Source of the DNA: Alphaproteobacteria bacterium
GTDB taxonomy: Bacteria > Pseudomonadota > Alphaproteobacteria > MPNO01 > UBA830
DNA length: 64,000 nucleotides
Direction: 5' to 3'
NCBI GenBank assembly: GCA_965243135.1
Contig: OZ251539.1
Span: 1,856,001-1,920,000, forward strand
Below are positions 1 through 64,000 of this stretch, in pieces. The translations under genes were made by a program, and so were the position numbers. Positions within the stretch are counted from its first letter, which is position 1. Each line of letters starts with the position of its first letter. The notes beneath the pieces were generated by a model. The model was given only the letters and a program-made list of their open reading frames with translations, ran no database searches and was not told where the DNA came from.

Positions 1-61
1 GAACGCCGCAAGGTCATTGCCTCCCGGCGGACGGTCGACAGCCCTCCCGGTCCGCGAAACG

Positions 62-205
62 TCAGGTCACGGAGTGAAATTTCACTTGTCGTTGTACCCG
101 TTGACGCTCTTCAAGGTCCCGCCCCAGCCGTCCGCTAATGGCCGAAACGAAGCGGAAAAATTCGTCGAGCGGTCTCGGGACGGCTTCGTCATCGAGCGGT
201 GTCAT
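62..205 (-). pseudogene. Possible degenerate DUF5615/PIN-like toxin remnant downstream of DUF433 antitoxin
   Basis: Overlaps the DUF433 3' end; N-terminus MTPLDDEAVPRPLDEFF resembles the M-x-LLDE-x-VP-x-x-L start of DUF5615 proteins, but only 47 aa long. Confidence 0.3.
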
Positions 206-413
206 CCGGAGCTTCGGCGAGCATTGTCTTTGCCAATCCGAGCACGCTGATTGCATGGCTCCGCGACACTGTGGGAAAGTTGTCGAGAAACACCTCAAGC
301 GGATCGCCCGCCTCCAGATACTCGATTAGAATGCGCACGGGAACCCGGGTGCCGGCGAACACCGGCGTTCCGCCGAGGATATTCGGGTTTCGATCAATGA
401 GAGCGTCGGTCAT
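189..413 (-). CDS. DUF433 domain antitoxin-like protein (74 aa)
   Basis: MTDALIDRNPNILGGTPVFAGTRVPVRILIEYLEAG...FLDNFPTVSR is the typical DUF433 pattern; ATG at 413. Confidence 0.85.
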   Translation of the reverse strand: MTDALIDRNPNILGGTPVFAGTRVPVRILIEYLEAGDPLEVFLDNFPTVSRSHAISVLGLAKTMLAEAPDDTAR

Positions 414-917
414 TGCTCTCTCCAAGGTTGCGCACCGGAGTCTGCGCTTCCGAAGCCGTCGAGTTTCTACCGCATCGTCTTCCAAATCTGAAGAACGGCA
501 TAGGCGTCGCGCATCAGCACCTTGGAGTCATTGACCGCCCAGTTTCGACATACAATAGTTCACAAGTAGAGCCTTGAATATGCGCAGACGAGAGTTTTCA
601 CTCAATCGACCGGCGGGGCGTCGTAAACGGAGAAGCGGGCTAATGGGATTGAAGCGGCGGTACATGGTTGGCTATAGAATCCCCAACCGTGCGCCGCGCA
701 GGAAGCGGCACCTATGGCGAGATGAGTTGGCCGGCGAGTGCCGCGGCGGGAGCCGTGCGCGCCGAATCGCGTCGCAAGGATGCCGAGAAATTTCGGAGAG
801 GTCCTGGTCGTCGCCACGGCGCATGCCTCAGGCGCAAGAGGAGTCCGCCGGGCGCGAAACCGAGGCGGTTCCGCCACGCCCAATTCGCCGCTGTTATTCG
901 GGAGCTTGAAGACGAAG

Positions 918-1736
918 ATGGTTAAACTCGACGCGCAGGAAACAAGTGCGCCTTTGCTTGATTTGCTGGAGCTCGATGAACTCACCGAAAGGGCCAAAGC
1001 GAAAGGGGGCGACCCTAACGCGCAATTCTGCTTGGGCTTCAAATATTATCAAGGAAGCGGCTGCGCCCGGGATTTCTCGAAGGCTTCGCACTGGTTTCGC
1101 AAGGCCTCCGAACAGGGTCACGCCGAGGCGCAGGAAAAGCTCGCCGAAATGCTCGATCGCGGCAAAGGGCTATCCTGCAACCTGGAAGAAGCGGCCGTGT
1201 GGTACAGTAAGGCGGCCGAACAAGGGCGAGCGAAAGCGCAAGCGCGACTAGCGGTGATGCTCGACCGAGGCGAAGGGATTCCCTGCGATCTGGAAGCGGC
1301 GGCGGCCCTGTATTGCAAGGCTGCAAGGCAGGGGGACGAAGAGGCGCAACTGCGATTGGCCGAGATGCTCGACAAGGGCGAGGGGGTGCCCCGAAATCGA
1401 GAAAAAGCCGAGAAGCTGTACCGCCCGCTTGCCGGACGGGGGAATCGTACCGCAAAGGCGTGGATCGATGCCTTCGATGCGGAAGAGGCGGAAAAACTCC
1501 GCGAAGCGGCGAATCAAGGGAATGCGATGGCGCAGTTCGGCCTTGCGGAAGCCTACGAAGAAGGACGCGGCGTGCAGAAGGACTTCGTGCTGGCCTATAT
1601 GTGGGGACGGCTTGCCGCCGATGGCGGCCACGAGGACGCAGGCAAATTTCTCCGATCGCTGGAAAGGGAGATGACGCAGGCGGAGGTCATGAGGGCGCAA
1701 CGCAAGGTTCAGGAATGGAAACTGACGCACTCATGA
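918..1736 (+). CDS. Sel1-repeat (TPR-like) protein
   Basis: Repeated AQxxLaxMxxxGxGvxxDxxxAxxWyxKAAeQG units; ATG at 918 chosen over the upstream ORF start. Confidence 0.9.
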   Translation: MVKLDAQETSAPLLDLLELDELTERAKAKGGDPNAQFCLGFKYYQGSGCARDFSKASHWFRKASEQGHAEAQEKLAEMLDRGKGLSCNLEEAAVWYSKAAEQGRAKAQARLAVMLDRGEGIPCDLEAAAALYCKAARQGDEEAQLRLAEMLDKGEGVPRNREKAEKLYRPLAGRGNRTAKAWIDAFDAEEAEKLREAANQGNAMAQFGLAEAYEEGRGVQKDFVLAYMWGRLAADGGHEDAGKFLRSLEREMTQAEVMRAQRKVQEWKLTHS

Positions 1737-1904
1737 TCCCGGCCTGCGGAAAAAGACCTGTCGGGCGGCAAGCGCGTCGTTTGCCCGCGTCCTTCTTTGG
1801 CGATTCGCGAAAATCTCTGGCGAAAGCTTGTTTCATCTGATATATGAAGGTCGGCTTTTTCGCGCCAGAAGAATCTCGGAGATTGATTTCTTGACGCAGT
1901 GGTT

Positions 1905-3272
1905 ATGAGTTTTTCCGAACTGGGACTGAGCGAGCAAGTCCTCGATGCGGTCGCCGATGCCGGTTACGCGGATCCGACCCCGATCCAGAAGGAAGCCATC
2001 CCCCATATCCTGACGGGACGGGACGTGCTCGGCTGCGCGCAGACCGGCACGGGCAAGACGGCGTCTTTCACGCTTCCGATGATCGACATCCTGTCGAGCG
2101 GGAGGGCGCGGGCGCGCATGCCCCGTTCCCTCGTCCTGACCCCGACCCGCGAACTCGCGAGCCAGATCGCCGAGAACTTCGAAATCTACGGCAAATACAA
2201 CAAACTCAGCATGGCGTTGCTGATCGGCGGCGTCTCGATGGAAGATCAGGTTCGCCTTCTCGACCGCGGCGTCGACGTTCTGATCGCGACGCCGGGCAGG
2301 CTGCTGGACCATTTCGAACGGGGCAGGATCCTGCTCACCGGCATTAAGATACTGGTCATCGACGAAGCCGACCGAATGCTCGACATGGGCTTCATTCCCG
2401 ATGTGGAGCGCATCGTGTCGCTGCTTCCCGCAATCCGCCAGACCCTTTTCTTCTCCGCGACCATCCCGCCTGAAATCAGGCGCCTGTCCGACAACTTCCT
2501 CAGCAATCCAAAGGAAATCACGGTCGCGCCGCCGTCCCGTCCCGCGGCCGAAACCGTGAAGCAGAGCCTCTCCGTGGTCGCGGCGCGCGACAAGCGCGAA
2601 ATGCTGCGGCGCCTCATCCGCCAGGAGAATGTCGAGACGGCGCTAATTTTCTGCAACAGGAAGCGCGACGTGGACATTCTGTTCCGCTCCCTGAAGAAAT
2701 ACGGATTCGACGCCGCGGCCCTGCATGGCGACATAGATCAGGCGACCCGGTTGGCTACCCTCGAGCGCTTCAAGAACGGCGAAATCGCCTTGCTGGTCGC
2801 GAGCGACGTGGCCGCGCGCGGTCTCGATATCGACGACTTGCCGACCGTCATCAATTTCGACGTTCCGGTCAGCTCCGAAAGCTACGTTCACCGGATCGGC
2901 CGAACCGGGCGGGCCGGTCGCGACGGCCGCGCCTACACGCTCGCCACGCCCGACGACCATCCCTACGTGGAGGCGATCGAGAAGCTGCTGGGAAACCGGA
3001 TCCCGCGGCTGGACGCGGGCGATCTCGCATGCGGCGACGCTCCCAAAGAGCGCGGCGGCAAATCCAGGCGGCGGCCTCGCGCGGCCGGCGCCCCTTCGCC
3101 GCGGCCGGCGCGGCGAGGAGCCGAAAAATCCGTCTCGAGGGAGGCGAACGGCGCGGCTTCGTCCAAGGGCGGCCGCCAGCGGACCAAAAGCAAGGAAGAA
3201 GCGGTGGTCGGAATGGGCGAACACGTTCCCGCGTTCCTGCTTCGCCCCGGCCGGCCGTCCGAACAAGGCTGA
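1905..3272 (+). CDS. DEAD-box RNA helicase (RhlE-like)
   Basis: AQTGTGKT, PTRELA, TPGRL, DEAD, SAT, ARGLD and HRIGRTGRAG motifs. Confidence 0.95.
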   Translation: MSFSELGLSEQVLDAVADAGYADPTPIQKEAIPHILTGRDVLGCAQTGTGKTASFTLPMIDILSSGRARARMPRSLVLTPTRELASQIAENFEIYGKYNKLSMALLIGGVSMEDQVRLLDRGVDVLIATPGRLLDHFERGRILLTGIKILVIDEADRMLDMGFIPDVERIVSLLPAIRQTLFFSATIPPEIRRLSDNFLSNPKEITVAPPSRPAAETVKQSLSVVAARDKREMLRRLIRQENVETALIFCNRKRDVDILFRSLKKYGFDAAALHGDIDQATRLATLERFKNGEIALLVASDVAARGLDIDDLPTVINFDVPVSSESYVHRIGRTGRAGRDGRAYTLATPDDHPYVEAIEKLLGNRIPRLDAGDLACGDAPKERGGKSRRRPRAAGAPSPRPARRGAEKSVSREANGAASSKGGRQRTKSKEEAVVGMGEHVPAFLLRPGRPSEQG

Positions 3273-3283
3273 GGATACAGGCG

Positions 3284-3526
3284 ATGCAGACCATATTCGT
3301 GATGGTGAAATGCGAACTCGGCAAGGCTTACGAGGTGGCGGCGGCCGCCGCGGACGACATCGAGAACGTCTCGGAGGTCTACTCGATTTCCGGCCAGTAC
3401 GACCTGCTGCTGAAATGCGCGCTCGAAAACGATATGGACATCGGACACTTCGTCACGCGGGAACTGCAAATGATCGAGGGAGTGAAGGACACCTTCACGC
3501 TGATCACGTTCAACGCCTTCACCTGA
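3284..3526 (+). CDS. Stand-alone Lrp/AsnC ligand-binding domain protein (80 aa)
   Basis: MQTIFVMVKCELGKAYEVA...EVYSISGQYDLLLK; GAGGA upstream. Confidence 0.85.
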   Translation: MQTIFVMVKCELGKAYEVAAAAADDIENVSEVYSISGQYDLLLKCALENDMDIGHFVTRELQMIEGVKDTFTLITFNAFT

Positions 3527-3545
3527 ACGTTCGCCGGACGGGAGC

Positions 3546-4163
3546 TCAACGAGGCAGCCCCTCTCTCCGGGTCATGTAGAGGGGCATCGAACCGTCGACG
3601 CGAAGCCGCGGCTCTTTCGAAGGAAGTTCGGTAAGCGCTTCGGTCTTCTCGAGACTTTCGCGGCAGCGGACGGCAAGATTCAGGTAGTCCCCGTTGCCTT
3701 CTTCTTTCCACCGTTTCTCCCCCTCGTTCAACTCCCGCCGAACCTTCGCCGGGATGCCCGCCAACACGACGTTGGAGGGAACCTTCATCGCCGCCGGAAC
3801 GAAGGCGAGCGCCGCGACGAGCGTATCGTCGCCGATTTCCGCTCCGTCCATCACGACGGAGTTCATGCCGACGAGAACTCCGTCGCCCAACGCGCACCCG
3901 TGCAAAACCGCGCCGTGGCCGACGTTGCAACGCTCGCCGATCAAAGTGCTGCCGCCGGCGAAGGCATGAACGGTGCAGTTGTCCTGTACGTTGCTGCCGT
4001 TCCCCACCACGATCTGTCCGAAATCTGCGCGAAGCGAAGCCGAAGGCCCGATATAGCAATCCGCGCCCACGACGACATCGCCAATCAGCACGGCGGTCGG
4101 ATGCACGAAGGCCGCCGGATCGACGACGGGAACCACCCCGTCGATCGCGTATACCGTCGGCAT
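3546..4163 (-). CDS. Gamma carbonic anhydrase-like hexapeptide-repeat protein (PaaY/CaiE-like)
   Basis: HPTAVLIGDV, LRADFG, NVQDNCTVH, GHGAVLHGC. Confidence 0.9.
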   Translation of the reverse strand: MPTVYAIDGVVPVVDPAAFVHPTAVLIGDVVVGADCYIGPSASLRADFGQIVVGNGSNVQDNCTVHAFAGGSTLIGERCNVGHGAVLHGCALGDGVLVGMNSVVMDGAEIGDDTLVAALAFVPAAMKVPSNVVLAGIPAKVRRELNEGEKRWKEEGNGDYLNLAVRCRESLEKTEALTELPSKEPRLRVDGSMPLYMTRREGLPR

Positions 4164-4196
4164 GGCCTTCAGACGCGGCGCTCGACGGCCGCCGCT

Positions 4197-4532
4197 TCAG
4201 ACATGGAACGATTCGCCGCAGCCGCAGCGCCCTTTCTCGTTCGGATTGTTGAACACGAAACCCGACTGCAGCTTGTCTTCGACGTAATCCATTTCGGTGC
4301 CTATCAAGAACATCAGCGCCTTGGAATCGACGAACAGCTTGACGCCTTTCTCTTCGACGACTTCGTCGAGAGGCTGCTTTTGCTCGGCGAATTCCATTTC
4401 GTAGGCCATGCCGGAGCACCCGCCGGTGCGGATTCCGATTCTGAGCCCTTCGGCCGCCGTCGGCCGGCTCGACATCAGATGCTTGACCCGCGCCGCCGCG
4501 CCGTCGGTCAGCGTCATCACCGATGTAGCCAT
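4197..4532 (-). CDS. sufA: A-type Fe-S carrier (SufA/IscA, HesB family)
   Basis: GGCSG and C-terminal CGCGESF; last gene of the suf operon. Confidence 0.9.
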   Translation of the reverse strand: MATSVMTLTDGAAARVKHLMSSRPTAAEGLRIGIRTGGCSGMAYEMEFAEQKQPLDEVVEEKGVKLFVDSKALMFLIGTEMDYVEDKLQSGFVFNNPNEKGRCGCGESFHV

Positions 4533-4570
4533 CAAGCTTCTCCTCGCTTTCGAAAGACCGTTTCCGGATC

Positions 4571-4906
4571 CTAGAAGAATCCCAGTTCGAGCTTCGCCGC
4601 CTCGGACATCATTTCCGGATTCCACGGCGGATCCCATGTCAGTTCCAGTTCCACTTCGTCGACTCCGTCCACCTGCTCCACGCGGGTCCGAACCTGTTCG
4701 GGCAGGATTTCCGCCACGGGGCAATGAGGCGACGTCAGCGTCATGACCAGCCCTACTTTTCCCCCGTCCGATACTTCGACGTCGTATATCAGGCCGAGTT
4801 CGTAAATGTTGACGGGGATTTCCGGGTCGTAGCACTCGCTGATCGCCGCCACGACCTCCGCTTTGAGCGCATCCGCCGGCGAAACGGCTTCCTGGGTCGT
4901 TTCCAT
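4571..4906 (-). CDS. sufT: SUF-associated DUF59 protein (SufT-like)
   Basis: YDPEIPVNIYELGLIY, MTLTSPHCPVA, WDPPW. Confidence 0.88.
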   Translation of the reverse strand: METTQEAVSPADALKAEVVAAISECYDPEIPVNIYELGLIYDVEVSDGGKVGLVMTLTSPHCPVAEILPEQVRTRVEQVDGVDEVELELTWDPPWNPEMMSEAAKLELGFF

Positions 4907-4910
4907 GGAT

Positions 4911-5351
4911 CTACTCGGTCGTTATTTCGCCGCCGCCCTGAAGCGCGGCGTCGAAGGTGTGCCAGGGAAGGGTCGCGCATTTTACGCGCGCAGGGAATTT
5001 GCGCACGCCCATGAGGGCGGACAATTCGTCCGTTCCGTCGTCGTCGCCGCTGCCCGTGACGCGGGCGATGAAGTCCTCGAAGACCTTTCTCGCTTCGGTC
5101 ACGTCCTTGCCCTTGAGCAGTTCCGTCATCATCGAGGCCGACGCCACCGAAATCGCGCAGCCGCGCGCCTCGAAACGAACGTTCGCGACGCGCTCGCCCT
5201 GCACTTCCACCTGAACCGTTATTCGATCGCCGCACAACGGGTTGTTGCCGTGGGCTTCGCCGGAAGGCCGTTCGAGCCGTCCCGAATTGCGGGGCGACCG
5301 GCTGTGGTCCAGAATGATTTCCTGGTAGAGGTCGCGAAGATCGACTCTCAT
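4911..5351 (-). CDS. sufU: SUF system NifU-family sulfur-transfer protein
   Basis: LYQEIILDH, NPLCGD, GCAIS, RVKCATLPW; overlaps the sufS stop. Confidence 0.9.
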   Translation of the reverse strand: MRVDLRDLYQEIILDHSRSPRNSGRLERPSGEAHGNNPLCGDRITVQVEVQGERVANVRFEARGCAISVASASMMTELLKGKDVTEARKVFEDFIARVTGSGDDDGTDELSALMGVRKFPARVKCATLPWHTFDAALQGGGEITTE

Positions 5352-6571
5352 CCGAAAATCTCCCTCACTCGCCCGATGCCTTCGACCAGGGCGTCCACTT
5401 CCGTCGCCGTGTTGTACAGGCCGAATGAAGCGCGAACCGTCGCCGCCATGTCGAAACGGTCCATGACCGGTTGCGCGCAATGATGTCCGGTCCGCACCGC
5501 GATCCCTTCATGGTCGAGGATCGTTCCGACATCGTGCGGGTGCACGTCCCGGACGTTGAACGACAGGATCGCCGCTTTCTCGTCGGCCATGCCGACGATA
5601 TCGACGGCGTTCAGGGCGGAAAGCCGCTCGGTCGCGTATGCGAGCAGATTTCGCTCGTGCGTTCCGATGGCGTCGAAACCGAGATCGTCCAGATATTCGA
5701 TCGCCGATCCGAGCGCGATCGCGCCGGCGATATGAGGGGTTCCCGCCTCGAACTTGAAGGGAAGATCGGCGTAGGTCGTCTTTTCGAACGTAACCCGGTC
5801 GATCATCTCCCCGCCGCTCTGATACGGCGGCATTTCTTCGAGCAGAGATTCCCTTCCGTAAAGAACGCCGATGCCGCTCGGGCCATATAGCTTGTGACCT
5901 GAAAAAACGTAGAAATCCGCGTCCAGCGCCCGCACGTCGACGGGCATGTGGGGCGCCGCCTGGCAACCGTCGACAAGAACCAGAGCCCCGACGCCGCGCG
6001 CGGCCCGGACCGCCTCCGCGATCGGCACGACCGTTCCCAGCGCGTTCGATACGTGCGTCAAGGCCACCATCTTCGTCCGCGGCGAAAGCAGCTTCGCGTA
6101 TTCGTCGAACAAAAAGTTGCCGAGGTCGTCGACGGGAGCCACCTTGATGACCGCGCCGGTCCGCTGGGCGACGATCTGCCAGGGAACGATATTGGAATGA
6201 TGCTCCATGACCGACAGGACGATTTCGTCGCCTTCGGAGAGGTTCGCGCCGCCCCACGACGACGCGACGAGGTTGATTCCTTCGGTCGCGCCCCGAACGA
6301 AGATCGTTTCCCGTTCCGACGCCGCGTTGAGAAACCTCCGCGCCAGTCCGCGGCTCTTCTCCATTGCCTCCGTCGCCCTCTGACTCAGATGATGAACGCC
6401 GCGATGAACGTTCGCGTATTCCGTCTCGTAGGCGCGTTGCATCCGGGCGACGACGGCGGACGGCTTCTGGGCGCTCGCGCCGTTGTCGAGATAGACCAAC
6501 GGCTTGCCGTGGACGCGCTCCGACAGAATCGGGAAATCTTCGCGGATTCTATCGACTGGATACGGAGCCAT
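5348..6571 (-). CDS. sufS: Cysteine desulfurase SufS
   Basis: YLDNGASAQKP, EHHSNIVPWQ, SGHKLYGP, RTGHHCAQP. Confidence 0.95.
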   Translation of the reverse strand: MAPYPVDRIREDFPILSERVHGKPLVYLDNGASAQKPSAVVARMQRAYETEYANVHRGVHHLSQRATEAMEKSRGLARRFLNAASERETIFVRGATEGINLVASSWGGANLSEGDEIVLSVMEHHSNIVPWQIVAQRTGAVIKVAPVDDLGNFLFDEYAKLLSPRTKMVALTHVSNALGTVVPIAEAVRAARGVGALVLVDGCQAAPHMPVDVRALDADFYVFSGHKLYGPSGIGVLYGRESLLEEMPPYQSGGEMIDRVTFEKTTYADLPFKFEAGTPHIAGAIALGSAIEYLDDLGFDAIGTHERNLLAYATERLSALNAVDIVGMADEKAAILSFNVRDVHPHDVGTILDHEGIAVRTGHHCAQPVMDRFDMAATVRASFGLYNTATEVDALVEGIGRVREIFG

Positions 6572-6573
6572 CT

Positions 6574-7842
6574 TCACCCCTTCATCCAGGCGGACACGGC
6601 GTCGGCGAGATGGTCTCGGACTGCGCCCTCCGGCGCCCCCTCGACGATTTCGGCGACGAACGCCTCGATCAACAGCGCGCGGGCTTCCGTCGGCGCGATT
6701 CCGCGGCTCTGAAGATAGAAAAGCGCGTTCCGGTCGAGATCGCCCACCGTCGCGCCGTGGGCGCACTTGACGTCGTCGGCAAAGATTCTCAGTTCCGGCT
6801 TGGCGTCGGCGCGCGTTCCCGGCGACAGAAGCAAACTGCGGCTGGACTGGCTCGAATCCGTTTTCTGCGCCTCCTTGCGCACGACGACTCCGCCCTGAAA
6901 GACCGCCCGCGCCGCGTCGTCGAGCGCATTGCGGAAAACCTGGCGACTCAAGGTATGCGGTACGCGGTGAACGGCTTCCGTCGTGTTGTCTCCGTGCTGG
7001 CGGCCGCGCAGCAACAGGCCGCCGCGCAGATTGCACTCGCCTCCGGTTCCGTCGAACGAGACGCGCGTTTCGTTGCGCGACAGGGCCGCGCCGACGCCGA
7101 GCGCCGTGCTGTCGTAACCGGAATCGCGCCCCAACCCGACCCGCGTCGAGGCGGTATGGTAGGCGGACGCCGCCTCGGCCTGGAGCTTGACGTGAGCCAC
7201 GCGCGCCCCGGCGGCTATGCGCAGTTCCGTTACGGCGTTCGTCCAGTAGCTTTCGGAACAGCTGCCGACGAACGTTTCGACCACGGTCGCCCGGCTCCCG
7301 GCTTCGGCGATCACCAACGTGCGGGGATGTGTGGAAATTCCGCCCGTGCCCGCAACGTGGAGCACCTGAACCGGTCGCTCCAGCGCGGCGCCCCGCGACA
7401 GCTTCAGAACGAGCCCGTCGCGCATGAAGGCGGTATTGAGCGCGACCAGCGAGGCGCCGTCTCCATGGGACGACAACTCGTCCTCCACGTCGTCGATGGA
7501 AGCCGAAAGCGGCGCGAGAAAAACGCCGGCCGGCGGATTGCCGACCGCGGACAGCTTCGGATCGAAGCGTCCGTCCACGATCGCGATCCGAAAGGCGCCC
7601 TCCAGACAATGCTTCTCGGAGAACGACCCGGCGGCAGCTGCCGGAATCGGGTCGAAATCGGCCCGGGCGAGCCGGTCGAGGTTGGTGTATTTCCATGACT
7701 CCATCCGGGGAGTCGGGAATCCCCGATTCGCGAACGCTTCGAGCGCCCTGCTCCGCCTTCCTGACAGATCGGCGCCGGGCAGTTCCGAGCCTCTTTTCTC
7801 GAAACGTTCCAGAATTGGAGCGATGTTCCGGGGGCGCGCCAT
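6574..7842 (-). CDS. sufD: Fe-S assembly protein SufD
   Basis: ESWKYT, KPELRIFADDVKCAHGAT, FYLQSRGI. Confidence 0.93.
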   Translation of the reverse strand: MARPRNIAPILERFEKRGSELPGADLSGRRSRALEAFANRGFPTPRMESWKYTNLDRLARADFDPIPAAAAGSFSEKHCLEGAFRIAIVDGRFDPKLSAVGNPPAGVFLAPLSASIDDVEDELSSHGDGASLVALNTAFMRDGLVLKLSRGAALERPVQVLHVAGTGGISTHPRTLVIAEAGSRATVVETFVGSCSESYWTNAVTELRIAAGARVAHVKLQAEAASAYHTASTRVGLGRDSGYDSTALGVGAALSRNETRVSFDGTGGECNLRGGLLLRGRQHGDNTTEAVHRVPHTLSRQVFRNALDDAARAVFQGGVVVRKEAQKTDSSQSSRSLLLSPGTRADAKPELRIFADDVKCAHGATVGDLDRNALFYLQSRGIAPTEARALLIEAFVAEIVEGAPEGAVRDHLADAVSAWMKG

Positions 7843-7843
7843 C

Positions 7844-8608
7844 TCAAGCCGCGGCCGGCGTCTCGTCGCCGTATCGTGCGTAGCCTTCCCTCTCGAGTTC
7901 GAGCGCGAGTTCCTTGCCGCCGCTTTCGGCAAGCCGGCCCTCCGCCATCACATGAACGAAATCGGGGACGACATGATTGAGCAGCCGCTGATAGTGCGTG
8001 ATGACGATCATGGATCGGTCCGGCGAGCGCAACCGGTTGACGCCGCTCGCGACGACGCCGAGCGCATCGATGTCGAGGCCCGAATCCGTTTCGTCCAGGA
8101 TCGCGAAAACGGGTTCGAGCATGGCCATCTGGAAGATTTCGTTGCGTTTCTTCTCGCCGCCCGAAAACCCGACGTTCACCGGCCGCTTGAGAAGGTCGTC
8201 CTTCATTTCGAGCCATTCGCCCTTTTCGCGGGCGAGCCGGAGAAAGCCGATGGCGTCGAGCTCCCGTTCGCCCCGCGCCTTGCGCACGGCGTTCACGGCC
8301 GTCTTCAGAAACGTCAGGTTCGAGACGCCGGGAATTTCGACGGGATACTGAAACGCGAGATACAGGCCAGCCGCGGCGCGTTCGTGCGGTTCCATCGCAA
8401 GCAGGTCGACGCCGCCCAACAGCGCCTCTCCGGCGGTCACCTCGTATCCTTCGCGTCCGGTCAGCACGTGGGACAACGTGCTCTTGCCCGAGCCGTTCGG
8501 CCCCATGACGGCGTGGACTTCGCCCTTGCCGATCTCGAGATCGATTCCCTTCAGGATGGGCTTGCCGGCCGCCGAAGCGTGCAGCCCTCTGATCGACAAG
8601 AGACTCAT
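7844..8608 (-). CDS. sufC: Fe-S assembly ATPase SufC
   Basis: GPNGSGKST, GFSGGEKKRNE, LDETDSGLDIDAL. Confidence 0.96.
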   Translation of the reverse strand: MSLLSIRGLHASAAGKPILKGIDLEIGKGEVHAVMGPNGSGKSTLSHVLTGREGYEVTAGEALLGGVDLLAMEPHERAAAGLYLAFQYPVEIPGVSNLTFLKTAVNAVRKARGERELDAIGFLRLAREKGEWLEMKDDLLKRPVNVGFSGGEKKRNEIFQMAMLEPVFAILDETDSGLDIDALGVVASGVNRLRSPDRSMIVITHYQRLLNHVVPDFVHVMAEGRLAESGGKELALELEREGYARYGDETPAAA

Positions 8609-8618
8609 GAGGCTTTCC

Positions 8619-10064
<1,446 letters not shown>

Positions 10065-10078
10065 GCGCCGTTCCTCTT

Positions 10079-10540
10079 TCAGGCCGCTGCGCCGGCTGCC
10101 GAGGCGCCGCCGGCGTCCGCAGCGAGGCGCGACAGCGCGGGCCGCGCCATCTCCTCCAGCGAAACGCCTTCGAGGGCTTCGACCAGCGCATCGTTGATCC
10201 GGCGCCAGTTGGTCCGCGTCGGGCACAACGCCTCGATCTCGCAGATCGCGCCGTCGGAGGTCATGCATTCGGTGAGCGCGATGGGTCCGTCGAGCGCGGC
10301 CACGATTTCCGCGACGGATATGTCGGCCGAATCGCGCGCGAGGCGGTAACCTCCGTCGGCGCCGCGGCGAGACGCGAGGAGCTTCGCGGCGGCGAGCTGC
10401 TTCAGCAATTTGCTTACGGTCGGCGCGGGCAGAACGGCGGCGCGCGCCAACTCGCCGGCCGTGGTGCGCCGCGCGCCCGCTCGCGCCAGTTGCACCATCA
10501 GCACGACCCCGTAATCCGCCATTCGGCTCAGCTTGATCAT
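10079..10540 (-). CDS. Rrf2-family SUF regulator
   Basis: [20 protein letters not shown] and three Cys (C-x7-C-x5-C); heads the suf operon. Confidence 0.9.
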
Positions 10541-10552
10541 CAAGCGCACCCC

Positions 10553-10601
10553 AATCCGCACCGGATCGGTACTAATTTAGGCTGACGCCGAAGAATGTCA
10601 A
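10553..10601 (-). promoter_or_regulatory. Putative suf promoter and imperfect palindrome (possible Rrf2 operator)
   Basis: Minus strand TTGACA-N16-TAAATT, overlapped by the quasi-palindrome AATTAGTACCGATCCGGTGCGGATT. Confidence 0.5.
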
Positions 10602-10628
10602 GGCGGCGCGGAACTCCCCCGCCGGGCG

Positions 10629-11924
10629 CTATCCGCCCATCAGGCTCGGCAGGTAGAGAGCCAGTCCCGGGATGAATATGACCAGCAGCAGGCGAACGAT
10701 GTCCGCCAGAAAGAAAGGACCGATGCCGCTGAATATTCCCCACAGCGACATTTCCGGGAGGAGCGTCTTGAGCACGAACACGTTCATGCCGATAGGAGGC
10801 GTAATCAAGCTGATCTCGGTTACCATGATCACGACGATGCCGAACCAGATGAGGTCGAATCCCAAGCTGTCGACCACGGGAAAGAAGATCGGCACGGTCA
10901 ACAGAATCATGCCGATCCCTTCGAAAATGCAGCCAAGCACGACGTAGATGAGGCAGATCACCAGGATGACGGTGATCGGCGGAATGTCGAGCGAGTCCAC
11001 CCAATCCACGATCTGGACCGGCATCCCCGAAATGTTCATGAAATTGGAAAGGATGATCGCGCCGAAGGCGACGCTGAACACCATCGTCGTGGTCTGGCCG
11101 GCCTCGACCAGCCCGCCGAAGAACTCCCGCCACCCCATCTTGCGGCGCATGACGGCAAAGGCCGCCGCGCCGACGGCTCCGATCCCGCCGGCCTCCGTCG
11201 GCGTGAACACGCCGAGATAAATGCCGCCCAGCACAAGGACGAACAGGGCGAGGATGCCCCATACGCCCTTCAACGCCCTGAACCTGTCCGGCCACGAGGT
11301 CCACGGACCGGGCGGTCCGAGTTCGGGACGGAAAGTGATCAGCGCCTTGATCACGAAGATATAGAGAAGAATGGTTATAATTCCCGGAACGATCCCGGCG
11401 ATGAAGAGTTTGCCGACATCCTCTTCGACAATGATGCCGTAAATCACCAGCGCGATGCTCGGCGGGATGAGAATGCCCATCGTCCCGCCGGCCGCGATGG
11501 TTCCGGCGGCGAGATTTTCGTTGTAGCGATACCGCCGCATCGACGGCATGGCGACTTTGGCCATCGTCGCGGCGGTGGCGACCGAACTTCCGGACACGGC
11601 GCTGAAGCCGCCGCACGCCGCGACCGTCGCCATCGCGAGCCCGCCCTTGTGATGGCCGAGCCAGGCGTTCGACGCGTCGTACAGGTCCTCCGACAGCGCG
11701 GCGCGGTACACGAACGCCCCCATCAGCACGAACAGCGGCAGCACCGAAAACGAATAACTCATCGCGAAGTCGAGAATCAGCTGCCCCACGGTCTCCAGGG
11801 CCGGCTCCCAGCCGCGCACGAGTCCGAACCCGACGAAGCCGACCGCCACCATGGCGAATCCAAGCGGAAAACCCAGAAACACCATCAGCAGCAGTATCGC
11901 GAAACCGGCGAGCGATTCGATCAT
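10629..11924 (-). CDS. TRAP transporter large permease (DctM family)
   Basis: Hydrophobic; SGSSVATAATM, GTMGILIPPS, GVFTPTEAG, ITPPIGMN. Confidence 0.93.
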   Translation of the reverse strand: MIESLAGFAILLLMVFLGFPLGFAMVAVGFVGFGLVRGWEPALETVGQLILDFAMSYSFSVLPLFVLMGAFVYRAALSEDLYDASNAWLGHHKGGLAMATVAACGGFSAVSGSSVATAATMAKVAMPSMRRYRYNENLAAGTIAAGGTMGILIPPSIALVIYGIIVEEDVGKLFIAGIVPGIITILLYIFVIKALITFRPELGPPGPWTSWPDRFRALKGVWGILALFVLVLGGIYLGVFTPTEAGGIGAVGAAAFAVMRRKMGWREFFGGLVEAGQTTTMVFSVAFGAIILSNFMNISGMPVQIVDWVDSLDIPPITVILVICLIYVVLGCIFEGIGMILLTVPIFFPVVDSLGFDLIWFGIVVIMVTEISLITPPIGMNVFVLKTLLPEMSLWGIFSGIGPFFLADIVRLLLVIFIPGLALYLPSLMGG

Positions 11925-12442
11925 TGGGCGGCTCTCCCGCCGACGAGCGCCTTCAGATCCTCGACGAGCATGAGCAGGAGGACGACGCAAGTGACGACGC
12001 TGAGAAAACTGATGGCATAGGCGGCCGGCGCCACAGGCCACTCCAGATACCCGGATTCGATCCTAGCCTCGGCCAGCCCCTTTCCCTGACTCCACATCCG
12101 TTCGGCGATGAAGGCGACCACGACCAGCGAACCAGCATCGACGACGAGCCGCCGAATGCCGCCGGCCGCGCCGCGAAACCATCTGTCGAGAATGCTGACG
12201 ACGATGTGCGTGCGCCGTCGGGTGATGATCGGAAGGCCCGCGAAGATCGACAGCGGCATCAGGAATTCGATCAGTTCGAATCCGCCGGGGATCGGGGCGC
12301 TGAAGCCGTAACGCCCGACCACGTCGACAAAGGTGATCGCCATCATGAGAAAGATCGTCACGCCGACGATCGTCATGAGGCATGCCTCGAACCGGCCGTC
12401 GGGCCGGACGTCGGCGCTCGACCCGTCTCCTTCGGACGGCAT
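11921..12442 (-). CDS. TRAP transporter small permease (DctQ family)
   Basis: Four TM segments, DVVGRYGFSAPIPG; start position uncertain. Confidence 0.85.
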   Translation of the reverse strand: MPSEGDGSSADVRPDGRFEACLMTIVGVTIFLMMAITFVDVVGRYGFSAPIPGGFELIEFLMPLSIFAGLPIITRRRTHIVVSILDRWFRGAAGGIRRLVVDAGSLVVVAFIAERMWSQGKGLAEARIESGYLEWPVAPAAYAISFLSVVTCVVLLLMLVEDLKALVGGRAAQ

Positions 12443-12450
12443 GGAAGGCG

Positions 12451-13470
12451 CTATTTCCCGCGGGCGATGCGCTTCGCCTCCTCGCGGTAAAAGGCCAGCG
12501 CGGCCTTGCCGTCGACGCCCGCCTTGTTCGCCCTTTCGATCCACTCGGCGTCCTGGTAGGCCCACAATTTCTTCAGGTCGGCGGCGAAACCGGCGCTCGC
12601 TTCCATGATGCCGATGCCGCGCTTGCGGTAGAGTTCTTCGGCTTCCGTGTCCACGTCGCCCCAGTTCTTCGAGTCGGCGGCGATCTTCTCTCCCGACGAG
12701 GCGAGCACGGCCGCCTTGTCCGCCTTCGAAAGGCGGTCCCATACCTTCTGGTTCATGTAGAGCGAGAAAACGGACCCGTAGACCTTGCCCGGCACCTTGG
12801 TGAGGTGCTTGACGTAGGGCATCATCTTCAGTTTCCAGACATCGCCGATCGGAAACACCATGCCGTCGACGATCCCCTTGGAGACCACGTCGAACGCCTT
12901 GACGCCCGGCGTCGGCACCACGGCCGCGCCGGTCTTGCTCAGCGCCTTGGCGACGTCGCCCGGAGGCACCCGCATCTTCATCTTCGCGAGATCGGCGACG
13001 GAAGCGATCGGGCCCTTGAGGCTGAAGAACTCGCCGCCGCCGTGCATGATGAAACCAAGCAGCTTCACGCCCTTGTACTGATTCTTCGATTCGAAGAATT
13101 TCTTGTGGGTTCGCCACAGGGCGACCGCGGTCGATCCGGCGTCGGTAATGCTGAAGGGCAGCGTGCCGATTTGATCCAGGGTCAGGCGGTTGCGTTCGAA
13201 ATTGTTGAACATGACGGTCGCGTCCGCGATGCCGGACGTGACCATCTTCCACTGGCGGGGCGCCGGGGCCAGCGTTTTCGCCGGATAGCTCACCTTGATC
13301 CGGCCCTCGCTTTCCTTGGCCACGCGGGCCGACCAGTGATCGATGATGCCGATTTTCAGCGGATGCTTCGGCGGCACGAAATAGTTGAACAGGATTTTGG
13401 TTTCGGCATGCGCAGGCGCGGCCGCAAGAATGCAGGCGGCGCCGACGGCGATTCCGACAGTCTTCATCAT
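12451..13470 (-). CDS. TRAP substrate-binding protein (DctP family)
   Basis: Signal peptide ending AHA-E; DLAKMKMRV; upstream of dctQM. Confidence 0.9.
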   Translation of the reverse strand: MMKTVGIAVGAACILAAAPAHAETKILFNYFVPPKHPLKIGIIDHWSARVAKESEGRIKVSYPAKTLAPAPRQWKMVTSGIADATVMFNNFERNRLTLDQIGTLPFSITDAGSTAVALWRTHKKFFESKNQYKGVKLLGFIMHGGGEFFSLKGPIASVADLAKMKMRVPPGDVAKALSKTGAAVVPTPGVKAFDVVSKGIVDGMVFPIGDVWKLKMMPYVKHLTKVPGKVYGSVFSLYMNQKVWDRLSKADKAAVLASSGEKIAADSKNWGDVDTEAEELYRKRGIGIMEASAGFAADLKKLWAYQDAEWIERANKAGVDGKAALAFYREEAKRIARGK

Positions 13471-14119
13471 CTCTTTCCTCCCAACGGCAACGTTCCGTCG
13501 GCATCCGTCGCCGACGCGCGCGCCGAAGATTATAGCCCAATCGCCGACTGCCGCCAAAACCGCTTCCCGGCGAGGCATGCGCTGCGCCGTTTTCCGCCGG
13601 CTCGCCGTCCGGCGGCGGGTCCGCACGGGCGCCCGGAGAACGAAAGGCATGGTTGCCGCGACGGCGCGCCGCAAACCCGGAGCGACACGGCCTGAACGCG
13701 GACGGCCGGTTGCAAGGGCGGCAACGTCCGGCCGACCTTGGGGCGGAATCCTGGAAAACGGCGGTCGCGGCGCAGAGAATTCGCCGTTTTCCGCACCCGG
13801 GCAGAAGAAATTCCGTACCCTTGAAAGCCAGGCGTCACGAACGGCGCACGCGGCTCAAGCGCTGGCGTTCCCGGCGTTGGAGCCCGTGCCTCGTCAAGCG
13901 TTCGCGACGAGCCCGGCCTGCTTGTCCGCCAGGCTTCGGCGAGCGAGTTCGCCCGCCGACGACGCGAGAGCGGCTTCGCGAAGTTCGGGAGGCGTTGCGC
14001 CGAACGTTCGCCTCGAAGTTGCGAGGCGCGTTCGAAAAGAGGGCTTTCCAGGAGACGCCGACGGCTCGAAAGCAGGGAACCGGCGACGCGCCGGAAGGGA
14101 ACGCCTCGAAAAATCCGGT

Positions 14120-14623
14120 TCAGTGCAAGGCGAAGGAACCCCGGCCCCGGGCGATGCCGGCGTATTCGGGACGCAACTCGAAATCGAAGCCGACCGACCG
14201 CATTTTCGACGCAAGCGCCTGCGCCAGCGGCAATGCGGCCCGGCGAACGTCGTTCGCGAACCAGGCCGCGAGCCGGGCGGCGGCGAGATGTCCGCGACCC
14301 TGCTGTACGCAGGCGACGACTGCCAGCAGATCGATTTCGGCGTTGCAGACGCCGCCGCAGGCCGGTCGGCGGAGGGCCAGAGGCCGCTTGGCTGCGGTCG
14401 CCGCGAGGGTCAACAGCGCATGGAGGTCGATCAGCGCCGCCGACAGGCCGGCCTCGGCGAACGCGTTGACCAACGCCGGCGTGGGGCAGACGCCCTTGCA
14501 TGCGCCGTCCGCCCACTCTCGCGCCGCGAAAACCAGAAACCGTTCGGAAGCGGTGAGTTCCATGACCGACATCAGGTCGCCGGGATGCGGCAACGCATCG
14601 GCTCTCATGGGCCGAAATTCCAT
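14120..14623 (-). CDS. Hypothetical protein with Cys motifs (CKGVC, CGGVC), probably iron-regulated
   Basis: Protein-like composition; AAGGAG RBS before ATG; Fur-like box upstream. Confidence 0.65.
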   Translation of the reverse strand: MEFRPMRADALPHPGDLMSVMELTASERFLVFAAREWADGACKGVCPTPALVNAFAEAGLSAALIDLHALLTLAATAAKRPLALRRPACGGVCNAEIDLLAVVACVQQGRGHLAAARLAAWFANDVRRAALPLAQALASKMRSVGFDFELRPEYAGIARGRGSFALH

Positions 14624-14642
14624 CTTGCGCTCCTTACTTGCA

Positions 14643-14661
14643 AATGCGAATTAGTCGCATA
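14643..14661. promoter_or_regulatory. Alphaproteobacterial Fur-type box
   Basis: AATGCGAATTAGTCGCATA = TGCGA-N5-TCGCA palindrome in an AT-rich patch 20 bp upstream of the 14623 start. Confidence 0.6.
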
Positions 14662-15078
14662 TTGATGCCGAATCAATGCGAATGCAAGTCATTCTTAACT
14701 AATGCCGCCGCCCGCATGGAGCGCCCCGGCGACCGGAGGTTCCCCTTCTCCGCGCATTCCGCCGACGCCCCGCGAACTTCGGGCGGCCGCGCCAGGGAGT
14801 CCCGCGAAAAACCCGTTCCGAAACGGCGACGGAAAACGAAAGGCCGGAAGGCGGCGCGCGCGGAAAACTTCCCGTCGGCGTCGCGGAGAAAAGCCGGAAC
14901 GCCCCGGCCGACCGCCTTGCCCGGCGGCCGCGTCCGCCGCGGGGGAGGCGAGACGCCCCCGGCTGCGGGCCGCAGAAGGTTCGCGGCCGCGAGACCGGGC
15001 CGACGAAGAACGGACGTCTATCGGGAACCGCTCCAGGCCGAATCGCCGGCCTGCAGCCGGCTCGGCCTCTCGCGCCGC

Positions 15079-16083
15079 TTAACTGGCGACGAATTTCTCG
15101 GCGTGAACGCGGGCGGAATCCACGCCGAAACCGTCCAACGCCGCTTCCGCCGCCTCGATCATCGGCGGCGGACCGCAGAGATATACTTCGCAATCGCCGG
15201 AATTCAGGATTTCCGGACGCAAAAGACCGGTGACGTGCCCTGTCTCGCCGTCCCAGCCGTCGGAAGGATCGACGACGCAAAACTCGGTTTCAAGGTCGAG
15301 TCCCGTCTCCCGATACCGGCGAAGCCGGTCGAGCGCGAACATCTCTTCTCGGATGTTGACGCCGTAAAGCAATCTGACGGGATGGCCGCAGCCTTCCGCC
15401 GCCAGCGCGTCCAGCATGGCGAGCATCGGCGCCAGTCCGGTTCCGCCCGCCACCATCACGATCGGCCGGGTCGCGGGCCGGAGGTAGAACCGCCCGAACG
15501 GACCGGTCATCACGATCTCGTCTCCGGGCGCGGCGCGCTCCGATATATAGTCGCTCATCGCGCCCCGCTCGAGCACCTTGACGTAGAACGTCGCGCGGCC
15601 GTCGACGGGATTCGCGAAGGAATAGGAACGTTTCCGGTCGGTGCCGGGAACGGACAGATGAACGTACTGCCCGGGGATGAAGGACATCGGGGAATCCGCG
15701 TCGATCGCCAGTCTGGCCACCGCCGACGCCACGGTTTCCACCGCCGCGACCCGGCCGGTTCGGCTGTCGGGGGCCGTTTTCAGCGCCATCCGGGAAGCGT
15801 AGGGATATTCGATCACGCAATCGGACAGGACGTGCATCCGGCAGGTGAGCACCTCCCTGCGGTCGCGCTCGGTTTCGGTCAGCGCTTCGCCGGAATATTC
15901 CTCGAGGCGGTATTCTCCCGAAGTGCAGAGGCCCTTGCAAGTCGCGCAGGCGCCTTCGAGGCAGTCCGTCAGAATGCGCACCCGATTCTTGAGCGCCGAC
16001 AGGTAGATGGTGTCGTCCTCGTCCGCGGAGAATTTCGCGACCCGCCCGTCCTCGAAGACGAGCGTCACCTGATGGACGGCCAT
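15079..16083 (-). CDS. Ring-hydroxylating dioxygenase reductase (2Fe-2S + FAD/NAD, BenC/AntC-like)
   Basis: CLEGACATC...C, RSYS, AGGTGLAP, YLCGPPPM, EKF. Confidence 0.92.
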   Translation of the reverse strand: MAVHQVTLVFEDGRVAKFSADEDDTIYLSALKNRVRILTDCLEGACATCKGLCTSGEYRLEEYSGEALTETERDRREVLTCRMHVLSDCVIEYPYASRMALKTAPDSRTGRVAAVETVASAVARLAIDADSPMSFIPGQYVHLSVPGTDRKRSYSFANPVDGRATFYVKVLERGAMSDYISERAAPGDEIVMTGPFGRFYLRPATRPIVMVAGGTGLAPMLAMLDALAAEGCGHPVRLLYGVNIREEMFALDRLRRYRETGLDLETEFCVVDPSDGWDGETGHVTGLLRPEILNSGDCEVYLCGPPPMIEAAEAALDGFGVDSARVHAEKFVAS

Positions 16084-16086
16084 CCC

Positions 16087-17118
16087 CTACGCGCCCGGGA
16101 TCAGAAGGGGCTTGACCGCTTCGCCGCGCCGGATCAGGTCGAAGCCTTCGGTCGCTTCCGACAGGGGCAGGACGTGGCTGCGGACGGGACCGAGATCCAC
16201 GGCGTCGATCAACTCGGCGGCCCGCTGCCAGGTGTCCCATATGCGGCGCCCGTGAATGTTGATCATGCGCGGGCATTTCAGCAGCCACCAGGTGAAATCG
16301 ACCGGTATCGCCGCCGGCGGCGCGCCGACCAGACGAAAATCCCCGCCCTTGCACAGGCTGTCGAAGACCGTTCCGAAGCCTGCTTCCGATCCGGAAAACT
16401 CGATGCCGACATCCGCCCCTTCGCCGCCGGTCACGTCGCGAACCGCTTCCGCAACGTCTTCCCCGCCGGCGTCGACCGTCCTGTCGGCGCCCATGATTCC
16501 CGCGGCCTTCAGGCGCAGGGGATTGAGGTCGGCGGCGATCACCCGCCGCGCGCCGAGGGTCCGCGCGACCGCCGCCGCCATAAGCCCGATGGGGCCGCAG
16601 CCGTTCACAAGCACGTTCTGCCCGGCGACGCCGGAGCCTTCGAGGCAGGCATGGACGGCGATCCCGAAAGGTTCGAGCATTGCGGCCGTCTCGTCCGGCA
16701 GATCCGGCGGGTTGCGCCATGCGATCCTTGCCGGCACCGTCGCGTATTCGGCGAAAACGCCGTCGATGTCGATGCCCGGATACGTCGTCGCGTTGCATAG
16801 ATGCGCGCGACCGAGGCGGCAGGGCCTGCAGGTTCCGCAATAGATGTGGCTTTCGAGGCTGACGCGGTCGCCGGGAGCGATGCCGGCGACGCCTTCCCCT
16901 ATCTGGTCGACGACGCCGCTGGCTTCATGGCCGAGGATTCGCGGCAGCTTCATCCTGCGCGCCATCCGCGGCGCCCAGTTGTAGATCTGCATGTCCGTCC
17001 CGCAAATGCCGGCCGCCCCGACCTTGAGCCGGATTTCGCCCGGACCCGCGTCGCGCGGCTCCCGTCGCCGCAGCGCGATGCCGTTTTCTCCGGCTTCGAT
17101 CTTGCAGAGGGCGAGCAT
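16087..17118 (-). CDS. Zn-dependent medium-chain dehydrogenase (threonine dehydrogenase-like)
   Basis: GICGTD, GHE, CGTCRPC...C, GCGPIG. Confidence 0.9.
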   Translation of the reverse strand: MLALCKIEAGENGIALRRREPRDAGPGEIRLKVGAAGICGTDMQIYNWAPRMARRMKLPRILGHEASGVVDQIGEGVAGIAPGDRVSLESHIYCGTCRPCRLGRAHLCNATTYPGIDIDGVFAEYATVPARIAWRNPPDLPDETAAMLEPFGIAVHACLEGSGVAGQNVLVNGCGPIGLMAAAVARTLGARRVIAADLNPLRLKAAGIMGADRTVDAGGEDVAEAVRDVTGGEGADVGIEFSGSEAGFGTVFDSLCKGGDFRLVGAPPAAIPVDFTWWLLKCPRMINIHGRRIWDTWQRAAELIDAVDLGPVRSHVLPLSEATEGFDLIRRGEAVKPLLIPGA

Positions 17119-17606
17119 CACAGGTGATAGATGTCGATCGGCCCTTCGAGCCGGTCGTCGATGAAGGTGATCTTCTTTCGCGAGATCCTGAGTTCGCCGT
17201 TCACGCGCCGCAGCGCGTAGTCGTACAGGCTGCCGCGCGTCAGGCTGCCTTTCTTGCCGTAGGAATGAACCAGGCAATTCGCCGTGGCCTCGATCGCGTC
17301 GCCGCCGGCGTCGTTCACCAGAACGTTGCCCACGAGATGAACGGTGCGATCGAGAGGCACCGAAGCGTAGGAATCGCGGGACTCGATCCGGAACACGCGA
17401 TCCTCGAGGCCGCCGCGGTTGCGCAGATAAATCAGGTTGAGCTGGAGTTCCGGGTCGTCGGTGGTCTCCTCCTCGCTGGCCCAGGACGGCACCCAGTAGA
17501 CGGCGTCTTCCGTGTAGAGGTCGATCCAGTCGTACCACTCGCGACGGTCCAGCAGCGTCGCTTCCCGGTAGATCAGGTTGGCCACCTCGGTCTGCAAGTC
17601 GGTCAT
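17118..17606 (-). CDS. Ring-hydroxylating dioxygenase beta subunit
   Basis: LIYREATLLD, YWVP, LEDRVFRI, RTVHLVGNV. Confidence 0.92.
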   Translation of the reverse strand: MTDLQTEVANLIYREATLLDRREWYDWIDLYTEDAVYWVPSWASEEETTDDPELQLNLIYLRNRGGLEDRVFRIESRDSYASVPLDRTVHLVGNVLVNDAGGDAIEATANCLVHSYGKKGSLTRGSLYDYALRRVNGELRISRKKITFIDDRLEGPIDIYHL

Positions 17607-18916
17607 GCGCGACGCTCCCCGCTCATGAGCCGAAGCCACTGCCGATAGAAGCCGTGATAAATGATCTCGTGATCCCAGTTGCCGCTGCATGCCGCCGGCT
17701 CGAAGCCGAGAGCGCGCGCGTCTTCGTCCGCTCCGTGAACGATCTGGTCGATTCCCCGATGGAACTCCGTCCAGTCCGCGACCAGAGATCCTTCGTGAAC
17801 GTCCTCCAGCGCCGCGATGTCGTCCGACGTCGCCATGCCCGCCGTCAGATAGAAATCTTCGAATTTCCGCAACCTCCCGGCCCGCGCCGCGTCGCTCTCG
17901 CCCTTCGGCGCGATGCAGTACACGCTCACGTCCACGCGGTCCGCCGACAGAGGCTTCATGATCCGTATCTGCGTAGACGGATTGTCCATCAGCATGACGT
18001 TGGGAAACAAATAAAGGTTCCGGCCCCTGTTGAGGATCCAGTCGACCTGCGCCGGCGTCAGTTCCCGCTCCAGCCGATCCTTCGCCTCCCATACCGGCCG
18101 CACTTCCGGCGTCGTGTGCTGCGCCCATATCGCCATGTGCCCGTTGCCGAGGTCGTAGCCCGCGGACGGCACGCGGGCTCCCATCCGCCCGGCCTCGGTC
18201 TTTCGCATGCCGGTGTATTCGCCCTTGCTCTCGCGGGCCGCGATGGTGTTGGCGAACACGCGATGAACGGTGGAAACGTGGTAGCCGTCGACCGCGTTCT
18301 CGGCCTGCAATTTCCAGTTGCCGTCGATCGCGTAGGTGGAACTGCCCGGCACGACCTCGAGTCCGTCCGCCGACTGAACGGTCATCAGATCGATCCACGG
18401 CGCCGCCGGCCCCAGCCAGTCTTCAAGCGGCTGCGCGTTCGCGTCGAGGCTGCCGAATACGAATCCCCGATAACTCTCCAGCCGCGCAATCTCGCGGAGA
18501 TCGTATTTCGAGCGGTCGGCCCCCTCTTCCGCGTTCTTGATCGCCCGGCACGCGCCGTCCGCGCCGTAGGTCCAGCCGTGGAAGCGGCACGTGATGGATC
18601 GGGCGTTGCCCCGCCGGAAAGGCGTGAGAATCGCGGCCCGATGCGAGCAGGCGTTGACGAAGCATTTCAGCGAACCGTCCTCCTGACGGTTGACGAAGAC
18701 CGGCTGACGGCCGATCTCGGTCCAGCAATAGTCGCCGTGTTCCGGTATCTGACTCTCGTGACAGAGGAACGTCCAGCATCGCTCGAATATCCTCTCCATC
18801 TCGAGTTCGAATATCCGCCGGTCGGTATAGGCCGCCCGGCGCACCCGGAACACGCCTTGCTCGACCCGGTCGTCGACAAGGGCGCGCAGGCCGTCCGTAG
18901 CGAATCCGCCATCCAT
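17603..18916 (-). CDS. Rieske dioxygenase alpha subunit 2 (benzoate/anthranilate family)
   Basis: CSH...CRFHGW Rieske motif; ENAVDGYHVSTVH; GMATSDD. Confidence 0.93.
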   Translation of the reverse strand: MDGGFATDGLRALVDDRVEQGVFRVRRAAYTDRRIFELEMERIFERCWTFLCHESQIPEHGDYCWTEIGRQPVFVNRQEDGSLKCFVNACSHRAAILTPFRRGNARSITCRFHGWTYGADGACRAIKNAEEGADRSKYDLREIARLESYRGFVFGSLDANAQPLEDWLGPAAPWIDLMTVQSADGLEVVPGSSTYAIDGNWKLQAENAVDGYHVSTVHRVFANTIAARESKGEYTGMRKTEAGRMGARVPSAGYDLGNGHMAIWAQHTTPEVRPVWEAKDRLERELTPAQVDWILNRGRNLYLFPNVMLMDNPSTQIRIMKPLSADRVDVSVYCIAPKGESDAARAGRLRKFEDFYLTAGMATSDDIAALEDVHEGSLVADWTEFHRGIDQIVHGADEDARALGFEPAACSGNWDHEIIYHGFYRQWLRLMSGERRA

Positions 18917-18927
18917 TTCGCCGCTCC

Positions 18928-20229
18928 TCAGGTCCGTTCGACGTGTTTTCGCCACGTCCGGTAGAAGCTGTAGTACAGCGTTTCGTGGTCCCAGCTCGAA
19001 TTGCTGGTCTCGGGCGCGAAGCCTCCTTCCGCGGCGACGTCGTCCGGTCCGTTCGTCATCGTGGGAAGCCCGCGGTGAAAATCGCCCCATTTCGCCAGGC
19101 GTCCGCGGCTTCCCTCGTGCGCCGCCTCCAGCGCCGAGACGTCGTCGGACGTCGCCATGCCGCTGGCCATGAAGAAGTCCTCGAACTTGCGCAGCCGCGC
19201 GTAACGCGCTTCCCGACTCTCTTCCGACGGCGCGAGACAGTAGATCGTCACCTCCGTGCGGTCGACGGCGACGGGCCGGAAAATCCGTATCTGGGTCGCG
19301 GCGAAATCGTTGATCATGAGGGACGGGAACACGATCAGATTGCGTCCCCGGCGCAGCATCCAGTTCACCTTGCCCCCGGAATGGTCGCGTTCCAACCTCT
19401 TCTCCGCCTCCGACAGGGGCGAGGTTTCCACGGGTTCGCGGTCCGCCCAGATGACCATGTGTCCGCCGCCGAGATCGTAACAGCCGTTGCGCACCTTTCG
19501 GGCGAGCCGTCCGACTTCGGTCTTCATCATGCCGGAATAACCTTCCCGCGCTTCCCGCCGGCGAACCGTATTCGCGAAAACGCGGTGAACGGTGCTGGTG
19601 TGGTAACCGTCGACGGCATTCTCGACCGACATCTTCCAGTTCCCGCCGACCACGTAGGTCTGCGAACCGGGCAGCACTTCCATGCCCTGCGCCGACTGGT
19701 CCGCGACGAAGTCGATGAAGGCGCGGGACTCGCCCAGAAACTCTCCAAGCGGCGGCGCCTCCGGAGAAAGGCTGCCGAACACGAAACCCCTGTAGCTGTC
19801 GACCGCGCCGATTCGCCGAAGGTTGTAGACGCCGCGATCGAAGCCCTCGCCGTAACCGCCCGCTTCATCCTTGATGCGAATGCAGGTTCCTTCGCAGTTA
19901 TAGGTCCAGCCGTGGAAACGGCAGGTTATGGTCCGGGCGTTGCCCTGTCGCAACGGGGTCAGGATCGCGCCGCGATGCGAACAGACGTTGAAAAAGCAGG
20001 CGAGGCCGCCGTTCTCGCGGCGCTGAACGAAAACCGGTTGCCTCCCGACGCGGGTCGCGAAGTAATCCCCGGGTTCCTTCACCTGGCTCTCGTGACACAG
20101 ATACTGCCATGTCCCTTCGAAAATGGACTCCATCTCGGCTTCGAAGATTTCTTCGTCGAGATAGATGCCGCGATCGACCCGGAAGGCATTCTCTCCGACC
20201 CGATCGTCGAGCCGATCACTCACGAACAC
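18928..20229 (-). CDS. Rieske dioxygenase alpha subunit 1 (benzoate/anthranilate family)
   Basis: CSH...CRFHGW; ENAVDGYHTSTVH; GMATSDD. Confidence 0.93.
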   Translation of the reverse strand: MFVSDRLDDRVGENAFRVDRGIYLDEEIFEAEMESIFEGTWQYLCHESQVKEPGDYFATRVGRQPVFVQRRENGGLACFFNVCSHRGAILTPLRQGNARTITCRFHGWTYNCEGTCIRIKDEAGGYGEGFDRGVYNLRRIGAVDSYRGFVFGSLSPEAPPLGEFLGESRAFIDFVADQSAQGMEVLPGSQTYVVGGNWKMSVENAVDGYHTSTVHRVFANTVRRREAREGYSGMMKTEVGRLARKVRNGCYDLGGGHMVIWADREPVETSPLSEAEKRLERDHSGGKVNWMLRRGRNLIVFPSLMINDFAATQIRIFRPVAVDRTEVTIYCLAPSEESREARYARLRKFEDFFMASGMATSDDVSALEAAHEGSRGRLAKWGDFHRGLPTMTNGPDDVAAEGGFAPETSNSSWDHETLYYSFYRTWRKHVERT

Positions 20230-20357
20230 CCGCGGCGCCTCCTCTCTTGTCGCGGCCGACGCGAAGCCCGCCGCCGACGGAGGATATCCGGCCTTGCGCG
20301 AGTGTCAAACGGCCTCGCCCGGCCAGCGCCGTTCCGGCTCCGGCGGCGAAGCGGCGA

Positions 20358-21569
20358 TCAAACGGTATGGCGCCCGGGTCCGAACTCCTGCATGATCTTG
20401 TTCCGGGCGATGCGCACGCGCCGCATCGATGGCGGCGTGTTGCGAGAGCGGCCGACGAAACGCGGCGCGCCGTCGGTGAACGCCGCGGGAATCGCGGGAT
20501 AATCCCCATGCTTGATGGCGTCGAGCGCAGCCGTCTTGCTGCCGCCGAGCGGCGCGTCGACGAGTATCACGTCCGCCGCCTTGCCCGGTTTCAGAAAACC
20601 GGTGTCGAGCTTGTAAACGGCAGCGTTGTTGCCGGTCGCGGCCGCGACGATCATCTCCGCAGGGTACTTCGTAAGGCACGAAAGTTCGCAGACCGTCTTG
20701 ATCATGCCGAGCGGCATGACGCCGGTTCCTGTCGGCGTGTCCGTCGCGAGGATCAGCCGGTCGTATGCGCCGGCGTCCACCGCAAGTCCGAGGCACATCA
20801 AGGACGTCCGGATGTTCCCGGCCTGACAGAGCTGAAGCGCGATGTCGCTCTCGTTGACGATGCGCGGGAAATCCTCGTCCGGCATCGCCACCGGCCCTCC
20901 GTTGACGTGGAAGGAAACGTCCGGCTTCATGTCGAGCAAGTGGTCTCCGGTGATCGGCGACGAATCCGGTATCGAGGCGCCGCCGGTGTGCACGTTCACG
21001 ATCATGCCGGCCTTCTGCGCCATCCGCACGTAGGGCGTGTATTCGAAGGGCGATTCGAATTTCCCGAATCCGGCCTTGGCGAGCCAGACGCCCTGCCGCG
21101 CGGCCGCGTCGAAATGCCCCTGCTCGAGACCGGGTTCGATGATGATCGCGCCCGCGTGCACGTGCATTCCGCCCGGCGAATAGTTGTCGAAGCTCTTCTT
21201 GGCGGCGACCGCGAGGGCGACCACTCCGTCGGGGTCGCTCGGCCGCCCGGGCACGTGCACCTCGCTCGCCGAAATCGACGTCGTCACGCCGCCGTGAAGA
21301 TAGCTTTCGAGGAACCCGATGGTTCTCTGCCGCGGCGTATAGTCGGCGAACGCCACATGAACCTGCGAATCGATCAGACCCGGCATCGCGGTCGTCCCGT
21401 CCGCATCGAGAACGAAATCGCACGAGTCGATTTCCGCGGCCGAGAGCGTGCCGATCTTCGAGATGCGGCCGCGCTCCATCAGGATGGAATCGCCCTGCCC
21501 CAAGGGATCCCGCCAGTCGCCGGTGACCAAGCACCCGATGTTGACGATCGCAGTCTTCATTCGCGCCAC
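20358..21569 (-). CDS. Enamidase-like amidohydrolase
   Basis: DYTPRQ...HGGVTT...HVPGRP, HTGGAS, HVNGGP, ATDTPTG resemble enamidase. Confidence 0.82.
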   Translation of the reverse strand: MARMKTAIVNIGCLVTGDWRDPLGQGDSILMERGRISKIGTLSAAEIDSCDFVLDADGTTAMPGLIDSQVHVAFADYTPRQRTIGFLESYLHGGVTTSISASEVHVPGRPSDPDGVVALAVAAKKSFDNYSPGGMHVHAGAIIIEPGLEQGHFDAAARQGVWLAKAGFGKFESPFEYTPYVRMAQKAGMIVNVHTGGASIPDSSPITGDHLLDMKPDVSFHVNGGPVAMPDEDFPRIVNESDIALQLCQAGNIRTSLMCLGLAVDAGAYDRLILATDTPTGTGVMPLGMIKTVCELSCLTKYPAEMIVAAATGNNAAVYKLDTGFLKPGKAADVILVDAPLGGSKTAALDAIKHGDYPAIPAAFTDGAPRFVGRSRNTPPSMRRVRIARNKIMQEFGPGRHTV

Positions 21570-22145
21570 CTATCTCAACCCGTCCTCGCCGACGATGTCT
21601 TCCTTGCGCGGTCCCCCGATCCGATGGTTCAGCCGTCCGCGATTGGCGAAGCAGCAGACGATGCAAATTTCGTCGGGCAACGGCGCGTCGGGCACCATGA
21701 TCGTCATTCCGTCGTAATGCGAGCGCACGAACAGCGCGTCCTTGTGAGCGAGCGGAACGTCGAGCGTCTCGCCGGGCGCGGCGCGCTTGGTGAACGACGA
21801 TATCCAGGCCTTGCCGCCGCCCGCCGCGGCCCGGAGAGCGTCGCCGTAAACGGTCGTAAGGCACGCGACCCCGTGTTCCTGCTCGCCGGCCATCCCGACC
21901 AGCGCGGCCTTGCCGTAGGAGTCCACCGCATAGGGTTTCATCCGTTCGACGCCCATTGCCGCGATCCTTTCGCCGAGAGCGCCGCTGGCGTCGATCAGGC
22001 CGCTCAAATCGCCGACATAGCCCCTGCCCGCGTACGGATTGGCGACGACGGCGACGACCGCGACCTTCCGCAACGGTTCGTCGGACGTCCGGCCCATTTC
22101 GGAAAACGTTTCCTCGATGACGGTGTACAGGCGCCTCGTTTCCAT
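21570..22145 (-). CDS. DUF1185 / amino acid synthesis family protein
   Basis: NPYAG, SYGKAALVG, GEQEHG, DVPLAHKD, RSHYD, DAPLPDEI. Confidence 0.88.
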   Translation of the reverse strand: METRRLYTVIEETFSEMGRTSDEPLRKVAVVAVVANPYAGRGYVGDLSGLIDASGALGERIAAMGVERMKPYAVDSYGKAALVGMAGEQEHGVACLTTVYGDALRAAAGGGKAWISSFTKRAAPGETLDVPLAHKDALFVRSHYDGMTIMVPDAPLPDEICIVCCFANRGRLNHRIGGPRKEDIVGEDGLR

Positions 22146-22307
22146 CCAGGCCGTTCTCCCCGCAACATGTCCGCGGCGTCGTCCGACGGGCGGCGCGCCT
22201 CGACCCGACAATAGCGGCTGGCGGCGAAGGCGCAAACCGTTCTCGACAACTGTTGTCGCGGACGGCGTTGGCTGGCAGGATCCGCCGCGGACGAAAAGGA
22301 ATGCGAG

Positions 22308-23438
22308 ATGCAGCAACGGCCGGTCCTGGACAACCCGCTCTACAACGACAACAGGATGAAGATCGGCATCATCGCCATGAACTGCAGCCATGGCTCCACG
22401 ATCACGACAGCGGAAAACACTTGGGAAATGAACTGGCCGGACACGCGCGACGTCGCCGTCATGGCCGATCGCGCCGGTTTCGAAGTGCTGCTGCCGGTTG
22501 CCCGCTGGCGCGGCTACGGCGGCGAGACCAACTTCAACAACCGCACTTTCGAGACTTACAACTGGGCCGCCGCGGTAGCCGCCGTGACCGGCCATTCGTG
22601 CATTTTCTCCACGTCGCACGTGCCGCTCACCCATCCCGTAGCCGCCGCCAAGCAGTGCGCGACGATCGACCATATTTCCGGCGGACGTTTCGCCCTGAAC
22701 GTCGTCTGCGGCTGGTTCAAGAACGAATTCGAAATGTTCGGCGCCGAATGGCGGGAACACGACGCGCGCTACGAGTACGCTACGGAGTGGCTGGAATTCG
22801 TGCGGCGCATCTGGACGGAGGACGGAGAGTTCGATTTCGAGGGACGCTGGTTCAATTCCAGAAACGTCTGGAGCGAACCCAAGCCGATCCAGCGTCCGAC
22901 GCCGCCCGTGATGAACGCCGGCGGTTCCCCGGCCGGTCAGAAATTCGCCGCGACCCAGGCCGACATGAACTTCGTAATTCTGAAGCAACGGGATCTCGAG
23001 GGCGGCAAGGCGCAGATCGGCCATCTGAAGGGAATGGCGCGCGAAGCGGGCAGAAGCGTTCAAAGCTGGATCCATGTCTACGTCGTCTGCCGCGACACGG
23101 AAAAGGAAGCGCAGGACTATCTCCACTACTACGTCGTCGAGAAGGGCGACCGGCAGGCCGTCGACAACCTGCTCGAAATCTTCGGCATGCAGTCGGAGAC
23201 CCTCCCGCCGGAGGCGCTCGACGAATTCCGGTTTCATTTCATCGCGGGTCACGGCGGCTATCCGCTCGTGGGCACCGCCGAACGGATCGTCGACGAAATC
23301 GGCAAGCTGATCGAGATCGGCGTCGACGGCATCCTCGTTTCGTGGGTGGATTACAAGAGCGAATGTCGGCAATGGATCGACGAAGTGATGCCGCTGATGG
23401 TCCAGGCCGGACAGCGCAAGGCCTTCGTCGGCGCATGA
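22308..23438 (+). CDS. LLM-class flavin-dependent oxidoreductase
   Basis: PVARWRGYGG, DHISGGRFALNVVCGW, MNAGGSPAG. Confidence 0.92.
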   Translation: MQQRPVLDNPLYNDNRMKIGIIAMNCSHGSTITTAENTWEMNWPDTRDVAVMADRAGFEVLLPVARWRGYGGETNFNNRTFETYNWAAAVAAVTGHSCIFSTSHVPLTHPVAAAKQCATIDHISGGRFALNVVCGWFKNEFEMFGAEWREHDARYEYATEWLEFVRRIWTEDGEFDFEGRWFNSRNVWSEPKPIQRPTPPVMNAGGSPAGQKFAATQADMNFVILKQRDLEGGKAQIGHLKGMAREAGRSVQSWIHVYVVCRDTEKEAQDYLHYYVVEKGDRQAVDNLLEIFGMQSETLPPEALDEFRFHFIAGHGGYPLVGTAERIVDEIGKLIEIGVDGILVSWVDYKSECRQWIDEVMPLMVQAGQRKAFVGA

Positions 23439-23511
23439 GCCGCCGCGTATTTCGGGATCTCGCCGGCGCGGCGCGGCGTCCGCCTCGCGCGGGACGGCGG
23501 TGAGTCCGCGA

Positions 23512-25131
23512 ATGTCCCGGCAGTACGATTACGTCGTCGTCGGCGCCGGTTCGGCCGGGTGCGTCCTCGCCAACCGGCTGACGGCCGATCCCGAACGTTC
23601 CGTCCTGCTCCTCGAAGCAGGCGGCAAGGATCGCAATCCGCTGGTCAGATTGCCGATGCTGATGGGAAAGCTGTTCCTCTCCGGCCTCTATAACTGGAGC
23701 TACCATACCGAGCCGGTTCCGGCCCTGGGCGGCAGGTCGTTGTACTGGCCGCGCGGCAAAGTGCTGGGCGGCTCTTCGACCATCAACGGCATGGTCTACG
23801 TGCGCGGCAATCGCCATGACTACGACCGTTGGGCGCAGTCCGGCCTGCCGGAATGGTCTTACGACGAAGTGTTGCCCGCGTTTCGCCGTTCCGAAGGACA
23901 CGTTCAACGCGCGGACGATTATCACGGAACGGAAGGCGAGTTGACCGTGTGCCGGGCGCGCGGTTCGAATCCGTTGTTCGACGTTTTCGTGGAAGCCGGC
24001 CGCCAAGCCGGCTATCCGGTCAACGACGACTTCAACGGCGCGGAACAGGAAGGTTTCGGGCGTTACGACTTCACCATCAGGAACGGAAAGCGCTGGTCGA
24101 CTTCGTTCGCCTTCCTCCGCCCGATCCGGCGGCGCCGCAACCTTTCGATTCTCACCGGAGCGCTCGTCCGGAAAGTGGTCGTCGAGAACGGTCGGGCGAC
24201 CGGCGTCGAGATCTCGCAAGGCGGGCGCCGCCGGACGATTCGCGCCGCTCGCGAAATCGTCCTTTGCGCCGGCACGGTCAACTCGCCCCAGATCCTCATG
24301 CTGTCGGGCGTCGGGCCCGCCGACGAGATGAAGCGGCACGGGATCGAAGTCGTCCGCGAGCTGCCGGGCGTCGGCCGGAATCTCCAGGACCACGTCGATT
24401 GCGTGATTTCCTACGAATGCACGCAACCCGTCACGCTCTACAGGGATCTCCGGGTCGACCGGCTGATATTCTCGGTCGCCCAGGGCCTGTTCTTCGGCCG
24501 GGGCGTCGTCACCACGTTTCCCTACGAGGGAGGGGCGTTTCTGAAAACGCGTCCCGAACTGCTCGCGCCCGACATACAATTGCACTTCATGCCGACGCTC
24601 GAAAAGACGGCGAACCTGCACTTCTCGAATCCCTTCCGGAGCGAGCCGGCCGAAGCCCATCACGGATTTACGCTCCGGGTCGGGCCGATCAATCCGGAAA
24701 GCCGCGGATTCATCGCGCTCCGCTCGGCCGACCCCGCCGACGCCCCGAAAATTCAGCCCAACTACCTCGAGGACGAAGCCGACTGCAGGACGACGATCGC
24801 CGGGATTCGAATAATCAGGAAGGTAATCGGCCAGCCCGCGTTCGCCCCCTACAGAGGGCGGGAACTCGCGCCCGGCGAAGCGCTGCGCAGCGACGGCGAA
24901 CTCGCCGAATGGCTCCGCGCGAACGCGATGACCACGTTCCACCCCGTGGGCACGTGCAGAATGGGAAACGACCCGATGTCGGTGGTGAACTCCCGGCTTG
25001 CCGTTCACGGCGTCGCCGGACTTCGGGTGGCGGACGCTTCCGTCATGCCGATCATTTCCAGCGGAAACACCAACGCGCCGGCGATCATGATCGGCGAGAA
25101 AGCGGCCGAGTTCATTCACGAAGAAACGTGA
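23512..25131 (+). CDS. GMC oxidoreductase (choline dehydrogenase-like)
   Basis: GAGSAG, GKVLGGSSTINGM, HPVGTCRMG, GNTNAP. Confidence 0.94.
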   Translation: MSRQYDYVVVGAGSAGCVLANRLTADPERSVLLLEAGGKDRNPLVRLPMLMGKLFLSGLYNWSYHTEPVPALGGRSLYWPRGKVLGGSSTINGMVYVRGNRHDYDRWAQSGLPEWSYDEVLPAFRRSEGHVQRADDYHGTEGELTVCRARGSNPLFDVFVEAGRQAGYPVNDDFNGAEQEGFGRYDFTIRNGKRWSTSFAFLRPIRRRRNLSILTGALVRKVVVENGRATGVEISQGGRRRTIRAAREIVLCAGTVNSPQILMLSGVGPADEMKRHGIEVVRELPGVGRNLQDHVDCVISYECTQPVTLYRDLRVDRLIFSVAQGLFFGRGVVTTFPYEGGAFLKTRPELLAPDIQLHFMPTLEKTANLHFSNPFRSEPAEAHHGFTLRVGPINPESRGFIALRSADPADAPKIQPNYLEDEADCRTTIAGIRIIRKVIGQPAFAPYRGRELAPGEALRSDGELAEWLRANAMTTFHPVGTCRMGNDPMSVVNSRLAVHGVAGLRVADASVMPIISSGNTNAPAIMIGEKAAEFIHEET

Positions 25132-25466
25132 GTTCGTTTCCTTCGAGGCTTTGCGACCGGGTTTTGCGGGAAATCAATCGACGAAGACCGCGAATCGTCG
25201 GCCGACGCGGCGCGATGAACTGCAGGCCCTTTGGCTTCTACCGTCGACGCGGCTCGGGAAGCTTTGCGCAGCGGTCGCGGTTCGCTTCCGCAAGCCGCCG
25301 CCGGACGATGACTCGAGCATCGGAAAGTTCGCCGCCGTCTGCCGAACCGCGCGAGGCGGGACTCCGACGATCCGAGAAGATTTCGCGAAGCAGGAAAGCG
25401 ATACGCCAAGATACCCGCGCCCCTTCGGTCTCCGCGATCCAGATTCCGACGCGAAAGCTGCCGCGG

Positions 25467-27003
25467 TCAGGCGGTCTCGAACTCGAACCCGACGATGTTG
25501 CGCTCTTCCCGTCCGAACTCCATGCCGATCAACCGGCACGCCGAGATGCCGGTACTTGTCCGCGTAGCCGCGCTCCCGCATCTGCGCCAGCGCTTGGCCT
25601 TCGTGCTGTTGGTCCACGACCTTGAACTCGTACAGATGCACGCATCCCGGACTCAGCACCGCCATGTCCAGGCGTCCGCGGGCGGTCGCTTCCTCGACCC
25701 GAACGTCCAGACCCGCCGCCGCGAAGTGCGAGTAGACGAGGGCCGCCCAATAGCCCTCGTAGAGCTCGTTCTTCCGGTGCCAGTCGTGAGGAACGCTCGC
25801 GAAGAACGCCTCGAACAGCGTCCTCACCTTCTCCGGATCGTCCTCCGCCGTCAGCCTGGCCAGCTCCGCCTGCCGCGTCGCCTCCTGCCCCGTCGCCGGC
25901 GCCATGACGCGCAGCAGCCTCTTGTTCAGGCTGAGTTTCACCTCGTAGTTCGGGTAGTCCAGCCGGTAGCGGCTGCCGCCGGCGGCGGCCTCCTCGCCGA
26001 CGATGGTCAGATAGCCGGTCTGGAACAAAAGCGCTTCGGTCGAGATGTCGTCGACGTCGAAGGTCGACAGCAGTTCGTCGTCCGCGACAAGCCCCTCAAG
26101 GGCCGGAGGCGCAACCCGGCGCCGCGACAGAAGGTCGACGAGAAAGCGCGGCGTCCCGGTCTCGAACCAGTGCGCCTTGAATTCGCGCGTTTCGAAAAGA
26201 AGCAGGATGTCGAACGGGTTGTAGACCTTGTCCGCGCCGCGCCAGTTGTAGCCGTTGTACCAGCGCCGGATTTCTTCCCGGTCCAGGCCCTCGAGTTCCG
26301 GAGCGAAGACCGCGTCCAGCTCCGCGTCCGTGTAGCCGCAGATGGCGCTGAAACGCGGATCGAGGGTGATGTCGCGCAGGTTGTTCAGGCCCGAGAAAAT
26401 GCCCGCCTGCGAGAACTTGCTCACTCCCGTCAGGAAAACGAAACGCAGCTGCTCGTCGCAGGCCTTGAGCACCCCGTACAGGCTGCGCAGAAAGTCGCGG
26501 TTGGCCCGCGCCAGTTCCCGGTCGCCGAGCGCGTCCAGAATCGGCTTGTCGTATTCGTCCACCAGAATGACCGCCTGCTGCCCGGTGCGCTCGCGCAGGG
26601 CCGCGATCAGTTCCCGGAAGCGGATCGAAACTCTGGCGCTGCCCGGCTCGATGCCGGCCAGCCTCTCCGCCGCCTTCAGTTGCGATTCCGTTTCTTCCCG
26701 AACCCCGTCCGGGTCGCCGAAATCGCCCCCGCCGAAATCCAGCCGCACGACCGGACGGCGCGCCGACCAGTCCCACCCGTCGTGAACGGCGAGGCCCCGG
26801 AACAGCTCCTCGTTTCCCTCGAACAGCTTCTGCAGCGTGTCCACCAGCAGGGTCTTGCCGAACCGGCGCGGACGCGACAGGAAATAGTACTTGCCCCCTT
26901 CGACGAGGCGGCGCACATGGTCCGTCTTGTCGACGTAGTAGCAGTCCATCCCCCGGATCTCGCGCAGGGAGGAAATGCCGGTCGGAAGCATGCGTCTCGC
27001 CAT
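25467..27003 (-). pseudogene. AAA-ATPase + PD-(D/E)XK nuclease, copy A1, frameshifted in the last ~22 codons
   Basis: YYVDKT, SRPRRFGKT, VDEYDKP, D...EFK motifs. A 5-nt deletion near 25535 (aaccggcacg vs aaccggatcggcacg in A2-A4) shifts the frame past the ancestral stop at 25467, reading to 25174. Confidence 0.8.
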
Positions 27004-27038
27004 CCGGGCAGTTTACGCCCATGGACGGCGGCGTTCAA
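27004..27038 (-). promoter_or_regulatory. Sigma70-like leaderless promoter of A1
   Basis: TTGAAC-N17-TAAACT-N6-ATG, no SD. Confidence 0.6.
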
Positions 27039-27329
27039 AGCCGCCAGCCGTCCGGACGATCAACGCGGGCCGTGCCGAAACGCTCCCGAAACCGGGCTTT
27101 CTCGCGCGCAATGAAGCCGTTCCCGTAGACATGCGGGCGGCCACCGAACGCTCCTTGCCATCGTTCGCTCCAGACCGCCGCCGCGACGCTGTCCGGCGAC
27201 CCCAACGCTCGCCGGGAAGCCAATTCCCGTGCCATCGTCGGCTGCCGCCTCTCGTTCCGTTGCCGCGCTCTGAAGTCGCCCTCCAGTCGCTGCGACCCGG
27301 ATTCCGAGAGGCGGCAAGAGCTGCCGCGG
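27004..27329. repeat. Conserved ~320-bp inter-copy spacer of array A (also 28869-29191 and 30740-31057)
   Basis: Three near-identical copies; unit period 1865/1871/1866 bp between ATGs. Confidence 0.9.
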
Positions 27330-28868
27330 TCAAGCGGTCTCGAACTCGACGATGTTGCGCTCTTCCCGGCCGAACTCCATGCCGATCAACCGGATCGGCA
27401 CGCCGAGATGCCGGTACTTGTCCGCGTAGCCGCGCTCCCGAATTTGCGCCAGCGCCCGGCCTTCCGGCCCCCCGTCCACGACCTTGAACTCGTACAGATG
27501 CACGCATCCCGGACTCAGCACAGCCATGTCCAGGCGCCCGTGGGCGGTCGCTTCCTCGACCCGAACGTCCAGACCCGCCGCCGCGAAATGCGAGTAGACG
27601 AGGGCCGCCCAATAGCCCTCGTAGAGCTCGTTCTTCCGGTGCCGGTCGTGAGGAACGCTCGCGAAAAACGCCTCGAACAGCGTCCTCACCTTCTCCGGAT
27701 TGTCCTCCGCCGTCAGCCTGGCCAGTTCCGCCTGCCGCGTCGCCTCCTGCCCCGTTGCCGGCGACATGGCGCGCAACAGCCTCTTGTTCAGGCTGAGCTT
27801 CACCTCGTAGTTCGGGTAGTCCAGCCGGTAGAGGCTCCCGCCGTCGGCGGCCTCCTCGCCGACGATGGTCAGGTAGCCGGTCTGGAACAAAAGCGCTTCG
27901 GTCGAGATGTCGTCGACGTCGAAGGTCGACAGCAAGTCGTCGTCCGCGACCATGCTCTCCAGGGCCGGGGGCGCGATCCGACGCCGCGACAGAAGGTCGA
28001 CGAGGAAGGTCGGCGTGCCGCTCCGGAACCAGTGCGCCTCGAACTGGCGACGCCGGAAAAGCAGCAGGACATCGTACGGGTTGTAGACCTTGTCCGCGCC
28101 GCGCCAGTTGTAGCCGTTGTACCAGCGGCGGACCTCCTCCCGGTCCAAGCCCTCGAGTTCCGGGGCGAAAACCGCGTCCAGCTCCGCATCCGTGTAACCG
28201 CAAATGTCCGAGAACTCCGGCTCCAGCGTGATGTCGATCAGGTTGTTCAGGCCCGAGAAAATGCCCGCCTGCGAGAATTTGCTCACCCCCGTCAGGAAAA
28301 CGAAACGCAGCTGCCTGTCGCAGGCCTTGATCGCCCCGTACAGGCTGCGCAGGAAGTCCCGATTGGCCCGCGCCAGTTCCCGGTCGCCGAGCGCGTCCAG
28401 AATAGGCTTGTCGTATTCGTCGACCAGAACGACCGCCTGCCGCCCGGTACGCTCGTGCAGGGCCTCGATCAATTCCCAGAAACGAACCGACGCCTCGACG
28501 GAGCCCGGTTCAAGGCCGGCGCGCCTCTCCGCCGCCGCCAACTGCGCTTCCACGGTTACGCGAACCCCGTCCGGGGCGCAGAAATCGCCCCCTCTGCTGA
28601 AATCCAGCCGCACGACAGGATGGCGCGCCGACCAGTCCCATTCGTCGTGTATGGCGAGACCCCGGAACGGCACCTCGCTTCCCTCGAACAGCTCCTGCAG
28701 CGTGTCCACAAACAGGGTCTTGCCGAACCGGCGCGGACGCGACAGGAAATAGTGCTTGCCGCCCTCCACGAGGCGGCGCACATGGTCCGTCTTGTCGACG
28801 TAGTAGCAATCCCTCGTCCGGATTTCCCGGAAGGAGGATATGCCGATCGGTAGCATGCGTCTCGCCAT
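27330..28868 (-). CDS. AAA-ATPase + PD-(D/E)XK nuclease, copy A2
   Basis: Intact 512-aa ORF with the same motifs. Confidence 0.92.
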   Translation of the reverse strand: MARRMLPIGISSFREIRTRDCYYVDKTDHVRRLVEGGKHYFLSRPRRFGKTLFVDTLQELFEGSEVPFRGLAIHDEWDWSARHPVVRLDFSRGGDFCAPDGVRVTVEAQLAAAERRAGLEPGSVEASVRFWELIEALHERTGRQAVVLVDEYDKPILDALGDRELARANRDFLRSLYGAIKACDRQLRFVFLTGVSKFSQAGIFSGLNNLIDITLEPEFSDICGYTDAELDAVFAPELEGLDREEVRRWYNGYNWRGADKVYNPYDVLLLFRRRQFEAHWFRSGTPTFLVDLLSRRRIAPPALESMVADDDLLSTFDVDDISTEALLFQTGYLTIVGEEAADGGSLYRLDYPNYEVKLSLNKRLLRAMSPATGQEATRQAELARLTAEDNPEKVRTLFEAFFASVPHDRHRKNELYEGYWAALVYSHFAAAGLDVRVEEATAHGRLDMAVLSPGCVHLYEFKVVDGGPEGRALAQIRERGYADKYRHLGVPIRLIGMEFGREERNIVEFETA

Positions 28869-28903
28869 CCGGGCAGTTTACGCCCATGGACGGCGGCGTT
28901 CAA
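28869..28903 (-). promoter_or_regulatory. Sigma70-like leaderless promoter of A2
   Basis: TTGAAC-N17-TAAACT-N6-ATG. Confidence 0.6.
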
Positions 28904-29191
28904 AGCCGCCAGACGTCCGGACGATCAACGCGGGCCGTGCCGAAACGCTCCGAAACCGGGCTTTCTCGCGCGCAATGAAGCCGTTCCCGTAGACATGCGG
29001 GCGGCCACCGAACGCTCCTTGCCATCGTTCGCTCCAGACCGCCGCCGCGACGCTGTCCGGCGACCGACGCTCGCCGGGAAGCCAATTCCCGTGCCATCGT
29101 CGGCTGCCGCCTCTCGTTCCGTTGCCGCGCTCTGAAGTCGCCCTCCAGTCGCTGCGACCCGGATTCCGAGAGGCGGCAAGAGCTGCCGCGA

Positions 29192-30739
29192 TCAAGCGGT
29201 CTCGAACTCGAACCCGACGATGTTGCGCTCTTCCCGGCCGAACTCCATGCCGATCAACCGGATCGGCACGCCGAGATGCCGGTACTTGTCCGCGTAGCCG
29301 CGCTCCCGCATTTGCGCCAGCGCCCGGCCTTCCGGCCCCCCGTCCACGACCTTGAACTCGTACAGATGCACGCACCCCGGGCTGAGCACAGCCATGTCCA
29401 GGCGTCCGCGGGCGGTCGATTCCTCGACCCGAACGTCCAGACCCGCCGCCGCGAAGTGCGAGTAGACGAGGGCCGCCCAATAGCCTTCATAATTCGCGAG
29501 CTCGTTCTTCCGGTGCCAGTCGTGAGGAATGCTCGCGAAGAACGCCTCGAACAGAGCCCTCACTTTCTCCGGATCGTCCTCCGCCGTCAACCTGGCCAGC
29601 TCCGCCTGCCGCGTCGCGTCCTGCCTCGTTGCCGGCGCCATGGCGCGCAACAGCCTCTTGTTCAGGCTGAGCTTCACCTCGTAGTTCGGGTAGTCCAGCC
29701 GGTAGAGGCTGCCGCCATCGGCGGATTCCTCGCCGACGATGGTCAGATAGCCGGTCTGGAACAAAAGCGCTTCGGTCGAGATGTCGTCGACGTCGAAGGC
29801 CGACAGCAACTCGTCGTCCGCGACAAGCCCCTCAAGGGCCGGCGCCGCGACCCGGCGCCGCGACAGAAGGTCGACGAGGAAGGTCGGCGTGCCGGTCCGG
29901 AACCAGTGCGCCTCGAACCTGCGCGTTTCGAAGAGAAGGAGGACGTCGAACGGGTTGTAGACCTTCTCCGCGCCGCACCAGTTGTAGCCGTTGTACCAGC
30001 GCCGGACTTCTTCCCGGTCCAGGCCCTCGAGTTCCGGGGCGAAGACCGCGTCCAGTTCTTCGTCCGTGTAACCGCAAAGGGCGCCGAAACGCGGATCGAG
30101 GGTGATGTCGCGCAGGTTGTTCAGGCCCGAGAAAATGCCCGCCTGCGAGAACTTGCTCACGCCCGTCAGAAAAACGAAACGCAGTTGCTCGTCGCAAGCC
30201 TTGATCACCCCGTACAGGCTGCGCAGGAAGTCGCGGTTGGCCCGCGCCAGTTCCCGGTCGCCGAGCGCGTCCAGAATCGGCTTGTCGTATTCGTCCACCA
30301 GCACGACCGCCCGCTGCCCGGTGCGCTCGTGCAGGGCCGCGATCAGTTCCCGGAAGCGGATCGAAACTCTGGCGCTGCCCGGCTCGATGCCGGCCAGCCT
30401 CTCCGCCGCCTTCAGTTGCGATTCCGTTTCTTCCCGAACCCCGTCCGGGTCGCCGAAATCGCCCCCGCCGAAATCCAGCCGCACGACCGGATGGCGCGCC
30501 GACCAGTCCCACATGCCGTGCACGGCGAGGCCCCGGAACAACTCCTCGCTGCCCTCGAACAACTTCTGCAGCGTGTCCACCAGGAGGGTCTTGCCGAACC
30601 GGCGCGGACGCGACAGAAAATAGTAATCGCCCCCTTCGACGAGTCGGCGCACATGCTCCGTCTTGTCGACGTAGTAGCAATCCCTCGTCCGGATTTTCCG
30701 GAGGGAAGAAATGCCGATCGGAAGCATGCGTCTCGCCAT
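29192..30739 (-). CDS. AAA-ATPase + PD-(D/E)XK nuclease, copy A3
   Basis: Intact 515-aa ORF. Confidence 0.92.
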   Translation of the reverse strand: MARRMLPIGISSLRKIRTRDCYYVDKTEHVRRLVEGGDYYFLSRPRRFGKTLLVDTLQKLFEGSEELFRGLAVHGMWDWSARHPVVRLDFGGGDFGDPDGVREETESQLKAAERLAGIEPGSARVSIRFRELIAALHERTGQRAVVLVDEYDKPILDALGDRELARANRDFLRSLYGVIKACDEQLRFVFLTGVSKFSQAGIFSGLNNLRDITLDPRFGALCGYTDEELDAVFAPELEGLDREEVRRWYNGYNWCGAEKVYNPFDVLLLFETRRFEAHWFRTGTPTFLVDLLSRRRVAAPALEGLVADDELLSAFDVDDISTEALLFQTGYLTIVGEESADGGSLYRLDYPNYEVKLSLNKRLLRAMAPATRQDATRQAELARLTAEDDPEKVRALFEAFFASIPHDWHRKNELANYEGYWAALVYSHFAAAGLDVRVEESTARGRLDMAVLSPGCVHLYEFKVVDGGPEGRALAQMRERGYADKYRHLGVPIRLIGMEFGREERNIVGFEFETA

Positions 30740-30774
30740 CCGGGCAGTTTACGCCCATGGACGGCGGCGTTCAA
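30740..30774 (-). promoter_or_regulatory. Sigma70-like leaderless promoter of A3
   Basis: TTGAAC-N17-TAAACT-N6-ATG. Confidence 0.6.
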
Positions 30775-31057
30775 AGCCGACAGCCGTCCGGACGATCAAC
30801 GCGGGCCGTGCCGAAACGCTCCCGAAACCGGGCTTTCTCGCGCGCAATGAAGCCGTTCCCGTGACATGCGGGCGGCCACGGAACGCTCCTTGCCATCGTT
30901 CGCTCCAGACCGCCGCCGCGACGCTGTCCGGCGACCAACGCTCGCCGGGAAGCCAATTCCCGCGCTATCGTCGGCTGCCGCCTCTCGTTCCGTTGCCGTG
31001 AAGTCGCCCTCCAGTCGCTGCGATCCGGATTCCGGGATGCGGCAAGAGCTGCCGCGG

Positions 31058-32605
31058 TCAAGCGGTCTCGAACTCGAACCCGACGATGTTGCGCTCTTCC
31101 CGGCCGAACTCCATGCCGATCAACCGGATCGGCACGCCGAGATGCCGGTACTTGTCCGCGTAGCCGCGCTCCCGCATTTGCGCCAGCGCCCGGCCTTCCG
31201 GCCCCCCGTCCACGACCTTGAACTCGTACAAATGCACGCATCCCGGACTCAGCACGGCCATGTCCAGGCGTCCGTGGGCGGTCGCTTCCTCGACCCGAAC
31301 GTCCAGACCCGCCGCCGCGAAATGCGAGTAGACGAGGGCCGCCCAATAGCCCTCGTAATTCGCGAGCTCGTTCTTCCGGTGCCAGTCGTGAGGAACGCTC
31401 GCGAAGAACGCCTCGAACAGCGCCCTCACCTTCTCCGGATCGTCCTCCGCCGTCAGCCTGGCCAGTTCCGCCTGCCGCGTCGCCTCCCGTCCCGTCGTCG
31501 GCGCCATCGCGCGCAGCAGCCGTCTGTTCAGACTGAACTTCACCTCGTGGTTCGGGTAATCCAGCCGGTACAGGCTCTCGCCGTCGGCGGCCTCTTCGCC
31601 GACGATGGTCAGGTAGCCGGTCTGGAACAAAAGCGTCTCGATCGATATGTCGTCGACGTCGAAGGTCGACAGCAAGTCGTCGTCCGCGACCATGCTCTCC
31701 AGGGCCGGAGGCGTGACCCGGCACCGCGACAGAAGGTCGACGAGGAAGGTCGGCGTGCCGCTCCGGAACCAGTGCGCCTTGAACTCGCGCGTTTCGAAGA
31801 GAAGGAGGATATCGAACGGGTTGTAGACCCTCTCCGGACCGCGCCAGTTGTAGCCGTTGTACCAGCGCTGGACTTTCTTCCGGTCCAGGCCCTCGAGTTC
31901 CGGGGAGAAGACCGCGTCCAGATCGGCGTCCGTGTAGCCGCAGATGGCGCCGAAATGCGGATCGAGGGTGATGTCGCGCAGGTTGTTCAGGCCCGAGAAG
32001 AGGCCCGCCTGCGAGAACTTGCTCACCCCCGTCAGGAAAACGAAACGGAGATGCCTGTCGCAGTCCTTGACCGCTCCGTACAGGCTGCGCAGGAAGTCGC
32101 GGTTGGCCGTCGCCAGCTCCCGGTCGCCGAGCGCGTCCAAGATCGGCTTGTCGTATTCGTCGACCAGAACGACCGCCTGCTGCCCGGTGCGCTCGTGCAG
32201 GGCCTCGATCAATTCCCAGAAACGGTTCGACGCCTCGACAGGGCCCGGTTCGAGGCCGGCGCGCCTCTCCGCCGCCGCCAACTGTCTTTCCACGGTTTCC
32301 CGAACCCCGTCCGGAACGACGAAATTGCCCCTGCCGAAGCTGAGCCGCACGACCGGACTGCGCGCCGACCAGTCCCAATTGTCGTGCACGGCGAGGCCCC
32401 GGAACAGCTCCTCGCTTCCCTCGAACAGCTCCTGCAACGTGTCCACAAGCAGGGTCTTGCCGAACCGGCGCGGACGCGACAGGAAGTAGTACTTGCCCCT
32501 CTCGACGAGGCGGCGCACATGGTCCGTCTTGTCGACGTAGTAGCAATCCCTCGTCCGGATTTCCCTGAGAGAGGTCATCCCGATCGGAAGCATGAGTCTT
32601 TCCAT
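31058..32605 (-). CDS. AAA-ATPase + PD-(D/E)XK nuclease, copy A4
   Basis: Intact; MERLMLPIG start aligns with the paralog starts. Confidence 0.92.
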   Translation of the reverse strand: MERLMLPIGMTSLREIRTRDCYYVDKTDHVRRLVERGKYYFLSRPRRFGKTLLVDTLQELFEGSEELFRGLAVHDNWDWSARSPVVRLSFGRGNFVVPDGVRETVERQLAAAERRAGLEPGPVEASNRFWELIEALHERTGQQAVVLVDEYDKPILDALGDRELATANRDFLRSLYGAVKDCDRHLRFVFLTGVSKFSQAGLFSGLNNLRDITLDPHFGAICGYTDADLDAVFSPELEGLDRKKVQRWYNGYNWRGPERVYNPFDILLLFETREFKAHWFRSGTPTFLVDLLSRCRVTPPALESMVADDDLLSTFDVDDISIETLLFQTGYLTIVGEEAADGESLYRLDYPNHEVKFSLNRRLLRAMAPTTGREATRQAELARLTAEDDPEKVRALFEAFFASVPHDWHRKNELANYEGYWAALVYSHFAAAGLDVRVEEATAHGRLDMAVLSPGCVHLYEFKVVDGGPEGRALAQMRERGYADKYRHLGVPIRLIGMEFGREERNIVGFEFETA

Positions 32606-32641
32606 TCGGCAAGAATAGGCCGCCGCGACGGAAACTGTCAA
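32606..32641 (-). promoter_or_regulatory. Sigma70-like leaderless promoter of A4
   Basis: TTGACA-N18-TATTCT-N6-ATG. Confidence 0.65.
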
Positions 32642-33302
32642 TTTATTTCAGACGCGCCGTGCCACGTTCTTGCCGGCTGCCGTCCGCTCGGCGCTCCGCT
32701 CTTCGCCTGACAGCCAGTTGTCACACGGATCATTTATAGGCACTCTCTCAAGCTTGAAGCGCAACATGCATGGCGGCCGACTGACCGTCCGCATGCAACG
32801 GAGAGGTCAGGCGGTCGATCTCCGTAAGCGTTCGCTACCCGGGATTTCGTCCGGGGACCGAACACGGGATCCTTCGCCCCTTTTGCTGCGACCGACGGAC
32901 GAGGGGCTTTGTCGCCGGCAACGGCCCTCCGGCGACGGGACGAGGCGCGCAGGAAGCGGAAACGTCGCGCGGAGGCAGGTCAGCAGGCGACGGTCCGGAA
33001 AACGCAGCACGGTCGGGCGCGGGGCCGAGGCGGCGCGCAACGAGCTGAAACGCCTGAAGTCCGCCTCTTCGGTGAACGGGCTTGAGCGGGAAGCGGGCCG
33101 CCTTCGGCACGATCTTGCGAGGCCGGGGAAGCGACTCGACGAGACCGAACGCGAGAACGCCCGCCTGCGGACGCGCCGCGAGTTCCCGGTCAGGACGCGG
33201 CCTCCGGGAATCCGCCCGTTCGACCGCGGAGAGGCCGCGCCGGCGGCCCCACGAACGAAACGCGCAGGGGGACCGCACCGGTCAACCGCAACAGGAGCAG
33301 AG

Positions 33303-34655
33303 ATGCGACCGCAGATGAAACTCGGCATGTTCTATTGGCCTTGCGGCCACCACATTGCCGCATGGCGCCATCCCGACGCGTTCGCCGATTCCGGCGCCAA
33401 CGTCCAACACCTCGTCGACCTCGCCAAACTTTCGGAACGCGGCCTGTTCGACATGTTCTTCATGGCCGACAGCGTCACCTTCTGGCGCGGCGATCTCGAC
33501 TCCATGATTCGGGATTCCTACGGCGCCTGGATAGAACCGTTCACTCTCATGTGCACCCTGGCTCAGCACACGAGGCATCTCGGCCTCGTCTGCACCGCGA
33601 CGGCGACCTACGACCAGCCTTATTCGCTTGCGCGCCGTTTCGCCTCGCTCGATCTGGCCAGCGGGGGCCGCGCCGGATGGAACCTGGTGACGAGCGGCAA
33701 CAAGTTGGAGGCGGATAGTTTCGGGTTGACCGAACACGTCGAGAAGTCGGCCCGTTACCGGCGGGCGGGAGAGTTCGCTCACGCGGTGCGCGGACTCTGG
33801 AACTCTTGGGACGACGGCGCCTTCCTGCGCGACAAGGACGCCGGGGTCTATTACGACCGCGACAAGATCCGGATTCTGGAATACGAGGGCGAGTTTCTGC
33901 GCTGTCGCGGTCCACTCAACGTGCCGCCGTCGCCGCAGGGCGAACCGGTTCTCGTTCAGGCCGGCGCGTCCGAGGACGGCCGCGAACTGGCCGCCGCCAC
34001 GGCCGAGGTCGTGTTCGGAGCCGCGCAGACCATCGACTACGCGCAAGCGTTTTATTCGGACGTGAAGGGCCGCATGTCGACTTACGGCCGCGACCCGGAC
34101 AGCCTGAAAATCATGCCCGGCCTGTCGGTCAACGTGGGGAGCACCAGATCCGAAGCGGAAGCCAAATTCGAGGAGCTTCAGGATCTCATCGATCCGACGA
34201 CGGGGTTGGCGTTGCTGTCGCAGCGACTGGATTACGATCTCTCCGGCTACGACGTGGACGATCCGTTTCCGGACATTCCGGCGACCGGCGGCAGCCGCGC
34301 CGAAATCCTTATCGGAACCGCCCGCTCCAACGACATGACCATCAAGGATCTGTACCGCCACATCGCCGGCGCGCGGGGCCATTACCAGATCAACGGGACG
34401 CCCGGGGACATCGCCGACATGATGGAGGAATGGGTGACCGAGGCCGCCTGCGACGGCTTCAACATCATGCCTCCTCTCTATCCCAACGGCCTGGAGGACT
34501 TTATCGAGATGGTCGTGCCGGAACTGCAGCGCCGCGGCTTGTACCGGACCCGATACGAAGCGACGACGCTGCGCGGCAATCTCGGCCTGGAGCGTCCGCC
34601 GTGGCCCCCGCCTGCGGACGATGCGAACGCCGCGAGAAACCCGCGGACAGCCTGA
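33303..34655 (+). CDS. NtaA/DmoA/SoxA-family FMN-dependent monooxygenase
   Basis: AWRHPDA, ERGLFDMFFMAD, GRAGWNLVTS, QAGASEDGR, VVPELQRRG; AGGAG RBS. Confidence 0.92.
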   Translation: MRPQMKLGMFYWPCGHHIAAWRHPDAFADSGANVQHLVDLAKLSERGLFDMFFMADSVTFWRGDLDSMIRDSYGAWIEPFTLMCTLAQHTRHLGLVCTATATYDQPYSLARRFASLDLASGGRAGWNLVTSGNKLEADSFGLTEHVEKSARYRRAGEFAHAVRGLWNSWDDGAFLRDKDAGVYYDRDKIRILEYEGEFLRCRGPLNVPPSPQGEPVLVQAGASEDGRELAAATAEVVFGAAQTIDYAQAFYSDVKGRMSTYGRDPDSLKIMPGLSVNVGSTRSEAEAKFEELQDLIDPTTGLALLSQRLDYDLSGYDVDDPFPDIPATGGSRAEILIGTARSNDMTIKDLYRHIAGARGHYQINGTPGDIADMMEEWVTEAACDGFNIMPPLYPNGLEDFIEMVVPELQRRGLYRTRYEATTLRGNLGLERPPWPPPADDANAARNPRTA

Positions 34656-34951
34656 AGCGGAAGATCAGCGCGCTCCGGCAAGCCGACCGCCTGGCCGCAC
34701 GATGTCGTTTCCGCCACTCGCCCGCCTCGGGCACGCGGCGAGCGGCCGATCCCGCTTCTTCCGCGCCGCGGGCGCCGGGAAGCTCCCGGAACCTTCCGAT
34801 CCCTGGTCCCCGGCGAATGCGCCGACGGCGACCTCCCAATGGTTAGCCGGAAGCTTCTTCAGCCGAACGGTCGATTTTCGGGAACCGTCGCGGACGAAAA
34901 GGCCGGTCGGGAGCGCGCGTAATCAACGGGGTCGCTGGAATCCGGCGGCGC

Positions 34952-36145
34952 TCAGGCCAGGCTGCGCGCTTTTTCGAGCGCGGCGATCATCGACGACTGC
35001 AGAAGGTATTCTCTCGCCCGCACGGGATCGGCCGCCGTTCGCCGAAGTTCGCCGTGCCTGGCGTCGCGCGCCGCGGCGTCGTTTTCCTCCAGCAGCGCTT
35101 TATTTCGCATGGTGGCGTGCTGAACGTATTCGACCGCGATCGGACGGCGTTGCGCATCGTAGCGATCGAACTCGCGTTCGTCCGCCCGGCCGTGCCACAC
35201 GGCCGCCAACTTCTCGCAAAGGTTGACCGCGTCGTGAATGCCGCCGTTCATTCCCATCCCGCCGAGCGGATTGTTGATGTGGGCGGAGTCGCCCGCGAGA
35301 AACACCCGGCCCTTGCGATAGGCTTCGGCGACTCGCTGGTGCACGGCGTAAGCGGTGCGATGACAGGTCTCGTATCCGCTTTCTTTCGGACAGACCTCGC
35401 GCATGCGCGCCTGAACGGTCGTTTCCGAAACCAGCGATTCGGCGGTCTCGCCGGGGCGCGACGGCATCAGCAGCCGCCACATTCCCGGAACTCGCACGAA
35501 GACGAACCAGAACTCCGGATCGGCGACGTATGCGATGGGCGCGAGGTTCTCGAAATGGTTCTCGAACGGGTATTCCGTGCTCGTGCACAGCCACAGCTCG
35601 GGAAAGGTCAGGCCGGGAAACTCGATTCCCTGCCCGATCCGTATCGCGCTCGAGGCGCCGTCGGCCGCGACGAGGTAACGGCCTCTCAGCGTTTCAGGAC
35701 CGTTCGGCCCGTCGACGGCAAGGGATACGCCGTCGTCGTCCTGACTGGCCGCCGCCGCCCGAACGCCGAAACGCAAATCCACGAGATCCCGCTTCCGAAG
35801 CTCGTCGACGACGATCCCGGTAAGCTTGTACTGTTCGCACTGCACCCGGTACGGATGCCGCGTGTCGTTGCGCAGCAGGCCGAGGTCCCATTCCGCGATC
35901 ACCCCTTGCCTCGCGTCGCGGTATTGCCAGACGGGGCAGACGATCCCGGCTTCGAGCAGCCCGCCGGCCACGCCGAGATCGTCGAGCATGTCCAGCGTCG
36001 GAGGATGGAACGTGGACGCGCGCAGGTCCGCCGGCAATTCGGCGCACGCCTCGACCAGGGTGACGGGAATTCCGCTCTGCGAGAGACAAAGCGCGGCGAC
36101 GCAGCCGACGGGCCCGGCTCCTGCGACGAGAACGCGATCAGGCAT
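34952..36145 (-). CDS. FAD-dependent monooxygenase (MhpA/PheA-like)
   Basis: GAGPVG, ADGASS, GDSAHINNPLGGMGMNGGIHDA. Confidence 0.92.
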   Translation of the reverse strand: MPDRVLVAGAGPVGCVAALCLSQSGIPVTLVEACAELPADLRASTFHPPTLDMLDDLGVAGGLLEAGIVCPVWQYRDARQGVIAEWDLGLLRNDTRHPYRVQCEQYKLTGIVVDELRKRDLVDLRFGVRAAAASQDDDGVSLAVDGPNGPETLRGRYLVAADGASSAIRIGQGIEFPGLTFPELWLCTSTEYPFENHFENLAPIAYVADPEFWFVFVRVPGMWRLLMPSRPGETAESLVSETTVQARMREVCPKESGYETCHRTAYAVHQRVAEAYRKGRVFLAGDSAHINNPLGGMGMNGGIHDAVNLCEKLAAVWHGRADEREFDRYDAQRRPIAVEYVQHATMRNKALLEENDAAARDARHGELRRTAADPVRAREYLLQSSMIAALEKARSLA

Positions 36146-36150
36146 GCGAA

Positions 36151-36561
36151 CTACAGTTCGCCTTCCTTCTCCGCCTGATCGAGCGCTTCCCGAGCGCTTC
36201 TGAAGGCGTCCACTCCGGCCGGAACGCCGCAGTAGACCGTCGCATGCGCGAGCGTGTCCCTGATTTCCTCGAGCGTGCAGCCGTTTCTCAGCGCTCCGCG
36301 CGTATGCGTTTTCAACTCCTGCATTTTTCCCAGCGCCGTCAGAATCGCGAGATTCAGCAGGCTTCGGGTCTTGTGGTCCAACGTCTCGTTCGTCCACGCG
36401 CCGCCCCAGCAATGCTCCGTCACCATCGTCTGGATCACGCCGGTGAACGGATCCGTCTCGGCGCGCTCGATCTGGGGATCGACGTATTCGGCGCCGAGCA
36501 CCTTCCTTCTTACCGCAAGTCCCGCTTCGTAAAGGTTCCGATCTACGGGTTCGATCGCCAT
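36151..36561 (-). CDS. Carboxymuconolactone decarboxylase family protein
   Basis: RRKVLGAEYV, HTRGALRNG, YCGVPAG. Confidence 0.9.
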   Translation of the reverse strand: MAIEPVDRNLYEAGLAVRRKVLGAEYVDPQIERAETDPFTGVIQTMVTEHCWGGAWTNETLDHKTRSLLNLAILTALGKMQELKTHTRGALRNGCTLEEIRDTLAHATVYCGVPAGVDAFRSAREALDQAEKEGEL

Positions 36562-36572
36562 TTCGCTTCTCC

Positions 36573-37241
36573 TTAGGATGTCGGCGCGAAGTCCGCTGCC
36601 GCGGATTCGCCCTTGTGATAGCGCTTTCCGAAGCGCCGGTAACGGACAGTATGCCGCGCTCGCCCGCCGCCGCGCGCGAGTCGGCGGCGCCGTTCCAGCG
36701 CGAACGGCGGCCCCTCCTCCTCGACATAGTGAAGAACCATGTGCGTGAACGGCTCCGGATTGGCGTCGACGATGCGAAGGTAACGAATCATCCGCCAATC
36801 GGCGTCGCGGAACAGCGCCGGCGCGTGTTCGCCTTCGCACCAGTCGACGAAGGAGGCTTCGTTGGAAACCGCGAAGAAGCCGGCGAGAATGTCGCTGGCG
36901 GACAGCGGATCCTCGCACGCCTCGCGGACGCGGAAACCGATTTCCTCCCCGACGTAGCGCGTGAACCCCGCAACGGAGGAAAGCATGTTCCTGGTCGGCG
37001 AGTCCGGCGCGTACTTCCTGCTTCGGTATTCGGGATCGGCAAGCGCCGCCGGCGATTCGAGTTCGTAGACGGCGAGGTACCGGGATTCGTCCTTGTAGCG
37101 TTGTCCGGAAACGAAACCGGGAACGCCGTAGACGTGACTGGGCATATGGTGATCGAAGTACCAGCGGTTGAAGCGGTCCTCGGCGCCGTCCGGCGGCGTC
37201 ATCTGCGAGAACAAAACGGCCGCGCCCTTGAGAGCGAGCAT
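36573..37241 (-). CDS. EthD/DUF4286-like dimeric alpha-beta barrel protein
   Basis: FNRWYFDHHMP...VPGFVSGQRY...YLAVYEL, with a second similar domain; coupled to the upstream stop. Confidence 0.7.
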   Translation of the reverse strand: MLALKGAAVLFSQMTPPDGAEDRFNRWYFDHHMPSHVYGVPGFVSGQRYKDESRYLAVYELESPAALADPEYRSRKYAPDSPTRNMLSSVAGFTRYVGEEIGFRVREACEDPLSASDILAGFFAVSNEASFVDWCEGEHAPALFRDADWRMIRYLRIVDANPEPFTHMVLHYVEEEGPPFALERRRRLARGGGRARHTVRYRRFGKRYHKGESAAADFAPTS

Positions 37242-38578
37242 CAGATCCGCCTGCAAGCCGCGTCCAGCGCCCGGACGGTGTCCTCCAGATCCTGGTCGGT
37301 GTGAACGGCCGAAACGAACCGGCGCACGTTGGGCAGGACGTACAGTCCCTCCGCCAACTGGCCCAGGTCGAGCGCGCGGGCGGCCGCCATGTCCGAATGC
37401 ACGACGTCCGCATGGTTCGCCGGCGGGCGGTCCATGAACAGGATCTGCCAGAACGACGCCCGGCCGGCCGCGATCGCCGGGACGCGGTTGCGGTCGAGAA
37501 CCTGCTGGCAGGCCCGGCAGACATCGTCCGCCCGCGCATGAAGATCGGCGTAAAACGACGGTTCTTCGACCTCGTCGAGCGTGGCCAGCGCCGCCGCCGC
37601 GCCGACCGGATTGCCGTGCATCGTGCCGTTGACGTGCGCGTAGTCGGCGTTGCCCCGGTTGCGCGGGTTCATCAAGTCGACGAGCGCCGCCCTGCCGGCG
37701 ACGCATCCGAGCGCGCCGCCGCCGCCGACGATCTTGCCGTAACTCGCGAGATCGGGCATCACCCCGAAGTATTCCTGCGCGCCGCCGAGCGCCAGACGGA
37801 AGCCGGTCACCACTTCGTCGAAGATCAAGAGCACCTCGTTTTCGTCGCAGAGGCGGCGCAGACCCGCCAGGAACCCTTCTCGCGGGAAGACGATCCGTTG
37901 CACGGGCTCGACGATGACGGCGGCCAGATCCTCGCGGTGCTCCCGCAAGATCCGTCCGGCGGCTTCGAGATCGTTGTACGGAGCGACGAGAACGTTGTCG
38001 ATCATGTTCGCCGGCAAGCCGCCGGTTTCCGGCCTGCCTTGCGGATAGTTGGAAACGGCCGGGGCCGTGACGCTGAACTCCGCGTAGTCGTGATTGCCGT
38101 GATAAGCGCCCTCGAACTTGAGGATCTTGCTGCGGCCCGTGGCGGCGCGGGCCGCCCTGAGCGCATAGGCCGTCGCTTCGGAGCCGGTGGTGGTGAAAAC
38201 GATTCGCTCGGCGCACGGAATGAGGCGCTTCAACCTTTCCGCAAGCTGGAGGCATTGCTCGTTGACCATGCCGAAGAAATGAATTCCCCGCCCCGCCTGC
38301 TCCGCGACGGCTTCGACCACGGTCGGAAACGCGTGCCCGAGCACCAGGGCGCCCGCTCCGCCGACGTAATCGATGTACCAGCGCCCGCGGACGTCCTGGA
38401 CCCGCGATCCCTCTCCCTTGCTTATGACGAAACGCACGTCGTCGGGCAACGAATAGCTGCCCAGCCCGCCGCCGGGGAGGCTCTCGTCGGCAATGCCGAA
38501 ATAGGCGTCGTGCGCATCGTCCGATCGCGCGTCGTTCCTCGCGGCTTGATTCATTTCATGAAGTCCCGTGTCCGCCAT
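37241..38578 (-). CDS. Class III PLP aminotransferase (glutamate-1-semialdehyde aminomutase-like)
   Basis: TGSEAT, FEGAYHG, FDEVVTGFR, SYGKIVGGG, GTMHGNP. Confidence 0.92.
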   Translation of the reverse strand: MADTGLHEMNQAARNDARSDDAHDAYFGIADESLPGGGLGSYSLPDDVRFVISKGEGSRVQDVRGRWYIDYVGGAGALVLGHAFPTVVEAVAEQAGRGIHFFGMVNEQCLQLAERLKRLIPCAERIVFTTTGSEATAYALRAARAATGRSKILKFEGAYHGNHDYAEFSVTAPAVSNYPQGRPETGGLPANMIDNVLVAPYNDLEAAGRILREHREDLAAVIVEPVQRIVFPREGFLAGLRRLCDENEVLLIFDEVVTGFRLALGGAQEYFGVMPDLASYGKIVGGGGALGCVAGRAALVDLMNPRNRGNADYAHVNGTMHGNPVGAAAALATLDEVEEPSFYADLHARADDVCRACQQVLDRNRVPAIAAGRASFWQILFMDRPPANHADVVHSDMAAARALDLGQLAEGLYVLPNVRRFVSAVHTDQDLEDTVRALDAACRRI

Positions 38579-38724
38579 CCTCAACCCGGATGGCCCGGAG
38601 AGCTAATGCCAGAATATCGAAAAAATGGCGATTCGGCATCCCGGCATTCGTTGGGCCTCCGGCCTGATTTTTCGAACGTAGCCGAACGGTCGTCAAGCGC
38701 AGGGGCGTTCCGTCGCGGAAAAAT

Positions 38725-39339
38725 TCAGGGAAGGTCGGCCAGATGCCGAAGGAACTGCCGCATTTGCTGAACGTTGGCGTCCAGCATCGAGTTGTCCAGC
38801 CACCATTCGGCGTCCGGCCGCAATTTCTTTTGCGGCTTGTAATCCGGATCCCTGGTAACGGAACGAAACGTGGCCGTCCCGCTGTCGGTATCGACGATCA
38901 TGGCCTTCTTCCAATCGTCGTTGGGATCGGAAGCAACCACGAAAAACGGATCGGAGCCCCAGTCTTCGCTCGGCGCGGTCAGTATGCGCAGCCATTCCGC
39001 CTTGTCGGCGGCCGCCGTTTCGCTGGAAACGATGGTCTCGAAATTCGAATAACGGCGCGGGTCGAGATACTCGTCCTTCAATCCGCCTCGTTTCTCCATG
39101 TCGTTCATCATCTTGAGGGCGGTATCCGACGGAATATTCCAGAATTTTCCCTTCGCGAAATAAAATCGACGATTTGAACCTTTTTGGGAATAGCGCGTTC
39201 GCCAACTCAGAACCCACCAAGAATCTTCGACGTCGATCGGCTTCTTGACCTGCAGAGCCAGCTCGACGGGTACGCCGTTGACAGTCTCCGTAACCTCGAA
39301 CTTTTTTCTGTATGTCGTCGTCGAATCGAGCGATTTCAT
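38725..39339 (-). CDS. Hypothetical Trp-rich protein (204 aa), lower GC than its neighbours
   Basis: Open frame with natural composition; GGAG upstream; no motif recognised. Confidence 0.7.
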   Translation of the reverse strand: MKSLDSTTTYRKKFEVTETVNGVPVELALQVKKPIDVEDSWWVLSWRTRYSQKGSNRRFYFAKGKFWNIPSDTALKMMNDMEKRGGLKDEYLDPRRYSNFETIVSSETAAADKAEWLRILTAPSEDWGSDPFFVVASDPNDDWKKAMIVDTDSGTATFRSVTRDPDYKPQKKLRPDAEWWLDNSMLDANVQQMRQFLRHLADLP

Positions 39340-39468
39340 GTCTCTTGCTCCGTTTGTCGCCGAAACTGCCGACCGCTGCCGGAGTTCCCGGTTGCGGCGC
39401 CTTCCCTTTCCTTCCCGGGAGCGGGCGATCGCCCTGCGCTCCTGCATGCGCGCGGGCGCGGCGAAAGA

Positions 39469-41511
39469 TCATGCACTGCGATGGCAATCGAGCGAACCGG
39501 ATTCGCGAACCCGTAAATTCCAGTCGGGCGGCACGACCGAGGTGCCCCCTTCCTCCTCCACGATCGCCGGACCTTCGTAGCGCTCCCCGGCCTTCATTCC
39601 GGCACGGCTCAAGACCGGGCACTTCGTCCATCCGTCCCCGAACCAGACCGGCCGGGTTTCGATCAAGAGAGGCGCGCCGTCGTCCGCCGCGAAACCCAGC
39701 CTCGGCTTGTCGATCTTGCCCAACGAAACGAGCCGGACCGTCACCAGTTCGACCTCGTTGTGCCGGTCGGCGCGTCCGAACGTTCGTTCGTGGCGCTCAT
39801 GAAACGCCTCCGCGAGCATGGCCCAATCCGTCGCGGCGGGATCGCAAGGAATCATCAGCGTAAACGATTGGCCGACGTAACGCATGTCCACGGAAAAGGC
39901 ATGTTCGTGGCGGTCCTCCTCGATTCCGTCTTCCTTGAGCAATTCGGCCCCCTCGCGGCGCATCGCCTCCGCCAGCGACCGGAATTCCCCGAGATCGATC
40001 CGCGACAGGGGCCCGCCCCACGGGACGACGAAGTCGCGGCGGAGGTCGGCGAGAAGTTGCCCCAGAGCCGAAAGATGACCCGGAAAACGCGGCACGATCA
40101 CCCGCGGAATCATCAGCTCTTCCGCCACGAGAAAGACGTGCATCGGTCCGGCGCCGCCGAATCCCAGCAATGCGAAGTCGCGCGGGTCGAATCCCCGATG
40201 GACCGAGACCTCGCGCACCGCGCCCGCCATCTTCGACACGGCGATGCGCACGACGCCGTCCGCGAGTTCGACGGGAGATCCTCCGCCGATGGCCGGATTG
40301 CGGGCCAGATTTTCGTAAGCCTCGAGCGCCAGCTCCTTCGACAGCCGCAATCCGCCGGCCAGCGGTCGCTCGGACGAAAGGCGCCCCAGCAGGAGATTCG
40401 CGTCCGAGATCGTCGGCTCGGCGCCGCCCCTCCCGTAGCAGGCCGGGCCGGGAACCGCTCCCGCGCTTCGCGGGCCGGCGTCCAGCGCGCCGTCCGGCTG
40501 TATCCAGGCGATCGAGCCTCCGCCCGCGCCGATCGTGTTTATGTCCGACTGCGGAATCTGCAATGGATAGGCATCGATTTGATTGGCGTGGCTGATCCTC
40601 GGTTCCAACCGGTGAATCAACGCTACGTCGGTGCTGGTCCCGCCCATGTCGAAAGTGATGCAATCGTCGATTCCGGCCATGCGGCAGACTTCCACCGCCC
40701 CGCCGACGCCGCCCACCGGACCGGATAGAAAGGTTCCCGCGGCGAAGCCGGCGGCGCGCTCGAGCGTCATCGCGCCGCCGTTGGACCCCATGATGCTGAC
40801 CGGAGCGGTTACGCCCTGCGCGCCGAGTTCGCTTGCGAGGGCGTCGAGATAATCGACGATCACCGGCGTCAGGTAGGCGTTGAGCACGCAAGTGGAAAAG
40901 CGCTCGAACTCTCCCTTCTCCCGCACGACCTCGGTGGACGCGCATATCGGCAGGTCGCCCGCCAATTTCCTCAGTTCGGCAACCGCCCGGCGTTCGTTCT
41001 CGTCGTTGCGATAGGCGTTGACGAACGCGATGGCGACGGCCGCGACGCCGCCCGCGCGAAGCCGTTCGGCGACGGGCGCGAAGTCGATATCGTCCGCTCC
41101 GGCCAACACCGTTCCGTCGGCGGCGACGCGTTCCGGGACCTCCAGGCGCAGATCGCGATCCACGAGCGGGCGCGGGCGCGCGAACCTTATGTCGAACAGC
41201 CCGCCGATCAGCCGCCGCGTCCTGCCGATTTCGAGAGCGTCGCGAAAGCCTTCCGTCGTAATCAGCCCGGTCTTCGCCCCCTTCCGCTCCAGCAACGCGT
41301 TCGTCGCGATCGTGGTGCCGTGGACGAAGGCGCGGATGTCGCGCCGGTCGACGCCGAGTCGATCGAGAGCGGCGAGCACGCCTTTCCACTGGCTCCCCGG
41401 AATCGACGGAACCTTCTCCGAGGACAACGCCTCGGTTTCGAGGTCGAGACAAAGGAGATCCGTAAAGGTGCCGCCCACGTCGACGCCTATGCGGAAACGT
41501 TCGCTGCTCAT
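39469..41511 (-). CDS. Hydantoinase A / 5-oxoprolinase family protein
   Basis: DVGGTFTD, HGTTIATNAL, SGPVGG, DMGGTSTD, GAGGGS. Confidence 0.93.
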   Translation of the reverse strand: MSSERFRIGVDVGGTFTDLLCLDLETEALSSEKVPSIPGSQWKGVLAALDRLGVDRRDIRAFVHGTTIATNALLERKGAKTGLITTEGFRDALEIGRTRRLIGGLFDIRFARPRPLVDRDLRLEVPERVAADGTVLAGADDIDFAPVAERLRAGGVAAVAIAFVNAYRNDENERRAVAELRKLAGDLPICASTEVVREKGEFERFSTCVLNAYLTPVIVDYLDALASELGAQGVTAPVSIMGSNGGAMTLERAAGFAAGTFLSGPVGGVGGAVEVCRMAGIDDCITFDMGGTSTDVALIHRLEPRISHANQIDAYPLQIPQSDINTIGAGGGSIAWIQPDGALDAGPRSAGAVPGPACYGRGGAEPTISDANLLLGRLSSERPLAGGLRLSKELALEAYENLARNPAIGGGSPVELADGVVRIAVSKMAGAVREVSVHRGFDPRDFALLGFGGAGPMHVFLVAEELMIPRVIVPRFPGHLSALGQLLADLRRDFVVPWGGPLSRIDLGEFRSLAEAMRREGAELLKEDGIEEDRHEHAFSVDMRYVGQSFTLMIPCDPAATDWAMLAEAFHERHERTFGRADRHNEVELVTVRLVSLGKIDKPRLGFAADDGAPLLIETRPVWFGDGWTKCPVLSRAGMKAGERYEGPAIVEEEGGTSVVPPDWNLRVRESGSLDCHRSA

Positions 41512-41651
41512 CGATTGACTGTGCGCATTCCTTCGCGGCCGCCCCGAGGGGCGAACGGGGCGGAGCTTAACCCATGCGGGCGCCCGCCGCCATGGCCTTG
41601 CCTTGTCCGCCTGCGGGCGGAGCGCTTCTTTCTCGAGCGGCGGTCCGCGTC

Positions 41652-43646
41652 CTACGCAGCGGGAGCGGGCCGCACCGCGCGGATCTCGACCGCGTCGCCC
41701 GGAGACGTTCCGAGCAGGTCGAATGTCTCCGCGCCCGCCGTCGCGGCGCCGCCGCTTCCGAGTCTGGCCCATCCGCGGAGCGGAGTTCCTCGTCCCGTCG
41801 ACAATTCGACCATGTCGCCTTCGCCGACGCCGAGGCGGTCGGCGGCCTCTTTCGGTATCGTGAACCGGCGGCGCGGCCCGTCCTCTTGGTTGGCCGCCTC
41901 GAACGCCAGAAAGGCCCGGCCGTCCGCCAGGCGCGCCCTCGCCTGTTCCGTCGCGCCGTCGTCGACCCGTCCGTCCGCCGCGACCACCCCGTAACGCTTT
42001 TCCGCCTGCGACCGGGTCAGGTACCCTTCCTTCACGTCGGCCATCACCCGGTCGGGGTCGCGCTTCAACGGATCTCCCCAGCCGCCGCCGCCTGCCGTCT
42101 CCTCGCGCACGACATCCCCCTTCCGCAGCGGAAACCCGGAGACCTTGCCGGGGACGTCCGAAGGCTTCACCGCGGCGCCGTCGCGGATCACGATGAACCG
42201 GTTCGCCGCGCCGTTCGCGCCGCCCGCGACGCCGTACGGAGGGATGACGTTCTTTTCGGACAAAACCGACAGCGCCGCCTGTTCGCCGAGAATCCGGATG
42301 TCCCGCCGCAGTCCGAAGCCGCCGCGAAACTCGCCGTCGCCGCAGCTGCCTTCCCGAATCTCGCAGCGGTCGACCCGCAAGGGAAACTGGCTTTCGACCG
42401 TTTCCACGGATTGTATCGAGTTGAAGTCGCCTTCGTTGTAGCTGCGGACCGCGTTCGATCCGTCGACGCCCTGCGACGCGCCGACGCCTCCCGCAGGCCA
42501 TTCGTAATGGATGAAATCGCCGCCGCGCGGGTTCGGTCCCGAGACGATCACGTGGTTCGCGCCGCCCTTGAGGTCGCCGACGGTCATCTCCGGAACGACC
42601 TGGCCCATGGCCGAGGCGACCACCGAATCGATCAGGAACTTGCATTCCGCCATGCCGCCGCAGGGCGCGTCGCCGCGCGCGTTGATGAAGCTTCCCTCTT
42701 CGGAGACGACGGCGATCGGCTCGAAGGAACCCTGGTTGATCGGCGTCTTCGGGTCGAGAAAGGACTTGACGATCGTGCCGACGGCGTTGAGCGCCATGGC
42801 CGGGCCGCAGTTGGTCGGTCCGTTGGTCTGGGCGGACGTTCCCGTGAAATCGGCGACGATTTCGTCTCGCCTGACCGTCAGCTTCAGTTTCACGACGAGG
42901 GGGTCGGGGTTCGTGCCGTCGCTCTCGATGTAACCCTCCGCATGGTAGTCGCCGTCGGGACACTCGGCGATTCGCGCGCGCAGCCTGCGCGCCGAACGCG
43001 CGATGAGTTCCTCGACGCCGCCGAGAAGGCGCTCGCCGAATCTCCGGTAAAGCCGCTGCAGATGCTCCTCCGCCTTGCGTCCGGTGCCGACCATCGCATT
43101 GAAGTCGCCCAACCGTTCCGAACGCCCGCGCATGTTGTCGAACAACAGGTCGAGAAACGGCTGGTTGAGCGTCCCGCGATCGCGGATCCGGGTCGGCGCG
43201 ATGCGAAGCCCCTCCTGGATGATTTCGCTGACCCTTCCGGAAAGGCTGCCCGGGGTCATGCCTCCCACGTCGTTCCAGTGGCAGCGCATGGCGGCGAACA
43301 TGCCGAGCCTTCCGTCGAAGAAAACCGGTTGGAGCATCAGAATGTCGTTGAGGTGGGTGCCGCCGGTATACGGGTCGTTGTGAAGGAACAGATCGCCTTC
43401 GTTTATGTCGCCGCGGAACGCGGCGACGACCTGTTGCGTCGAATAGGGGACGGCGAAGATGTGGATGGGATGATCCGCGAGGCCCTGCGCCACCTGGCGT
43501 CCGTCCGCCGTCATCAATGCGCAGGAAAAGTCGTGCCCTTCGTAGATGATCGGCGCGTACGACGAATGGATGATGTTCGCGCGCATCTCGTTCACGACGG
43601 CGATCAGCGATTCGCGCACGAGTTCCAACTCGACGACATTTCTCAT
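41652..43646 (-). CDS. Hydantoinase B / 5-oxoprolinase family protein
   Basis: NDPYTGGTHLND, HWNDVGG, GEFRGG, GGGGWGDP. Confidence 0.92.
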   Translation of the reverse strand: MRNVVELELVRESLIAVVNEMRANIIHSSYAPIIYEGHDFSCALMTADGRQVAQGLADHPIHIFAVPYSTQQVVAAFRGDINEGDLFLHNDPYTGGTHLNDILMLQPVFFDGRLGMFAAMRCHWNDVGGMTPGSLSGRVSEIIQEGLRIAPTRIRDRGTLNQPFLDLLFDNMRGRSERLGDFNAMVGTGRKAEEHLQRLYRRFGERLLGGVEELIARSARRLRARIAECPDGDYHAEGYIESDGTNPDPLVVKLKLTVRRDEIVADFTGTSAQTNGPTNCGPAMALNAVGTIVKSFLDPKTPINQGSFEPIAVVSEEGSFINARGDAPCGGMAECKFLIDSVVASAMGQVVPEMTVGDLKGGANHVIVSGPNPRGGDFIHYEWPAGGVGASQGVDGSNAVRSYNEGDFNSIQSVETVESQFPLRVDRCEIREGSCGDGEFRGGFGLRRDIRILGEQAALSVLSEKNVIPPYGVAGGANGAANRFIVIRDGAAVKPSDVPGKVSGFPLRKGDVVREETAGGGGWGDPLKRDPDRVMADVKEGYLTRSQAEKRYGVVAADGRVDDGATEQARARLADGRAFLAFEAANQEDGPRRRFTIPKEAADRLGVGEGDMVELSTGRGTPLRGWARLGSGGAATAGAETFDLLGTSPGDAVEIRAVRPAPAA

Positions 43647-44089
43647 CGCATTCTCCGGGGCCGACGCGTCGTTACGACACATGCCCGCATTCGGGCGCCA
43701 ATGCAATCGGCGAGTCCGCGCCGCGAAAGCTTCGAAAGCCGCGGACCGCGACGCCGCCGCCGGGGTCGTTCGCGTTCGGAGACCTGACCGCGACGCTGGA
43801 GCGGAAGTTCCAAACGTCACGGTCTCGGCGACGGTGCCTGGCCGCCCGCAAGCCCGGCGCCGAGGCGGCCGCTGGTCGCTCCGGAACGCGACCGCGGCGA
43901 TCGTCCGACCGTCCTTGCCCTCCCCTTCTGCAACCGGCTGCCCCGGTCCGCGGCGCCGCGGCAGCCGGACAGCGAATCCGCCCACGAACGAGCGGAGCGG
44001 AAGGCCGGGCGGACGGCAGCCGAAAAAAAGTTGCAAAACAAGAATTGCACATCTTGACATGTCGCAATATCTCTATTATCTAATTCGGC

Positions 44090-44710
44090 ATGATGGACGA
44101 TGCGCTCACCCTCGAAGAACTGAGCGACCGGAGCGGGGTCGAACCCCGGACCCTGCGCTCCTGGATCAGCGAAGGACTGCTCTCCCCGCCGTTCAGGCCA
44201 GGGCGCGGCGCGAAGTATCCGGCGTCCAACGCCGATCGCGCGCTGGCCGTGCGGGCTCTGAAGGACATTCACGGCCTGTCGCTGGCCGAGATTGGCCGCC
44301 GCTTCATGGCGGCGGGAGAAGAGCAGATCGGCGCCTGGGCGCTGGAAGCGGGAGTTACCGCCGTGCCGCCGGGGTCGGCCAGGGAGTATCTTCGCAAGGT
44401 TCGGGCCCGCAACGCGCCTTCCGCCGAGGCTGCGTTCGGTGCGCGCGACGAGCCGGGGATGCCGGCCGCGCCTCCCGAGGACCGCGGGGACGGCCTCGTC
44501 GGCGTCGAGCGCCTGATCCTGCGACTGGAAGAGGTTGCCGGCGCTTTCGCGCCGCGCCGATCGCGCGGCACTGCGTGGACCCGGATCGCCATCACCCAAG
44601 ACCTCGAGCTGTCGGTGCGGGGCTATCTCGAACCGCACGAACGGGTCCTGTTCGAACGACTGGCGGACCAGTTCCGCGCCATAATGAACGGAAGGATACG
44701 GAATGACTGA
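44090..44710 (+). CDS. MerR-type HTH protein
   Basis: LEELSDRSGVEPRTLRSWISEGLL; C-terminal WTRIAITQDLELSV; TTGACA at 44054 upstream. Confidence 0.82.
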   Translation: MMDDALTLEELSDRSGVEPRTLRSWISEGLLSPPFRPGRGAKYPASNADRALAVRALKDIHGLSLAEIGRRFMAAGEEQIGAWALEAGVTAVPPGSAREYLRKVRARNAPSAEAAFGARDEPGMPAAPPEDRGDGLVGVERLILRLEEVAGAFAPRRSRGTAWTRIAITQDLELSVRGYLEPHERVLFERLADQFRAIMNGRIRND

Positions 44711-46025
44711 AGTTAACGTCGCGCTCTCCGCCGACTTCGACCGCAAGCTCTTCTGGAAGGGCGGGCGATCGGTCCGTTATCTGGTCGCCCGCGTCGTAGC
44801 CCGTCGCGAAGACGACGGGCCGCGCAAGGAACGGTCGGCGCTCAACGTCGCGTTGGTCATCGACGCCAGCGGCTCGATGCGCGGCGACAAGCTCGAAGCG
44901 GCCAAGACGGCGGCCTTGGGCCTGGCCGAACGGCTCGCGCCGAGAGACCGCCTCACCGTCGTCTCCTTCGCCTCCGACGTCCAGGTTCACCTCGACGCGG
45001 TGCCGGTCACGACCGAGAACGCGATCCGGATCCGGGCCGAGATTTCCGGTCTGGAGACGCGGGGGATGACCTGCCTCTCGGGCGGCTGGTTCGCGGGCGT
45101 GGAATGCGCCGCGCGCGTCGCCGAGGAGGACGCCGGGCTGACCCCGCGCGTCATCGTCCTGAGCGACGGCCACGCGAACGAAGGCATCTGCGCTCCCGCC
45201 GAGCTTTGCGAGCACGCCGGAGAACTGCGCCAACGCGGCGTACTGACCTCGGCGCTGGGAATCGGCGACGGTTACGACGAACAGCTTCTGCGCGGCATCG
45301 CCGAAAACGGCGGCGGCCGCCTGCACGACGCCGAGACGGATACCGAGATCTCCTCCGTTCTTCTGGGCGAACTCGACGACATTCTCCTGACCGCGGTCGA
45401 GGACGCCGAGATCGCCGTGACGGCGCCCGCCTCAGCGCGGGTGGAGTTCGTCGGAACCGCGCGGACCGACGCCTCCCGCGACCGCCTCGCCGTCGCCCTG
45501 GGCCCGCTCCAGAACGAGGTCGAGCGGATCGCCGTGTTCAAGGTGACCTGCCCCGACGGGCGAGAGGGCGATACGCTGACCTTCGAGGTCGCGGCCGGCG
45601 GTCGGACGGCGGAGGGCGGCGCGGCGCTGAGCGCGACCGCAGGCCCGATCACGCTCACCGCGGCGCCCGGCATATCGAACAGCCCGCAGAGCCGCGACGC
45701 CGACCTGACGCACATCGTCGCCCGCATCTGGCACGCCCATATCGTCGCCACGGTCTCGCGGATGAACCGCGAAAGGCCTTACTCGAACGCCCTCCGTTTC
45801 GCGAAGCGCGAACTGAAGTATTTCGAACGTTATGTCGACGGCTTCGAGTTCGGTCACGAGATGATCCGCGAACTGCAGATGCTGGTCCACCATGCAAGGA
45901 AGCCGATGTCGTCCCGGATGCGCAAGGAGATCACGATTCAGACTGACCTTGAAGCGCAAGCCCGCGTCGACCGGCGCGGCCCGTCCAAGCCTCGCTGGAG
46001 CGAGCGGATGGCCCGCGGAGAGTAA
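44703..46025 (+). CDS. vWA-domain protein
   Basis: MIDAS motif DASGS...T...LSDG; overlaps the MerR gene end. Confidence 0.88.
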   Translation: MTEVNVALSADFDRKLFWKGGRSVRYLVARVVARREDDGPRKERSALNVALVIDASGSMRGDKLEAAKTAALGLAERLAPRDRLTVVSFASDVQVHLDAVPVTTENAIRIRAEISGLETRGMTCLSGGWFAGVECAARVAEEDAGLTPRVIVLSDGHANEGICAPAELCEHAGELRQRGVLTSALGIGDGYDEQLLRGIAENGGGRLHDAETDTEISSVLLGELDDILLTAVEDAEIAVTAPASARVEFVGTARTDASRDRLAVALGPLQNEVERIAVFKVTCPDGREGDTLTFEVAAGGRTAEGGAALSATAGPITLTAAPGISNSPQSRDADLTHIVARIWHAHIVATVSRMNRERPYSNALRFAKRELKYFERYVDGFEFGHEMIRELQMLVHHARKPMSSRMRKEITIQTDLEAQARVDRRGPSKPRWSERMARGE

Positions 46026-46129
46026 CCTGCCTGCAGCCGGAATCGCGAACGCCGGTCCATGCCCTTCGACGGGCCCGAGGCGTGACGAGGGAATCGCCCG
46101 TTTCTTCATCCTTCGCTTCGAGGCGCTCC

Positions 46130-46156
46130 GGCAGGGGCGAGGGGCTCGCCCCTGCC
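46130..46156. repeat. 12-bp GC stem-loop (REP-like)
   Basis: GGCAGGGGCGAG-GGG-CTCGCCCCTGCC perfect hairpin. Confidence 0.45.
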
Positions 46157-46404
46157 TCGAAGGACTCACGGCTACGGGCTTGAAAGGCAGCGCCGGCAAT
46201 TCCGGAGCCGTCGCCCCGACTCGACGCGCGAGGATCGCTTCTTCGGACTTCTCCAGTCCCTGCAGCCGTTCCGTCCGCCGCCCTTTGGAAGCGTTCCGAA
46301 ACCGGACAGGGTACGTGGACCGGTCATGCCGTCCGTCGATGACGGGTTGGTTTCGCTTCGTTCGACCTTTACATTCCGGTCGAGCATCACATCGCGAGCG
46401 CGTC

Positions 46405-48024
46405 ATGCGAACATCCTCGTCGCACGTGGACACCTTCGTACTCGACAACATGACCGGCCCCGAACTGTGGCCGGAAATGGATTATTCCGTTCTGCCGGAA
46501 CTCGCCGCCTACCCCGCCCGCTTCAACGCGGCCTCCGAACTGATCGACGGACAGGCGGACGACAGGCCGGCGATCCTGTTCGGCGACGAAACGTGGACAT
46601 ATGCCAGCCTGGCGGATCGCGCCAATCGAATCGCCGAGGTTCTCGTCGAGGACTGCGGACTCGTTCCGGGCGAACGCGTCCTGTTGCGCTCGGGCAACCA
46701 TCCGATGCTGGTCGCCTCGTGGCTCGGAACCCTCAAGGCCGGCGGCATAGCCGTCGCCACGATGCCCGTGCTCCGGGAACGGGAACTCGTCTACATGATC
46801 GGCAAGGCCAAAATCCGCGTCGCCATTTCCAGCGCCGATCTCGCGGACGAACTGGAGAAAGCCTCGAAGTCCGGCCTCGACCGCATCCTCCGGTTCGGAA
46901 ACGGACTGGAAGCCGCCATGGGAAACAAGACCGGCCGCTTCGACGCCGTCGATACGGCGGCCGACGACCCGGCGATCATCGGGTTCACTTCGGGGTCGAC
47001 CGGAACGCCGAAAGCGACGGTCCATTTTCACAGGGACATTCTCGCCGCCGCCGATTGCTTCGCCGGCCGCGTAGTGAAAATACGTCCGGGCGACATCGTG
47101 TGCGGCAGCCCGCAAATCGCCTTTCTTTACGGTCTCTGCGCCTTCATCCCCGACGCCTTTCGGTTCGGCGCGACCGCGGCGCTGCTCGAACGCGGAACGC
47201 CGAACGCCGTCCTGCAGGCCATCGAGAAACACAGGGCGACGATCTGCTTCTCGACGCCCTCCGGTTACAGGATGATGCTCGACGCCGCGCGCGACCGCGA
47301 TCTGTCGTCCTTGCGGGAATGCGTCGCCGGCGGCGAGCCCCTGCCCCCGGCGACCTTTCACGAGTGGAAGGAAATCACGGGCGTCGAACTCATCAACGGG
47401 CTCGGAATTTCCGAACTGCTGCACATCTTCATTTCGGCGAGCGGCGGCGACATCAGGCCGGGCGCCGTCGGCAAGGCCGTCCCCGGATTCCAGGTCCGAA
47501 TCGTGGACGAGAACATGAACGATGCGCCGCCCGGCGCGGTCGGCCAGATGATCGCGAAGGGTCCGAACGGCTGCCGTTACCTCGGCGATCCGGACCGTCA
47601 GGCGTCGTACGTCCGCGACGGTTGGAACATGTCCGGCGACCTTTGCCGCATGGACGCCGACGGCTACGTTCATTACGAGGCGCGCACCGATGACATGATT
47701 CTCACGGGCGGATACAATGTTTCCGGACTGGAAGTGGAAGCGGTGCTGCTCGAACATCCCAAGGTTCGCGAGGCCGCGGTCGTCGGCTCGCCCGACGCCG
47801 AACGCGGCGAAATCGTCAAGGCGTTCGTCGTGCCTTCCGAGGCGCCGGCGGCCTGCGACGAAACGGTTTCGGAACTGCAGGACTTCGTTAAATCCCAGAT
47901 ATCCGCCTTCAAGTATCCGCGCGCGGTCGAGTTCGTCGACGAATTGCCGCTGACCGCGACGGGCAAGATCCGGCGCGGCGCCCTCCGTCAGCTCGAACGG
48001 GACCGGGCCGCCGACGATTCCTGA
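46405..48024 (+). CDS. Aromatic acid-CoA ligase (2-aminobenzoate-CoA ligase-like)
   Basis: N-terminal SHVDTF...WP, FTSGSTGTPK, GISELLHIFIS, TATGKI. Confidence 0.88.
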   Translation: MRTSSSHVDTFVLDNMTGPELWPEMDYSVLPELAAYPARFNAASELIDGQADDRPAILFGDETWTYASLADRANRIAEVLVEDCGLVPGERVLLRSGNHPMLVASWLGTLKAGGIAVATMPVLRERELVYMIGKAKIRVAISSADLADELEKASKSGLDRILRFGNGLEAAMGNKTGRFDAVDTAADDPAIIGFTSGSTGTPKATVHFHRDILAAADCFAGRVVKIRPGDIVCGSPQIAFLYGLCAFIPDAFRFGATAALLERGTPNAVLQAIEKHRATICFSTPSGYRMMLDAARDRDLSSLRECVAGGEPLPPATFHEWKEITGVELINGLGISELLHIFISASGGDIRPGAVGKAVPGFQVRIVDENMNDAPPGAVGQMIAKGPNGCRYLGDPDRQASYVRDGWNMSGDLCRMDADGYVHYEARTDDMILTGGYNVSGLEVEAVLLEHPKVREAAVVGSPDAERGEIVKAFVVPSEAPAACDETVSELQDFVKSQISAFKYPRAVEFVDELPLTATGKIRRGALRQLERDRAADDS

Positions 48025-48043
48025 TCACCACGGAGAAACGCAC

Positions 48044-48640
48044 ATGTCGGAACTCAACGTCCGCGACAAGAACACCCTCGATTTCCTGTTGTCGCGCCGA
48101 TCCATTCTCGCCCGCATGATGGAAGGCCCGGGCCCGGACGACGCGGATCTGCGCCGGATTCTCCGGACCGGCCTGCGGGTTCCCGACCACGGCCGGCTTG
48201 CGCCGTGGCGGTTCATCGTCATACGGGGCGAAGCGCGGGAAAAACTCGGCGGCGTGCTCGCGGAAACTTTCGAAAGGAAGAACCCCGACGCGATCGACGA
48301 ACAGATCGAAATCGAACGCGAACGCCTGACTCGCGCTCCGGTCGTCGTCGCCGTGGTGTCGAAGGTCGTCAAGGAGCACAAGATTCCCGAGTGGGAGCAG
48401 ATCCTTTCGTCCGGGGCGGCGTGCCAGACCATGTTGATCGCGGCGCTCTCGATGGGATACGCCGCGCAATGGATCACCGAATGGTACGCCTACGATCCGG
48501 ACGTGAAGGCGGCGCTCGGCGTCGGCGCCGAAGACCGGATCGCCGGTTTCCTCTATCTCGGGAACGAAGCGGCCGAACCGACCGAACGGATGCGCCCGGA
48601 ATACGACGACATCGTTTCGGAGTGGACGCCGCCGAACTGA
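48044..48640 (+). CDS. Nitroreductase (YdjA-like)
   Basis: RRS, VPDHGRLAPWRF, WEQILSSGA. Confidence 0.92.
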   Translation: MSELNVRDKNTLDFLLSRRSILARMMEGPGPDDADLRRILRTGLRVPDHGRLAPWRFIVIRGEAREKLGGVLAETFERKNPDAIDEQIEIERERLTRAPVVVAVVSKVVKEHKIPEWEQILSSGAACQTMLIAALSMGYAAQWITEWYAYDPDVKAALGVGAEDRIAGFLYLGNEAAEPTERMRPEYDDIVSEWTPPN

Positions 48641-48650
48641 ACGCGCCGGT

Positions 48651-49634
48651 TCAGACGGTCAATACGACCTTGCCGCGAACCCGCCGCTCGCTCAGCACCG
48701 CGCAAGCCTTCGCCACCTCTTCCATGGGGTAGGACGCCTGCACCGGCATGCGCAACTTGCGCGCCGCCAGCATGCCGAAAAGTTCGGCTTGCACCCGGCG
48801 CACCCGCGCCGGATCTCGATCTCGGTAGGCCGCCCAGTTGACGCCGGTAACCGCGATATTCTTCAGAAGCAGATAGTTCGCGCGAAGCGACGGAATGGTG
48901 CCGCCGGCGAAGCCGACCACCACGAGGCGGCCGCCGAAATCGACGGCCCGGATGGCGCCGTCGAACGTTTCGCCGCCGATCATTTCCACGACGACGTCGA
49001 CGCCGCCTCCGACGACCTGCTTCACCTGGCCGCGAATCGATTCCCTGGGATCGCCGAGCGAGAGGTCGATCACGTGATCGGCGCCGTTGGCGCGCACGAG
49101 ATCTTCCTTGGACATCGTCGTAAGGCCGGCGATCGTTTCGCAACCGAGCGCCTTCGCGACCTGAAGCGCCGCCAGGCCGACGCTGCCAGACGCCCCGGTG
49201 ACCAGCACGCGGTCCCCTTCGGCGGCGGCGGCGCGCTCGACCAAAGCGAAATGCGCCGTCTGGCCGGCGATGCCGATCGCCGCCGCTTCCTCGAAGCCTA
49301 TAGCCGCAGGCACCGGGTACGCTTGGGATGCCGGGACGAGGATTTCCTCCGCGTAGGCCCCCCACTCCACCTGAACCATCACGCGGTCGCCCGGCGCGAA
49401 CTCGGTCACGCCCTCGCCGATTTCCGCGACGAGCCCGGCCGCCTCCTTGCCGGGCGTGAAAGGCAGCGGCGGCCGAACCTGGTACTTGCCTTCCAGCGTC
49501 AGAAGATCCGGAAAGTTGACGGCGGCGGCGCGCGTCCGCACAACAATCTCTCCCGGCCCCGGCGATGGAGACGGCAAACTCTCGACGACCAAGCGTTCCG
49601 GCGGGCCAAGTTCCCTTGCGACGACTGCGCGCAT
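48651..49634 (-). CDS. NADPH:quinone oxidoreductase family protein
   Basis: NFPD, PFTPGKE, GASGSVG, GFAGG. Confidence 0.92.
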   Translation of the reverse strand: MRAVVARELGPPERLVVESLPSPSPGPGEIVVRTRAAAVNFPDLLTLEGKYQVRPPLPFTPGKEAAGLVAEIGEGVTEFAPGDRVMVQVEWGAYAEEILVPASQAYPVPAAIGFEEAAAIGIAGQTAHFALVERAAAAEGDRVLVTGASGSVGLAALQVAKALGCETIAGLTTMSKEDLVRANGADHVIDLSLGDPRESIRGQVKQVVGGGVDVVVEMIGGETFDGAIRAVDFGGRLVVVGFAGGTIPSLRANYLLLKNIAVTGVNWAAYRDRDPARVRRVQAELFGMLAARKLRMPVQASYPMEEVAKACAVLSERRVRGKVVLTV

Positions 49635-49739
49635 TTCATCCTTCCTCCTGTCCGAGGCGACAAGGTAGCGGCGCGGCCGGGAATCTCAACCGGCACCGTT
49701 TTCAGGGCGCTGAAGATTGCCGATCGGCGTGTTAATAAA

Positions 49740-49769
49740 GAGCTTTTCTCGGAGAAAAGATCCGTCGTG
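49740..49769 (+). repeat. ~30-bp element with internal palindrome; inverted copy at 62940-62970
   Basis: GAGCTTTTCTCGGAGAAAAGATCCGTCGTG vs reverse complement of 62940-62970 GAGCTTTTACTCGGAGAAAAGATCCGCCGTG. Confidence 0.7.
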
Positions 49770-49889
49770 GTCATGTGGCCGGTCTCCAGCCGCGGCCGGG
49801 CGGCCCGTCAAGCCGCGCGACGAACCGGCGGAATCGGCTGCCGTCGCGGGCGGCGTTCTTTCGCGGAGGCGGCCGTGACGGGAAGCCGT

Positions 49890-51419
49890 TCAGGCGGGCT
49901 CGCAATCGAAGCCGACGACGTTGCGCTCCTCGCGGCTGAACTCCACCCCGATCAGGTGGACCGAACGTCCGAGACGACGGTACTTGTCCGCATAGCCCTT
50001 CTCCCGCAACTGCGCGAGCGCGGTCCCCTCCCGCCCGCGCTCCACCACCTTGAACTCGAACAGGTAGACGCCGCCGCCGGCGCGGATCGCCATGTCGGCG
50101 CGCCCCCGGCTGCCGCTGTCCTCGGCCACCGGCTCGAAGCCCTCCATCAGGAAGCAGCTGTGGATGACGCTCGCGTAGTGGGCCTCGTACACCGGGCTGT
50201 TCATGTACCACTGGTGCGGGATGGCGGCGAAGACGCCGCGGAACAGGGTCCCGATGCGTTCGAAGTCGTTCGCCTCCAGCAGTTCGCCCAGCCGCAGGCG
50301 CCCCGTCTTTTTGCGGGCCTCGACCGGGAGCAGTTCTTCCAGCAAGGCCTCGCCCAGGCTCTGGCGCACCTCGAGGTTCGGGTAGTCCAGCCTGTAGCGC
50401 CCGTCCTCCTCGCCGACGATGGTGAGGTAGCCGGTCTGGAACAGAAGCGCCTCGACCGAGATATTGTCCACGTCGAAGGTCGAGAGCAGGCTCTCGCTGC
50501 CGATCATGCCGTCCAGGTCGGGAGTGGGCAGGTCGCGGCGCGCCAGCGTCTCGACCAGGAAGGTCGGCGTGCCGCTATGGAACCAGTAGTTGCCGAACTT
50601 GCGTTTGTCAAACAGCAGCAGGAGGCCGAACGGGTTGTAGACCCTCTCCGGTCCGAGCCAGTTGTAGCCGTTGTACCAGCGGCGGACCTCGTCCCGGTCC
50701 AGGCCCTCGAGTTCCGGGGCGAAGACCGCGTCCAGTTCCGCGTCCGTGCAACCGCAGATGGCGCCGTAGCGCTCGTCCAGCGTGATGTCGTTCAGGTTGT
50801 TCAGGCCCGAGAACAGGCCCGCCTTCGAGAATTTGCTCACTCCCGTCAGGAAAACGAAACGGAGATGCCTGTCGCAGGCCTTGATCACCCCGTACAGGCT
50901 GCGCAGGAAGTCGCGGTTGGCCCGCGCCAGTTCCCGGTCGCCGAGCGCGTCCAGGATCGGCTTGTCGTATTCGTCCACCAGAACCACCGCCCGCTGCCCG
51001 GTGCGTTCGTGCAGGTCCGCGATCAGTTCCCGGAAGCGGACCGAAACTCTGGCGCCGCCCGGCTCGATGCCGGCCCGCCTCTCCGCCGCCTTCAGTTGCG
51101 ATTCCGTTTCTTCCCGAACTCCGTCCGGGTCGCCGAAATCGCCCCCGCCGAAATCCAGCCGCACGACAGGATAACGTATCGACCAGTCCCACCTGCCGTG
51201 CACGGCGAGGCCCCGGAACAGCTCCTCGCTTCCCTCGAACAACTCCTGCAGCGTGTCCACCAGCAGGCTCTTGCCGAACCGGCGCGGACGCGACAGGAAA
51301 TAGTACTTGCCCCTTTCGACGAGGCGGCGCACATGGTCCGTCTTGTCGACGTAGTAGCAGTCCATCCCCCGGATCTCCCGGAGGGAGGAAAAGCCGATCG
51401 GAAGCATGCGTTGCGTCAT
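49890..51419 (-). CDS. AAA-ATPase + PD-(D/E)XK nuclease, copy B1
   Basis: Intact 509 aa; promoter TTGACG-N17-TACCCT-N6-ATG at 51426-51454. Confidence 0.92.
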   Translation of the reverse strand: MTQRMLPIGFSSLREIRGMDCYYVDKTDHVRRLVERGKYYFLSRPRRFGKSLLVDTLQELFEGSEELFRGLAVHGRWDWSIRYPVVRLDFGGGDFGDPDGVREETESQLKAAERRAGIEPGGARVSVRFRELIADLHERTGQRAVVLVDEYDKPILDALGDRELARANRDFLRSLYGVIKACDRHLRFVFLTGVSKFSKAGLFSGLNNLNDITLDERYGAICGCTDAELDAVFAPELEGLDRDEVRRWYNGYNWLGPERVYNPFGLLLLFDKRKFGNYWFHSGTPTFLVETLARRDLPTPDLDGMIGSESLLSTFDVDNISVEALLFQTGYLTIVGEEDGRYRLDYPNLEVRQSLGEALLEELLPVEARKKTGRLRLGELLEANDFERIGTLFRGVFAAIPHQWYMNSPVYEAHYASVIHSCFLMEGFEPVAEDSGSRGRADMAIRAGGGVYLFEFKVVERGREGTALAQLREKGYADKYRRLGRSVHLIGVEFSREERNVVGFDCEPA

Positions 51420-51534
51420 TCGAAGAGGGTAGGCCGCCGCGCCGGAGCCGTCAAGAAGTCGGCGGCGGCAGGCCTGTCTGCGTCCCCTGGCGCGGCAAGC
51501 AGCCGGCAGTTTCCGCGGCGGCCCGGGCGGTACG

Positions 51535-51722
51535 GCGGGTTTTCCGGCGGCGGCCTGAAACGGAGGACGACCAACAAGGAGAGCGCCGCCGCGCCCAGAC
51601 AAGAAGTCCGCCGCGACGCCCGGAAGCGACACGACCGGAAGCTGTCGCCGCGCCCGAAACGGCGAGGTCGACCGCCAGTCCGCGCCTGCGAACGAAGTAG
51701 CGGGAAACCGCGGCCGTGACCA
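51535..51722 (-). pseudogene. Decayed fragment of the MFS gene at 63182-64000
   Basis: Aligns by eye to ~63815-64000 with several short deletions. Confidence 0.8.
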
Positions 51723-51938
51723 GCGGGCGGTCGGCGGGGGGTAGGCGTCGAGGCGCGCCGGCTTCACCCACCTGCTGCCCTTCCGTTCACGCGGCCTCCC
51801 CATTTCCGGCAGACGTAAACTCGTCGACGTCGAGTTCCTCCCGAAGCTCCCGGGGCCCGGCGTCCCTCCGCCGCCGGCCGCCGGGGAATTCCCCCGCTCC
51901 GCCCTCCGGCCGCCGCGACGGCGAAAACGACCGGCTCT
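51716..51938 (-). pseudogene. mutT: mutT (Nudix 8-oxo-dGTPase) relic
   Basis: Fragments EFPGG, RELREELD, YVCRKWGGRVNGREG, WVKPARLDAYP, PADRPLV across frames. Confidence 0.75.
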
Positions 51939-52118
51939 CCCGCCCTGCGGCGCGGAACCCGGAGACGCGCCCGGCCCGCGAAACCTGCAGGGAGACGCCG
52001 CCGGCCCCGAGGCGGCCTCCTCGGCCGGGCGGCCCGTCAAGCCGCGCGACGAACCGGCGGAACCGGCTGCCGTCGCGCGCGGCGTTCTGTCGCGGAGGCG
52101 GCCGTGACGGGAAGCCGT

Positions 52119-53654
52119 TCAGGCGGGCTCGCAATCGAAGCCGACGACGTTGCGCTCCTCGCGGCTGAACTCCACCCCGATCAGGTGGACCGAACGTCCG
52201 AGACGACGGTACTTGTCCGCATAGCCCTTCTCCCGCAACTGCGCGAGCGCGGTCCCCTCCCGCCCGCGCTCCACCACCTTGAACTCGAACAGGTAGACGC
52301 CGCCGCCGGCGCGGATCGCCATGTCGGCGCGCCCCCGGCTGCCGCTGTCCTCGGCCACCGGCTCGAAGCCCTCCATCAGGAAGCAGCTGTGGATGACGCT
52401 CGCGTAGTGGGCCTCGTACTTCGCGACCGGGCTGTTCATGTACCACTGGTGCGGGATGGCGGCGAAGACGCCGCGGAACAGGGTCCCGATGCGTTCGAAG
52501 TCGTTCGCCTCCAGCAGTTCGCCCAGCCGCAGGCGCCCCGTCTTCTTGCGGGCCTCGACCGGGAGCAGTTCTTCCAGCAAGGCCTCGCCCAGGCTCTGGC
52601 GCACCTCGAGGTTCGGGTAGTCCAGCCTGTAGCGCCCGTCCTCCTCGCCGACGATGGTGAGGTAGCCGGTCTGGAACAGAAGCGCCTCGACCGAGATATT
52701 GTCCACGTCGAAGGTCGAGAGCAGGCTCTCGCTGCCGATCATGCCGTCCAGGTCGGGAGTGGGCAGGTCGCGGCGCGCCAGCGTCTCGACCAGGAAGGTC
52801 GGCGTGCCGCTATGGAACCAGTAGTTGCCGAACTTGCGTTTGTCGAACAGCAGCAGGAGGCCGAACGGGTTGTAGACCCTCTCCGGTCCGAGCCAGTTGT
52901 AGCCGTTGTACCAGCGGCGGACCTCGTCCCGGTCCAGGCCCTCGAGTTCCGTGGCGAAGACCGCGTCCAGTTCCGCGTCCGTGCAACCGCAGATGGCGCC
53001 GTAGCGCTCGTCCAGCGTGATGTCGTTCAGGTTGTTCAGGCCCGAGAACAGGCCCGCCTTCGAGAATTTGCTCACTCCCGTCAGGAAAACGAAACGGAGA
53101 TGCTCGTCGCAGTCCTTGATAACCCCGTACAGGCTGCGCAGGAAGTCCCGGTTGGCCCGCGCCAGCTCCCGGTCGCCGAGCGCGTCCAGGATCGGCTTGT
53201 CGTATTCGTCCACCAGAACCACCGCCCGCTGCCCGGTGCGTTCGTGCAGGTCCGCGATCAGTTCCCGGAAGCGGACCGAAACTCTGGCGCCGCCCGGCTC
53301 GATGCCGGCCCGCCTCTCCGCCGCCTTCAGTTGCGATTCCGTTTCTTCCCGAACTCCGTCCGGGTCGCCGAAATCGCCCCCGCCGAAGCTGATCCGCACG
53401 ACCGGATGGCGTATCGACCAGTCCCACTTGCCGTGCACGGCGAGGCCCCGGAACAGCTCCTCGCTTCCCTCGAACAGCCTCTGCAGCGTGTCCACCAGCA
53501 GGGTCTTGCCGAACCGGCGCGGACGCGACAGGAAATAGTAATCGCCCTCTTCGACGAGGCGGCGCACATGGTCCGTCTTGTCGACGTAGTAGCAGTTCCT
53601 CGTCCGGATTTTCCGGAGGGAGGTCATGCCGATCGGAAGCATGCGTTTCGCCAT
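52119..53654 (-). CDS. AAA-ATPase + PD-(D/E)XK nuclease, copy B2
   Basis: Intact 511 aa; promoter TTGACG-N17-TACTCT-N6-ATG at 53661-53689. Confidence 0.92.
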   Translation of the reverse strand: MAKRMLPIGMTSLRKIRTRNCYYVDKTDHVRRLVEEGDYYFLSRPRRFGKTLLVDTLQRLFEGSEELFRGLAVHGKWDWSIRHPVVRISFGGGDFGDPDGVREETESQLKAAERRAGIEPGGARVSVRFRELIADLHERTGQRAVVLVDEYDKPILDALGDRELARANRDFLRSLYGVIKDCDEHLRFVFLTGVSKFSKAGLFSGLNNLNDITLDERYGAICGCTDAELDAVFATELEGLDRDEVRRWYNGYNWLGPERVYNPFGLLLLFDKRKFGNYWFHSGTPTFLVETLARRDLPTPDLDGMIGSESLLSTFDVDNISVEALLFQTGYLTIVGEEDGRYRLDYPNLEVRQSLGEALLEELLPVEARKKTGRLRLGELLEANDFERIGTLFRGVFAAIPHQWYMNSPVAKYEAHYASVIHSCFLMEGFEPVAEDSGSRGRADMAIRAGGGVYLFEFKVVERGREGTALAQLREKGYADKYRRLGRSVHLIGVEFSREERNVVGFDCEPA

Positions 53655-53754
53655 CGGAAGAGAGTAGGCCGCCGCGCCGGAGCCGTCAAGAAATCGGCGG
53701 CGGCAGGCGCGTCCCCTGGCGCGGCAAGCAGCCGGCAGTTTCCGCTGCGGCGGC

Positions 53755-54235
53755 GGGCGTCGGCGGGTTTTCCGGCGGCGGCCTGAAACGGAGGACGACC
53801 AACAGGGAGAGCGCCGCCGCGCCCAGACAAGAAGTCCGCCAGCCGGCGACGCCCGGAAGCGACACGACCGGAAGCTGTCGCCGCGCCCGAAACGGCGAGG
53901 TCGACCGCCAGTCCGCGCCTGCGAACGAAGTAGCGGGAAACCGCGGCCGTGACCAGCGGCAGCGAGACGGCCGCCCGCCCGCCCACAAGTCCGAACGGAA
54001 GGTAGGCGGTTCCGCGGCGAAGGCGGTGCCGCCGGCAGCGAGGGCGCCCGCGGCGAACGGCGCCCCGCAGCGGTCCCTGCCCGCCACCGGAGACCCGACG
54101 GCCACCCAAGGAGGCGGCGGCCTGCGCTCCCGTCCACCCGAGTTCCGACTGCCAAGACGGGAGAACCATGCTCACGGACGACCGCGCGCCGAAAGTGAAG
54201 GCCAGCGCGGCGAAGCAGACGACGGCCGGCGCGCG
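53755..54235 (-). pseudogene. Longer decayed MFS relic (N-terminal half)
   Basis: AVVCFAALAFTFGARSSVSMVLPSWQSELGWT, plus a segment matching 63815-64000. Confidence 0.75.
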
Positions 54236-54464
54236 TCTCGTCGGTCACCGGAGTCGCGCTCCTGCGCCGCGTCGCCCGGCGAAACGCCGGAAATCCGCCC
54301 CGGCGCCGGCCGCGAAACGGCGCGCCGCCGAAAAGGGACGGCCGCAACTCCGGAAGAGCCGCGTCACCGCGCAGCATGGCGACCAGCACTTTGTTGGTTG
54401 CCTCAACCACGCCTGACGGCGTAGCCTCCGACCTTCAGGATCGCGTAGCGCATGCGACGCCGGT

Positions 54465-54680
54465 CCTTCCGTTCACGCGGCCTCCCCATTTCCGGCAGAC
54501 GTAAAGCGGCCAGATGAAAATCGTCGGTGAGACGCGAAGGTGAACGGCGAAAGGCAGATCTCGTCGATGTCGAGTTCCTCCCGAAGCTCCCGGGCCCGGC
54601 GTCCCTCCGCCGCCGGCCGCCGGGGAATTCCCCCGCTCCGCCCTCCGGCCGCCGCGACGGCGAAAACGACCGGCTCTCCA
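54465..54680 (-). pseudogene. mutT: mutT relic (best preserved copy)
   Basis: PVVFAVAAA / RPEG..GEFPGG / RELREELDIDEICLSPFTFASH / DDFHL / PLYVCRKW. Confidence 0.85.
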
Positions 54681-54790
54681 GCCCTGCGGCGCGGAACCCG
54701 GAGACGCGCCCGGCCCGCGAAGCCTGCAGGGAGACGCCGCCGGCCCCGAAGCGGCGTTCTTTCGCGGAGGCGGCCGTGACGGGAAGCCGT

Positions 54791-56297
54791 TCAGGCGGGC
54801 TCGCAGCCGACGACGTTGCGCTCCTCGCGGCTGAACTCCACCAGGTGGACCGAACGTCCGAGACGGCGGTACTTGTCCGCGTAGCCCTTCTCCCGCAGTT
54901 GCGCGAGCGCGCCCCCCTCCCGTCCGCGCTCCACCACCTTGAACTCGAACAGGTAGACGCGCCCGCCGACGCGGATCGCCATGTCGGCGCGCCCCCGGCT
55001 GCCGCTGTCCTCGGCCACCGGCTCGAAGCCCTCCATCAGGAAGCAGCTGTGGATGACGCTCGCGTAGTGGGCCTCGTACACCGGGCTGTTCATGTACCAC
55101 TGGTGCGGGGCGAAGACGCCGCGGAACAGGGTTCCGATGCGTTCGAAGTCGTTCGCCTCCAGCAGTTCGCCCAGCCGCAGGCGCCCCGTTTTCTTGCGCG
55201 CCTCGACCGGGAGCAGTTCTCCCAGCAAGGCCTCGCCCAGGCTCTGGCGCACCTCGAGGTTCGGGTAGTCCAGCCGGTAGTGCCTGTCCTCCTCGCCGGC
55301 GATGGTGAGGTAGCCGGTCTGGAACAGAAGCGCCTCGACCGAGATATTGTCCACGTCGAAGGTCGAGAGCAGGCTCTCGCTGCCGATCATGCCGTCCAGG
55401 TCGGGAGTGGGCAGGTCGCGGCGCGCCAGCGTCTCGACCAGGAAGGTCGGCGTGCCGCTATGGAACCAGTAGTTGCCGAACTTGCGTTTGTCGAACAGCA
55501 GCAGGAGGCCGAACGGGTTGTAGACCCTCTCCGGTCCGAGCCAGTTGTAGCCGTTGTACCAGCGCCGGATTTCGTCCCGGTCCAGGCCCTCGAGTTCCGG
55601 GGCGAAGACCGCGTCCAGTTCCGCGTCCGTGCAGCCGCAGATGGCGCCGTAGCGCTCGTCCAGCGTGATGTCGTTCAGGTTGTTCAGGCCCGAGAACAGG
55701 CCCGCCTTCGAGAATTTGCTCACTCCCGTCAGGAAAACGAAACGGAGATGCTCGTCGCAGTCCTTGATAACCCCGTACAGGCTGCGCAGGAAGTCGCGGT
55801 TGGCCCGCGCCAGCTCCCGGTCGCCGAGCGCGTCCAGGATCGGCTTGTCGTATTCGTCCACCAGAACCACCGCCCGCTGCCCGGTGCGTTCGTGCAGGTC
55901 CGCGATCAGTTCCCGGAAGCGGACCGAAACTCTGGCGCCGCCCGGCGCCGGCCCGCCTCTCCGCCGCCCTCAGTTGCGATTCCGTTTCTTCCCGAACTCC
56001 GTCCGGGTCGCCGAAATCGCCCCCGCCGAAGCTGATCCGCACGACCGGATGGCGTATCGACCAGTCCCACCTGCCGTGCACGGCGAGGCCCCGGAACAAC
56101 TCCTCGCTTCCCTCGAACAGCTTCTGCAGCGTGTCCACCAGGAGGGTCTTGCCGAACCGGCGCGGACGCGACAGGAAATAGTACTTGCCCCTCTCGACGA
56201 GGCGGCGCACATGGTCCGTCTTGTCGACGTAGTAGCAGTTCATCCCCCGGATCTCCCGGAGGGAGGAAAAGCCGATCGGAAGCATGCGTTGCGTCAT
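54791..56297 (-). pseudogene. AAA-ATPase + PD-(D/E)XK nuclease, copy B3, frameshifted
   Basis: 5-nt deletion near 55946 (cccggcgccgg vs cccggctcgatgccgg) plus four in-frame 6-nt deletions; promoter retained at 56304-56332. Confidence 0.88.
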
Positions 56298-56519
56298 TCG
56301 AAGAGGGTAGGCCGCCGCGCCGGAGCCGTCAAGAAGTCGGCGGCGGCAGGCCTGTCCGCGTCCCCTGGCGCGGCAAGCAGCCGGCAGTTTCCGCTGCGGC
56401 ACGGCGGGGAAAAACGCGGGGACGAGCGAACCTGTCGCTCCGCGGAAATCCTGCCCCGCTGAGACGAGCGCGTTCGACGCGCGGCCTGGAGGCAGCGGGC
56501 GGAAGCGAACGCCGACGGC

Positions 56520-56930
56520 TGGCGCCGCCAGCAAAGGCGACGCGCGTCGACAACGATCTCGGCACCGGATTCGCGAACCTCGACGGCAAGGTCGACGCCC
56601 TCGCCGCGGAAACCAGGGCCGACGCAACGCGACGGCAAGCGCCCTCGCCAGGGAAAGCCGCGCGCCTCGAAACCACGACGATTGCCGCGGCAGGCCTCGC
56701 CGCCATACTTGCAGTTGGTCCGCCGCACCCGCGCGCGCGACGACATGCGAGTCCCGGCGGCTACATGCACAGGCATGGCAGCGCCGCACCCGCGCGCGCG
56801 ACGACATGCGCCGCAAGCGGCGAAACGCCTGAACGTCAGGCAACGGTTCCGTCGAACGAGAGCGTCGTCCGGTCGAGCGAGCGGACTTCCGCCGCCGAAA
56901 ACCATGGGCTCGTTCGAAACCGTCAACCGA
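56520..56930 (-). pseudogene. Possible relic of an AMP-binding (acyl-CoA ligase) gene N-terminus
   Basis: ARPDDALV..NR.LTFRRFAA and N.KY..E fragments; heavily frameshifted. Confidence 0.3.
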
Positions 56931-57021
56931 AGCGGCTCGCGAAACCGGAAACGGTGACGGCAGGCGTTGGCCTCCGTTTTTGAACTCCTGACCTCTCCGC
57001 AACATCAAAACGGTCGGTCAG

Positions 57022-57193
57022 CAGCAATTCCCGCTAAGGCGGCCGCATGTCCGGAAGGTGCGCCGAGAAGGCGAAATCACCAAGGGACAAGCCGCCGCGA
57101 CAAATCCCTCAGGCAAATCGCACTACCCGGAAAAATCTACGAAAAATTTTTCTGAAACCCCATATTTTCCAAGGGCCATAGCGGGAATTGCCG
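57022..57193. mobile_element. 172-bp MITE, copy 1
   Basis: TIRs CAGCAATTCCCGCTAAGGC / GCCATAGCGGGAATTGCCG; 9-bp direct repeat GTCGGTCAG at 57013-57021 and 57194-57202. Confidence 0.82.
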
Positions 57194-57239
57194 GTCGGTC
57201 AGCCACCATGCGCGTTGCGCTTCAAACTTGAAGGGGCGC

Positions 57240-57352
57240 TCCTCGACGTCGAGTTCCTCCCTGAGCTCCCGGGCCCGGCGTCTCTCCACCGCCGGCCATC
57301 GGGGAATTCCTTGCCCTGCGGCCGCAGCCACGACGAGAACGACCGGCTCTCC
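57240..57352 (-). pseudogene. mutT: mutT relic (5' part)
   Basis: EPVVLVVAAA, GKEFP, GGETP, RELREELD. Confidence 0.65.
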
Positions 57353-57560
57353 AGCCCTGCGGCGCGGAACCCGGAGACGCGCCCGACCCGCGAAGCCTGC
57401 CGGCGCGCGAGCGCCTGCAGGGAGACGCCGCCGGCCCCGAGGCGGCCTCCTCGGCCGGGCGGCCCGTCAAGCCGTGCGACGAACCGGCGGAACCGGCTGC
57501 CGCCGCGGGCCGAACCCGCGTCGGCGTTCTTTCGCGGAGGCGGTCGTGACGGGAAGCCGT

Positions 57561-58059
57561 TCAGGCGGGCTCGCAGCCGACGACGTTGCGCTCCTCGCGG
57601 CTGAACTCCACCAGGTGGACCGAACGTCCGAGACGGCGGTACTTGTCCGCGTAGCCCTTCTCCCGCAGTTGCGCGAGCGCGCCCCCCTTCCGTCCGCGCT
57701 CCACCACCTTGAACTCGAACAGGTAGACGCGCCCGCCGGCGCGGACCGCCATGTCGGCGCGCCCCCGGCTGCCGCTGTCCTCGGCCACCGGCTCAAGGCC
57801 CTCCAAGCAGCTGGACGCTCGCGTAGTGGGCCTCGTACACCGGGCTGTTCATGTACCACTGGTGCGCGGCGAAGACGCCGCGGAAACAGGGTGCGTTCGA
57901 AGTCGTTCGCCGCCAGCAGTTCGCCCAGCCGCAGGCACCCCGTCTTCTTGCGAGCCTCGACCGGGAGCAGTTCTTCCAGCAAGGCCTCGCCCAGGCTCCG
58001 GCGCACCTCGAGGTTCGGGTAGTCCAGCCTGTAGCGTCCGTCCTCCTCGCCGGGGATGG
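57561..58059 (-). pseudogene. 3' fragment of AAA/PD-(D/E)XK copy B4
   Basis: GEEDGRYRLDYPN...EFK...CEPA with multiple microdeletions; its 5' part is replaced by the intron. Confidence 0.88.
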
Positions 58060-58735
58060 GTAGAGTCGAGGACTGGCGCGTTAGCTTTAGGGTCCGGGTT
58101 CCGTCGCTTTCGCTCCGGGCCTCAGTCCGGCTCCCGTGGCCATGTTTCCAGTCCCCGCTCTCCGAACCGGACGTGCGGATTTCCCGCGCCTCCAGCCCTC
58201 GCCCACGGATGAATTGGTAGCGTTCCCAGAACGGCCGGTCTTCCGGACCCGGGAGTTGCACCGTCTCCCATTTCCGTCTGTTTTCCGCTGTCCAACCCGT
58301 CGCCGAGCCTGTTTACGCCTCGGCAACCCCAGCCTCTCGACCGGGTTCCTTCGCTTGTAACGCTTCCGGGATCTCTGACATGTAGTCGGTTGTTAGGCAT
58401 AGCCCCTTCTCCCTTGCGGCCCCTTTCCTCCGCCGGCGTTACCCGGCTTCTCCGGTACTACGGGCCTCTCCGCCACCCGCCGGCCTGCCCCTCGCGAGGT
58501 TCCGGTTGACTCGTGCGCGTCACCGACAGGGTTTCCCGTGTTGCTGCTTCCTTCATTTTCCATGCGTGCCGACCCCCGGCGGAAACGGTCGGTGCTCTTG
58601 TCGTTCTCTTCCCGACCGTCGGCGGCTTTCCCCTAACCTCAGGAGGGTCAGCTCCCGCATTGACCGTTTCGAGGCCTGGTTCACTGCTCGTTTCGGCCCG
58701 CATGTTCGCTGAGCGGCTTTCGCCGCCCTTTCCCG
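58060..58735 (-). mobile_element. Degenerate ORF-less group II intron remnant
   Basis: Minus strand D5-like GCGGGAAATCCGCACGTCCGGTTC; 3' end CGCGCCAGTCCTCGACTCTAC; D2/3-like GTAGTACCGGAGAAGCCGGGTAACGCCGGCGGAGGAAAGGGGCC; no RT ORF; no 5' GTGCG seen. Confidence 0.8.
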
Positions 58736-59520
58736 CGGAATTGCCGCAAGCGCGGATCCGAGGCGTCGACGACCGGGTCGTGCCCGGCCGCGCCGGTCGC
58801 GAACAGCAGAACCGCGTCGCTGGTCGAGGTGTCTCCGTCGACGGTGATCGAATTGAAGGACTTGTCGGCGCTCCGGGACAGAAGCCGCCGGAGCGCGGCG
58901 GCGCCGACCGCCGCGTCCGTGAAGACGAAGGCCAGCATCGTCGCCATGTCGGGCGCGATCATGCCGGATCCCTTGGCGATGCCGCAGACGACGACTTCGG
59001 CGTCTCCGACGCGCGTCTTTCTCCACGACCCCTTCGGAAAGGTGTCGGTGGTCATGATGGCCTCCGCGGCCTCTTTCCAGCCATGCGGGGCCAGGGAGTT
59101 CCGCAGGCTTTCCAGCGAGTTCCGGATGCGCTCGTCGGGAAGGGTCTCGCCGATCACGCCGGTCGAGGCGACGAACACGTGGGATCCGGAGCACGACAGC
59201 ACGTCCGCCGCTTTCTCGACGGTGCGTTCGACCGACTTGCGGCCCTCGAGTCCGGTGAAGGCGTTGGCGTTTTCGGCGTTCACGATCAGCGCCCGGGCCT
59301 CGCCGGCTTCGAGCGCCTGCCGGCACCAGTCGACCGGCGCGGCCGCCGTCCGGGATTTGGTCAACACGCCGGCCGCCCTGGTTCCGGGCGCGAGCGACGC
59401 GAGAAACACGTCCAGCCGTCCGGCGTAACGCAAGCCGCAACAGGCGGCCGCGAGCGAAACGCCCGGGACGGGAGGCATGTCCGGAAAGCCGCCGGGGGCG
59501 AGCGGCGAGATCTTCTTCAT
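58735..59520 (-). pseudogene. argJ: argJ (ornithine acetyltransferase), 3'-truncated at about codon 265
   Basis: STGVIG, IMTTDT, KGSGMIAPDMATML, SFNSITVDGDTSTSD; the frame runs into intron sequence and stops at 58681. Confidence 0.85.
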
Positions 59521-59581
59521 GCGCCTGTCGATTCTCTCGAGCGGCCCGTAACGGCCGTATCGTTTATGCGCACCGAAACGA

Positions 59582-59681
59582 GGCTACTGCAACCTCCGCA
59601 AAAACAAGTCATTCCGTCCGGGCCGTCGCGGCGGGCCGGCTTCGCGGGGGCTACCGCAACCTCCGCAAAAACAAGTCATTC
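59582..59681. repeat. Two 33-bp direct repeats separated by 34 bp
   Basis: GGCTACYGCAACCTCCGCAAAAACAAGTCATTC at 59582-59614 and 59649-59681. Confidence 0.75.
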
Positions 59682-59683
59682 AG

Positions 59684-59855
59684 CAGCAATTCCCGCCAAG
59701 GCGGCCGCATGTCCGGAAGGCGCGCCGAGAAGGCGAAATCACCAAGGGACAAGCCGCCGCGACAAATCCCTCAGGCAAATCGCACCACCCGGAAAAATCT
59801 ACGAAAAATTTTTCTGAAATCCCATATTTTCCAAGGGCCATAGTGGGAATTGCCG
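59684..59855. mobile_element. 172-bp MITE, copy 2
   Basis: Near-identical to 57022-57193 with the same right flank GTCGGTCAG; left flank GTCATTCAG. Confidence 0.82.
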
Positions 59856-59899
59856 GTCGGTCAGCCACCATGCGCGTTGCGCTTCAAACTTGAAGGGGC

Positions 59900-60012
59900 G
59901 CTCCTCGGCGTCGAGTTCCTCCCTGAGCTCCCGGGCCCGGCGTCTCTCCGCCGCCGGCCGTCGGGGAATTCCTTGCCCTGCGGCCGCCGCGACGACGAGA
60001 ACGACCGGCTCT
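59900..60012 (-). pseudogene. mutT: mutT relic (5' part)
   Basis: EPVVLVVAAA, RPQGKEFP, RELREELD. Confidence 0.65.
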
Positions 60013-60211
60013 CCAGCCCTGCGGCGCGGAACCCGGAGACGCGCCCGACCCGCGAAGCCTGCCGGCGCGCGAGCGCCTGCAGGGAACCGTCGTCGGCCGC
60101 GGCGGCCTCCTCGGCCGGGCGGCCCGTCAAGCCGCGCGACGAACCGGCTCCCGCCGCAGGCCGAACCGCGGGCGGCGTTCTTTCGCGGAGGCGGCCGTGA
60201 CGGGAAACCGT

Positions 60212-61750
60212 TCAGGCGGGCTCGCAATCGAACCCGACGACGTTGCGCTCCTCGCGGCTGAACTCCACCCCGATCAGGTGGACCGAACGCCCGAGACGGC
60301 GGTACTTGTCCGCATAGCCCTTCTCCCGCAACTGCGCGAGCGCGATCCCCTCCCGCCCGCGCTCCACCACCTTGAACTCGAACAGGTAGACGCGCCCGCC
60401 GGCGCGGACCGCCATGTCGGCGCGCCCCCGGCTGCCGCTGTCCTCGGCCACCGGCTCGAGGCCCTCCATCAGGAAGCAGCTGTGGATGACGCTCGCGTAG
60501 TGGGCCTCGTACTTCGCGACGGGGTTGTTCATGTACCACTGGTGCGGGATGGCGGCGAAGACGCCGCGGAACAGGGTCTCGACGCGCTTGAAGTCGTTCG
60601 CCGCCAGCAATTCGCCCAGCCGCAGGTTCTCCGTCTCCTCGCGGGCCTCGTCCGGGAGCAGTTCTTCCAGCAAGGCCTCGCCCAGGCTCTGGCGCACCTC
60701 GAGGTTCGGGTAGCCCAGCCGGTAGCGCCCGCCCTCTTCGCCGACGATGGTGAGGTAGCCGGTCTGGAACAGAAGCGCCTCGACCGAGATCCTGTCCACG
60801 TCGAAGGTCGAGAGCAGGCTCTCGCTGCCGATCATGCCGTCCAGGCGGGGAGTGGGCAGGTTGCGGCGCGCCAGCGTCTCGACCAGAAAGGTCGGCGTGC
60901 CGCTCTCGAACCAGTACGGGCGGAACTCGCGCCGTTGAAACAGCAGCAGGAGGCCGAACGGGTTGTAGACCCTCTCCGGCCCGCGCCAGTTGTAGCCATT
61001 GTACCAGCGGCGGATCTCGTCCCGGTCCAGGCCCTCGAGTTCCGGGGCGAAGACCGCGTCCAGCTCCGCATCCGTGCAGCCGCAAATATCCGAGAACTCC
61101 GGCGCCAGCGTGATGTCGTTCAGGTTGTTCAGGCCCGAGAACAGGCCCGCCTTCGAGAATTTGCTCACTCCCGTCAGGAAAACGAAACGGAGATGCCTGT
61201 CGCACTCCTTGATAACCCCGTACAGGCTGCGCAGGAAGTCCCGGTTGGCCCGCGCCAGCTCCCGGTCGCCGAGCGCGTCCAGAATCGGCTTGTCGTATTC
61301 GTCCACCAGAACCACCGCCCGCTGCCCGGTGCGTTCGTGCAGGTCCGCGATCAGTTCCCGGAAGCGGACCGAAACTCTGGCGCCGCCCGGCTCGATGCCG
61401 GCCCGCCTCTCCGCCGCCTTCAGTTGCGATTCCGTTTCTTCCCGAACTCCGTCCGGGTCGCCGAAATCGCCCCCGCCGAAGCCGATCCGCACGACCGGAT
61501 GGCGCGTCGACCAGTCCCACCTGCCGTGCACGGCGAGGCCCCGGAACAGCTCCTCGCTTCCTTCGAACAGCTCCTGCAGCGTGTCCACCAGCAGGGTCTT
61601 GCCGAACCGGCGCGGACGCGACAGGAAATAATATTGACCGCCCTCGACAAGGCGGCGGACATGGTCCGTCTTGTCGACGTAGTAGCAGTCCATCTCTCCC
61701 CGGATTTTCCGGAGGGAGGTCAAGCCGATCGGAAGCATGCGTTTCGCCAT
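60212..61750 (-). CDS. AAA-ATPase + PD-(D/E)XK nuclease, copy B5
   Basis: Intact 512 aa; promoter TTGACG-N17-TACTCT-N6-ATG at 61757-61785. Confidence 0.92.
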   Translation of the reverse strand: MAKRMLPIGLTSLRKIRGEMDCYYVDKTDHVRRLVEGGQYYFLSRPRRFGKTLLVDTLQELFEGSEELFRGLAVHGRWDWSTRHPVVRIGFGGGDFGDPDGVREETESQLKAAERRAGIEPGGARVSVRFRELIADLHERTGQRAVVLVDEYDKPILDALGDRELARANRDFLRSLYGVIKECDRHLRFVFLTGVSKFSKAGLFSGLNNLNDITLAPEFSDICGCTDAELDAVFAPELEGLDRDEIRRWYNGYNWRGPERVYNPFGLLLLFQRREFRPYWFESGTPTFLVETLARRNLPTPRLDGMIGSESLLSTFDVDRISVEALLFQTGYLTIVGEEGGRYRLGYPNLEVRQSLGEALLEELLPDEAREETENLRLGELLAANDFKRVETLFRGVFAAIPHQWYMNNPVAKYEAHYASVIHSCFLMEGLEPVAEDSGSRGRADMAVRAGGRVYLFEFKVVERGREGIALAQLREKGYADKYRRLGRSVHLIGVEFSREERNVVGFDCEPA

Positions 61751-61819
61751 CGGAAGAGAGTAGGCCGCCGCGCCGGAGCCGTCAAGAAGTCGGCGGCGGG
61801 GGCGAGCAGGCCATGAGCG

Positions 61820-62921
61820 TTTGGTACCGGACATATCGTCTGTTACTGACAAACGCACCTTCCGGCGCTGGCGCGACGAGGCGGAGGGCGCGGAAGGGTT
61901 GTACGACCGCCGCCTGGGCCGGGTCTCGGCGCGCCGGGCCGACGTGGACGAGGCGGCGCAGGTTCCGGAGTTGTTCGACACCCGGTACCGGGACTTCAAC
62001 GCCAGGCACTTTCACGAGAAGCTGGTCGCCTGCCATGGCGTCCAGCGCAGCTACGTCCGGCTGACCTTGCAGGCCCATGGCCGCGTGCGAGCCGCTCCGC
62101 GGCGCCCACCGGCGCAAGCGCCCGCGGCGGGCGCCGCACCAGGACGGCTCGCGCCACGAGTGGGTGTCGGGTCGGCAGTGGGCGTCACCATGGACGACGC
62201 CACCAGCGAGGTCTACTCGGCCTTCTTCGTCGCCGAGGAAGGCACTTTTTCCAAGCGCTTCGCGAGGCGGCCGGCGAGCGCGGGCTGTTCCGCTCGCTCT
62301 ACCGCGGCAGCCACTACTTTCACACGCCCGAGGCCGGCGGCAAGGTGGACAAGGACAACCCGACCCAGGTCGGGCGCGCCCTTCGCCGACTCGGCGCACG
62401 TCGCCGCCTGCTCGCCCGAGGCCCGCGGGCGCTCGGAGGTTCGGCACCCTGCAGAAGCGCCTGCCCCAGGAACTCAGGCTCGCCTCCGACATGGCCGAGG
62501 CCAACCGCTTCCTCAAGGAGGTCTACCTGCCGGACCGCAACCGGCGCTTCGCCACCCCGCCCGAGGGGGTCGGCCTTCGTGCCCTTCGCCGGCACCCTGG
62601 ACGACCTGCGTCCACGAGGACCGTCTCGAACGACACGCGGTACAATGGACGCACCCTGCAGGCCGACCGTCACCACTACGTCAAGGCCAGGGTCCACGAG
62701 TACCCCGACCACGCCCTTGCCGTCTTCCACGGCCCCGGACGCCTCGCTCTCTACCGGGCCGACGGGTCTCCGACCGCAACCCGGCAGGCCGCGTGACCCG
62801 CTTCGACGCGCCGGAAGCCCGAAGTGGACAGCCGCTTCGCGCCTGACCACTTCCCCACAGGCCCAACCACCACAACGGAAGCGGTCAATTTGGTACATAC
62901 CAGTTCAAAATGTTCTTGACA
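61820..62921 (+). mobile_element. Decayed ISNCY-like DDE transposon
   Basis: Fragments HQDGSRHEW, TMDDATSEVYSAFFVAEEGT, FGTLQKRLPQELRL, EANRFL, VHEYPD in shifting frames; IS-like end ...AATGTTCTTGACA. Confidence 0.8.
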
Positions 62922-63181
62922 CTCGCTCCACCGGGGGCACACGGCGGATCTTTTCTCCGAGTAAAAGCTCGTTTGGCGCGGCAAGCAGCCGGCAGTTTCC
63001 GCAGCGGTACGGGCGGCAGGCGGGGAAAGCGCGGTGACGAGCGAACCTGTCGCTCCGCGGAAATCCTGCCCCGCTGCAGGGGGCGAGCACGTTCGACACG
63101 TTCAACGCGCAGCCTGGAGGCCACGGCGGGCGCGAGCGCCGCCGCCGAGCGGCGCAAGGCTGGCGGCCGCGCGGCGGCGAC

Positions 63182-64000
63182 TCACGCCGCCGCTACGGCG
63201 CGCCTTTCCGGAACCAGCAGGGCAAAGACCCCGGCGAGCGCGGCAAGCGCGACCGCGATCCACCAAAGTCCGTCGTATCTCGCGGTCAGATCGAAGATCC
63301 ATCCGCCGAGCAAGACCCCTGTCGCCGCGCCCAGGGAATGGCCGCCGAACAGCAGCCCGAGCGTGAGGCCCATAACTCGCAAGCCGATATGCGTCGCGAC
63401 GATGTTGGCGATCACCGGGAAGGTGGCGAAGTTGAGAACGCCGAAGAGGGCCGCGAAGAGAAACAGGACGGAGATGTCGGCCGCGACGAACAGCAGCACG
63501 ACGAAGGCCAGGGCGCGGCCGAAGAACATGCTCGCCAGCAGTCGCGGGCGATGGACATGGTCCGCCATCCACGAAAACAGGACGACGCCGGCGAGATTGC
63601 CGATCCCGTGAGCCCCGTAGGCGGCGGAGCCCTCGACGAGGGTGAAGCCGCAGGTCAGGGCGTAGGGAATGAAGTACACGTCGATTATCCCGGCCGTCGT
63701 GAAGCCGCACAGCGCGAAGGCGGCGAGCAGCAGCAGAAAGGTCCGTTCCCGAAACAGGGACTTCAGGCGGTCGGACAGGGAACCGTCGCCTGCCGCCGCG
63801 GCGGCGGGCGGCGGCGGGTTTTCCGGCGACGGCCTGAAACGAAGGAGAACCAGCAGGGAGAGCGCCGCCATCGCGGCGCCCAGGATCAGATAAGAAGTCC
63901 GCCAGCCGAGCGACGCGATCATGACGCCCAGAAGCGACAGGACAGGAAGCTGTCCTCCGGACGCGCCCGAAACGGCGAGGCCGATCGCCAGTCCGCGCCC
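63182..64000 (-). CDS. MFS transporter (5' part lies beyond the window)
   Basis: Frame open to the window edge; RGLAIGLAVSGASGGQL motif C; multiple TM segments. Confidence 0.9.
   Translation of the reverse strand, partial: GRGLAIGLAVSGASGGQLPVLSLLGVMIASLGWRTSYLILGAAMAALSLLVLLRFRPSPENPPPPAAAAAGDGSLSDRLKSLFRERTFLLLLAAFALCGFTTAGIIDVYFIPYALTCGFTLVEGSAAYGAHGIGNLAGVVLFSWMADHVHRPRLLASMFFGRALAFVVLLFVAADISVLFLFAALFGVLNFATFPVIANIVATHIGLRVMGLTLGLLFGGHSLGAATGVLLGGWIFDLTARYDGLWWIAVALAALAGVFALLVPERRAVAAA

Follow-up and report, generated by a model that had tools for sequence, protein, structure and literature searches.

Mosaic paralogs in a large ATPase-nuclease gene family of an alphaproteobacterium

The genome of an alphaproteobacterium (lineage MPNO01/UBA830) carries a family of about 140 ATPase-nuclease paralogs with a mosaic structure, and these genes probably exchange short DNA stretches by ordinary homology-dependent recombination. 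Nine copies lie in the window, by which we mean the whole 64,000-nucleotide stretch analysed (contig OZ251539.1, positions 1,856,001 to 1,920,000); coordinates below are window positions unless given as genome positions. An earlier note, made from the letters of this window alone, had described the nine copies, in two arrays (A and B), as patchwork mosaics and had proposed a recombination-driven diversification system.

The family and its copies in the window

The family proteins combine an N-terminal PF09820 domain (AAA-ATPase_like) with a C-terminal PF08011 domain (PDDEXK_9, formerly DUF1703). In A2, B5, and B2 these scored 196-207 and 56-60 bits against gathering cut-offs of 26.1 and 25.5, respectively. 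The 6.1-Mb genome holds 141 such loci, 96 of them full-length and intact, and each of the 96 encodes a protein sequence found in no other copy. Identity of the intact copies to A2 is 63-88%. The Walker A (RRFGK[ST]) and Walker B ([VIL]DEYD, with DEYD) motifs are present in all 96, and the PD-(D/E)XK residues D447, E460, and K462 (A2 numbering) are near-invariant in a 120-sequence alignment, although the Asp is absent from at least two of the 96. Homology between copies is lost about 50 nt upstream and 100 nt downstream of the genes. A PDB sequence search gave no match below E 0.65, and no NCBIfam model matched the family proteins.

DUF1703 proteins are widespread (18,004 representative clusters by HMMER, E ≤0.001) and have been expanded independently in symbionts. 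Among 200 other genomes of the phylum, six had matches, with 1-6 in each; the expansion in the MPNO01/UBA830 genome is lineage-specific. In four congeners the best matches to the flanking GMC oxidoreductase reached 48-49% identity, and this gene exists in several copies, so that no orthologous locus could be named.

All nine window copies are on the minus strand. Open reading frames on the plus strand were discarded as antisense artefacts of the high G+C content. In array A, A1 (25470..27003; 3' subfamily 3) was delimited by tblastn and translation; past about codon 489 its reading frame is shifted by a 5-nt deletion near 25536 and stays open to 25174. A2 (27330..28868) is intact and encodes 512 aa, of which residues 7-204 match PF09820 and residues 416-508 match PF08011; its predicted structure has a mean pLDDT of 94.1. 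A3 (29192..30739) and A4 (31058..32605) are intact as well, at 515 aa each. The intact members of array B are B1 (49890..51419, 509 aa; 3' subfamily 1), B2 (52119..53654, 511 aa), and B5 (60212..61750, 512 aa). In B3 (54791..56297) a 5-nt deletion near 55946 disrupts the gene at about codon 119. B4 (57564..58111) is a 3' remnant that begins at about codon 317, reaches the gene end, and has breaks in its frame. By megablast, B3, B4, and a probable intron remnant lie in a duplicated segment of 5.1 kb (53742..58731) whose second copy, about 10 kb downstream (genome 1919793-1924866, 97.1% identity), falls mostly past the window end.

Ten motif patterns that the earlier note had assigned to particular copies occurred in exactly those copies (six-frame regular-expression search of each copy, 10/10). 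One of them, PEFSDICG, was said to be shared only by A2 and B5; this is true within the window, but it is the commonest allele of the family (39 of 96 intact copies) and is therefore uninformative on exchange between A2 and B5.

Recombination among the copies

The patchwork seen in the motifs was borne out at the DNA level, where it exceeds chance. For the eight alignable window copies the PHI statistic was 0.188, compared to 0.244 (sd 0.004) under permutation, with 0 of 1000 permutations as low, and 24% of informative site pairs failed the four-gamete test. A GENECONV-like longest-run test, which is sensitive to rate heterogeneity along the gene and in which several significant A-B runs are one 24-nt block (alignment 312-335), placed 26 of the 28 pairs at p ≤0.05, with 18 of them also at the Bonferroni level of p ≤0.0018. 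PHI was significant within array B alone (1/1000) and not within array A alone (77/1000). Segment-specific trees of the eight copies rejected each other in 11 of 20 AU tests, and the whole-gene maximum likelihood tree was rejected by none of five segments (lowest p-AU 0.055). The decisive recombination signal is that of the whole family and not that of the window copies alone.

Family-wide, no permutation in 500 reached the observed PHI for the whole gene or for either half. When the 3' half was taken by subfamily (see below), the count was again 0 of 500 in subfamilies 1 and 3, and 19 of 500 in subfamily 2. Linkage decayed from a mean r2 of 0.352 at ≤10 nt to 0.019-0.024 at >800 nt, and the correlation of r2 with distance (-0.33) was matched by 0 of 500 permutations. 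In a set of 36 copies, each gene quarter rejected the trees of the other quarters and the whole-gene tree (16/16 AU tests, p ≤ 4.7e-4). PHI, linkage decay, and the AU tests agree with the earlier reading of the copies as mosaics produced by exchange between paralogs.

The two halves of the gene

Three subfamilies are defined by the 3' half only, and the 5' half is shuffled across all three. The mean distance in the 3' half was 0.078 within and 0.312 between subfamilies, compared to 0.131 and 0.147 in the 5' half. On trees of the 36-copy set, the subfamily label required 18 and 16 changes for the 5' quarters versus 2 for the 3' quarters. Within the first 600 nt, distance matrices of contiguous 150-nt segments correlated at 0.11-0.53, as against 0.70-0.77 for randomly interleaved sites (control); from 750 to 1500 nt, contiguous segments correlated at 0.78-0.98. 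Exact runs of ≥30 nt were found in 99.5% of between-subfamily pairs in the 5' half and in 27.6% in the 3' half.

Thirteen copies from a congener (G004) show the same pattern as those of the genome studied, with a mean correlation of 0.51 for contiguous segments and 0.95 for interleaved sites. Two of the seven copies in another genome (G030) passed the coordinate filter, and no statistics were drawn from it.

The effect of proximity was weak: the 5' distance within subfamilies was 0.117 for copies <5 kb apart and 0.128 for those >500 kb apart. This would be unusual were simple tandem misalignment dominant. The link between identity and recombination is partly circular because conversion itself produces identical runs.

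Recent tracts and their donors

A3 has a 195-nt exact tract (alignment 228-422) in common with a subfamily-1 copy 1.19 Mb away. The two genes are 79.2% identical overall, and the tract lies within the most variable region. It is the best evidence that exchange is ongoing, which is plausible. B1 and B2 differ at 44 positions, 28 of them in the first 267 nt, and are near-identical in their 3' part; the differences in this 267-nt stretch fall in clusters, and for the cluster at positions 4-58 each version is found exactly in other copies. When each window copy was modelled as copied from other family members, with every change of donor costing 5 mismatches, it took 2-7 segments, and the mismatches fell by 43-56% compared to the best single donor. 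For the window copies, the segments that match best are mostly located elsewhere in the genome; exchange runs among the 141 loci and is not confined to the two arrays, as had been supposed.

Upstream element and search for dedicated machinery

A conserved element of 35-50 nt precedes the genes and is common to most family copies (median 68 partners). At B5 (61757..61785, minus strand) it has TTGACG at -35..-30 and TACTCT at -12..-7 from the A of the ATG; at A4 it reads TTGACA-17 nt-TATTCT-6 nt-ATG. We consider it a putative promoter, presumably of a leaderless mRNA. A consensus promoter scan of 49500-62200 returned no sites; the element (TTGACG, 17 nt, TAC[T/C]CT) falls below the scan threshold. 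A search of public sequencing runs found 20 that matched, with a best share of sampled words of 0.50 and none on record as RNA, an absence that is not evidence on expression.

No layout of expression site and silent cassettes was found; rather, there are 96 full-length open copies, each with its own start codon (ATG in 95) and most with the upstream element. Nor is there an adenine bias: A predominates at 93 of 578 polymorphic sites, and 103 of 510 invariant sites are A. Six PF00078 (reverse transcriptase) matches occur in the genome, none within the window. A Pfam scan of the 34 other window ORFs gave metabolic or transport domains or no match, with no reverse transcriptase and no transposase domain among them. 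The statement that the window holds no recombinase or reverse transcriptase gene was thus upheld by the scan of these ORFs and the PF00078 genome search.

Selection on the variable blocks

Counting of changes on local trees gave a dN/dS of 0.33, with 207 sites under purifying selection and dN>dS at p<0.05 in 3 of 513 sites; in the variable blocks omega was 0.45-0.66. Pairwise piN/piS was 0.58 overall and 0.9-1.2 in three variable blocks, high values among enzymes of bacteria, so that some selection for diversity may still be at work. These data indicate relaxed constraint in the variable blocks, and positive selection is not clear. The per-site dN/dS check proposed in the earlier note therefore gave no excess of amino-acid change by local-tree counts, and for the "diversification system" it inferred we found neither selection nor machinery.

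Predicted fold

The predicted family structure matches the NB-ARC/STAND-type NTPase and winged-helix fold. Residues 4-362 of the model aligned (VIA-align) with the archaeal ATPases PAB2304 (2qen, Z 15.8) and SSO1545 (2fna, Z 15.3), with plant resistosomes (Z 12.7-13.1), with CED-4 (Z 12.7), and with Avs3 (Z 11.4), and residues 302-512 with the nuclease domains of CidB/CinB (Z 10.8-11.3). Sequence identity to these fold matches is 7-16%. Mapped on the secondary structure of the model only, the most variable block (codons 89-136) falls between a strand at 85-89 and the Walker B strand at 145-150. The position of this variable two-helix insert, between strand 2 and the Walker B strand, is presumably that of the DNA-contacting insert of ORC/Cdc6-type initiators in the AAA+ literature. 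No LRR, TPR, or WD40 C-terminal sensor repeats were found with Pfam or in the model, and nothing follows the nuclease domain in the 512 aa. With A2 and B5 as queries, no PADLOC-DB 2.0 family matched at E ≤0.01.

NLR genes lie in clusters that recombine. It could be speculated that the roughly 140 copies are a germline-encoded, recombination-shuffled repertoire of NLR-like ATPase-nuclease sensors in which the insert sets specificity, the 3' subfamilies are three effector types, and selection keeps conversion in the 5' half; we regard this as rather improbable. If true, bacteria would have in this family an equivalent of the recombining NLR clusters, with new specificities created by 5'-half conversion. 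The family resembles STAND/NLR proteins, CED-4/Apaf-1 among them, in its architecture of NTPase switch and nuclease effector, but differs from them in having no LRR, TPR, or WD sensor and no PADLOC match. Fold similarity to STAND/NLR proteins is no proof of function.

The probable group II intron beside B4

Directly upstream of B4, blastn revealed a probable 5'-truncated, ORF-less group II intron (58098..58731, minus strand) that corresponds to positions 121-823 of an 835-nt element at another locus (L035), with 86% identity over 704 nt. B4 represents the 3' exon of a copy into which an intron had inserted. At the gathering threshold, Rfam gave no match in the whole window; the element scored below it with RF02005 (31.2 bits against a cut-off of 49, E 1.2e-6) and with RF00029 (28.1 bits against 40, E 0.0054). 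Full intron copies at L035-L037 exceed the Rfam gathering scores (77.3 and 51.4 bits for the L035 element). Co-conversion with the intron was considered as the driver of exchange and rejected: the insertion site (about codon 335) belongs to the 3' region, where the subfamilies are kept apart, and the element is present at only a minority of the 141 loci.

Mechanism and alternatives

By its domains and predicted fold, the family protein is a P-loop ATPase of the STAND/ORC-like type, winged-helix-like in its middle part, followed by a PD-(D/E)XK nuclease at the C terminus. We propose that its genes, whether dispersed or in tandem, convert one another non-reciprocally, and that unequal crossing-over within arrays probably contributes. 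The general recombination machinery of the host, presumably of the RecA type, would suffice, with no need for a dedicated enzyme, and exchange would track sequence identity. In the 5' 750 nt, the ATPase half, long identical runs among all copies would allow shuffling family-wide. The 3' 750 nt are split into three subfamilies about 31% apart, and exchange there would thus be confined within subfamilies. The outcome is that each intact copy is a unique combination drawn from a limited set of block alleles.

One possibility is that the diversity itself is beneficial. The proteins would be immune or conflict-type STAND-like ATPase-nucleases, and selection would maintain shuffling, new combinations recognising new targets; the mechanics would still be those of homologous recombination. 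The fold matches to NB-ARC/STAND and ORC-type NTPases and to CidB/CinB nuclease domains are consistent with this, as are 96 different intact copies that all retain the ATPase motifs, a most variable block made of a loop and two helices, piN/piS of 0.9-1.2 in three blocks, and a lineage-specific expansion (matches in 6 of 200 other genomes). On the other hand, block omega is 0.45-0.66 and dN>dS is limited to 3 of 513 sites, searches with PADLOC and NCBIfam models were negative, the protein is without a sensor repeat domain, the neighbouring genes are metabolic and not those of defence islands, and the passages of PMC6387759 cited here name no DUF1703 protein with a known function. We consider a selected repertoire unlikely. 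Breaks inflicted by the family's own predicted nuclease could also drive conversion and spread, in a homing-like manner, if it cuts paralogs that are then repaired from other copies. Each copy encodes a PD-(D/E)XK nuclease, copies are dispersed over many loci with no transposase among the scanned window ORFs, and exchange is almost independent of genomic distance; however, sequence identity alone accounts for the contrast between the 5' and 3' parts, and the idea is highly improbable.

Two further explanations would remove the need for exchange between genes. If short reads from paralogs were misplaced during consensus polishing, false patches of 100-300 nt could have been painted onto the copies. 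In four public runs the contigs built from short reads are fragmented over the array, into pieces of 100-250 nt (across the family mostly about 80-390 nt), and neither phase the copies nor reveal new mosaics; moreover, among the homologs listed, each protein of the genome is on one contig only, and no independent assembly has an identical copy. Polishing error, however, would ignore the boundary between a 5' half that is near-completely scrambled and a 3' half that is cleanly structured by subfamily. Open frames and ATPase motifs are retained in 96 copies, the same pattern occurs in the separate genome of the genus, and an independent study detected recombination between DUF1703 paralogs of Cardinium (PMC6387759), all of which make an artefact very unlikely. 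Alternatively, the common motifs could be retained ancestral states or convergent changes. Some are indeed majority alleles, such as PEFSDICG, but the exact nucleotide tracts take in synonymous sites, linkage decays with distance, interleaved-site controls do not behave like contiguous segments, and a single tree was rejected in every AU test on the 36-copy set. The chance that no exchange took place is negligible.

Relation to known systems

Recombination among DUF1703 paralogs has already been published for Cardinium, and the present family is a much larger case. In the Cardinium hertigii strain cCpun, an insect endosymbiont of a phylum other than that of the Pseudomonadota genome studied here, the same two-domain family (PF09820 and PF08011) has expanded to 25 paralogs with a mean amino-acid identity of about 39% (Siozios et al. 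2019, PMC6387759). The paralogs form a reticulate network with intragenic recombination by RDP4 and PHI and no homogenisation, and signal peptides were predicted in 10 of the 25 (PMC6387759). The two cases are alike in domain structure, in the many paralogs per genome, and in intragenic recombination; they differ in scale, with 141 loci here, 96 of them intact and 63-88% identical to A2. The half-gene structure, with family-wide exchange in the 5' part and three subfamilies in the 3' part, is not among the cCpun features described in the cited passages of PMC6387759.

The likeness to interlocus gene conversion is in homology-dependent, non-reciprocal exchange, by which paralogs become mosaic with no enzyme devoted to the task. 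Within a bacterial multigene family, such conversion reportedly occurs between PE_PGRS pairs. The usual outcome of interlocus conversion and concerted evolution is homogenisation of a few copies, whereas the approximately 100 copies here stay distinct and behave as a recombining population. Cassette systems such as pilE/pilS, vlsE, and msp2, in which one expression site is supplied from silent, promoterless cassettes, likewise make combinatorial variants from a related stock by segmental gene conversion. In contrast to these, every copy here begins with a start codon of its own, most are preceded by the upstream element, and the predicted fold resembles intracellular NTPases and nuclease domains, not the surface proteins that cassettes encode. 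Diversity-generating retroelements share the localised hypervariability within a conserved protein, but they have a reverse transcriptase beside the variable gene and variation confined to template-repeat adenines; here there is no reverse transcriptase in the window, no adenine pattern, and the alleles are discrete and common to several copies.

With about 100 intact, all-different copies per cell, the family lends itself to studying which targets the variable blocks recognise. Natural recombination has here set an ATPase half that is freely exchanged apart from a nuclease half that forms three lineages. The family is also a clean case for measuring the identity limits on gene conversion between bacterial paralogs. 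As regards annotation, short-read assemblies will shatter or mis-join this family.

Two arrays within a genome-wide gene family

A tblastn search with A2 as the query located nine family members in the window, all on the minus strand. Array A comprises A1 (start at 27003), A2 (28868), A3 (30739) and A4 (32605), whose starts are spaced 1865-1871 nt apart, and array B comprises B1 (51419), B2 (53654), B3 (56297), the 3′ fragment B4 (57564-58111) and B5 (61750). The intact window copies encode 509-515 aa with a PF09820 domain (AAA-ATPase_like, residues 7-204, 196-207 bits) and a PF08011 domain (PDDEXK_9, residues ~412-508, 56-60 bits), a family formerly called DUF1703. A 5-nt deletion causes a frameshift in A1 (near 25536) and in B3 (near 55946). 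The G+C content of the window is 60-69%; the long plus-strand ORFs over this region are antisense artefacts, and the motifs listed in an earlier note all lie on the minus strand.

The window occupies positions 1,856,001-1,920,000 of a single 6.10-Mb contig, and searching the genome with tblastn gave 239 HSPs that resolve into 141 loci, many of them in head-to-tail arrays (for example at 1.257-1.291 Mb and 1.906-1.953 Mb). Ninety-six are full-length in one HSP and stop-free, and all 96 intact proteins are distinct. Fragments or frameshifted copies account for 45 of the 141 loci, and the nuclease Asp is absent from at least two intact copies; the family is in birth and death besides exchange.

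Recombination among the copies

The earlier note had described the nine window copies as a motif patchwork, and all ten of its patterns were found in exactly the copies that it had named. For the eight alignable copies the PHI statistic was 0.188 compared to a permuted mean of 0.244 (sd 0.004), and no value as low occurred in 1000 permutations; array B alone gave 1/1000 and array A alone 77/1000. In the longest-run test 26 of 28 pairs reached significance at the 0.05 level (18 after Bonferroni correction), with one 24-nt block recurring as several of the A-B runs. Segment-specific ML trees rejected one another in 11 of 20 AU comparisons, and no segment out of five rejected the whole-gene tree (lowest p-AU 0.055); with eight sequences falling into two tight groups, topological information is scarce.

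Across the family, mean r2 fell from 0.352 at distances of ≤10 nt to 0.019-0.024 at >800 nt, and the correlation of r2 with distance (-0.33) was equalled in 0 of 500 permutations. The PHI test had 19 of 500 permutations as low as the observed value in the 3′ half of subfamily 2, and none of 500 in the whole family, in either half of the gene, or in the 3′ half of subfamily 1 or 3. These subfamilies were obtained by clustering the 3′ halves, which form three groups of 50, 33 and 13 copies; the B copies belong to the first and the A copies to the third. Distance matrices from contiguous 150-nt segments of the first 600 nt showed mutual correlations of only 0.11-0.53, and of ≤0.25 with segments beyond 750 nt. 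This is not noise, because random interleaved subsets of 150 sites from the same 600 nt correlated at 0.70-0.77. Segments in 750-1500 correlated at 0.78-0.98. Within the largest subfamily, contiguous segments were nearly uncorrelated over the whole gene (-0.08 to 0.47, compared to 0.23-0.71 for interleaved controls).

When each quarter of the gene was tested against the trees of the three other quarters and the whole-gene tree, with 12 copies drawn from each subfamily (36 of 96, A1 excluded), the AU test rejected all 16 combinations (p-AU ≤ 4.7e-4). The subfamily label required 18 and 16 changes on the two 5′ quarter trees of these copies and two on each 3′ quarter tree. Under a copying model in which each switch costs five mismatches, the window copies consist of 2-7 segments, with 43-56% fewer mismatches than to the best single donor; across the family the median number of segments is four, and 19% of segments derive from another subfamily. 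The mosaics are real, and the statistics are strong at the family level.

Exchange is not limited to the two arrays in which it had been proposed. The closest relative of the window copies' 90-nt windows usually lies elsewhere in the genome, often in a different major clade of the whole-gene tree, and PEFSDICG, previously regarded as a link between A2 and B5, is the family's most frequent allele, present in 39 of 96 copies. Genomic proximity had little effect, the within-subfamily 5′ distance being 0.117 at <5 kb and 0.128 at >500 kb.

Contrast between the 5′ and 3′ halves

Nucleotide identity is 89.2-93.5% among A copies, 92.9-97.6% among B copies and 75.3-79.1% between the arrays. Despite this lower whole-gene A-B identity, 90-nt windows of A1 and B1 reach 96-98% identity and those of A2 and B5 91-93%, and the A-B branch, ~0.04 substitutions per site long over the first 480 nt, lengthens to 0.46-0.77 over the last 800 nt. 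Across the family the mean 3′ distance is 0.078 within groups and 0.312 between them, compared to 0.131 and 0.147 for the 5′ distance. A3 is identical over 195 nt (alignment 228-422, where the gene varies most) to a subfamily-1 copy 1.19 Mb distant, while the two are 79.2% identical overall. Of the 44 positions that distinguish B1 from B2, 28 fall within the first 267 nt. In the cluster at 4-58 each version occurs exactly in other copies, as fits import and not new mutation. The ongoing exchange proposed in the earlier note is plausible but not proven by this pattern.

Homology-dependent gene conversion among the copies of a very large paralog family would best explain these data. An exact run of ≥30 nt is shared by 99.5% of between-subfamily pairs in the 5′ half and by 27.6% in the 3′ half. 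Such a contrast would be expected of a homology-dependent process; there is some circularity here, since identical runs are also a product of conversion. Third-codon G+C is 0.897 in the 96 intact copies, compared to 0.810 in 21 neighboring window genes with Pfam hits. One possible cause is GC-biased gene conversion; however, the 5′ half, which recombines more, has the lower value of the two halves (0.870 and 0.924).

Predicted structure and selection

An AlphaFold2 model of A2, built from an alignment of 120 sequences, had a mean pLDDT of 94.1 and a pTM of 0.91. The top Foldseek match was Cdc6/Orc1 (E 3.9e-4), followed by Apaf-1/Dark, Avs3 and RdrA. With VIA-align, model residues 4-362 matched PAB2304 (2qen; Z 15.8, rmsd 3.8, 281 residues aligned), and lower scores were obtained for SSO1545 (2fna, Z 15.3), plant resistosomes (Z 12.7-13.1), CED-4 (Z 12.7), ORC2 (Z 12.1), BrxC (Z 11.7) and Avs3 (Z 11.4). 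Residues 302-512 matched the nuclease domains of CidB (Z 11.3) and CinB (Z 10.8). Variation is greatest in codons 89-136, a block made up of a loop and two helices (101-116, 126-141) and bounded by strand 85-89 and the Walker B strand 145-150. Its position may resemble that of the initiator-specific insert of ORC/Cdc6-type ATPases.

Pairwise piN/piS was 0.58 overall (95 copies, A1 dropped). Conserved stretches had values of 0.18-0.26, and three blocks, around codons 91-110, 271-310 and 351-390, had values of 0.88-1.21. When changes were counted on local trees of 40 codons, dN/dS was 0.33 overall and 0.45-0.66 in these blocks, dN exceeded dS at p<0.05 in only 3 of 513 sites, and 207 sites were under purifying selection. 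These values thus indicate relaxed blocks and do not demonstrate positive selection. The earlier note had proposed a recombination-driven diversification system; a selected diversification role is possible but is not demonstrated by these values.

Distribution of the family

The family occurs in 4 of 30 relatives (G004, 23 matches; G002, nine, fragmentary; G030, nine; G003, one) and, with 1-6 matches, in six of 200 other genomes of the phylum. The same pattern was seen in G004, in the 13 of its 19 full-length copies that passed a coordinate filter: contiguous segments had a mean correlation of 0.51, interleaved sites one of 0.95, and the 250-500-nt segment correlated with the 3′ half at 0.11-0.14. 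The unique flank of array A (24800-25492) is identical to contigs of public run X1 over 693 nt and to X4, labelled a sponge metagenome, over 233 nt; X10 contigs show nine differences from it in 296 positions. The organism or its close relatives may live in sponges.

PF09820-type genes are reported to have been acquired horizontally in insects and to lie near selfish elements, namely a mealybug B chromosome (in a preprint) and a Medea element of Tribolium, the latter mentioned by Siozios et al. 2019 (PMC6387759). The same authors describe 25 DUF1703 paralogs in Cardinium cCpun that form a reticulate network, with recombination detected by RDP4 and PHI, and give the function as unknown. The phenomenon is therefore of a kind known from this protein family, and the present case is a new and much larger one; a search of the main texts of the open-access literature returned no paper on an expansion of this size.

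Upstream element and genomic surroundings

Homology between copies extends ~50 nt upstream and ~100 nt downstream of the gene. Counting from the A of the ATG, most copies have TTGACG at exactly -35 to -30 and TAC(T/C)CT at -12 to -7; the corresponding hexamers are TTGACA and TATTCT in A4-type copies and TTGAAC and TAAACT in A1-A3 (an example of the conserved element lies at 61757-61785). In a consensus promoter scan of 49500-62200 no site reached the threshold. The layout of the hexamers suggests a predicted promoter with transcription starting at the start codon. A ribosome-binding site would not fit in the remaining space, which suggests leaderless mRNAs. In public annotations the gene begins four codons downstream, at a second ATG (for A2, 508 aa instead of 512 aa).

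Among 34 other window ORFs that were scanned, a few matched no Pfam domain, and all hits were to metabolic or transport domains, including Suf Fe-S assembly, a TRAP transporter, Rieske oxygenases, hydantoinase and acyl-CoA synthetase. As the earlier note had stated, the window lacks a dedicated recombinase or reverse transcriptase: the Pfam search of these ORFs found no recombinase, integrase or reverse transcriptase, and none of the six PF00078 matches in the genome falls inside.

Several family copies are split by an ORF-less group II intron of ~835 nt at one site, after the conserved LLFQTGYL (~codon 335). The window copy of the intron (58098-58731, minus strand) is 5′-truncated, and B4 is the 3′ exon of the gene that it interrupted. 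Full copies lie at three other loci (L035, 1131-1972; L036; L037), and a longer version with reverse-transcriptase matches is in a family copy at genome 2,665,292-2,668,827. The multi-copy family seems to be a set of homing sites for this intron.

A 5.1-kb segmental duplication (97.1% identity) links window 53742-58731 with genome 1,919,793-1,924,866, the second copy starting just within the window end. It carries B3, which was frameshifted beforehand, B4 and the intron remnant. Between this remnant and B5, an ORF of 279 aa (58681-59520, minus strand) matches the ArgJ profile only over positions 3-230 of 377 and looks like a truncated argJ.

Follow-up and report, generated by a model that had tools for sequence, protein, structure and literature searches.

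Array A and its surroundings

The window analysed here, a stretch of 64,000 nucleotides, contains four co-oriented paralogous genes (A1 to A4, together Array A) between two host genes; further along lies another cluster of this gene family:

23512..25131, plus strand: host flank, GMC oxidoreductase gene, convergent with A4
25467..27003, minus strand: A4, DUF1703 gene, disrupted by a 5-bp deletion near 25534
26596..26748, minus strand: A4 variable block, identical to the A2 block over a 150-nt window
27004..27329, minus strand: A3-A4 spacer, 326 bp, with the same promoter-like end as the A1-A2 spacer; present in contigs of X1 and X4
27330..28868, minus strand: A3, intact DUF1703 gene, 512 aa
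28458..28613, minus strand: A3 variable block, version 5
28869..29191, minus strand: A2-A3 spacer, 323 bp, with the same promoter-like end as the A1-A2 spacer
29192..30739, minus strand: A2, intact DUF1703 gene, 515 aa
30332..30484, minus strand: A2 variable block, version 4, as in A4
30740..31057, minus strand: A1-A2 spacer, 318 bp, whose promoter-like end TTGAAC-N17-TAAACT stands 6 nt 5' of the A2 ATG
31058..32605, minus strand: A1, intact DUF1703 gene, 515 aa, AAA+ domain (RPRRFGK/DEYD) and C-terminal PD-(D/E)XK nuclease
32198..32350, minus strand: A1 variable block (aa 86-136), version 6 of 8
32612..32641, minus strand: A1 promoter-like motif TTGACA-N18-TATTCT, 6 nt 5' of the ATG, putatively of leaderless type
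32650..32685, minus strand: decayed look-alike of the right end of an IS1182/IS5-like MITE, just upstream of the A1 -35 box, recognised by eye and below the profile threshold
32748..33170, no strand assigned: IS scraps upstream of Array A, overall
32748-32765: IS30-like end variant among these scraps
32824-32842: repeated end among these scraps, presumably of IS66
33315..34655, plus strand: host flank, luciferase-like monooxygenase gene, divergent from A1
49890..61750, minus strand: second DUF1703 cluster, of another C-terminal subfamily, 77-80% identical to Array A at the nucleotide level

The initial annotation had described four head-to-tail paralogs, three of them intact, repeated every 1.87 kb or so with near-identical spacers of about 320 bp, and had assigned them to the AAA-ATPase_like and PDDEXK_9 (DUF1703) family. 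All of this was confirmed. The broken copy is A4, start-to-start distances from A1 to A4 are 1866, 1871 and 1865 bp, and the spacers are 95-98.5% identical. A Pfam search detected both domains in all four copies, PF09820 with E values of about 1e-58 to 1e-60 (198-205 bits, cut-off 26.1) and PF08011 with 1e-11 to 1e-15 (44-56 bits, cut-off 25.5). The motifs RPRRFGK[ST], DEYD and the nuclease E/D/ExK/Q, as defined by Knizewski et al. (2007, PMC1913061), were likewise present. Only the outer boundary had to be moved, as the end previously placed at 32641 is the first base of the A1 -35 box (TTGACA) and not the gene start, which is likely the ATG at 32605. In A4, the reading frame is lost beyond about residue 490 through the deletion near 25534, which, going by the structural model, removes the last two predicted nuclease strands; this copy also contains an in-frame 6-bp deletion. 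Tandem Repeats Finder is blind to a 1.87-kb period, and no Rfam match at the gathering score was obtained in the window.

The spacer sequence occurs three times in the whole genome, always within Array A. The genome assembly derives from a metagenome-type source, and no single contig covers Array A from end to end, but the concern that strain variants of one gene had been misassembled was not borne out, and we regard it as hardly credible. This is because the array copies are only 89-93.5% alike, with different block versions, because no two of the 95 intact family members in the genome exceed 97.7% nucleotide identity, and because the private spacer occurs in contigs of two studies. One of these (X4, 386 nt, from a sponge metagenome of another study) aligns with the whole A3-A4 spacer with one difference, but extends only 20 and 26 letters into the genes, short of the 31 letters set by the bridging rule. 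The unique flanks of the array also match run X1 without differences. No spacer cover was found in runs X8 and X10, none of the runs listed for this stretch was an RNA run, a flank-word scan of metagenomes for an empty Array A site returned nothing, and none of the three relatives examined contained an empty site, the flanking genes being non-syntenic there.

A genome-wide family of mosaic genes

Array A is one of 79 clusters comprising 165 DUF1703 loci, which make up 3.5% of the genome. Ninety-five loci are intact and 70 are broken or partial; among the 125 full-length copies, 30 are broken. The intact copies have a median protein identity of 71%, and for 84 of them the closest relative lies more than 20 kb away. 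An amplifiable accordion is thus conjectural, the copies not being near-identical, and the unit of interest is the dispersed family and not the array; the accompanying idea of a diversified repertoire under selection is supported by the mosaicism, block versions, dN/dS values and deletion contrast described below. Many copies are located between housekeeping genes, not in defence islands. Two such sites were empty in relatives, rpoN-hpf in both relatives with a match and hisS-prfA in four of five, the fifth having a 1.3-kb gap. Other gene families of this genome are expanded as well, and 21% of the genome outside the DUF1703 family is repeated. A leading-strand bias, counted by cluster, was not significant (51/79, p 0.07).

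Within the order, 4 of 61 genomes match the family, their copy numbers ranging from about 1 to over 100, and five other genomes, chosen as family carriers, gave 14-72 matches. Relatives at 48-65% identity are spread across many phyla, while the 95 intact copies form one clade in a FastTree tree (unrooted or midpoint-rooted, read without a clade test). Viral contigs yielded distant relatives only (11 loci at 32-43%), and an ESM Atlas search returned the same family only.

The array genes are less alike than their spacers because the genes import segments from distant copies. For example, A2 and a copy 1.2 Mb away have an identical tract of about 220 bp and agree at 148 consecutive variable sites, while 16 would be expected. 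A block of some 50 residues (about aa 86-136) exists in about eight versions among the intact copies. Block versions are unlinked to the nuclease half (rank correlation with C-terminal segments 0.02-0.05), and this was repeated in three other genomes (G004, G031 and G032). The block also varies across phyla. Its pN/pS is 0.81, not above 1, and a possible explanation is relaxed constraint, combined with conversion that proceeds easily between the conserved flanks.

The catalytic residues hardly vary: the Walker A GK, the Walker B DE and nuclease residues E439, E461 and K463 are kept in 95/95 intact copies, and D448 in 91/95. dN/dS is 0.33-0.36 among A1-A3 and 0.56 family-wide. Frameshifts are purged from DUF1703 copies: an intact copy carries on average no 5-bp and 0.63 6-bp deletions, a broken copy (n=28) 1.6 and 2.5, and the other repeats of the genome hold 845 5-bp versus 780 6-bp deletion sites. 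Of the 6-bp deletions, 1 of 60 in intact copies falls within residues 1-149, versus 10 of 70 in broken ones. The contrast in deletions between intact and broken copies could partly reflect copy age. The nuclease itself was considered as the cause of the 5-6-bp deletions of this genome, but this found no support, since the peak is absent from the fetched DUF1703-rich loci, parts of genomes, of G004, G031 and G032.

Promoter motifs, IS ends and passenger elements

A promoter motif of its own, of the leaderless type, precedes 92 of the 95 intact copies, while a Shine-Dalgarno-like word was seen in 1 of 140 copies. TTGAC lies near 15 of 77 right-hand boundaries versus 6.5% of control windows. Insertion of copies exactly at the -35 hexamer was nevertheless rejected, there being no fixed phase, and we prefer to read these boundaries as IS ends. 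Likewise, the right-end motif belongs to a MITE/IS as its inverted repeat and is not the gene's own terminus.

Two DUF1703-carrying elements lie between inverted repeats of an IS1182/IS5-like element and are flanked by perfect 5-bp target duplications:

G000:5668400-5670469: passenger element with perfect duplication
G000:3669725-3673782: passenger element with perfect duplication
G000:3837397-3842700: duplication with one mismatch, as also for the copy at 2280885

At the two perfect sites, dispersal occurred by hitchhiking and not by self-transposition. Perfect duplications were found for 14 of 54 left-right end pairs versus 0.4% of cross-combinations, and IS ends adjoin 42 of the 79 clusters (37 have none) and 63 of the 165 loci, versus 35 and 5 of 1708 control genes; all these end counts are inflated by co-duplication. 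Where the pair encloses a DUF1703 gene (n=14), two duplications are perfect, one has one mismatch and 11 pairs have none. IS30-like ends bracket three loci with no readable duplication. No IS ends above the profile threshold were detected around A1-A4. The carriers contain no transposase, and every IS transposase copy found is broken. The IS1182/IS5-like element was not found in G004, which has about 20 DUF1703 copies; the passenger route is therefore not general.

Relatives, rival explanations and a model

A sequence search retrieved no relative of solved structure. The predicted structure (pLDDT 84.5) best matched the archaeal ATPase Sso1545 (Z 15.5, 281 aligned, rmsd 4.0), then Paby2304 (Z 15.3) and NLR/Orc1/TnsC proteins, namely a resistosome (Z 12.8, 269 aligned, rmsd 4.0), Orc2 (Z 10.4, 278 aligned, rmsd 5.5) and TnsC (Z 9.6, 237 aligned, rmsd 4.2). 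For the C-terminus of the model, a match to Wolbachia CidB was obtained (Z 10.6, 139 aligned, rmsd 3.2).

The array proteins share domain order, Walker A RPRRFGK, Walker B DEYD and nuclease motifs I-IV with DUF1703 (PF09820 plus PF08011; PMC1913061), and at the family level no difference was apparent. In Cardinium cCpun (Siozios et al. 2019, PMC6387759), too, DUF1703 shows a lineage-specific expansion whose paralogs recombine without becoming homogenised, but there are 25 of them, at 39% identity, whereas the present family has 165 loci at 71%. It further stands apart by its tandem arrays, the promoters of its own copies, a variable block that is discrete, and copies carried as IS passengers. 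Composite transposons, transporter ISs and MITE-derived carriers (PMC9330008) also transport genes flanked by inverted repeats of IS type, with duplicated target sites, whereas here the carriers lack a transposase, every transposase copy found is broken and what is carried belongs to a large family whose members recombine. The AAA+ core followed by helical domains is shared with Orc1/Cdc6, TnsC and STAND/NLR ATPases (bioRxiv 10.1101/2021.05.24.445525, PMC3607249). In these, the DNA-binding initiator-specific motif lies in helices that follow strand 2 and precede the Walker B strand, and by topology the array proteins appear to have a helical insert at this point. The variable block appears to sit where this motif of Orc1/TnsC-type ATPases lies, as placed by topology and not by residue-level overlay. 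Unlike these ATPases, which have a sensor repeat or a transposase-binding tail, the array proteins carry a C-terminal nuclease, and their Walker A is atypical. PADLOC 2.0 assigned no family to the two copies searched (E up to 0.1). In the literature covered, mostly open-access main texts, we found no paper on a DUF1703 expansion this large, in sponge-type bacteria or as an IS passenger; DUF1703-carrying elements between IS ends with target duplications are new here.

A selfish gene whose ATPase-nuclease promotes its own copying (by cutting and repair from a paralog) or punishes loss, as proposed for CR-NTPase8 plus CR-REase7 elements and as in Tribolium Medea1 (PMC11342252, citing Zhang et al. 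2016 and Lorenzen et al. 2008), would suit the all-or-many distribution over the order and the other carrier genomes, the relatives in many phyla, the single clade and the self-contained promoter, and section 19 of that paper terms the NTPase plus REase architecture mobile. We nevertheless find it somewhat unlikely. There is no sign here of the nuclease acting as its own transposase: family-specific ends are missing, with flanks common to copies running from 0 to more than 1500 bp, while the ends that are sharp are those of ISs, which have transposases of their own, and such ends carry Rpn genes as well. The closest pair of copies stays at 97.7%, whereas 30 of 30 control IS copies have a neighbour at 99% or above, although gene conversion would erase such identity; nor was an antitoxin partner seen, and the family is not known to have a killing phenotype. 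Less probable again is near-neutral hitchhiking, in which copies accumulate under weak selection in an IS-rich genome, with gene conversion as the sole force that maintains most reading frames. The repetitiveness of the remaining genome, the other expanded families and the 70 broken or partial loci fit it, yet it leaves the invariant catalytic residues, dN/dS below 1, the conserved promoter and the scarcity of N-terminal 6-bp deletions in intact copies unaccounted for. Very improbable, in our opinion, are nuclease effectors directed at an animal host, as suggested for Cardinium DUF1703, where 10 of 25 paralogs have predicted signal peptides (PMC6387759), and by the fold matches to Wolbachia CidB/CinB nuclease domains. 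The runs holding this stretch include sponge metagenomes, but the conserved ATPase starts at residue 6-7 without an apparent leader, and the flanks of Array A contain no secretion genes.

The reading we prefer, with about even confidence, is that Array A arose by local tandem amplification within a 165-copy, segment-swapping family moved as an IS-end passenger in at least two places, and that its proteins likely act as varied ATP-gated nucleases against incoming DNA. It builds on the observed copy number, mosaicism, conserved catalytic motifs, frameshift purging and passenger elements with target duplications; the defence role is plausible and putative. According to this model, a founder with its own promoter would have arrived, probably via an IS-ended element that has left its remains upstream of A1. 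Four units would then have been made by unequal recombination, since the 320-bp spacer is private to the array, and gene conversion from distant copies would have replaced parts of each gene. Each copy would be transcribed as a leaderless message. With its variable block, the Orc1/STAND-like ATPase may bind either DNA or a trigger and so license the C-terminal nuclease, and block versions would then confer different specificities. Tentatively, and as an unlikely extension, we propose a variable-receptor system of about a hundred ATPase-nucleases, each expressed separately. Gene conversion would shuffle their DNA-facing block among a few deep versions, IS-ended carriers landing upstream of promoters would seed them to new sites, and sponge-type bacteria belonging to several phyla would have evolved such systems in parallel.

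The DUF1703 family is widespread and of unknown function, and has undergone repeated expansions that lack an explanation; for these, this genome offers a route of spread through passenger transposition, tandem duplication and gene conversion. It also provides about eight natural versions of one surface block, set on three nuclease-half backgrounds, so that the function can be tested directly by swapping blocks. Should the block determine the target, the family would represent a recombination-diversified, immune-like repertoire in a bacterium.

Array A and its genome-wide family

The four co-oriented genes of Array A lie where the initial annotation had placed them, with the periods it claimed (1866, 1871 and 1865 bp; spacers of 318, 323 and 326 bp). 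Its end coordinate, 32641, falls in the -35 box of A1.

Genes of Array A
A1, 31058-32605, minus strand, DUF1703 gene
A2, 29192-30739, minus strand, DUF1703 gene
A3, 27330-28868, minus strand, DUF1703 gene
A4, 25467-27003, minus strand, DUF1703 gene, frameshifted by a 5-bp deletion close to the gene end

The proposed AAA-ATPase-like and PDDEXK_9 architecture was also upheld by profile search, all four genes exceeding the cut-off for both PF09820 and PF08011, which makes them DUF1703 genes by the definition in PMC1913061. The genes on either side are ordinary metabolic genes, and sponge metagenomes are among the sequencing runs containing the window's sequence. A match to GcrA is suggestive of an alphaproteobacterial host. 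Elsewhere in the window (17603-20229), an aromatic-catabolism cluster carries a tandem pair of genes for Rieske ring-hydroxylase alpha subunits that are 65% alike.

Array A is a minor part of a large genome-wide family. Searching its own genome (G000) gave 237 matches, which collapse to 165 loci; of these, 95 are intact, 30 are broken at full length and 40 are partial. The loci fall in 79 clusters, occupy 3.5% of the genome and make up the biggest family in a rough gene set. A -35/-10 pair lies 6-7 bases 5' of the ATG in 92 of the 95 intact copies and a Shine-Dalgarno-like word was present in 1 of 140 copies, so that every copy probably forms a leaderless transcription unit by itself. Of 61 genomes in the host order, 4 have a match at E 1e-30, and five further genomes, picked for already containing a DUF1703 gene, have 14 to 72 matches each, with their own tandem runs. 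The 77 loci retained as the best from 624 relatives represent many phyla and show 48-65% identity.

Several further features were observed. An Arenicellales genome holds about 12 DUF1703 copies in a run with a 2.1-kb period (G031:C2:2316200-2340000; L132, L133). In the same-genus genome G002 (L004) the copies found have a break near residue 82, which in G000 is the most frequent break position. Two G000 clusters (5753000-5755600 and 4797300-4801700) are flanked by direct duplications of ~100 and 300-400 bp. Another dispersed family of NTPases, with 16 genes and weak matches to AAA_22/AAA_35 (for example L127:3083-4627, G000:5657082-5658626), also lacks near-identical copies, the same pattern as in the DUF1703 family.

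Recombination and the variable block

The Array A spacer occurs three times in the genome, only here, at 95-98.5% identity, whereas identity among the genes is 89-93.5% and their synonymous distances are close to 0.2. That the spacers are more alike than the genes points to a local duplication of fairly recent date, followed by overwriting of the genes from copies elsewhere. A2 has 148 consecutive variable sites in common with a copy 1.2 Mb away (16 expected) and A4 has 132 in common with it; A1 groups with A3, and A2 with A4, at 46 of 58 informative sites. Genome-wide, the closest relative lies within 20 kb for only 11 of 95 intact copies, and no two of them exceed 97.7% identity, whereas all 30 copies of a control IS have a neighbour at 99% or more. 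A whole-protein tree unites the 95 copies in a single clade, which trees of the C-terminal half and of the variable block do not. Recombination among 25 DUF1703 paralogs is reported for Cardinium in PMC6387759.

The variable block (residues 86-135, in the N-terminal ATPase half) exists in eight versions, three of them in Array A. The versions mix freely among three C-terminal subfamilies (rank correlation 0.02-0.05), and within the C-terminal half the segments correlate with each other at 0.7-0.8. In three other genomes, G004, G031 and G032 (19, 35 and 23 copies, counted inside fetched stretches only), the block once more varies most of all segments, and its linkage to the C-terminal half is weak. 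In a structure model it covers a pair of helices that follow strand 2 and precede the Walker B strand. TnsC has a DNA-binding initiator-specific motif between helix 2 and strand 3, through which Orc1 touches DNA (bioRxiv 10.1101/2021.05.24.445525 and PMC3607249), and by this topology the block would face DNA. In a fold search archaeal ATPases ranked first, followed by NLR, Orc1 and TnsC, and the C-terminus grouped with Wolbachia CidB/CinB. Three observations count against over-reading the block: it is the most variable part across phyla too, its pN/pS is 0.81, and free recombination extends over the whole N-terminal half.

Association with IS and MITE ends

Flanks common to the copies are ragged. 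In relatives, short gaps separate rpoN from hpf and hisS from prfA. In G000 one copy occupies the first of these places and further copies the second, and all of them are thus true insertions. Beside the rpoN-hpf copy stands a motif with 115 occurrences in G000; it forms the right inverted repeat both of a MITE of 310-370 bp and of an element that is broken and was labelled IS1182/IS5-like on weak family matches below cut-off. Perfect 5-bp duplications accompany 14 of 54 left-right end pairs (0.4% by cross-combination). Two such pairs enclose DUF1703 genes: one element is 2,070 bp long and has a single copy, the other is 4,058 bp long and has two copies. Two further sites have a 5-bp duplication with one mismatch; at 11 of 14 gene-enclosing pairs the duplication is absent. 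Rpn-family (Rpn/YhgA-like) genes are likewise found between these MITE ends with 5-bp duplications (G000:165102-168450 and 4059414-4061214; L177, L159).

One subfamily has IS30-like ends at 20 of its 50 copies, against 1 of 45 for the others; for IS1182/IS5-like ends the figures are 5 of 50 and 19 of 45. These counts are not independent. No IS end above threshold was detected at 37 of 79 clusters or at Array A, and the IS1182/IS5-like element was not found in G004. A -35-like word follows solo right ends in 28 of 79 cases, versus 10.5% of intergenic windows; this might account for the arrival of new units on the upstream side of older ones.

The MITE right end (115 sites) also tends to lie 1-25 bases 5' of -35-like boxes belonging to host genes, the duplicated target being TTGAA itself in two cases, and it joins small coiled-coil genes arranged in tandem (the genome has 12) at G000:3733400-3734500 and 4045500-4050100 (L183, L184). 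An ORF-less group II intron (RF02003 77 bits, RF00029 51 bits; L112:3700-4575, G000:1150700-1151575) lies at the same codon in about eight DUF1703 copies, with a degraded copy at about 58100-58730 of the window. A conjugative-element-like region is present in three copies (G000 about 0.34-0.53, 2.90-3.00 and 5.39-5.56 Mb).

Maintenance and possible role

Purifying selection, on which the initial annotation had made its reading depend, is supported within the array by dN/dS of 0.33-0.36, the value over 600 random pairs of the family being 0.56; catalytic residues are conserved in 91-95 of the 95 intact copies. In other G000 repeats, 5- and 6-bp losses are about equally frequent (845 and 780 sites). 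Intact DUF1703 copies have no 5-bp deletions and 0.63 6-bp deletions each, concentrated at few sites; broken copies (n=28) have 1.6 and 2.5 each. Although age differences between intact and broken copies could contribute to this contrast, the protein appears to be maintained. Across G000 repeats, clean 5- and 6-bp losses are far above other lengths, often at AT(C). One such deletion is visible in sequencing run X1 too, and the peak is absent from the fetched loci of G004, G031 and G032.

The defence repertoire suggested at the outset would account for the upkeep of many intact, separately expressed, diversified copies. Taken whole, anatomy and recombination included, an ATP-gated nuclease repertoire against incoming DNA is the preferred reading and stands at about even chances, its anatomy and recombination being far surer than its defence role. 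A PADLOC search gave no match for the two copies searched, and PF09820 is recorded in RADAR, PARIS and Old-Tin, as a domain match only, in the review PMC10952713. An ATPase-nuclease that spreads for itself is a less probable candidate: the patchy, all-or-many distribution and the link to Medea1 (PMC11342252) both suit it, yet the family has no ends of its own. Near-neutral hitchhiking in an IS-rich genome fits worse and is rather improbable, a host-directed nuclease effector, which also fits worse, still more so, and mis-assembly, again a worse fit, is hardly credible.

Both the family and its kind of expansion are known, the scale here being larger. No earlier account of the convergent variable block, or of the passenger route documented here, turned up in the literature searched.

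Follow-up and report, generated by a model that had tools for sequence, protein, structure and literature searches.

A probable deletion process that removes 5–7-bp pieces, mostly at AT steps, from relaxed DNA of a sponge-associated alphaproteobacterium

In an uncultured alphaproteobacterium known from sponge metagenomes, a real and apparently ongoing process probably deletes runs of 5 or 6 and, more rarely, of 7 base pairs of DNA. The loss of such clean 5–7-base pieces, usually starting at AT, fits no known process, and the listings of a full-text literature search contained no published account of such a deletion spectrum. A preliminary description of one 64,000-nucleotide stretch of the genome (the window) had proposed a distinct process with a near-fixed deletion length and a motif bias, to be checked by a genome-wide indel spectrum. 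Both features are borne out by the spectra of the nuclease gene family and of other repeats, which peak at 5–7 bases with an AT enrichment limited to these lengths, unlike ordinary slippage.

Length spectrum of gaps in repeated DNA

The PD-(D/E)XK nuclease family occupies 173 loci in the genome. An alignment of 122 full-length AAA-ATPase/PD-(D/E)XK copies contains 77 distinct gaps, numbering 6, 3, 5, 5, 14, 37 and 2 at lengths 1–7, with 53 of the 77 at 5–7 bases. Repeats other than the nuclease family (∼1.09 Mb) gave 630, 123, 78, 37, 720, 782, 114 and 23 gaps at lengths 1–8, lengths 5–7 accounting for 1616 of 2613 de-duplicated gaps; these counts are not independent, inherited gaps in diverged copies having been entered more than once. 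The peak was kept under harsher de-duplication (587, 638 and 103 at lengths 5, 6 and 7). The main caveat is that 95% of the raw events belong to one single-linkage repeat cluster, a linked mosaic around the nuclease genes. With this largest cluster removed, 42, 44 and 11 gaps remained at lengths 5, 6 and 7, with none of length 4 and 1 of length 8. Short gaps outnumber 5–7-base gaps in 37 of 60 repeat families, and the number of 5–7-base gaps per kb changes little between 0.5% and 10% divergence.

Ordinary decay of bacterial pseudogenes proceeds by replication slippage and by deletion between short direct repeats; its events are mostly 1-base changes within homopolymer runs, become rarer as length increases and depend on microhomology. 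The gaps described here resemble that bias in that deletions exceed insertions and accumulate in pseudogenes and dead mobile elements, but they form a separate mode at 5–6 bases, with a trough at 2–4, and carry a sequence motif. There is no steady fall with length and little junction microhomology, and losses of tandem-repeat units account for only 39 of the 1616 events of 5–7 bases.

Deletions in the window and selection on the nuclease genes

Individual deletions were located in the window by comparing an intact MFS transporter gene with its relics, and by aligning the nine nuclease copies of the window and mapping the junctions. The features concerned are as follows.

63870–63889, plus strand: two 6-base strings of the MFS transporter gene, atcgcg (63870–63875) and gatcag (63884–63889), both missing in two relics
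51513–51686, minus strand: relic 1 of the MFS 3' end, both 6-base strings gone, more 5-base gaps at 51612 and 51646
53742–53919, minus strand: relic 2 of the MFS 3' end, both 6-base strings gone, gaps of 6 and 5 bases at 53845 and 53879, and of 7 at 54005
25174–27003, minus strand: A1, AAA-ATPase/PD-(D/E)XK copy, 5-base gap at 25536/7 near the 3' end that shifts the stop codon, in-frame 6-base gap at 25761/2
27330–28868, minus strand: A2, intact nuclease copy, in-frame 6-base gaps at 27349/50 and 27623/4
49890–51419, minus strand: B1, intact nuclease copy, one in-frame 6-base gap at 50190/1
52119–53654, minus strand: B2, intact nuclease copy, undeleted reference for B3 and B4
54800–56297, minus strand: B3, frameshifted nuclease copy, 5-base gap at 55946/7, 6-base gaps at 55109/10, 55079/80, 54842/3 and 54805/6
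57570–58111, minus strand: B4, truncated nuclease relic, gaps at 57890/1, 57866/7, 57838/9, 57813/4, 57805/6, 57612/3 and 57575/6, the last two common to B3
60212–61750, minus strand: B5, intact nuclease copy, undeleted reference for B3 and B4
58100–59700, no strand assigned: relic block with an ArgJ fragment, gaps of 6, 6, 7, 6 and 5 bases relative to paralogues at 58197, 58356, 58573, 58678 and 59613
61800–63100, no strand assigned: relic block of unassigned origin, 20 gap rows of 5–7 bases relative to 88–91% identical paralogues, several of them alternative placements of one gap

The intact MFS gene lies on the minus strand and runs past the end of the window; removing both strings from it yields the sequence of the two relics with one mismatch. 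In plus-strand letters, A1 lacks atcgg (25536/7), B3 lacks tcgat (55946/7), atcgaa (54805/6), ccgatc (54842/3) and gatggc (55109/10), and B4 lacks atcagg (57805/6), tggat (57813/4), gggatg (57866/7) and cccgat (57890/1), the last being better read as six bases lost and one T gained. All 13 deletions that the preliminary description had located are thus present, as judged from the MFS comparison and the nine-copy alignment, in which identical local sequence has been lost from some nuclease copies and retained in others. It had also listed motif-free exceptions, among which ttcgcg (A1, A2, B1, B3 and B4) and acccga (A2) were recovered, whereas cgctc was not found. In the relic block at 61800–63100, shorter gap rows number only four (two of 4 bases, one of 2 and one of 1), and its long frames have no Pfam match. 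The unique genes of the window are long open frames with full-length Pfam matches, in agreement with the earlier remark that housekeeping genes are free of such frameshifts.

Working and broken nuclease genes differ in their gaps. The gaps of intact copies (n = 95) are nearly all 6 bases long, averaging 0.62 per copy against 0.01 for five-base gaps, compared with 2.89 and 1.67 in broken copies (n = 27); even for the frame-neutral 6-base gaps, a broken gene has on average 4.7 times as many as an intact one. Selection removes 5- and 7-base events and most 6-base ones from working genes, which is why the pattern shows up in pseudogenes, dead insertion sequences and relics, such as those at 49.9–64 kb of the window. 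That deletions are seen in relaxed DNA, as had been suggested, and filtered from working genes is supported by this contrast.

Polarity, motif and junctions

Polarity could be read in a dead insertion-sequence family in which 24 of 26 internal gaps are 5–7 bases long. Using an outgroup copy, ten gaps of this family are deletions, five common to copies Y, Z and V and five private to V, and deletion is the polarity wherever the outgroup decides. The nesting of the gaps agrees with the substitution tree of the element. Between copies X and V there are 17 substitutions and 12 gaps of 5–7 bases, and between two copies of one dead insertion sequence 8 gaps and 0 mismatches. We conclude that, in neutrally evolving DNA, deletion events are about as frequent as base substitutions. 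Among events with at least four partners, the extra piece is present in a minority of partners in 685 of 1528, and polarity is ambiguous for many events; partner counts were dropped as a guide to polarity, being confounded by the copy number of inherited gaps. The extra bases are ancestral in the ten polarised events, which do not have the form of transposon footprints or target-site duplications. Duplications in the flanks of insertion sequences were of 8 bp (one copy, 2.8-kb family) and 9 bp (one copy, 1.65-kb family).

AT stands at one end of the lost piece in 55.7% of events compared with 7.8% by chance, a 7.1-fold enrichment relative to 32,320 random placements nearby, and ATC or GAT does so in 34.4% compared with 2.8% by chance. 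The enrichment is confined to lengths 5, 6 and 7; at lengths 2, 3 and 4 the AT fraction is 0.06, 0.08 and 0.22 against 0.08 by chance, no clear excess. More than half of the lost pieces begin with 5'-AT on one or the other strand, usually after C, and the order of preference is ATC > ATT > ATA > ATG. The motif is one-sided: of 396 five-base events, 5 have AT at each end against an expected 39.4, and 38% of unambiguous events have AT at neither end. The GAT/ATC bias reported earlier therefore stands as an AT anchor, at one end only and most commonly ATC, but GATC itself is not the target: a leading G is depleted and only 12.9% of events have GATC in their vicinity, and a GATC/MutH target was rejected. 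A symmetric transposase target was likewise discarded; the composite logo is palindrome-like, yet single events are one-sided. A k-mer-by-offset scan for a more distant recognition site returned only one repeated homologous site.

Junctions are clean, microhomology being limited to 0–1 base among 604 of the 720 five-base events and 561 of the 782 six-base ones, and the insertion-sequence comparisons revealed no collateral changes. Two cases in the window looked like loss of a hairpin loop, but stems of at least three pairs were found in 3.5% (five bases) and 3.6% (six bases) of events, compared with 3.9% and 4.7% at random placements, and hairpin-loop excision was rejected.

Possible origins of the deletions and their meaning

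A sequencing or consensus step that drops 5–7 bases at a modified or difficult motif, with the errors left uncorrected only in repeats, would account for the 112 gaps of 5–7 bases against 30 mismatches in near-identical repeat pairs (<0.1% substitutions) and for a gap density that stays flat with divergence, and the names of related MAG records do point to hybrid long-read pipelines. Against such an artefact, the multi-copy insertion sequences of 2.8 kb (8 copies) and 1.65 kb (15 copies), the hardest DNA to polish, are identical, without 5–7-base gaps in any pair listed. The excess of six-base gaps in broken nuclease genes, the nesting of gaps along the substitution tree and the retention of identical local sequence in some copies are also at odds with it. 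Contigs from other studies' runs (Logan contigs, which have no library type on record) cover 55946, 58355 and 58678 without the extra letters among the indels listed, and contigs of runs X10, X1 and X5 carry the deleted allele at 55946 (B3). Because copies of active insertion sequences do not differ, gaps in intact genes are almost all of 6 bases and contigs from other studies agree, an assembly error is very unlikely, and the earlier argument against a uniform sequencing error holds. A different way to dispense with a mutational bias would be that a few old in-frame paralogue indels, spread by recombination or gene conversion, merely look recurrent. Many gaps are indeed common to up to 12 copies, both subfamilies have the 6-base gap at the ..GCGAAT.. 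/ ..CGCGAA.. site, and recombination among paralogues of the AAA-ATPase/PD-(D/E)XK family has been reported in another symbiont (PMC6387759). Old indels would hardly produce 53 distinct 5–7-base gaps in 1.55 kb against five of 3 bases, 14 of them frame-breaking 5-base gaps, nor the same spectrum in non-coding relics and a dead insertion sequence, and the AT motif would have no reason to exist; already contradicted by the nuclease-family and other-repeat spectra, the motif and the dead insertion sequence, this explanation is scarcely credible.

If the deletions are real and recurrent, they might arise from a staggered double-strand cut at the AT step, with overhangs of 5–7 bases trimmed and the blunt ends joined. 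A fixed stagger would match the narrow lengths and the clean, microhomology-free junctions, archaeal EndoMS/NucS (PMC4838380) is an example of a nuclease that cuts with a five-base stagger, and the 173 PD-(D/E)XK loci offer candidate enzymes. However, none of the 5 genomes of the genus, one of them 93% complete, yielded Ku (PF02735) or ATP-dependent ligase (PF01068), and classical end-joining after cleavage, as envisaged in the preliminary description, is not borne out. No canonical NucS was found either, only two weak partial NucS_C matches in the source genome and none in the other four; the better one (31.7 bits) covers a 70-residue stretch, residues 78–147, of a 407-residue protein. Fill-in of the overhangs should also yield tandem duplications of 5–7 bases with the same motif, but 39 candidate duplications are not AT-anchored, and junctions lack collateral changes, which together make a cut followed by end-joining improbable. 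Alternatively, a primase might start at AT, and a primer of 5–7 bases be removed and the gap sealed unfilled, so that the primer length would be deleted. A one-sided, purine-first start motif and a counted length are typical of primases, the junctions are clean, and the primases of phages T4 and T7 make primers of 4–5 bases. Bacterial DnaG primers, in contrast, are ∼10–12 bases long, and events are evenly distributed between the replication arms (84 versus 78 and 130 versus 136), leaving a primer skip highly improbable.

We tentatively propose, as a possibility rather than an expectation, a nick–gap–bulge mechanism. A putative endonuclease would nick one strand 5' of the AT step, a short run of 5–7 nucleotides would be lost from the nicked strand, and sealing across the gap would leave a bulge in the opposite strand. 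MutS mismatch repair would miss loops of at least five bases, a size limit based on work in E. coli, and this escape is proposed to set the sharp lower length limit; all 5 genomes of the genus have MutS. Neither a nicking enzyme nor a motif further from the gap was detected, and the lack of a clear AT excess in 2–4-base gaps weakens the idea of one process filtered by repair.

Two incisions in one strand and resealing across the gap also underlie the narrow-length small deletions that type IB topoisomerase I makes at embedded ribonucleotides; these are 2–5 bp long, lie in short tandem repeats and are known from yeast and human cells as indel signature ID4. The present deletions differ in length (5–7 bp, mode 5–6), in their predominant microhomology of 0–1 base (604 of 720 five-base events) and in the AT start motif. 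A search for type IB topoisomerase (PF01028), whose control detected it in Deinococcus, gave no match in the 5 genomes of the genus, and RNase HII is present in all 5. EndoMS/NucS is described as cutting both strands to leave five-nucleotide 5' overhangs, the loss of which would delete 5 bp (PMC4838380), but here six-base events are as common as five-base events, and MutS is present while canonical NucS and end-joining genes were not found.

A dedicated activity that disables repeated or foreign DNA by 5–7-bp holes at AT steps, exerted by the amplified AAA-ATPase/PD-(D/E)XK family or collateral from it, is unlikely. The concentration of 95% of raw events in the repeat mosaic holding those genes favours the link, but 5–6-base gaps also occur in a sister species with few nuclease copies, all broken (five events in four copies, three with microhomology and the AT motif not clear). 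In another genome (G004, 22 nuclease copies), the nine intact copies have mostly 1–2-base gaps; only about one 5–7-base event would be expected there from the rate in intact copies of the source genome. Orthologues from four species of the genus, with housekeeping DNA 72–77% identical, were too diverged for an indel spectrum. Fungal RIP, which introduces C-to-T changes into repeated DNA, is similar in its heavy and rapid damage to repeated and mobile DNA, above ordinary substitution (here, the insertion-sequence pair with 8 gaps and 0 mismatches), but the changes here are deletions, and because events are detectable in repeats only, repeat targeting cannot be read from this likeness.

If real, the deletions constitute an enzyme-like mutational signature in a bacterium, with a near-fixed length, a sequence anchor and a homology-free junction, and a rate that rivals base substitution in neutral DNA. 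A comparison of lineages that have the signature with lineages that lack it could lead to the DNA-processing activity to which it points, and genomes of this kind will be misinterpreted by pseudogene callers and indel models that are tuned to 1-base frameshifts. Should the dedicated-activity reading be true, it would be a deletion-based counterpart of RIP. The deletion process, if real, would explain gene breakage and erosion in this symbiont and would strip AT-richer pieces from a GC-rich genome.

Genome context of the nuclease gene family

The genome is a single contig of 6,103,318 bases with 65% G+C, of which the window covers bases 1,856,001–1,920,000. The nearest named records for one housekeeping protein belong to uncultured Alphaproteobacteria (65–73% identity), and sponge metagenomes are among the public runs containing the stretch, in which five studies are represented. 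The amplified nuclease family, encoded on the minus strand, has a product of ~516 residues that combines two domains, AAA-ATPase_like (PF09820) and the nuclease domain PDDEXK_9 (PF08011; DUF1703).

Features in window coordinates
25.2–32.6 kb (25174–32612), minus strand: A1–A4, four nuclease family copies in tandem
49.9–61.8 kb (49890–61750), minus strand: B1–B5, five nuclease family copies or relics
63.2 kb and beyond: MFS transporter gene, parent of the 3'-end relics

Interspersed with B1–B5 are remnants derived from the MFS transporter gene's 3' end, a fragment of ArgJ and further, unidentified relics. The B3–B4 pair is duplicated again ~10 kb downstream, just past the window end (64700–68300; genome 1920928–1924239), and this duplicate breaks in the same pattern (tblastn).

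A genome-wide tblastn search detected 173 loci of the family, frequently in tandem arrays; 122 are full-length, 95 of which align in one piece while 27 are broken into several frames. In one report (PMC6387759), the 25 paralogues of a Cardinium symbiont are termed one of the largest expansions, with at least 10 copies present in just 9.8% of species. Repeats outside the family, defined by self-comparison after masking 236,398 bases of nuclease family sequence, account for 1.09 Mb (1,091,833 bases), or 18% of the genome, and include a 2.8-kb insertion sequence with at least eight identical copies and a 1.65-kb one with at least 15.

Length, motif and polarity of the deletions

The preliminary description had proposed recurrent 5–6 nt deletions biased to GAT/ATC in relaxed DNA, and all 13 deletions that it placed in the window were found there. 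The losses named in A1, B3 and B4 were recovered in a nine-copy alignment with junctions mapped to window coordinates. The intact MFS gene carries atcgcg (63870–63875) and gatcag (63884–63889), and removal of both yields the relic sequence with one mismatch. Two of the motif-free exceptions, ttcgcg and acccga, are present on the + strand, whereas the third, cgctc, was not found. Apart from 3- and 12-base differences at the subfamily level, gaps among the nine window copies are 5 or 6 bases long and hardly ever 1–2.

When the 122 full-length copies were aligned with MAFFT and gaps scored against the majority, 77 distinct gaps were obtained (6, 3, 5, 5, 14, 37 and 2 at lengths 1–7, and 1, 3 and 1 at lengths 9, 12 and 13). 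The 5–7 base peak extends to repeats outside the family, where 2613 gaps, de-duplicated by their flanks, included 630, 123, 78, 37, 720, 782, 114 and 23 at lengths 1–8. When de-duplication is made stricter the peak remains (587, 638 and 103 gaps of 5, 6 and 7 bases), as it does after removal of the largest repeat cluster (75, 12, 12, 0, 42, 44, 11 and 1 at lengths 1–8). Gaps of 1–4 bases outnumber those of 5–7 in 37 of the 60 repeat families having short gaps, and 95% of raw events fall into one single-linkage cluster, the relic mosaic around the nuclease genes. Event counts are non-independent. The clustering may mean either that old neutral DNA is located there or that the process acts near these genes. 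Events are detectable in repeats only, and the results do not extend to unique neutral DNA.

Of 1616 events, 55.7% lost a piece with AT at one of its ends, counting any equivalent gap placement; for a null of 32,320 placements drawn at random within 150 bases, the figure is 7.8%. By the same comparison, ATC or GAT reaches 34.4% versus 2.8%. The composite logo, c[ATCGAT]g, appears palindromic; since 5 of 396 unambiguous five-base events have AT at each end, versus 39.4 expected, the logo is a mixture of two orientations of a one-sided motif. Lost pieces begin with ATC (16-fold over the null), ATT (12-fold), ATA (8-fold) or ATG (3.6-fold), and in oriented events C is favoured 5' of the piece, the final base is frequently G and a leading G is strongly depleted. 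The share of events with an AT end is 0.62, 0.55 and 0.61 at lengths 5, 6 and 7 versus 0.15, 0.00, 0.12 and 0.00 at lengths 2, 3, 4 and 8, indicating that the 5–7 base events are a separate class rather than the end of a wider length distribution. Junctions show little microhomology, with sliding of the gap limited to 0–1 base for 604 of the 720 events of five bases and for 561 of the 782 of six bases. No stem complementarity of the flanks was seen among the events, no motif was found farther from the gap and events did not differ between replication arms.

The gaps in the nuclease family are deletions, because the extra bases are in frame, most copies have them and they occur in both subfamilies. 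Polarity was also assessed in a dead insertion-sequence family of ~2.2 kb, whose DruA-like and DDE transposase domains lie in different frames.

Dead insertion sequence, five copies, genome coordinates
2254640–2256900
1217026–1219246
3060450–3062433
4452847–4455028
695111–697332

Twenty-four of its 26 internal gaps are 5–7 bases long. With the 10%-diverged copy as outgroup, ten gaps are polarised as deletions, five of them common to three copies and the other five confined to a single copy, and two others are ambiguous in polarity. Copies X and V of this element differ by 17 substitutions and 12 gaps of 5–7 bases, and two copies show no mismatches and eight gaps over 2108 bases (megablast), from which we conclude that such events and substitutions occur at roughly equal frequency in neutral DNA. 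The ratio of events to substitutions drops at higher divergence, which may reflect divergence that accumulated before the copies were released from selection. Six identical deletions common to two copies indicate that the element was already broken when it spread. One copy is inserted in a nuclease gene copy.

Mutational process or assembly artefact

Errors of sequencing or assembly could in principle mimic short deletions in repeats. Copies of the 2.8-kb (eight copies) and 1.65-kb (15 copies) insertion sequences, however, are identical within each family and contain no 5–7 base gap, so stochastic errors in repeats must be very rare. Nor does a deterministic error fit, since one and the same local sequence is missing from some nuclease copies but retained by others. 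Intact nuclease copies (n = 95) average 0.62 gaps of six bases and 0.01 of five, versus 2.89 and 1.67 in broken copies (n = 27); relaxed selection predicts such a surplus, in broken copies, of six-base gaps, which leave the frame unchanged. In the dead insertion sequence, shared gaps nest in agreement with the substitutions.

Independent support was sought in Logan contigs of public runs X10, X14, X1 and X5, from four studies, compared over 55400–59600.

Covering depth with the extra letters / total covering depth, per run
Site; extra letters; X10; X14; X1; X5
55946; TCGAT; 727.4/1700.8; 16.8/16.8; 36.8/92.5; 0/220.9
58355; TCTGCA; 0/1117.6; 22.5/38.3; 0/51.1; uncovered (0/0)
58678; CTCAAT; 851.7/2112.5; 9.7/38.6; 0/67.5; 0/18.5

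As can be seen, runs besides the best-matching one have contigs without the extra letters at all three sites, although these are contigs of unrecorded library type and paralogue contigs also align there. The three sites are those among the indel rows listed; the B4 junctions lie outside them. Taken with the identical insertion sequences, the contrast between intact and broken copies and the nesting of gaps, the independent contigs disfavour an assembly artefact, and the deletion signature probably represents a real mutational process.

Candidate mechanisms and related genomes

Proteins relevant to mechanism were searched for in this genome and the four other species of the genus.

Genomes with a match
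Ku: 0 of 5
ATP-dependent ligase: 0 of 5
Type IB topoisomerase: 0 of 5
RNase HII: 5 of 5
MutS: 5 of 5
NucS_C: two weak partial matches, in this genome only of the five

Classical end-joining, invoked in the preliminary description, is disfavoured by the lack of matches to Ku and ATP-dependent ligase, and a topoisomerase/ribonucleotide route by the lack of type IB topoisomerase together with RNase HII in every genome. NucS was worth testing because it leaves five-nucleotide overhangs (PMC4838380), but the matches to NucS_C are only two, weak and partial, which disfavours a NucS cut. The resident active insertion sequences make target duplications of 8–9 bp, as read from the flanks of one copy per family, so their target cuts do not fit events of 5–7 bases. 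A candidate nuclease, seen in this genome only of the five searched, was noted.

Genome 2512555–2513778 (L046 718–1941), minus strand: 407-residue protein with a partial NucS_C-like PD-(D/E)XK domain (residues 78–147)

A tentative scheme, to which we assign a rather low probability, is that a hypothetical enzyme would incise 5' of an AT step, after which 5–7 nucleotides would be lost from one strand and the gap resealed over a bulge. Loops of at least five bases would then evade MutS; in E. coli, loops of this size escape it.

Housekeeping DNA of the four other species is 72–77% identical to this genome. In one of them (G002; 6.2 Mb, 2 contigs), four aligned nuclease family copies show five gaps of 5–6 bases and otherwise only a homopolymer-length difference; microhomology is found at three of the gaps and an AT end at one only. 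Another species carries 22 copies. In the present genome, 12 dispersed, mutually diverged broken copies (genome 976418, 1257029, 1276535 and nine more) share one 5-base frameshift at ~residue 82, and all four G002 loci (L003, L007, L011 and L014) have a 7-base gap exactly at this site. The shared frameshift could reflect a dead lineage that went on multiplying, a hot spot or a split gene that is tolerated.

The result listings of a full-text literature search contained nothing describing this kind of deletion spectrum, and the small-deletion signatures known to us all differ in length, context and enzymology. We consider the signature to be of a new type. The repeat load, for its part, presents the picture of a genome at an early, bloated stage of decay.
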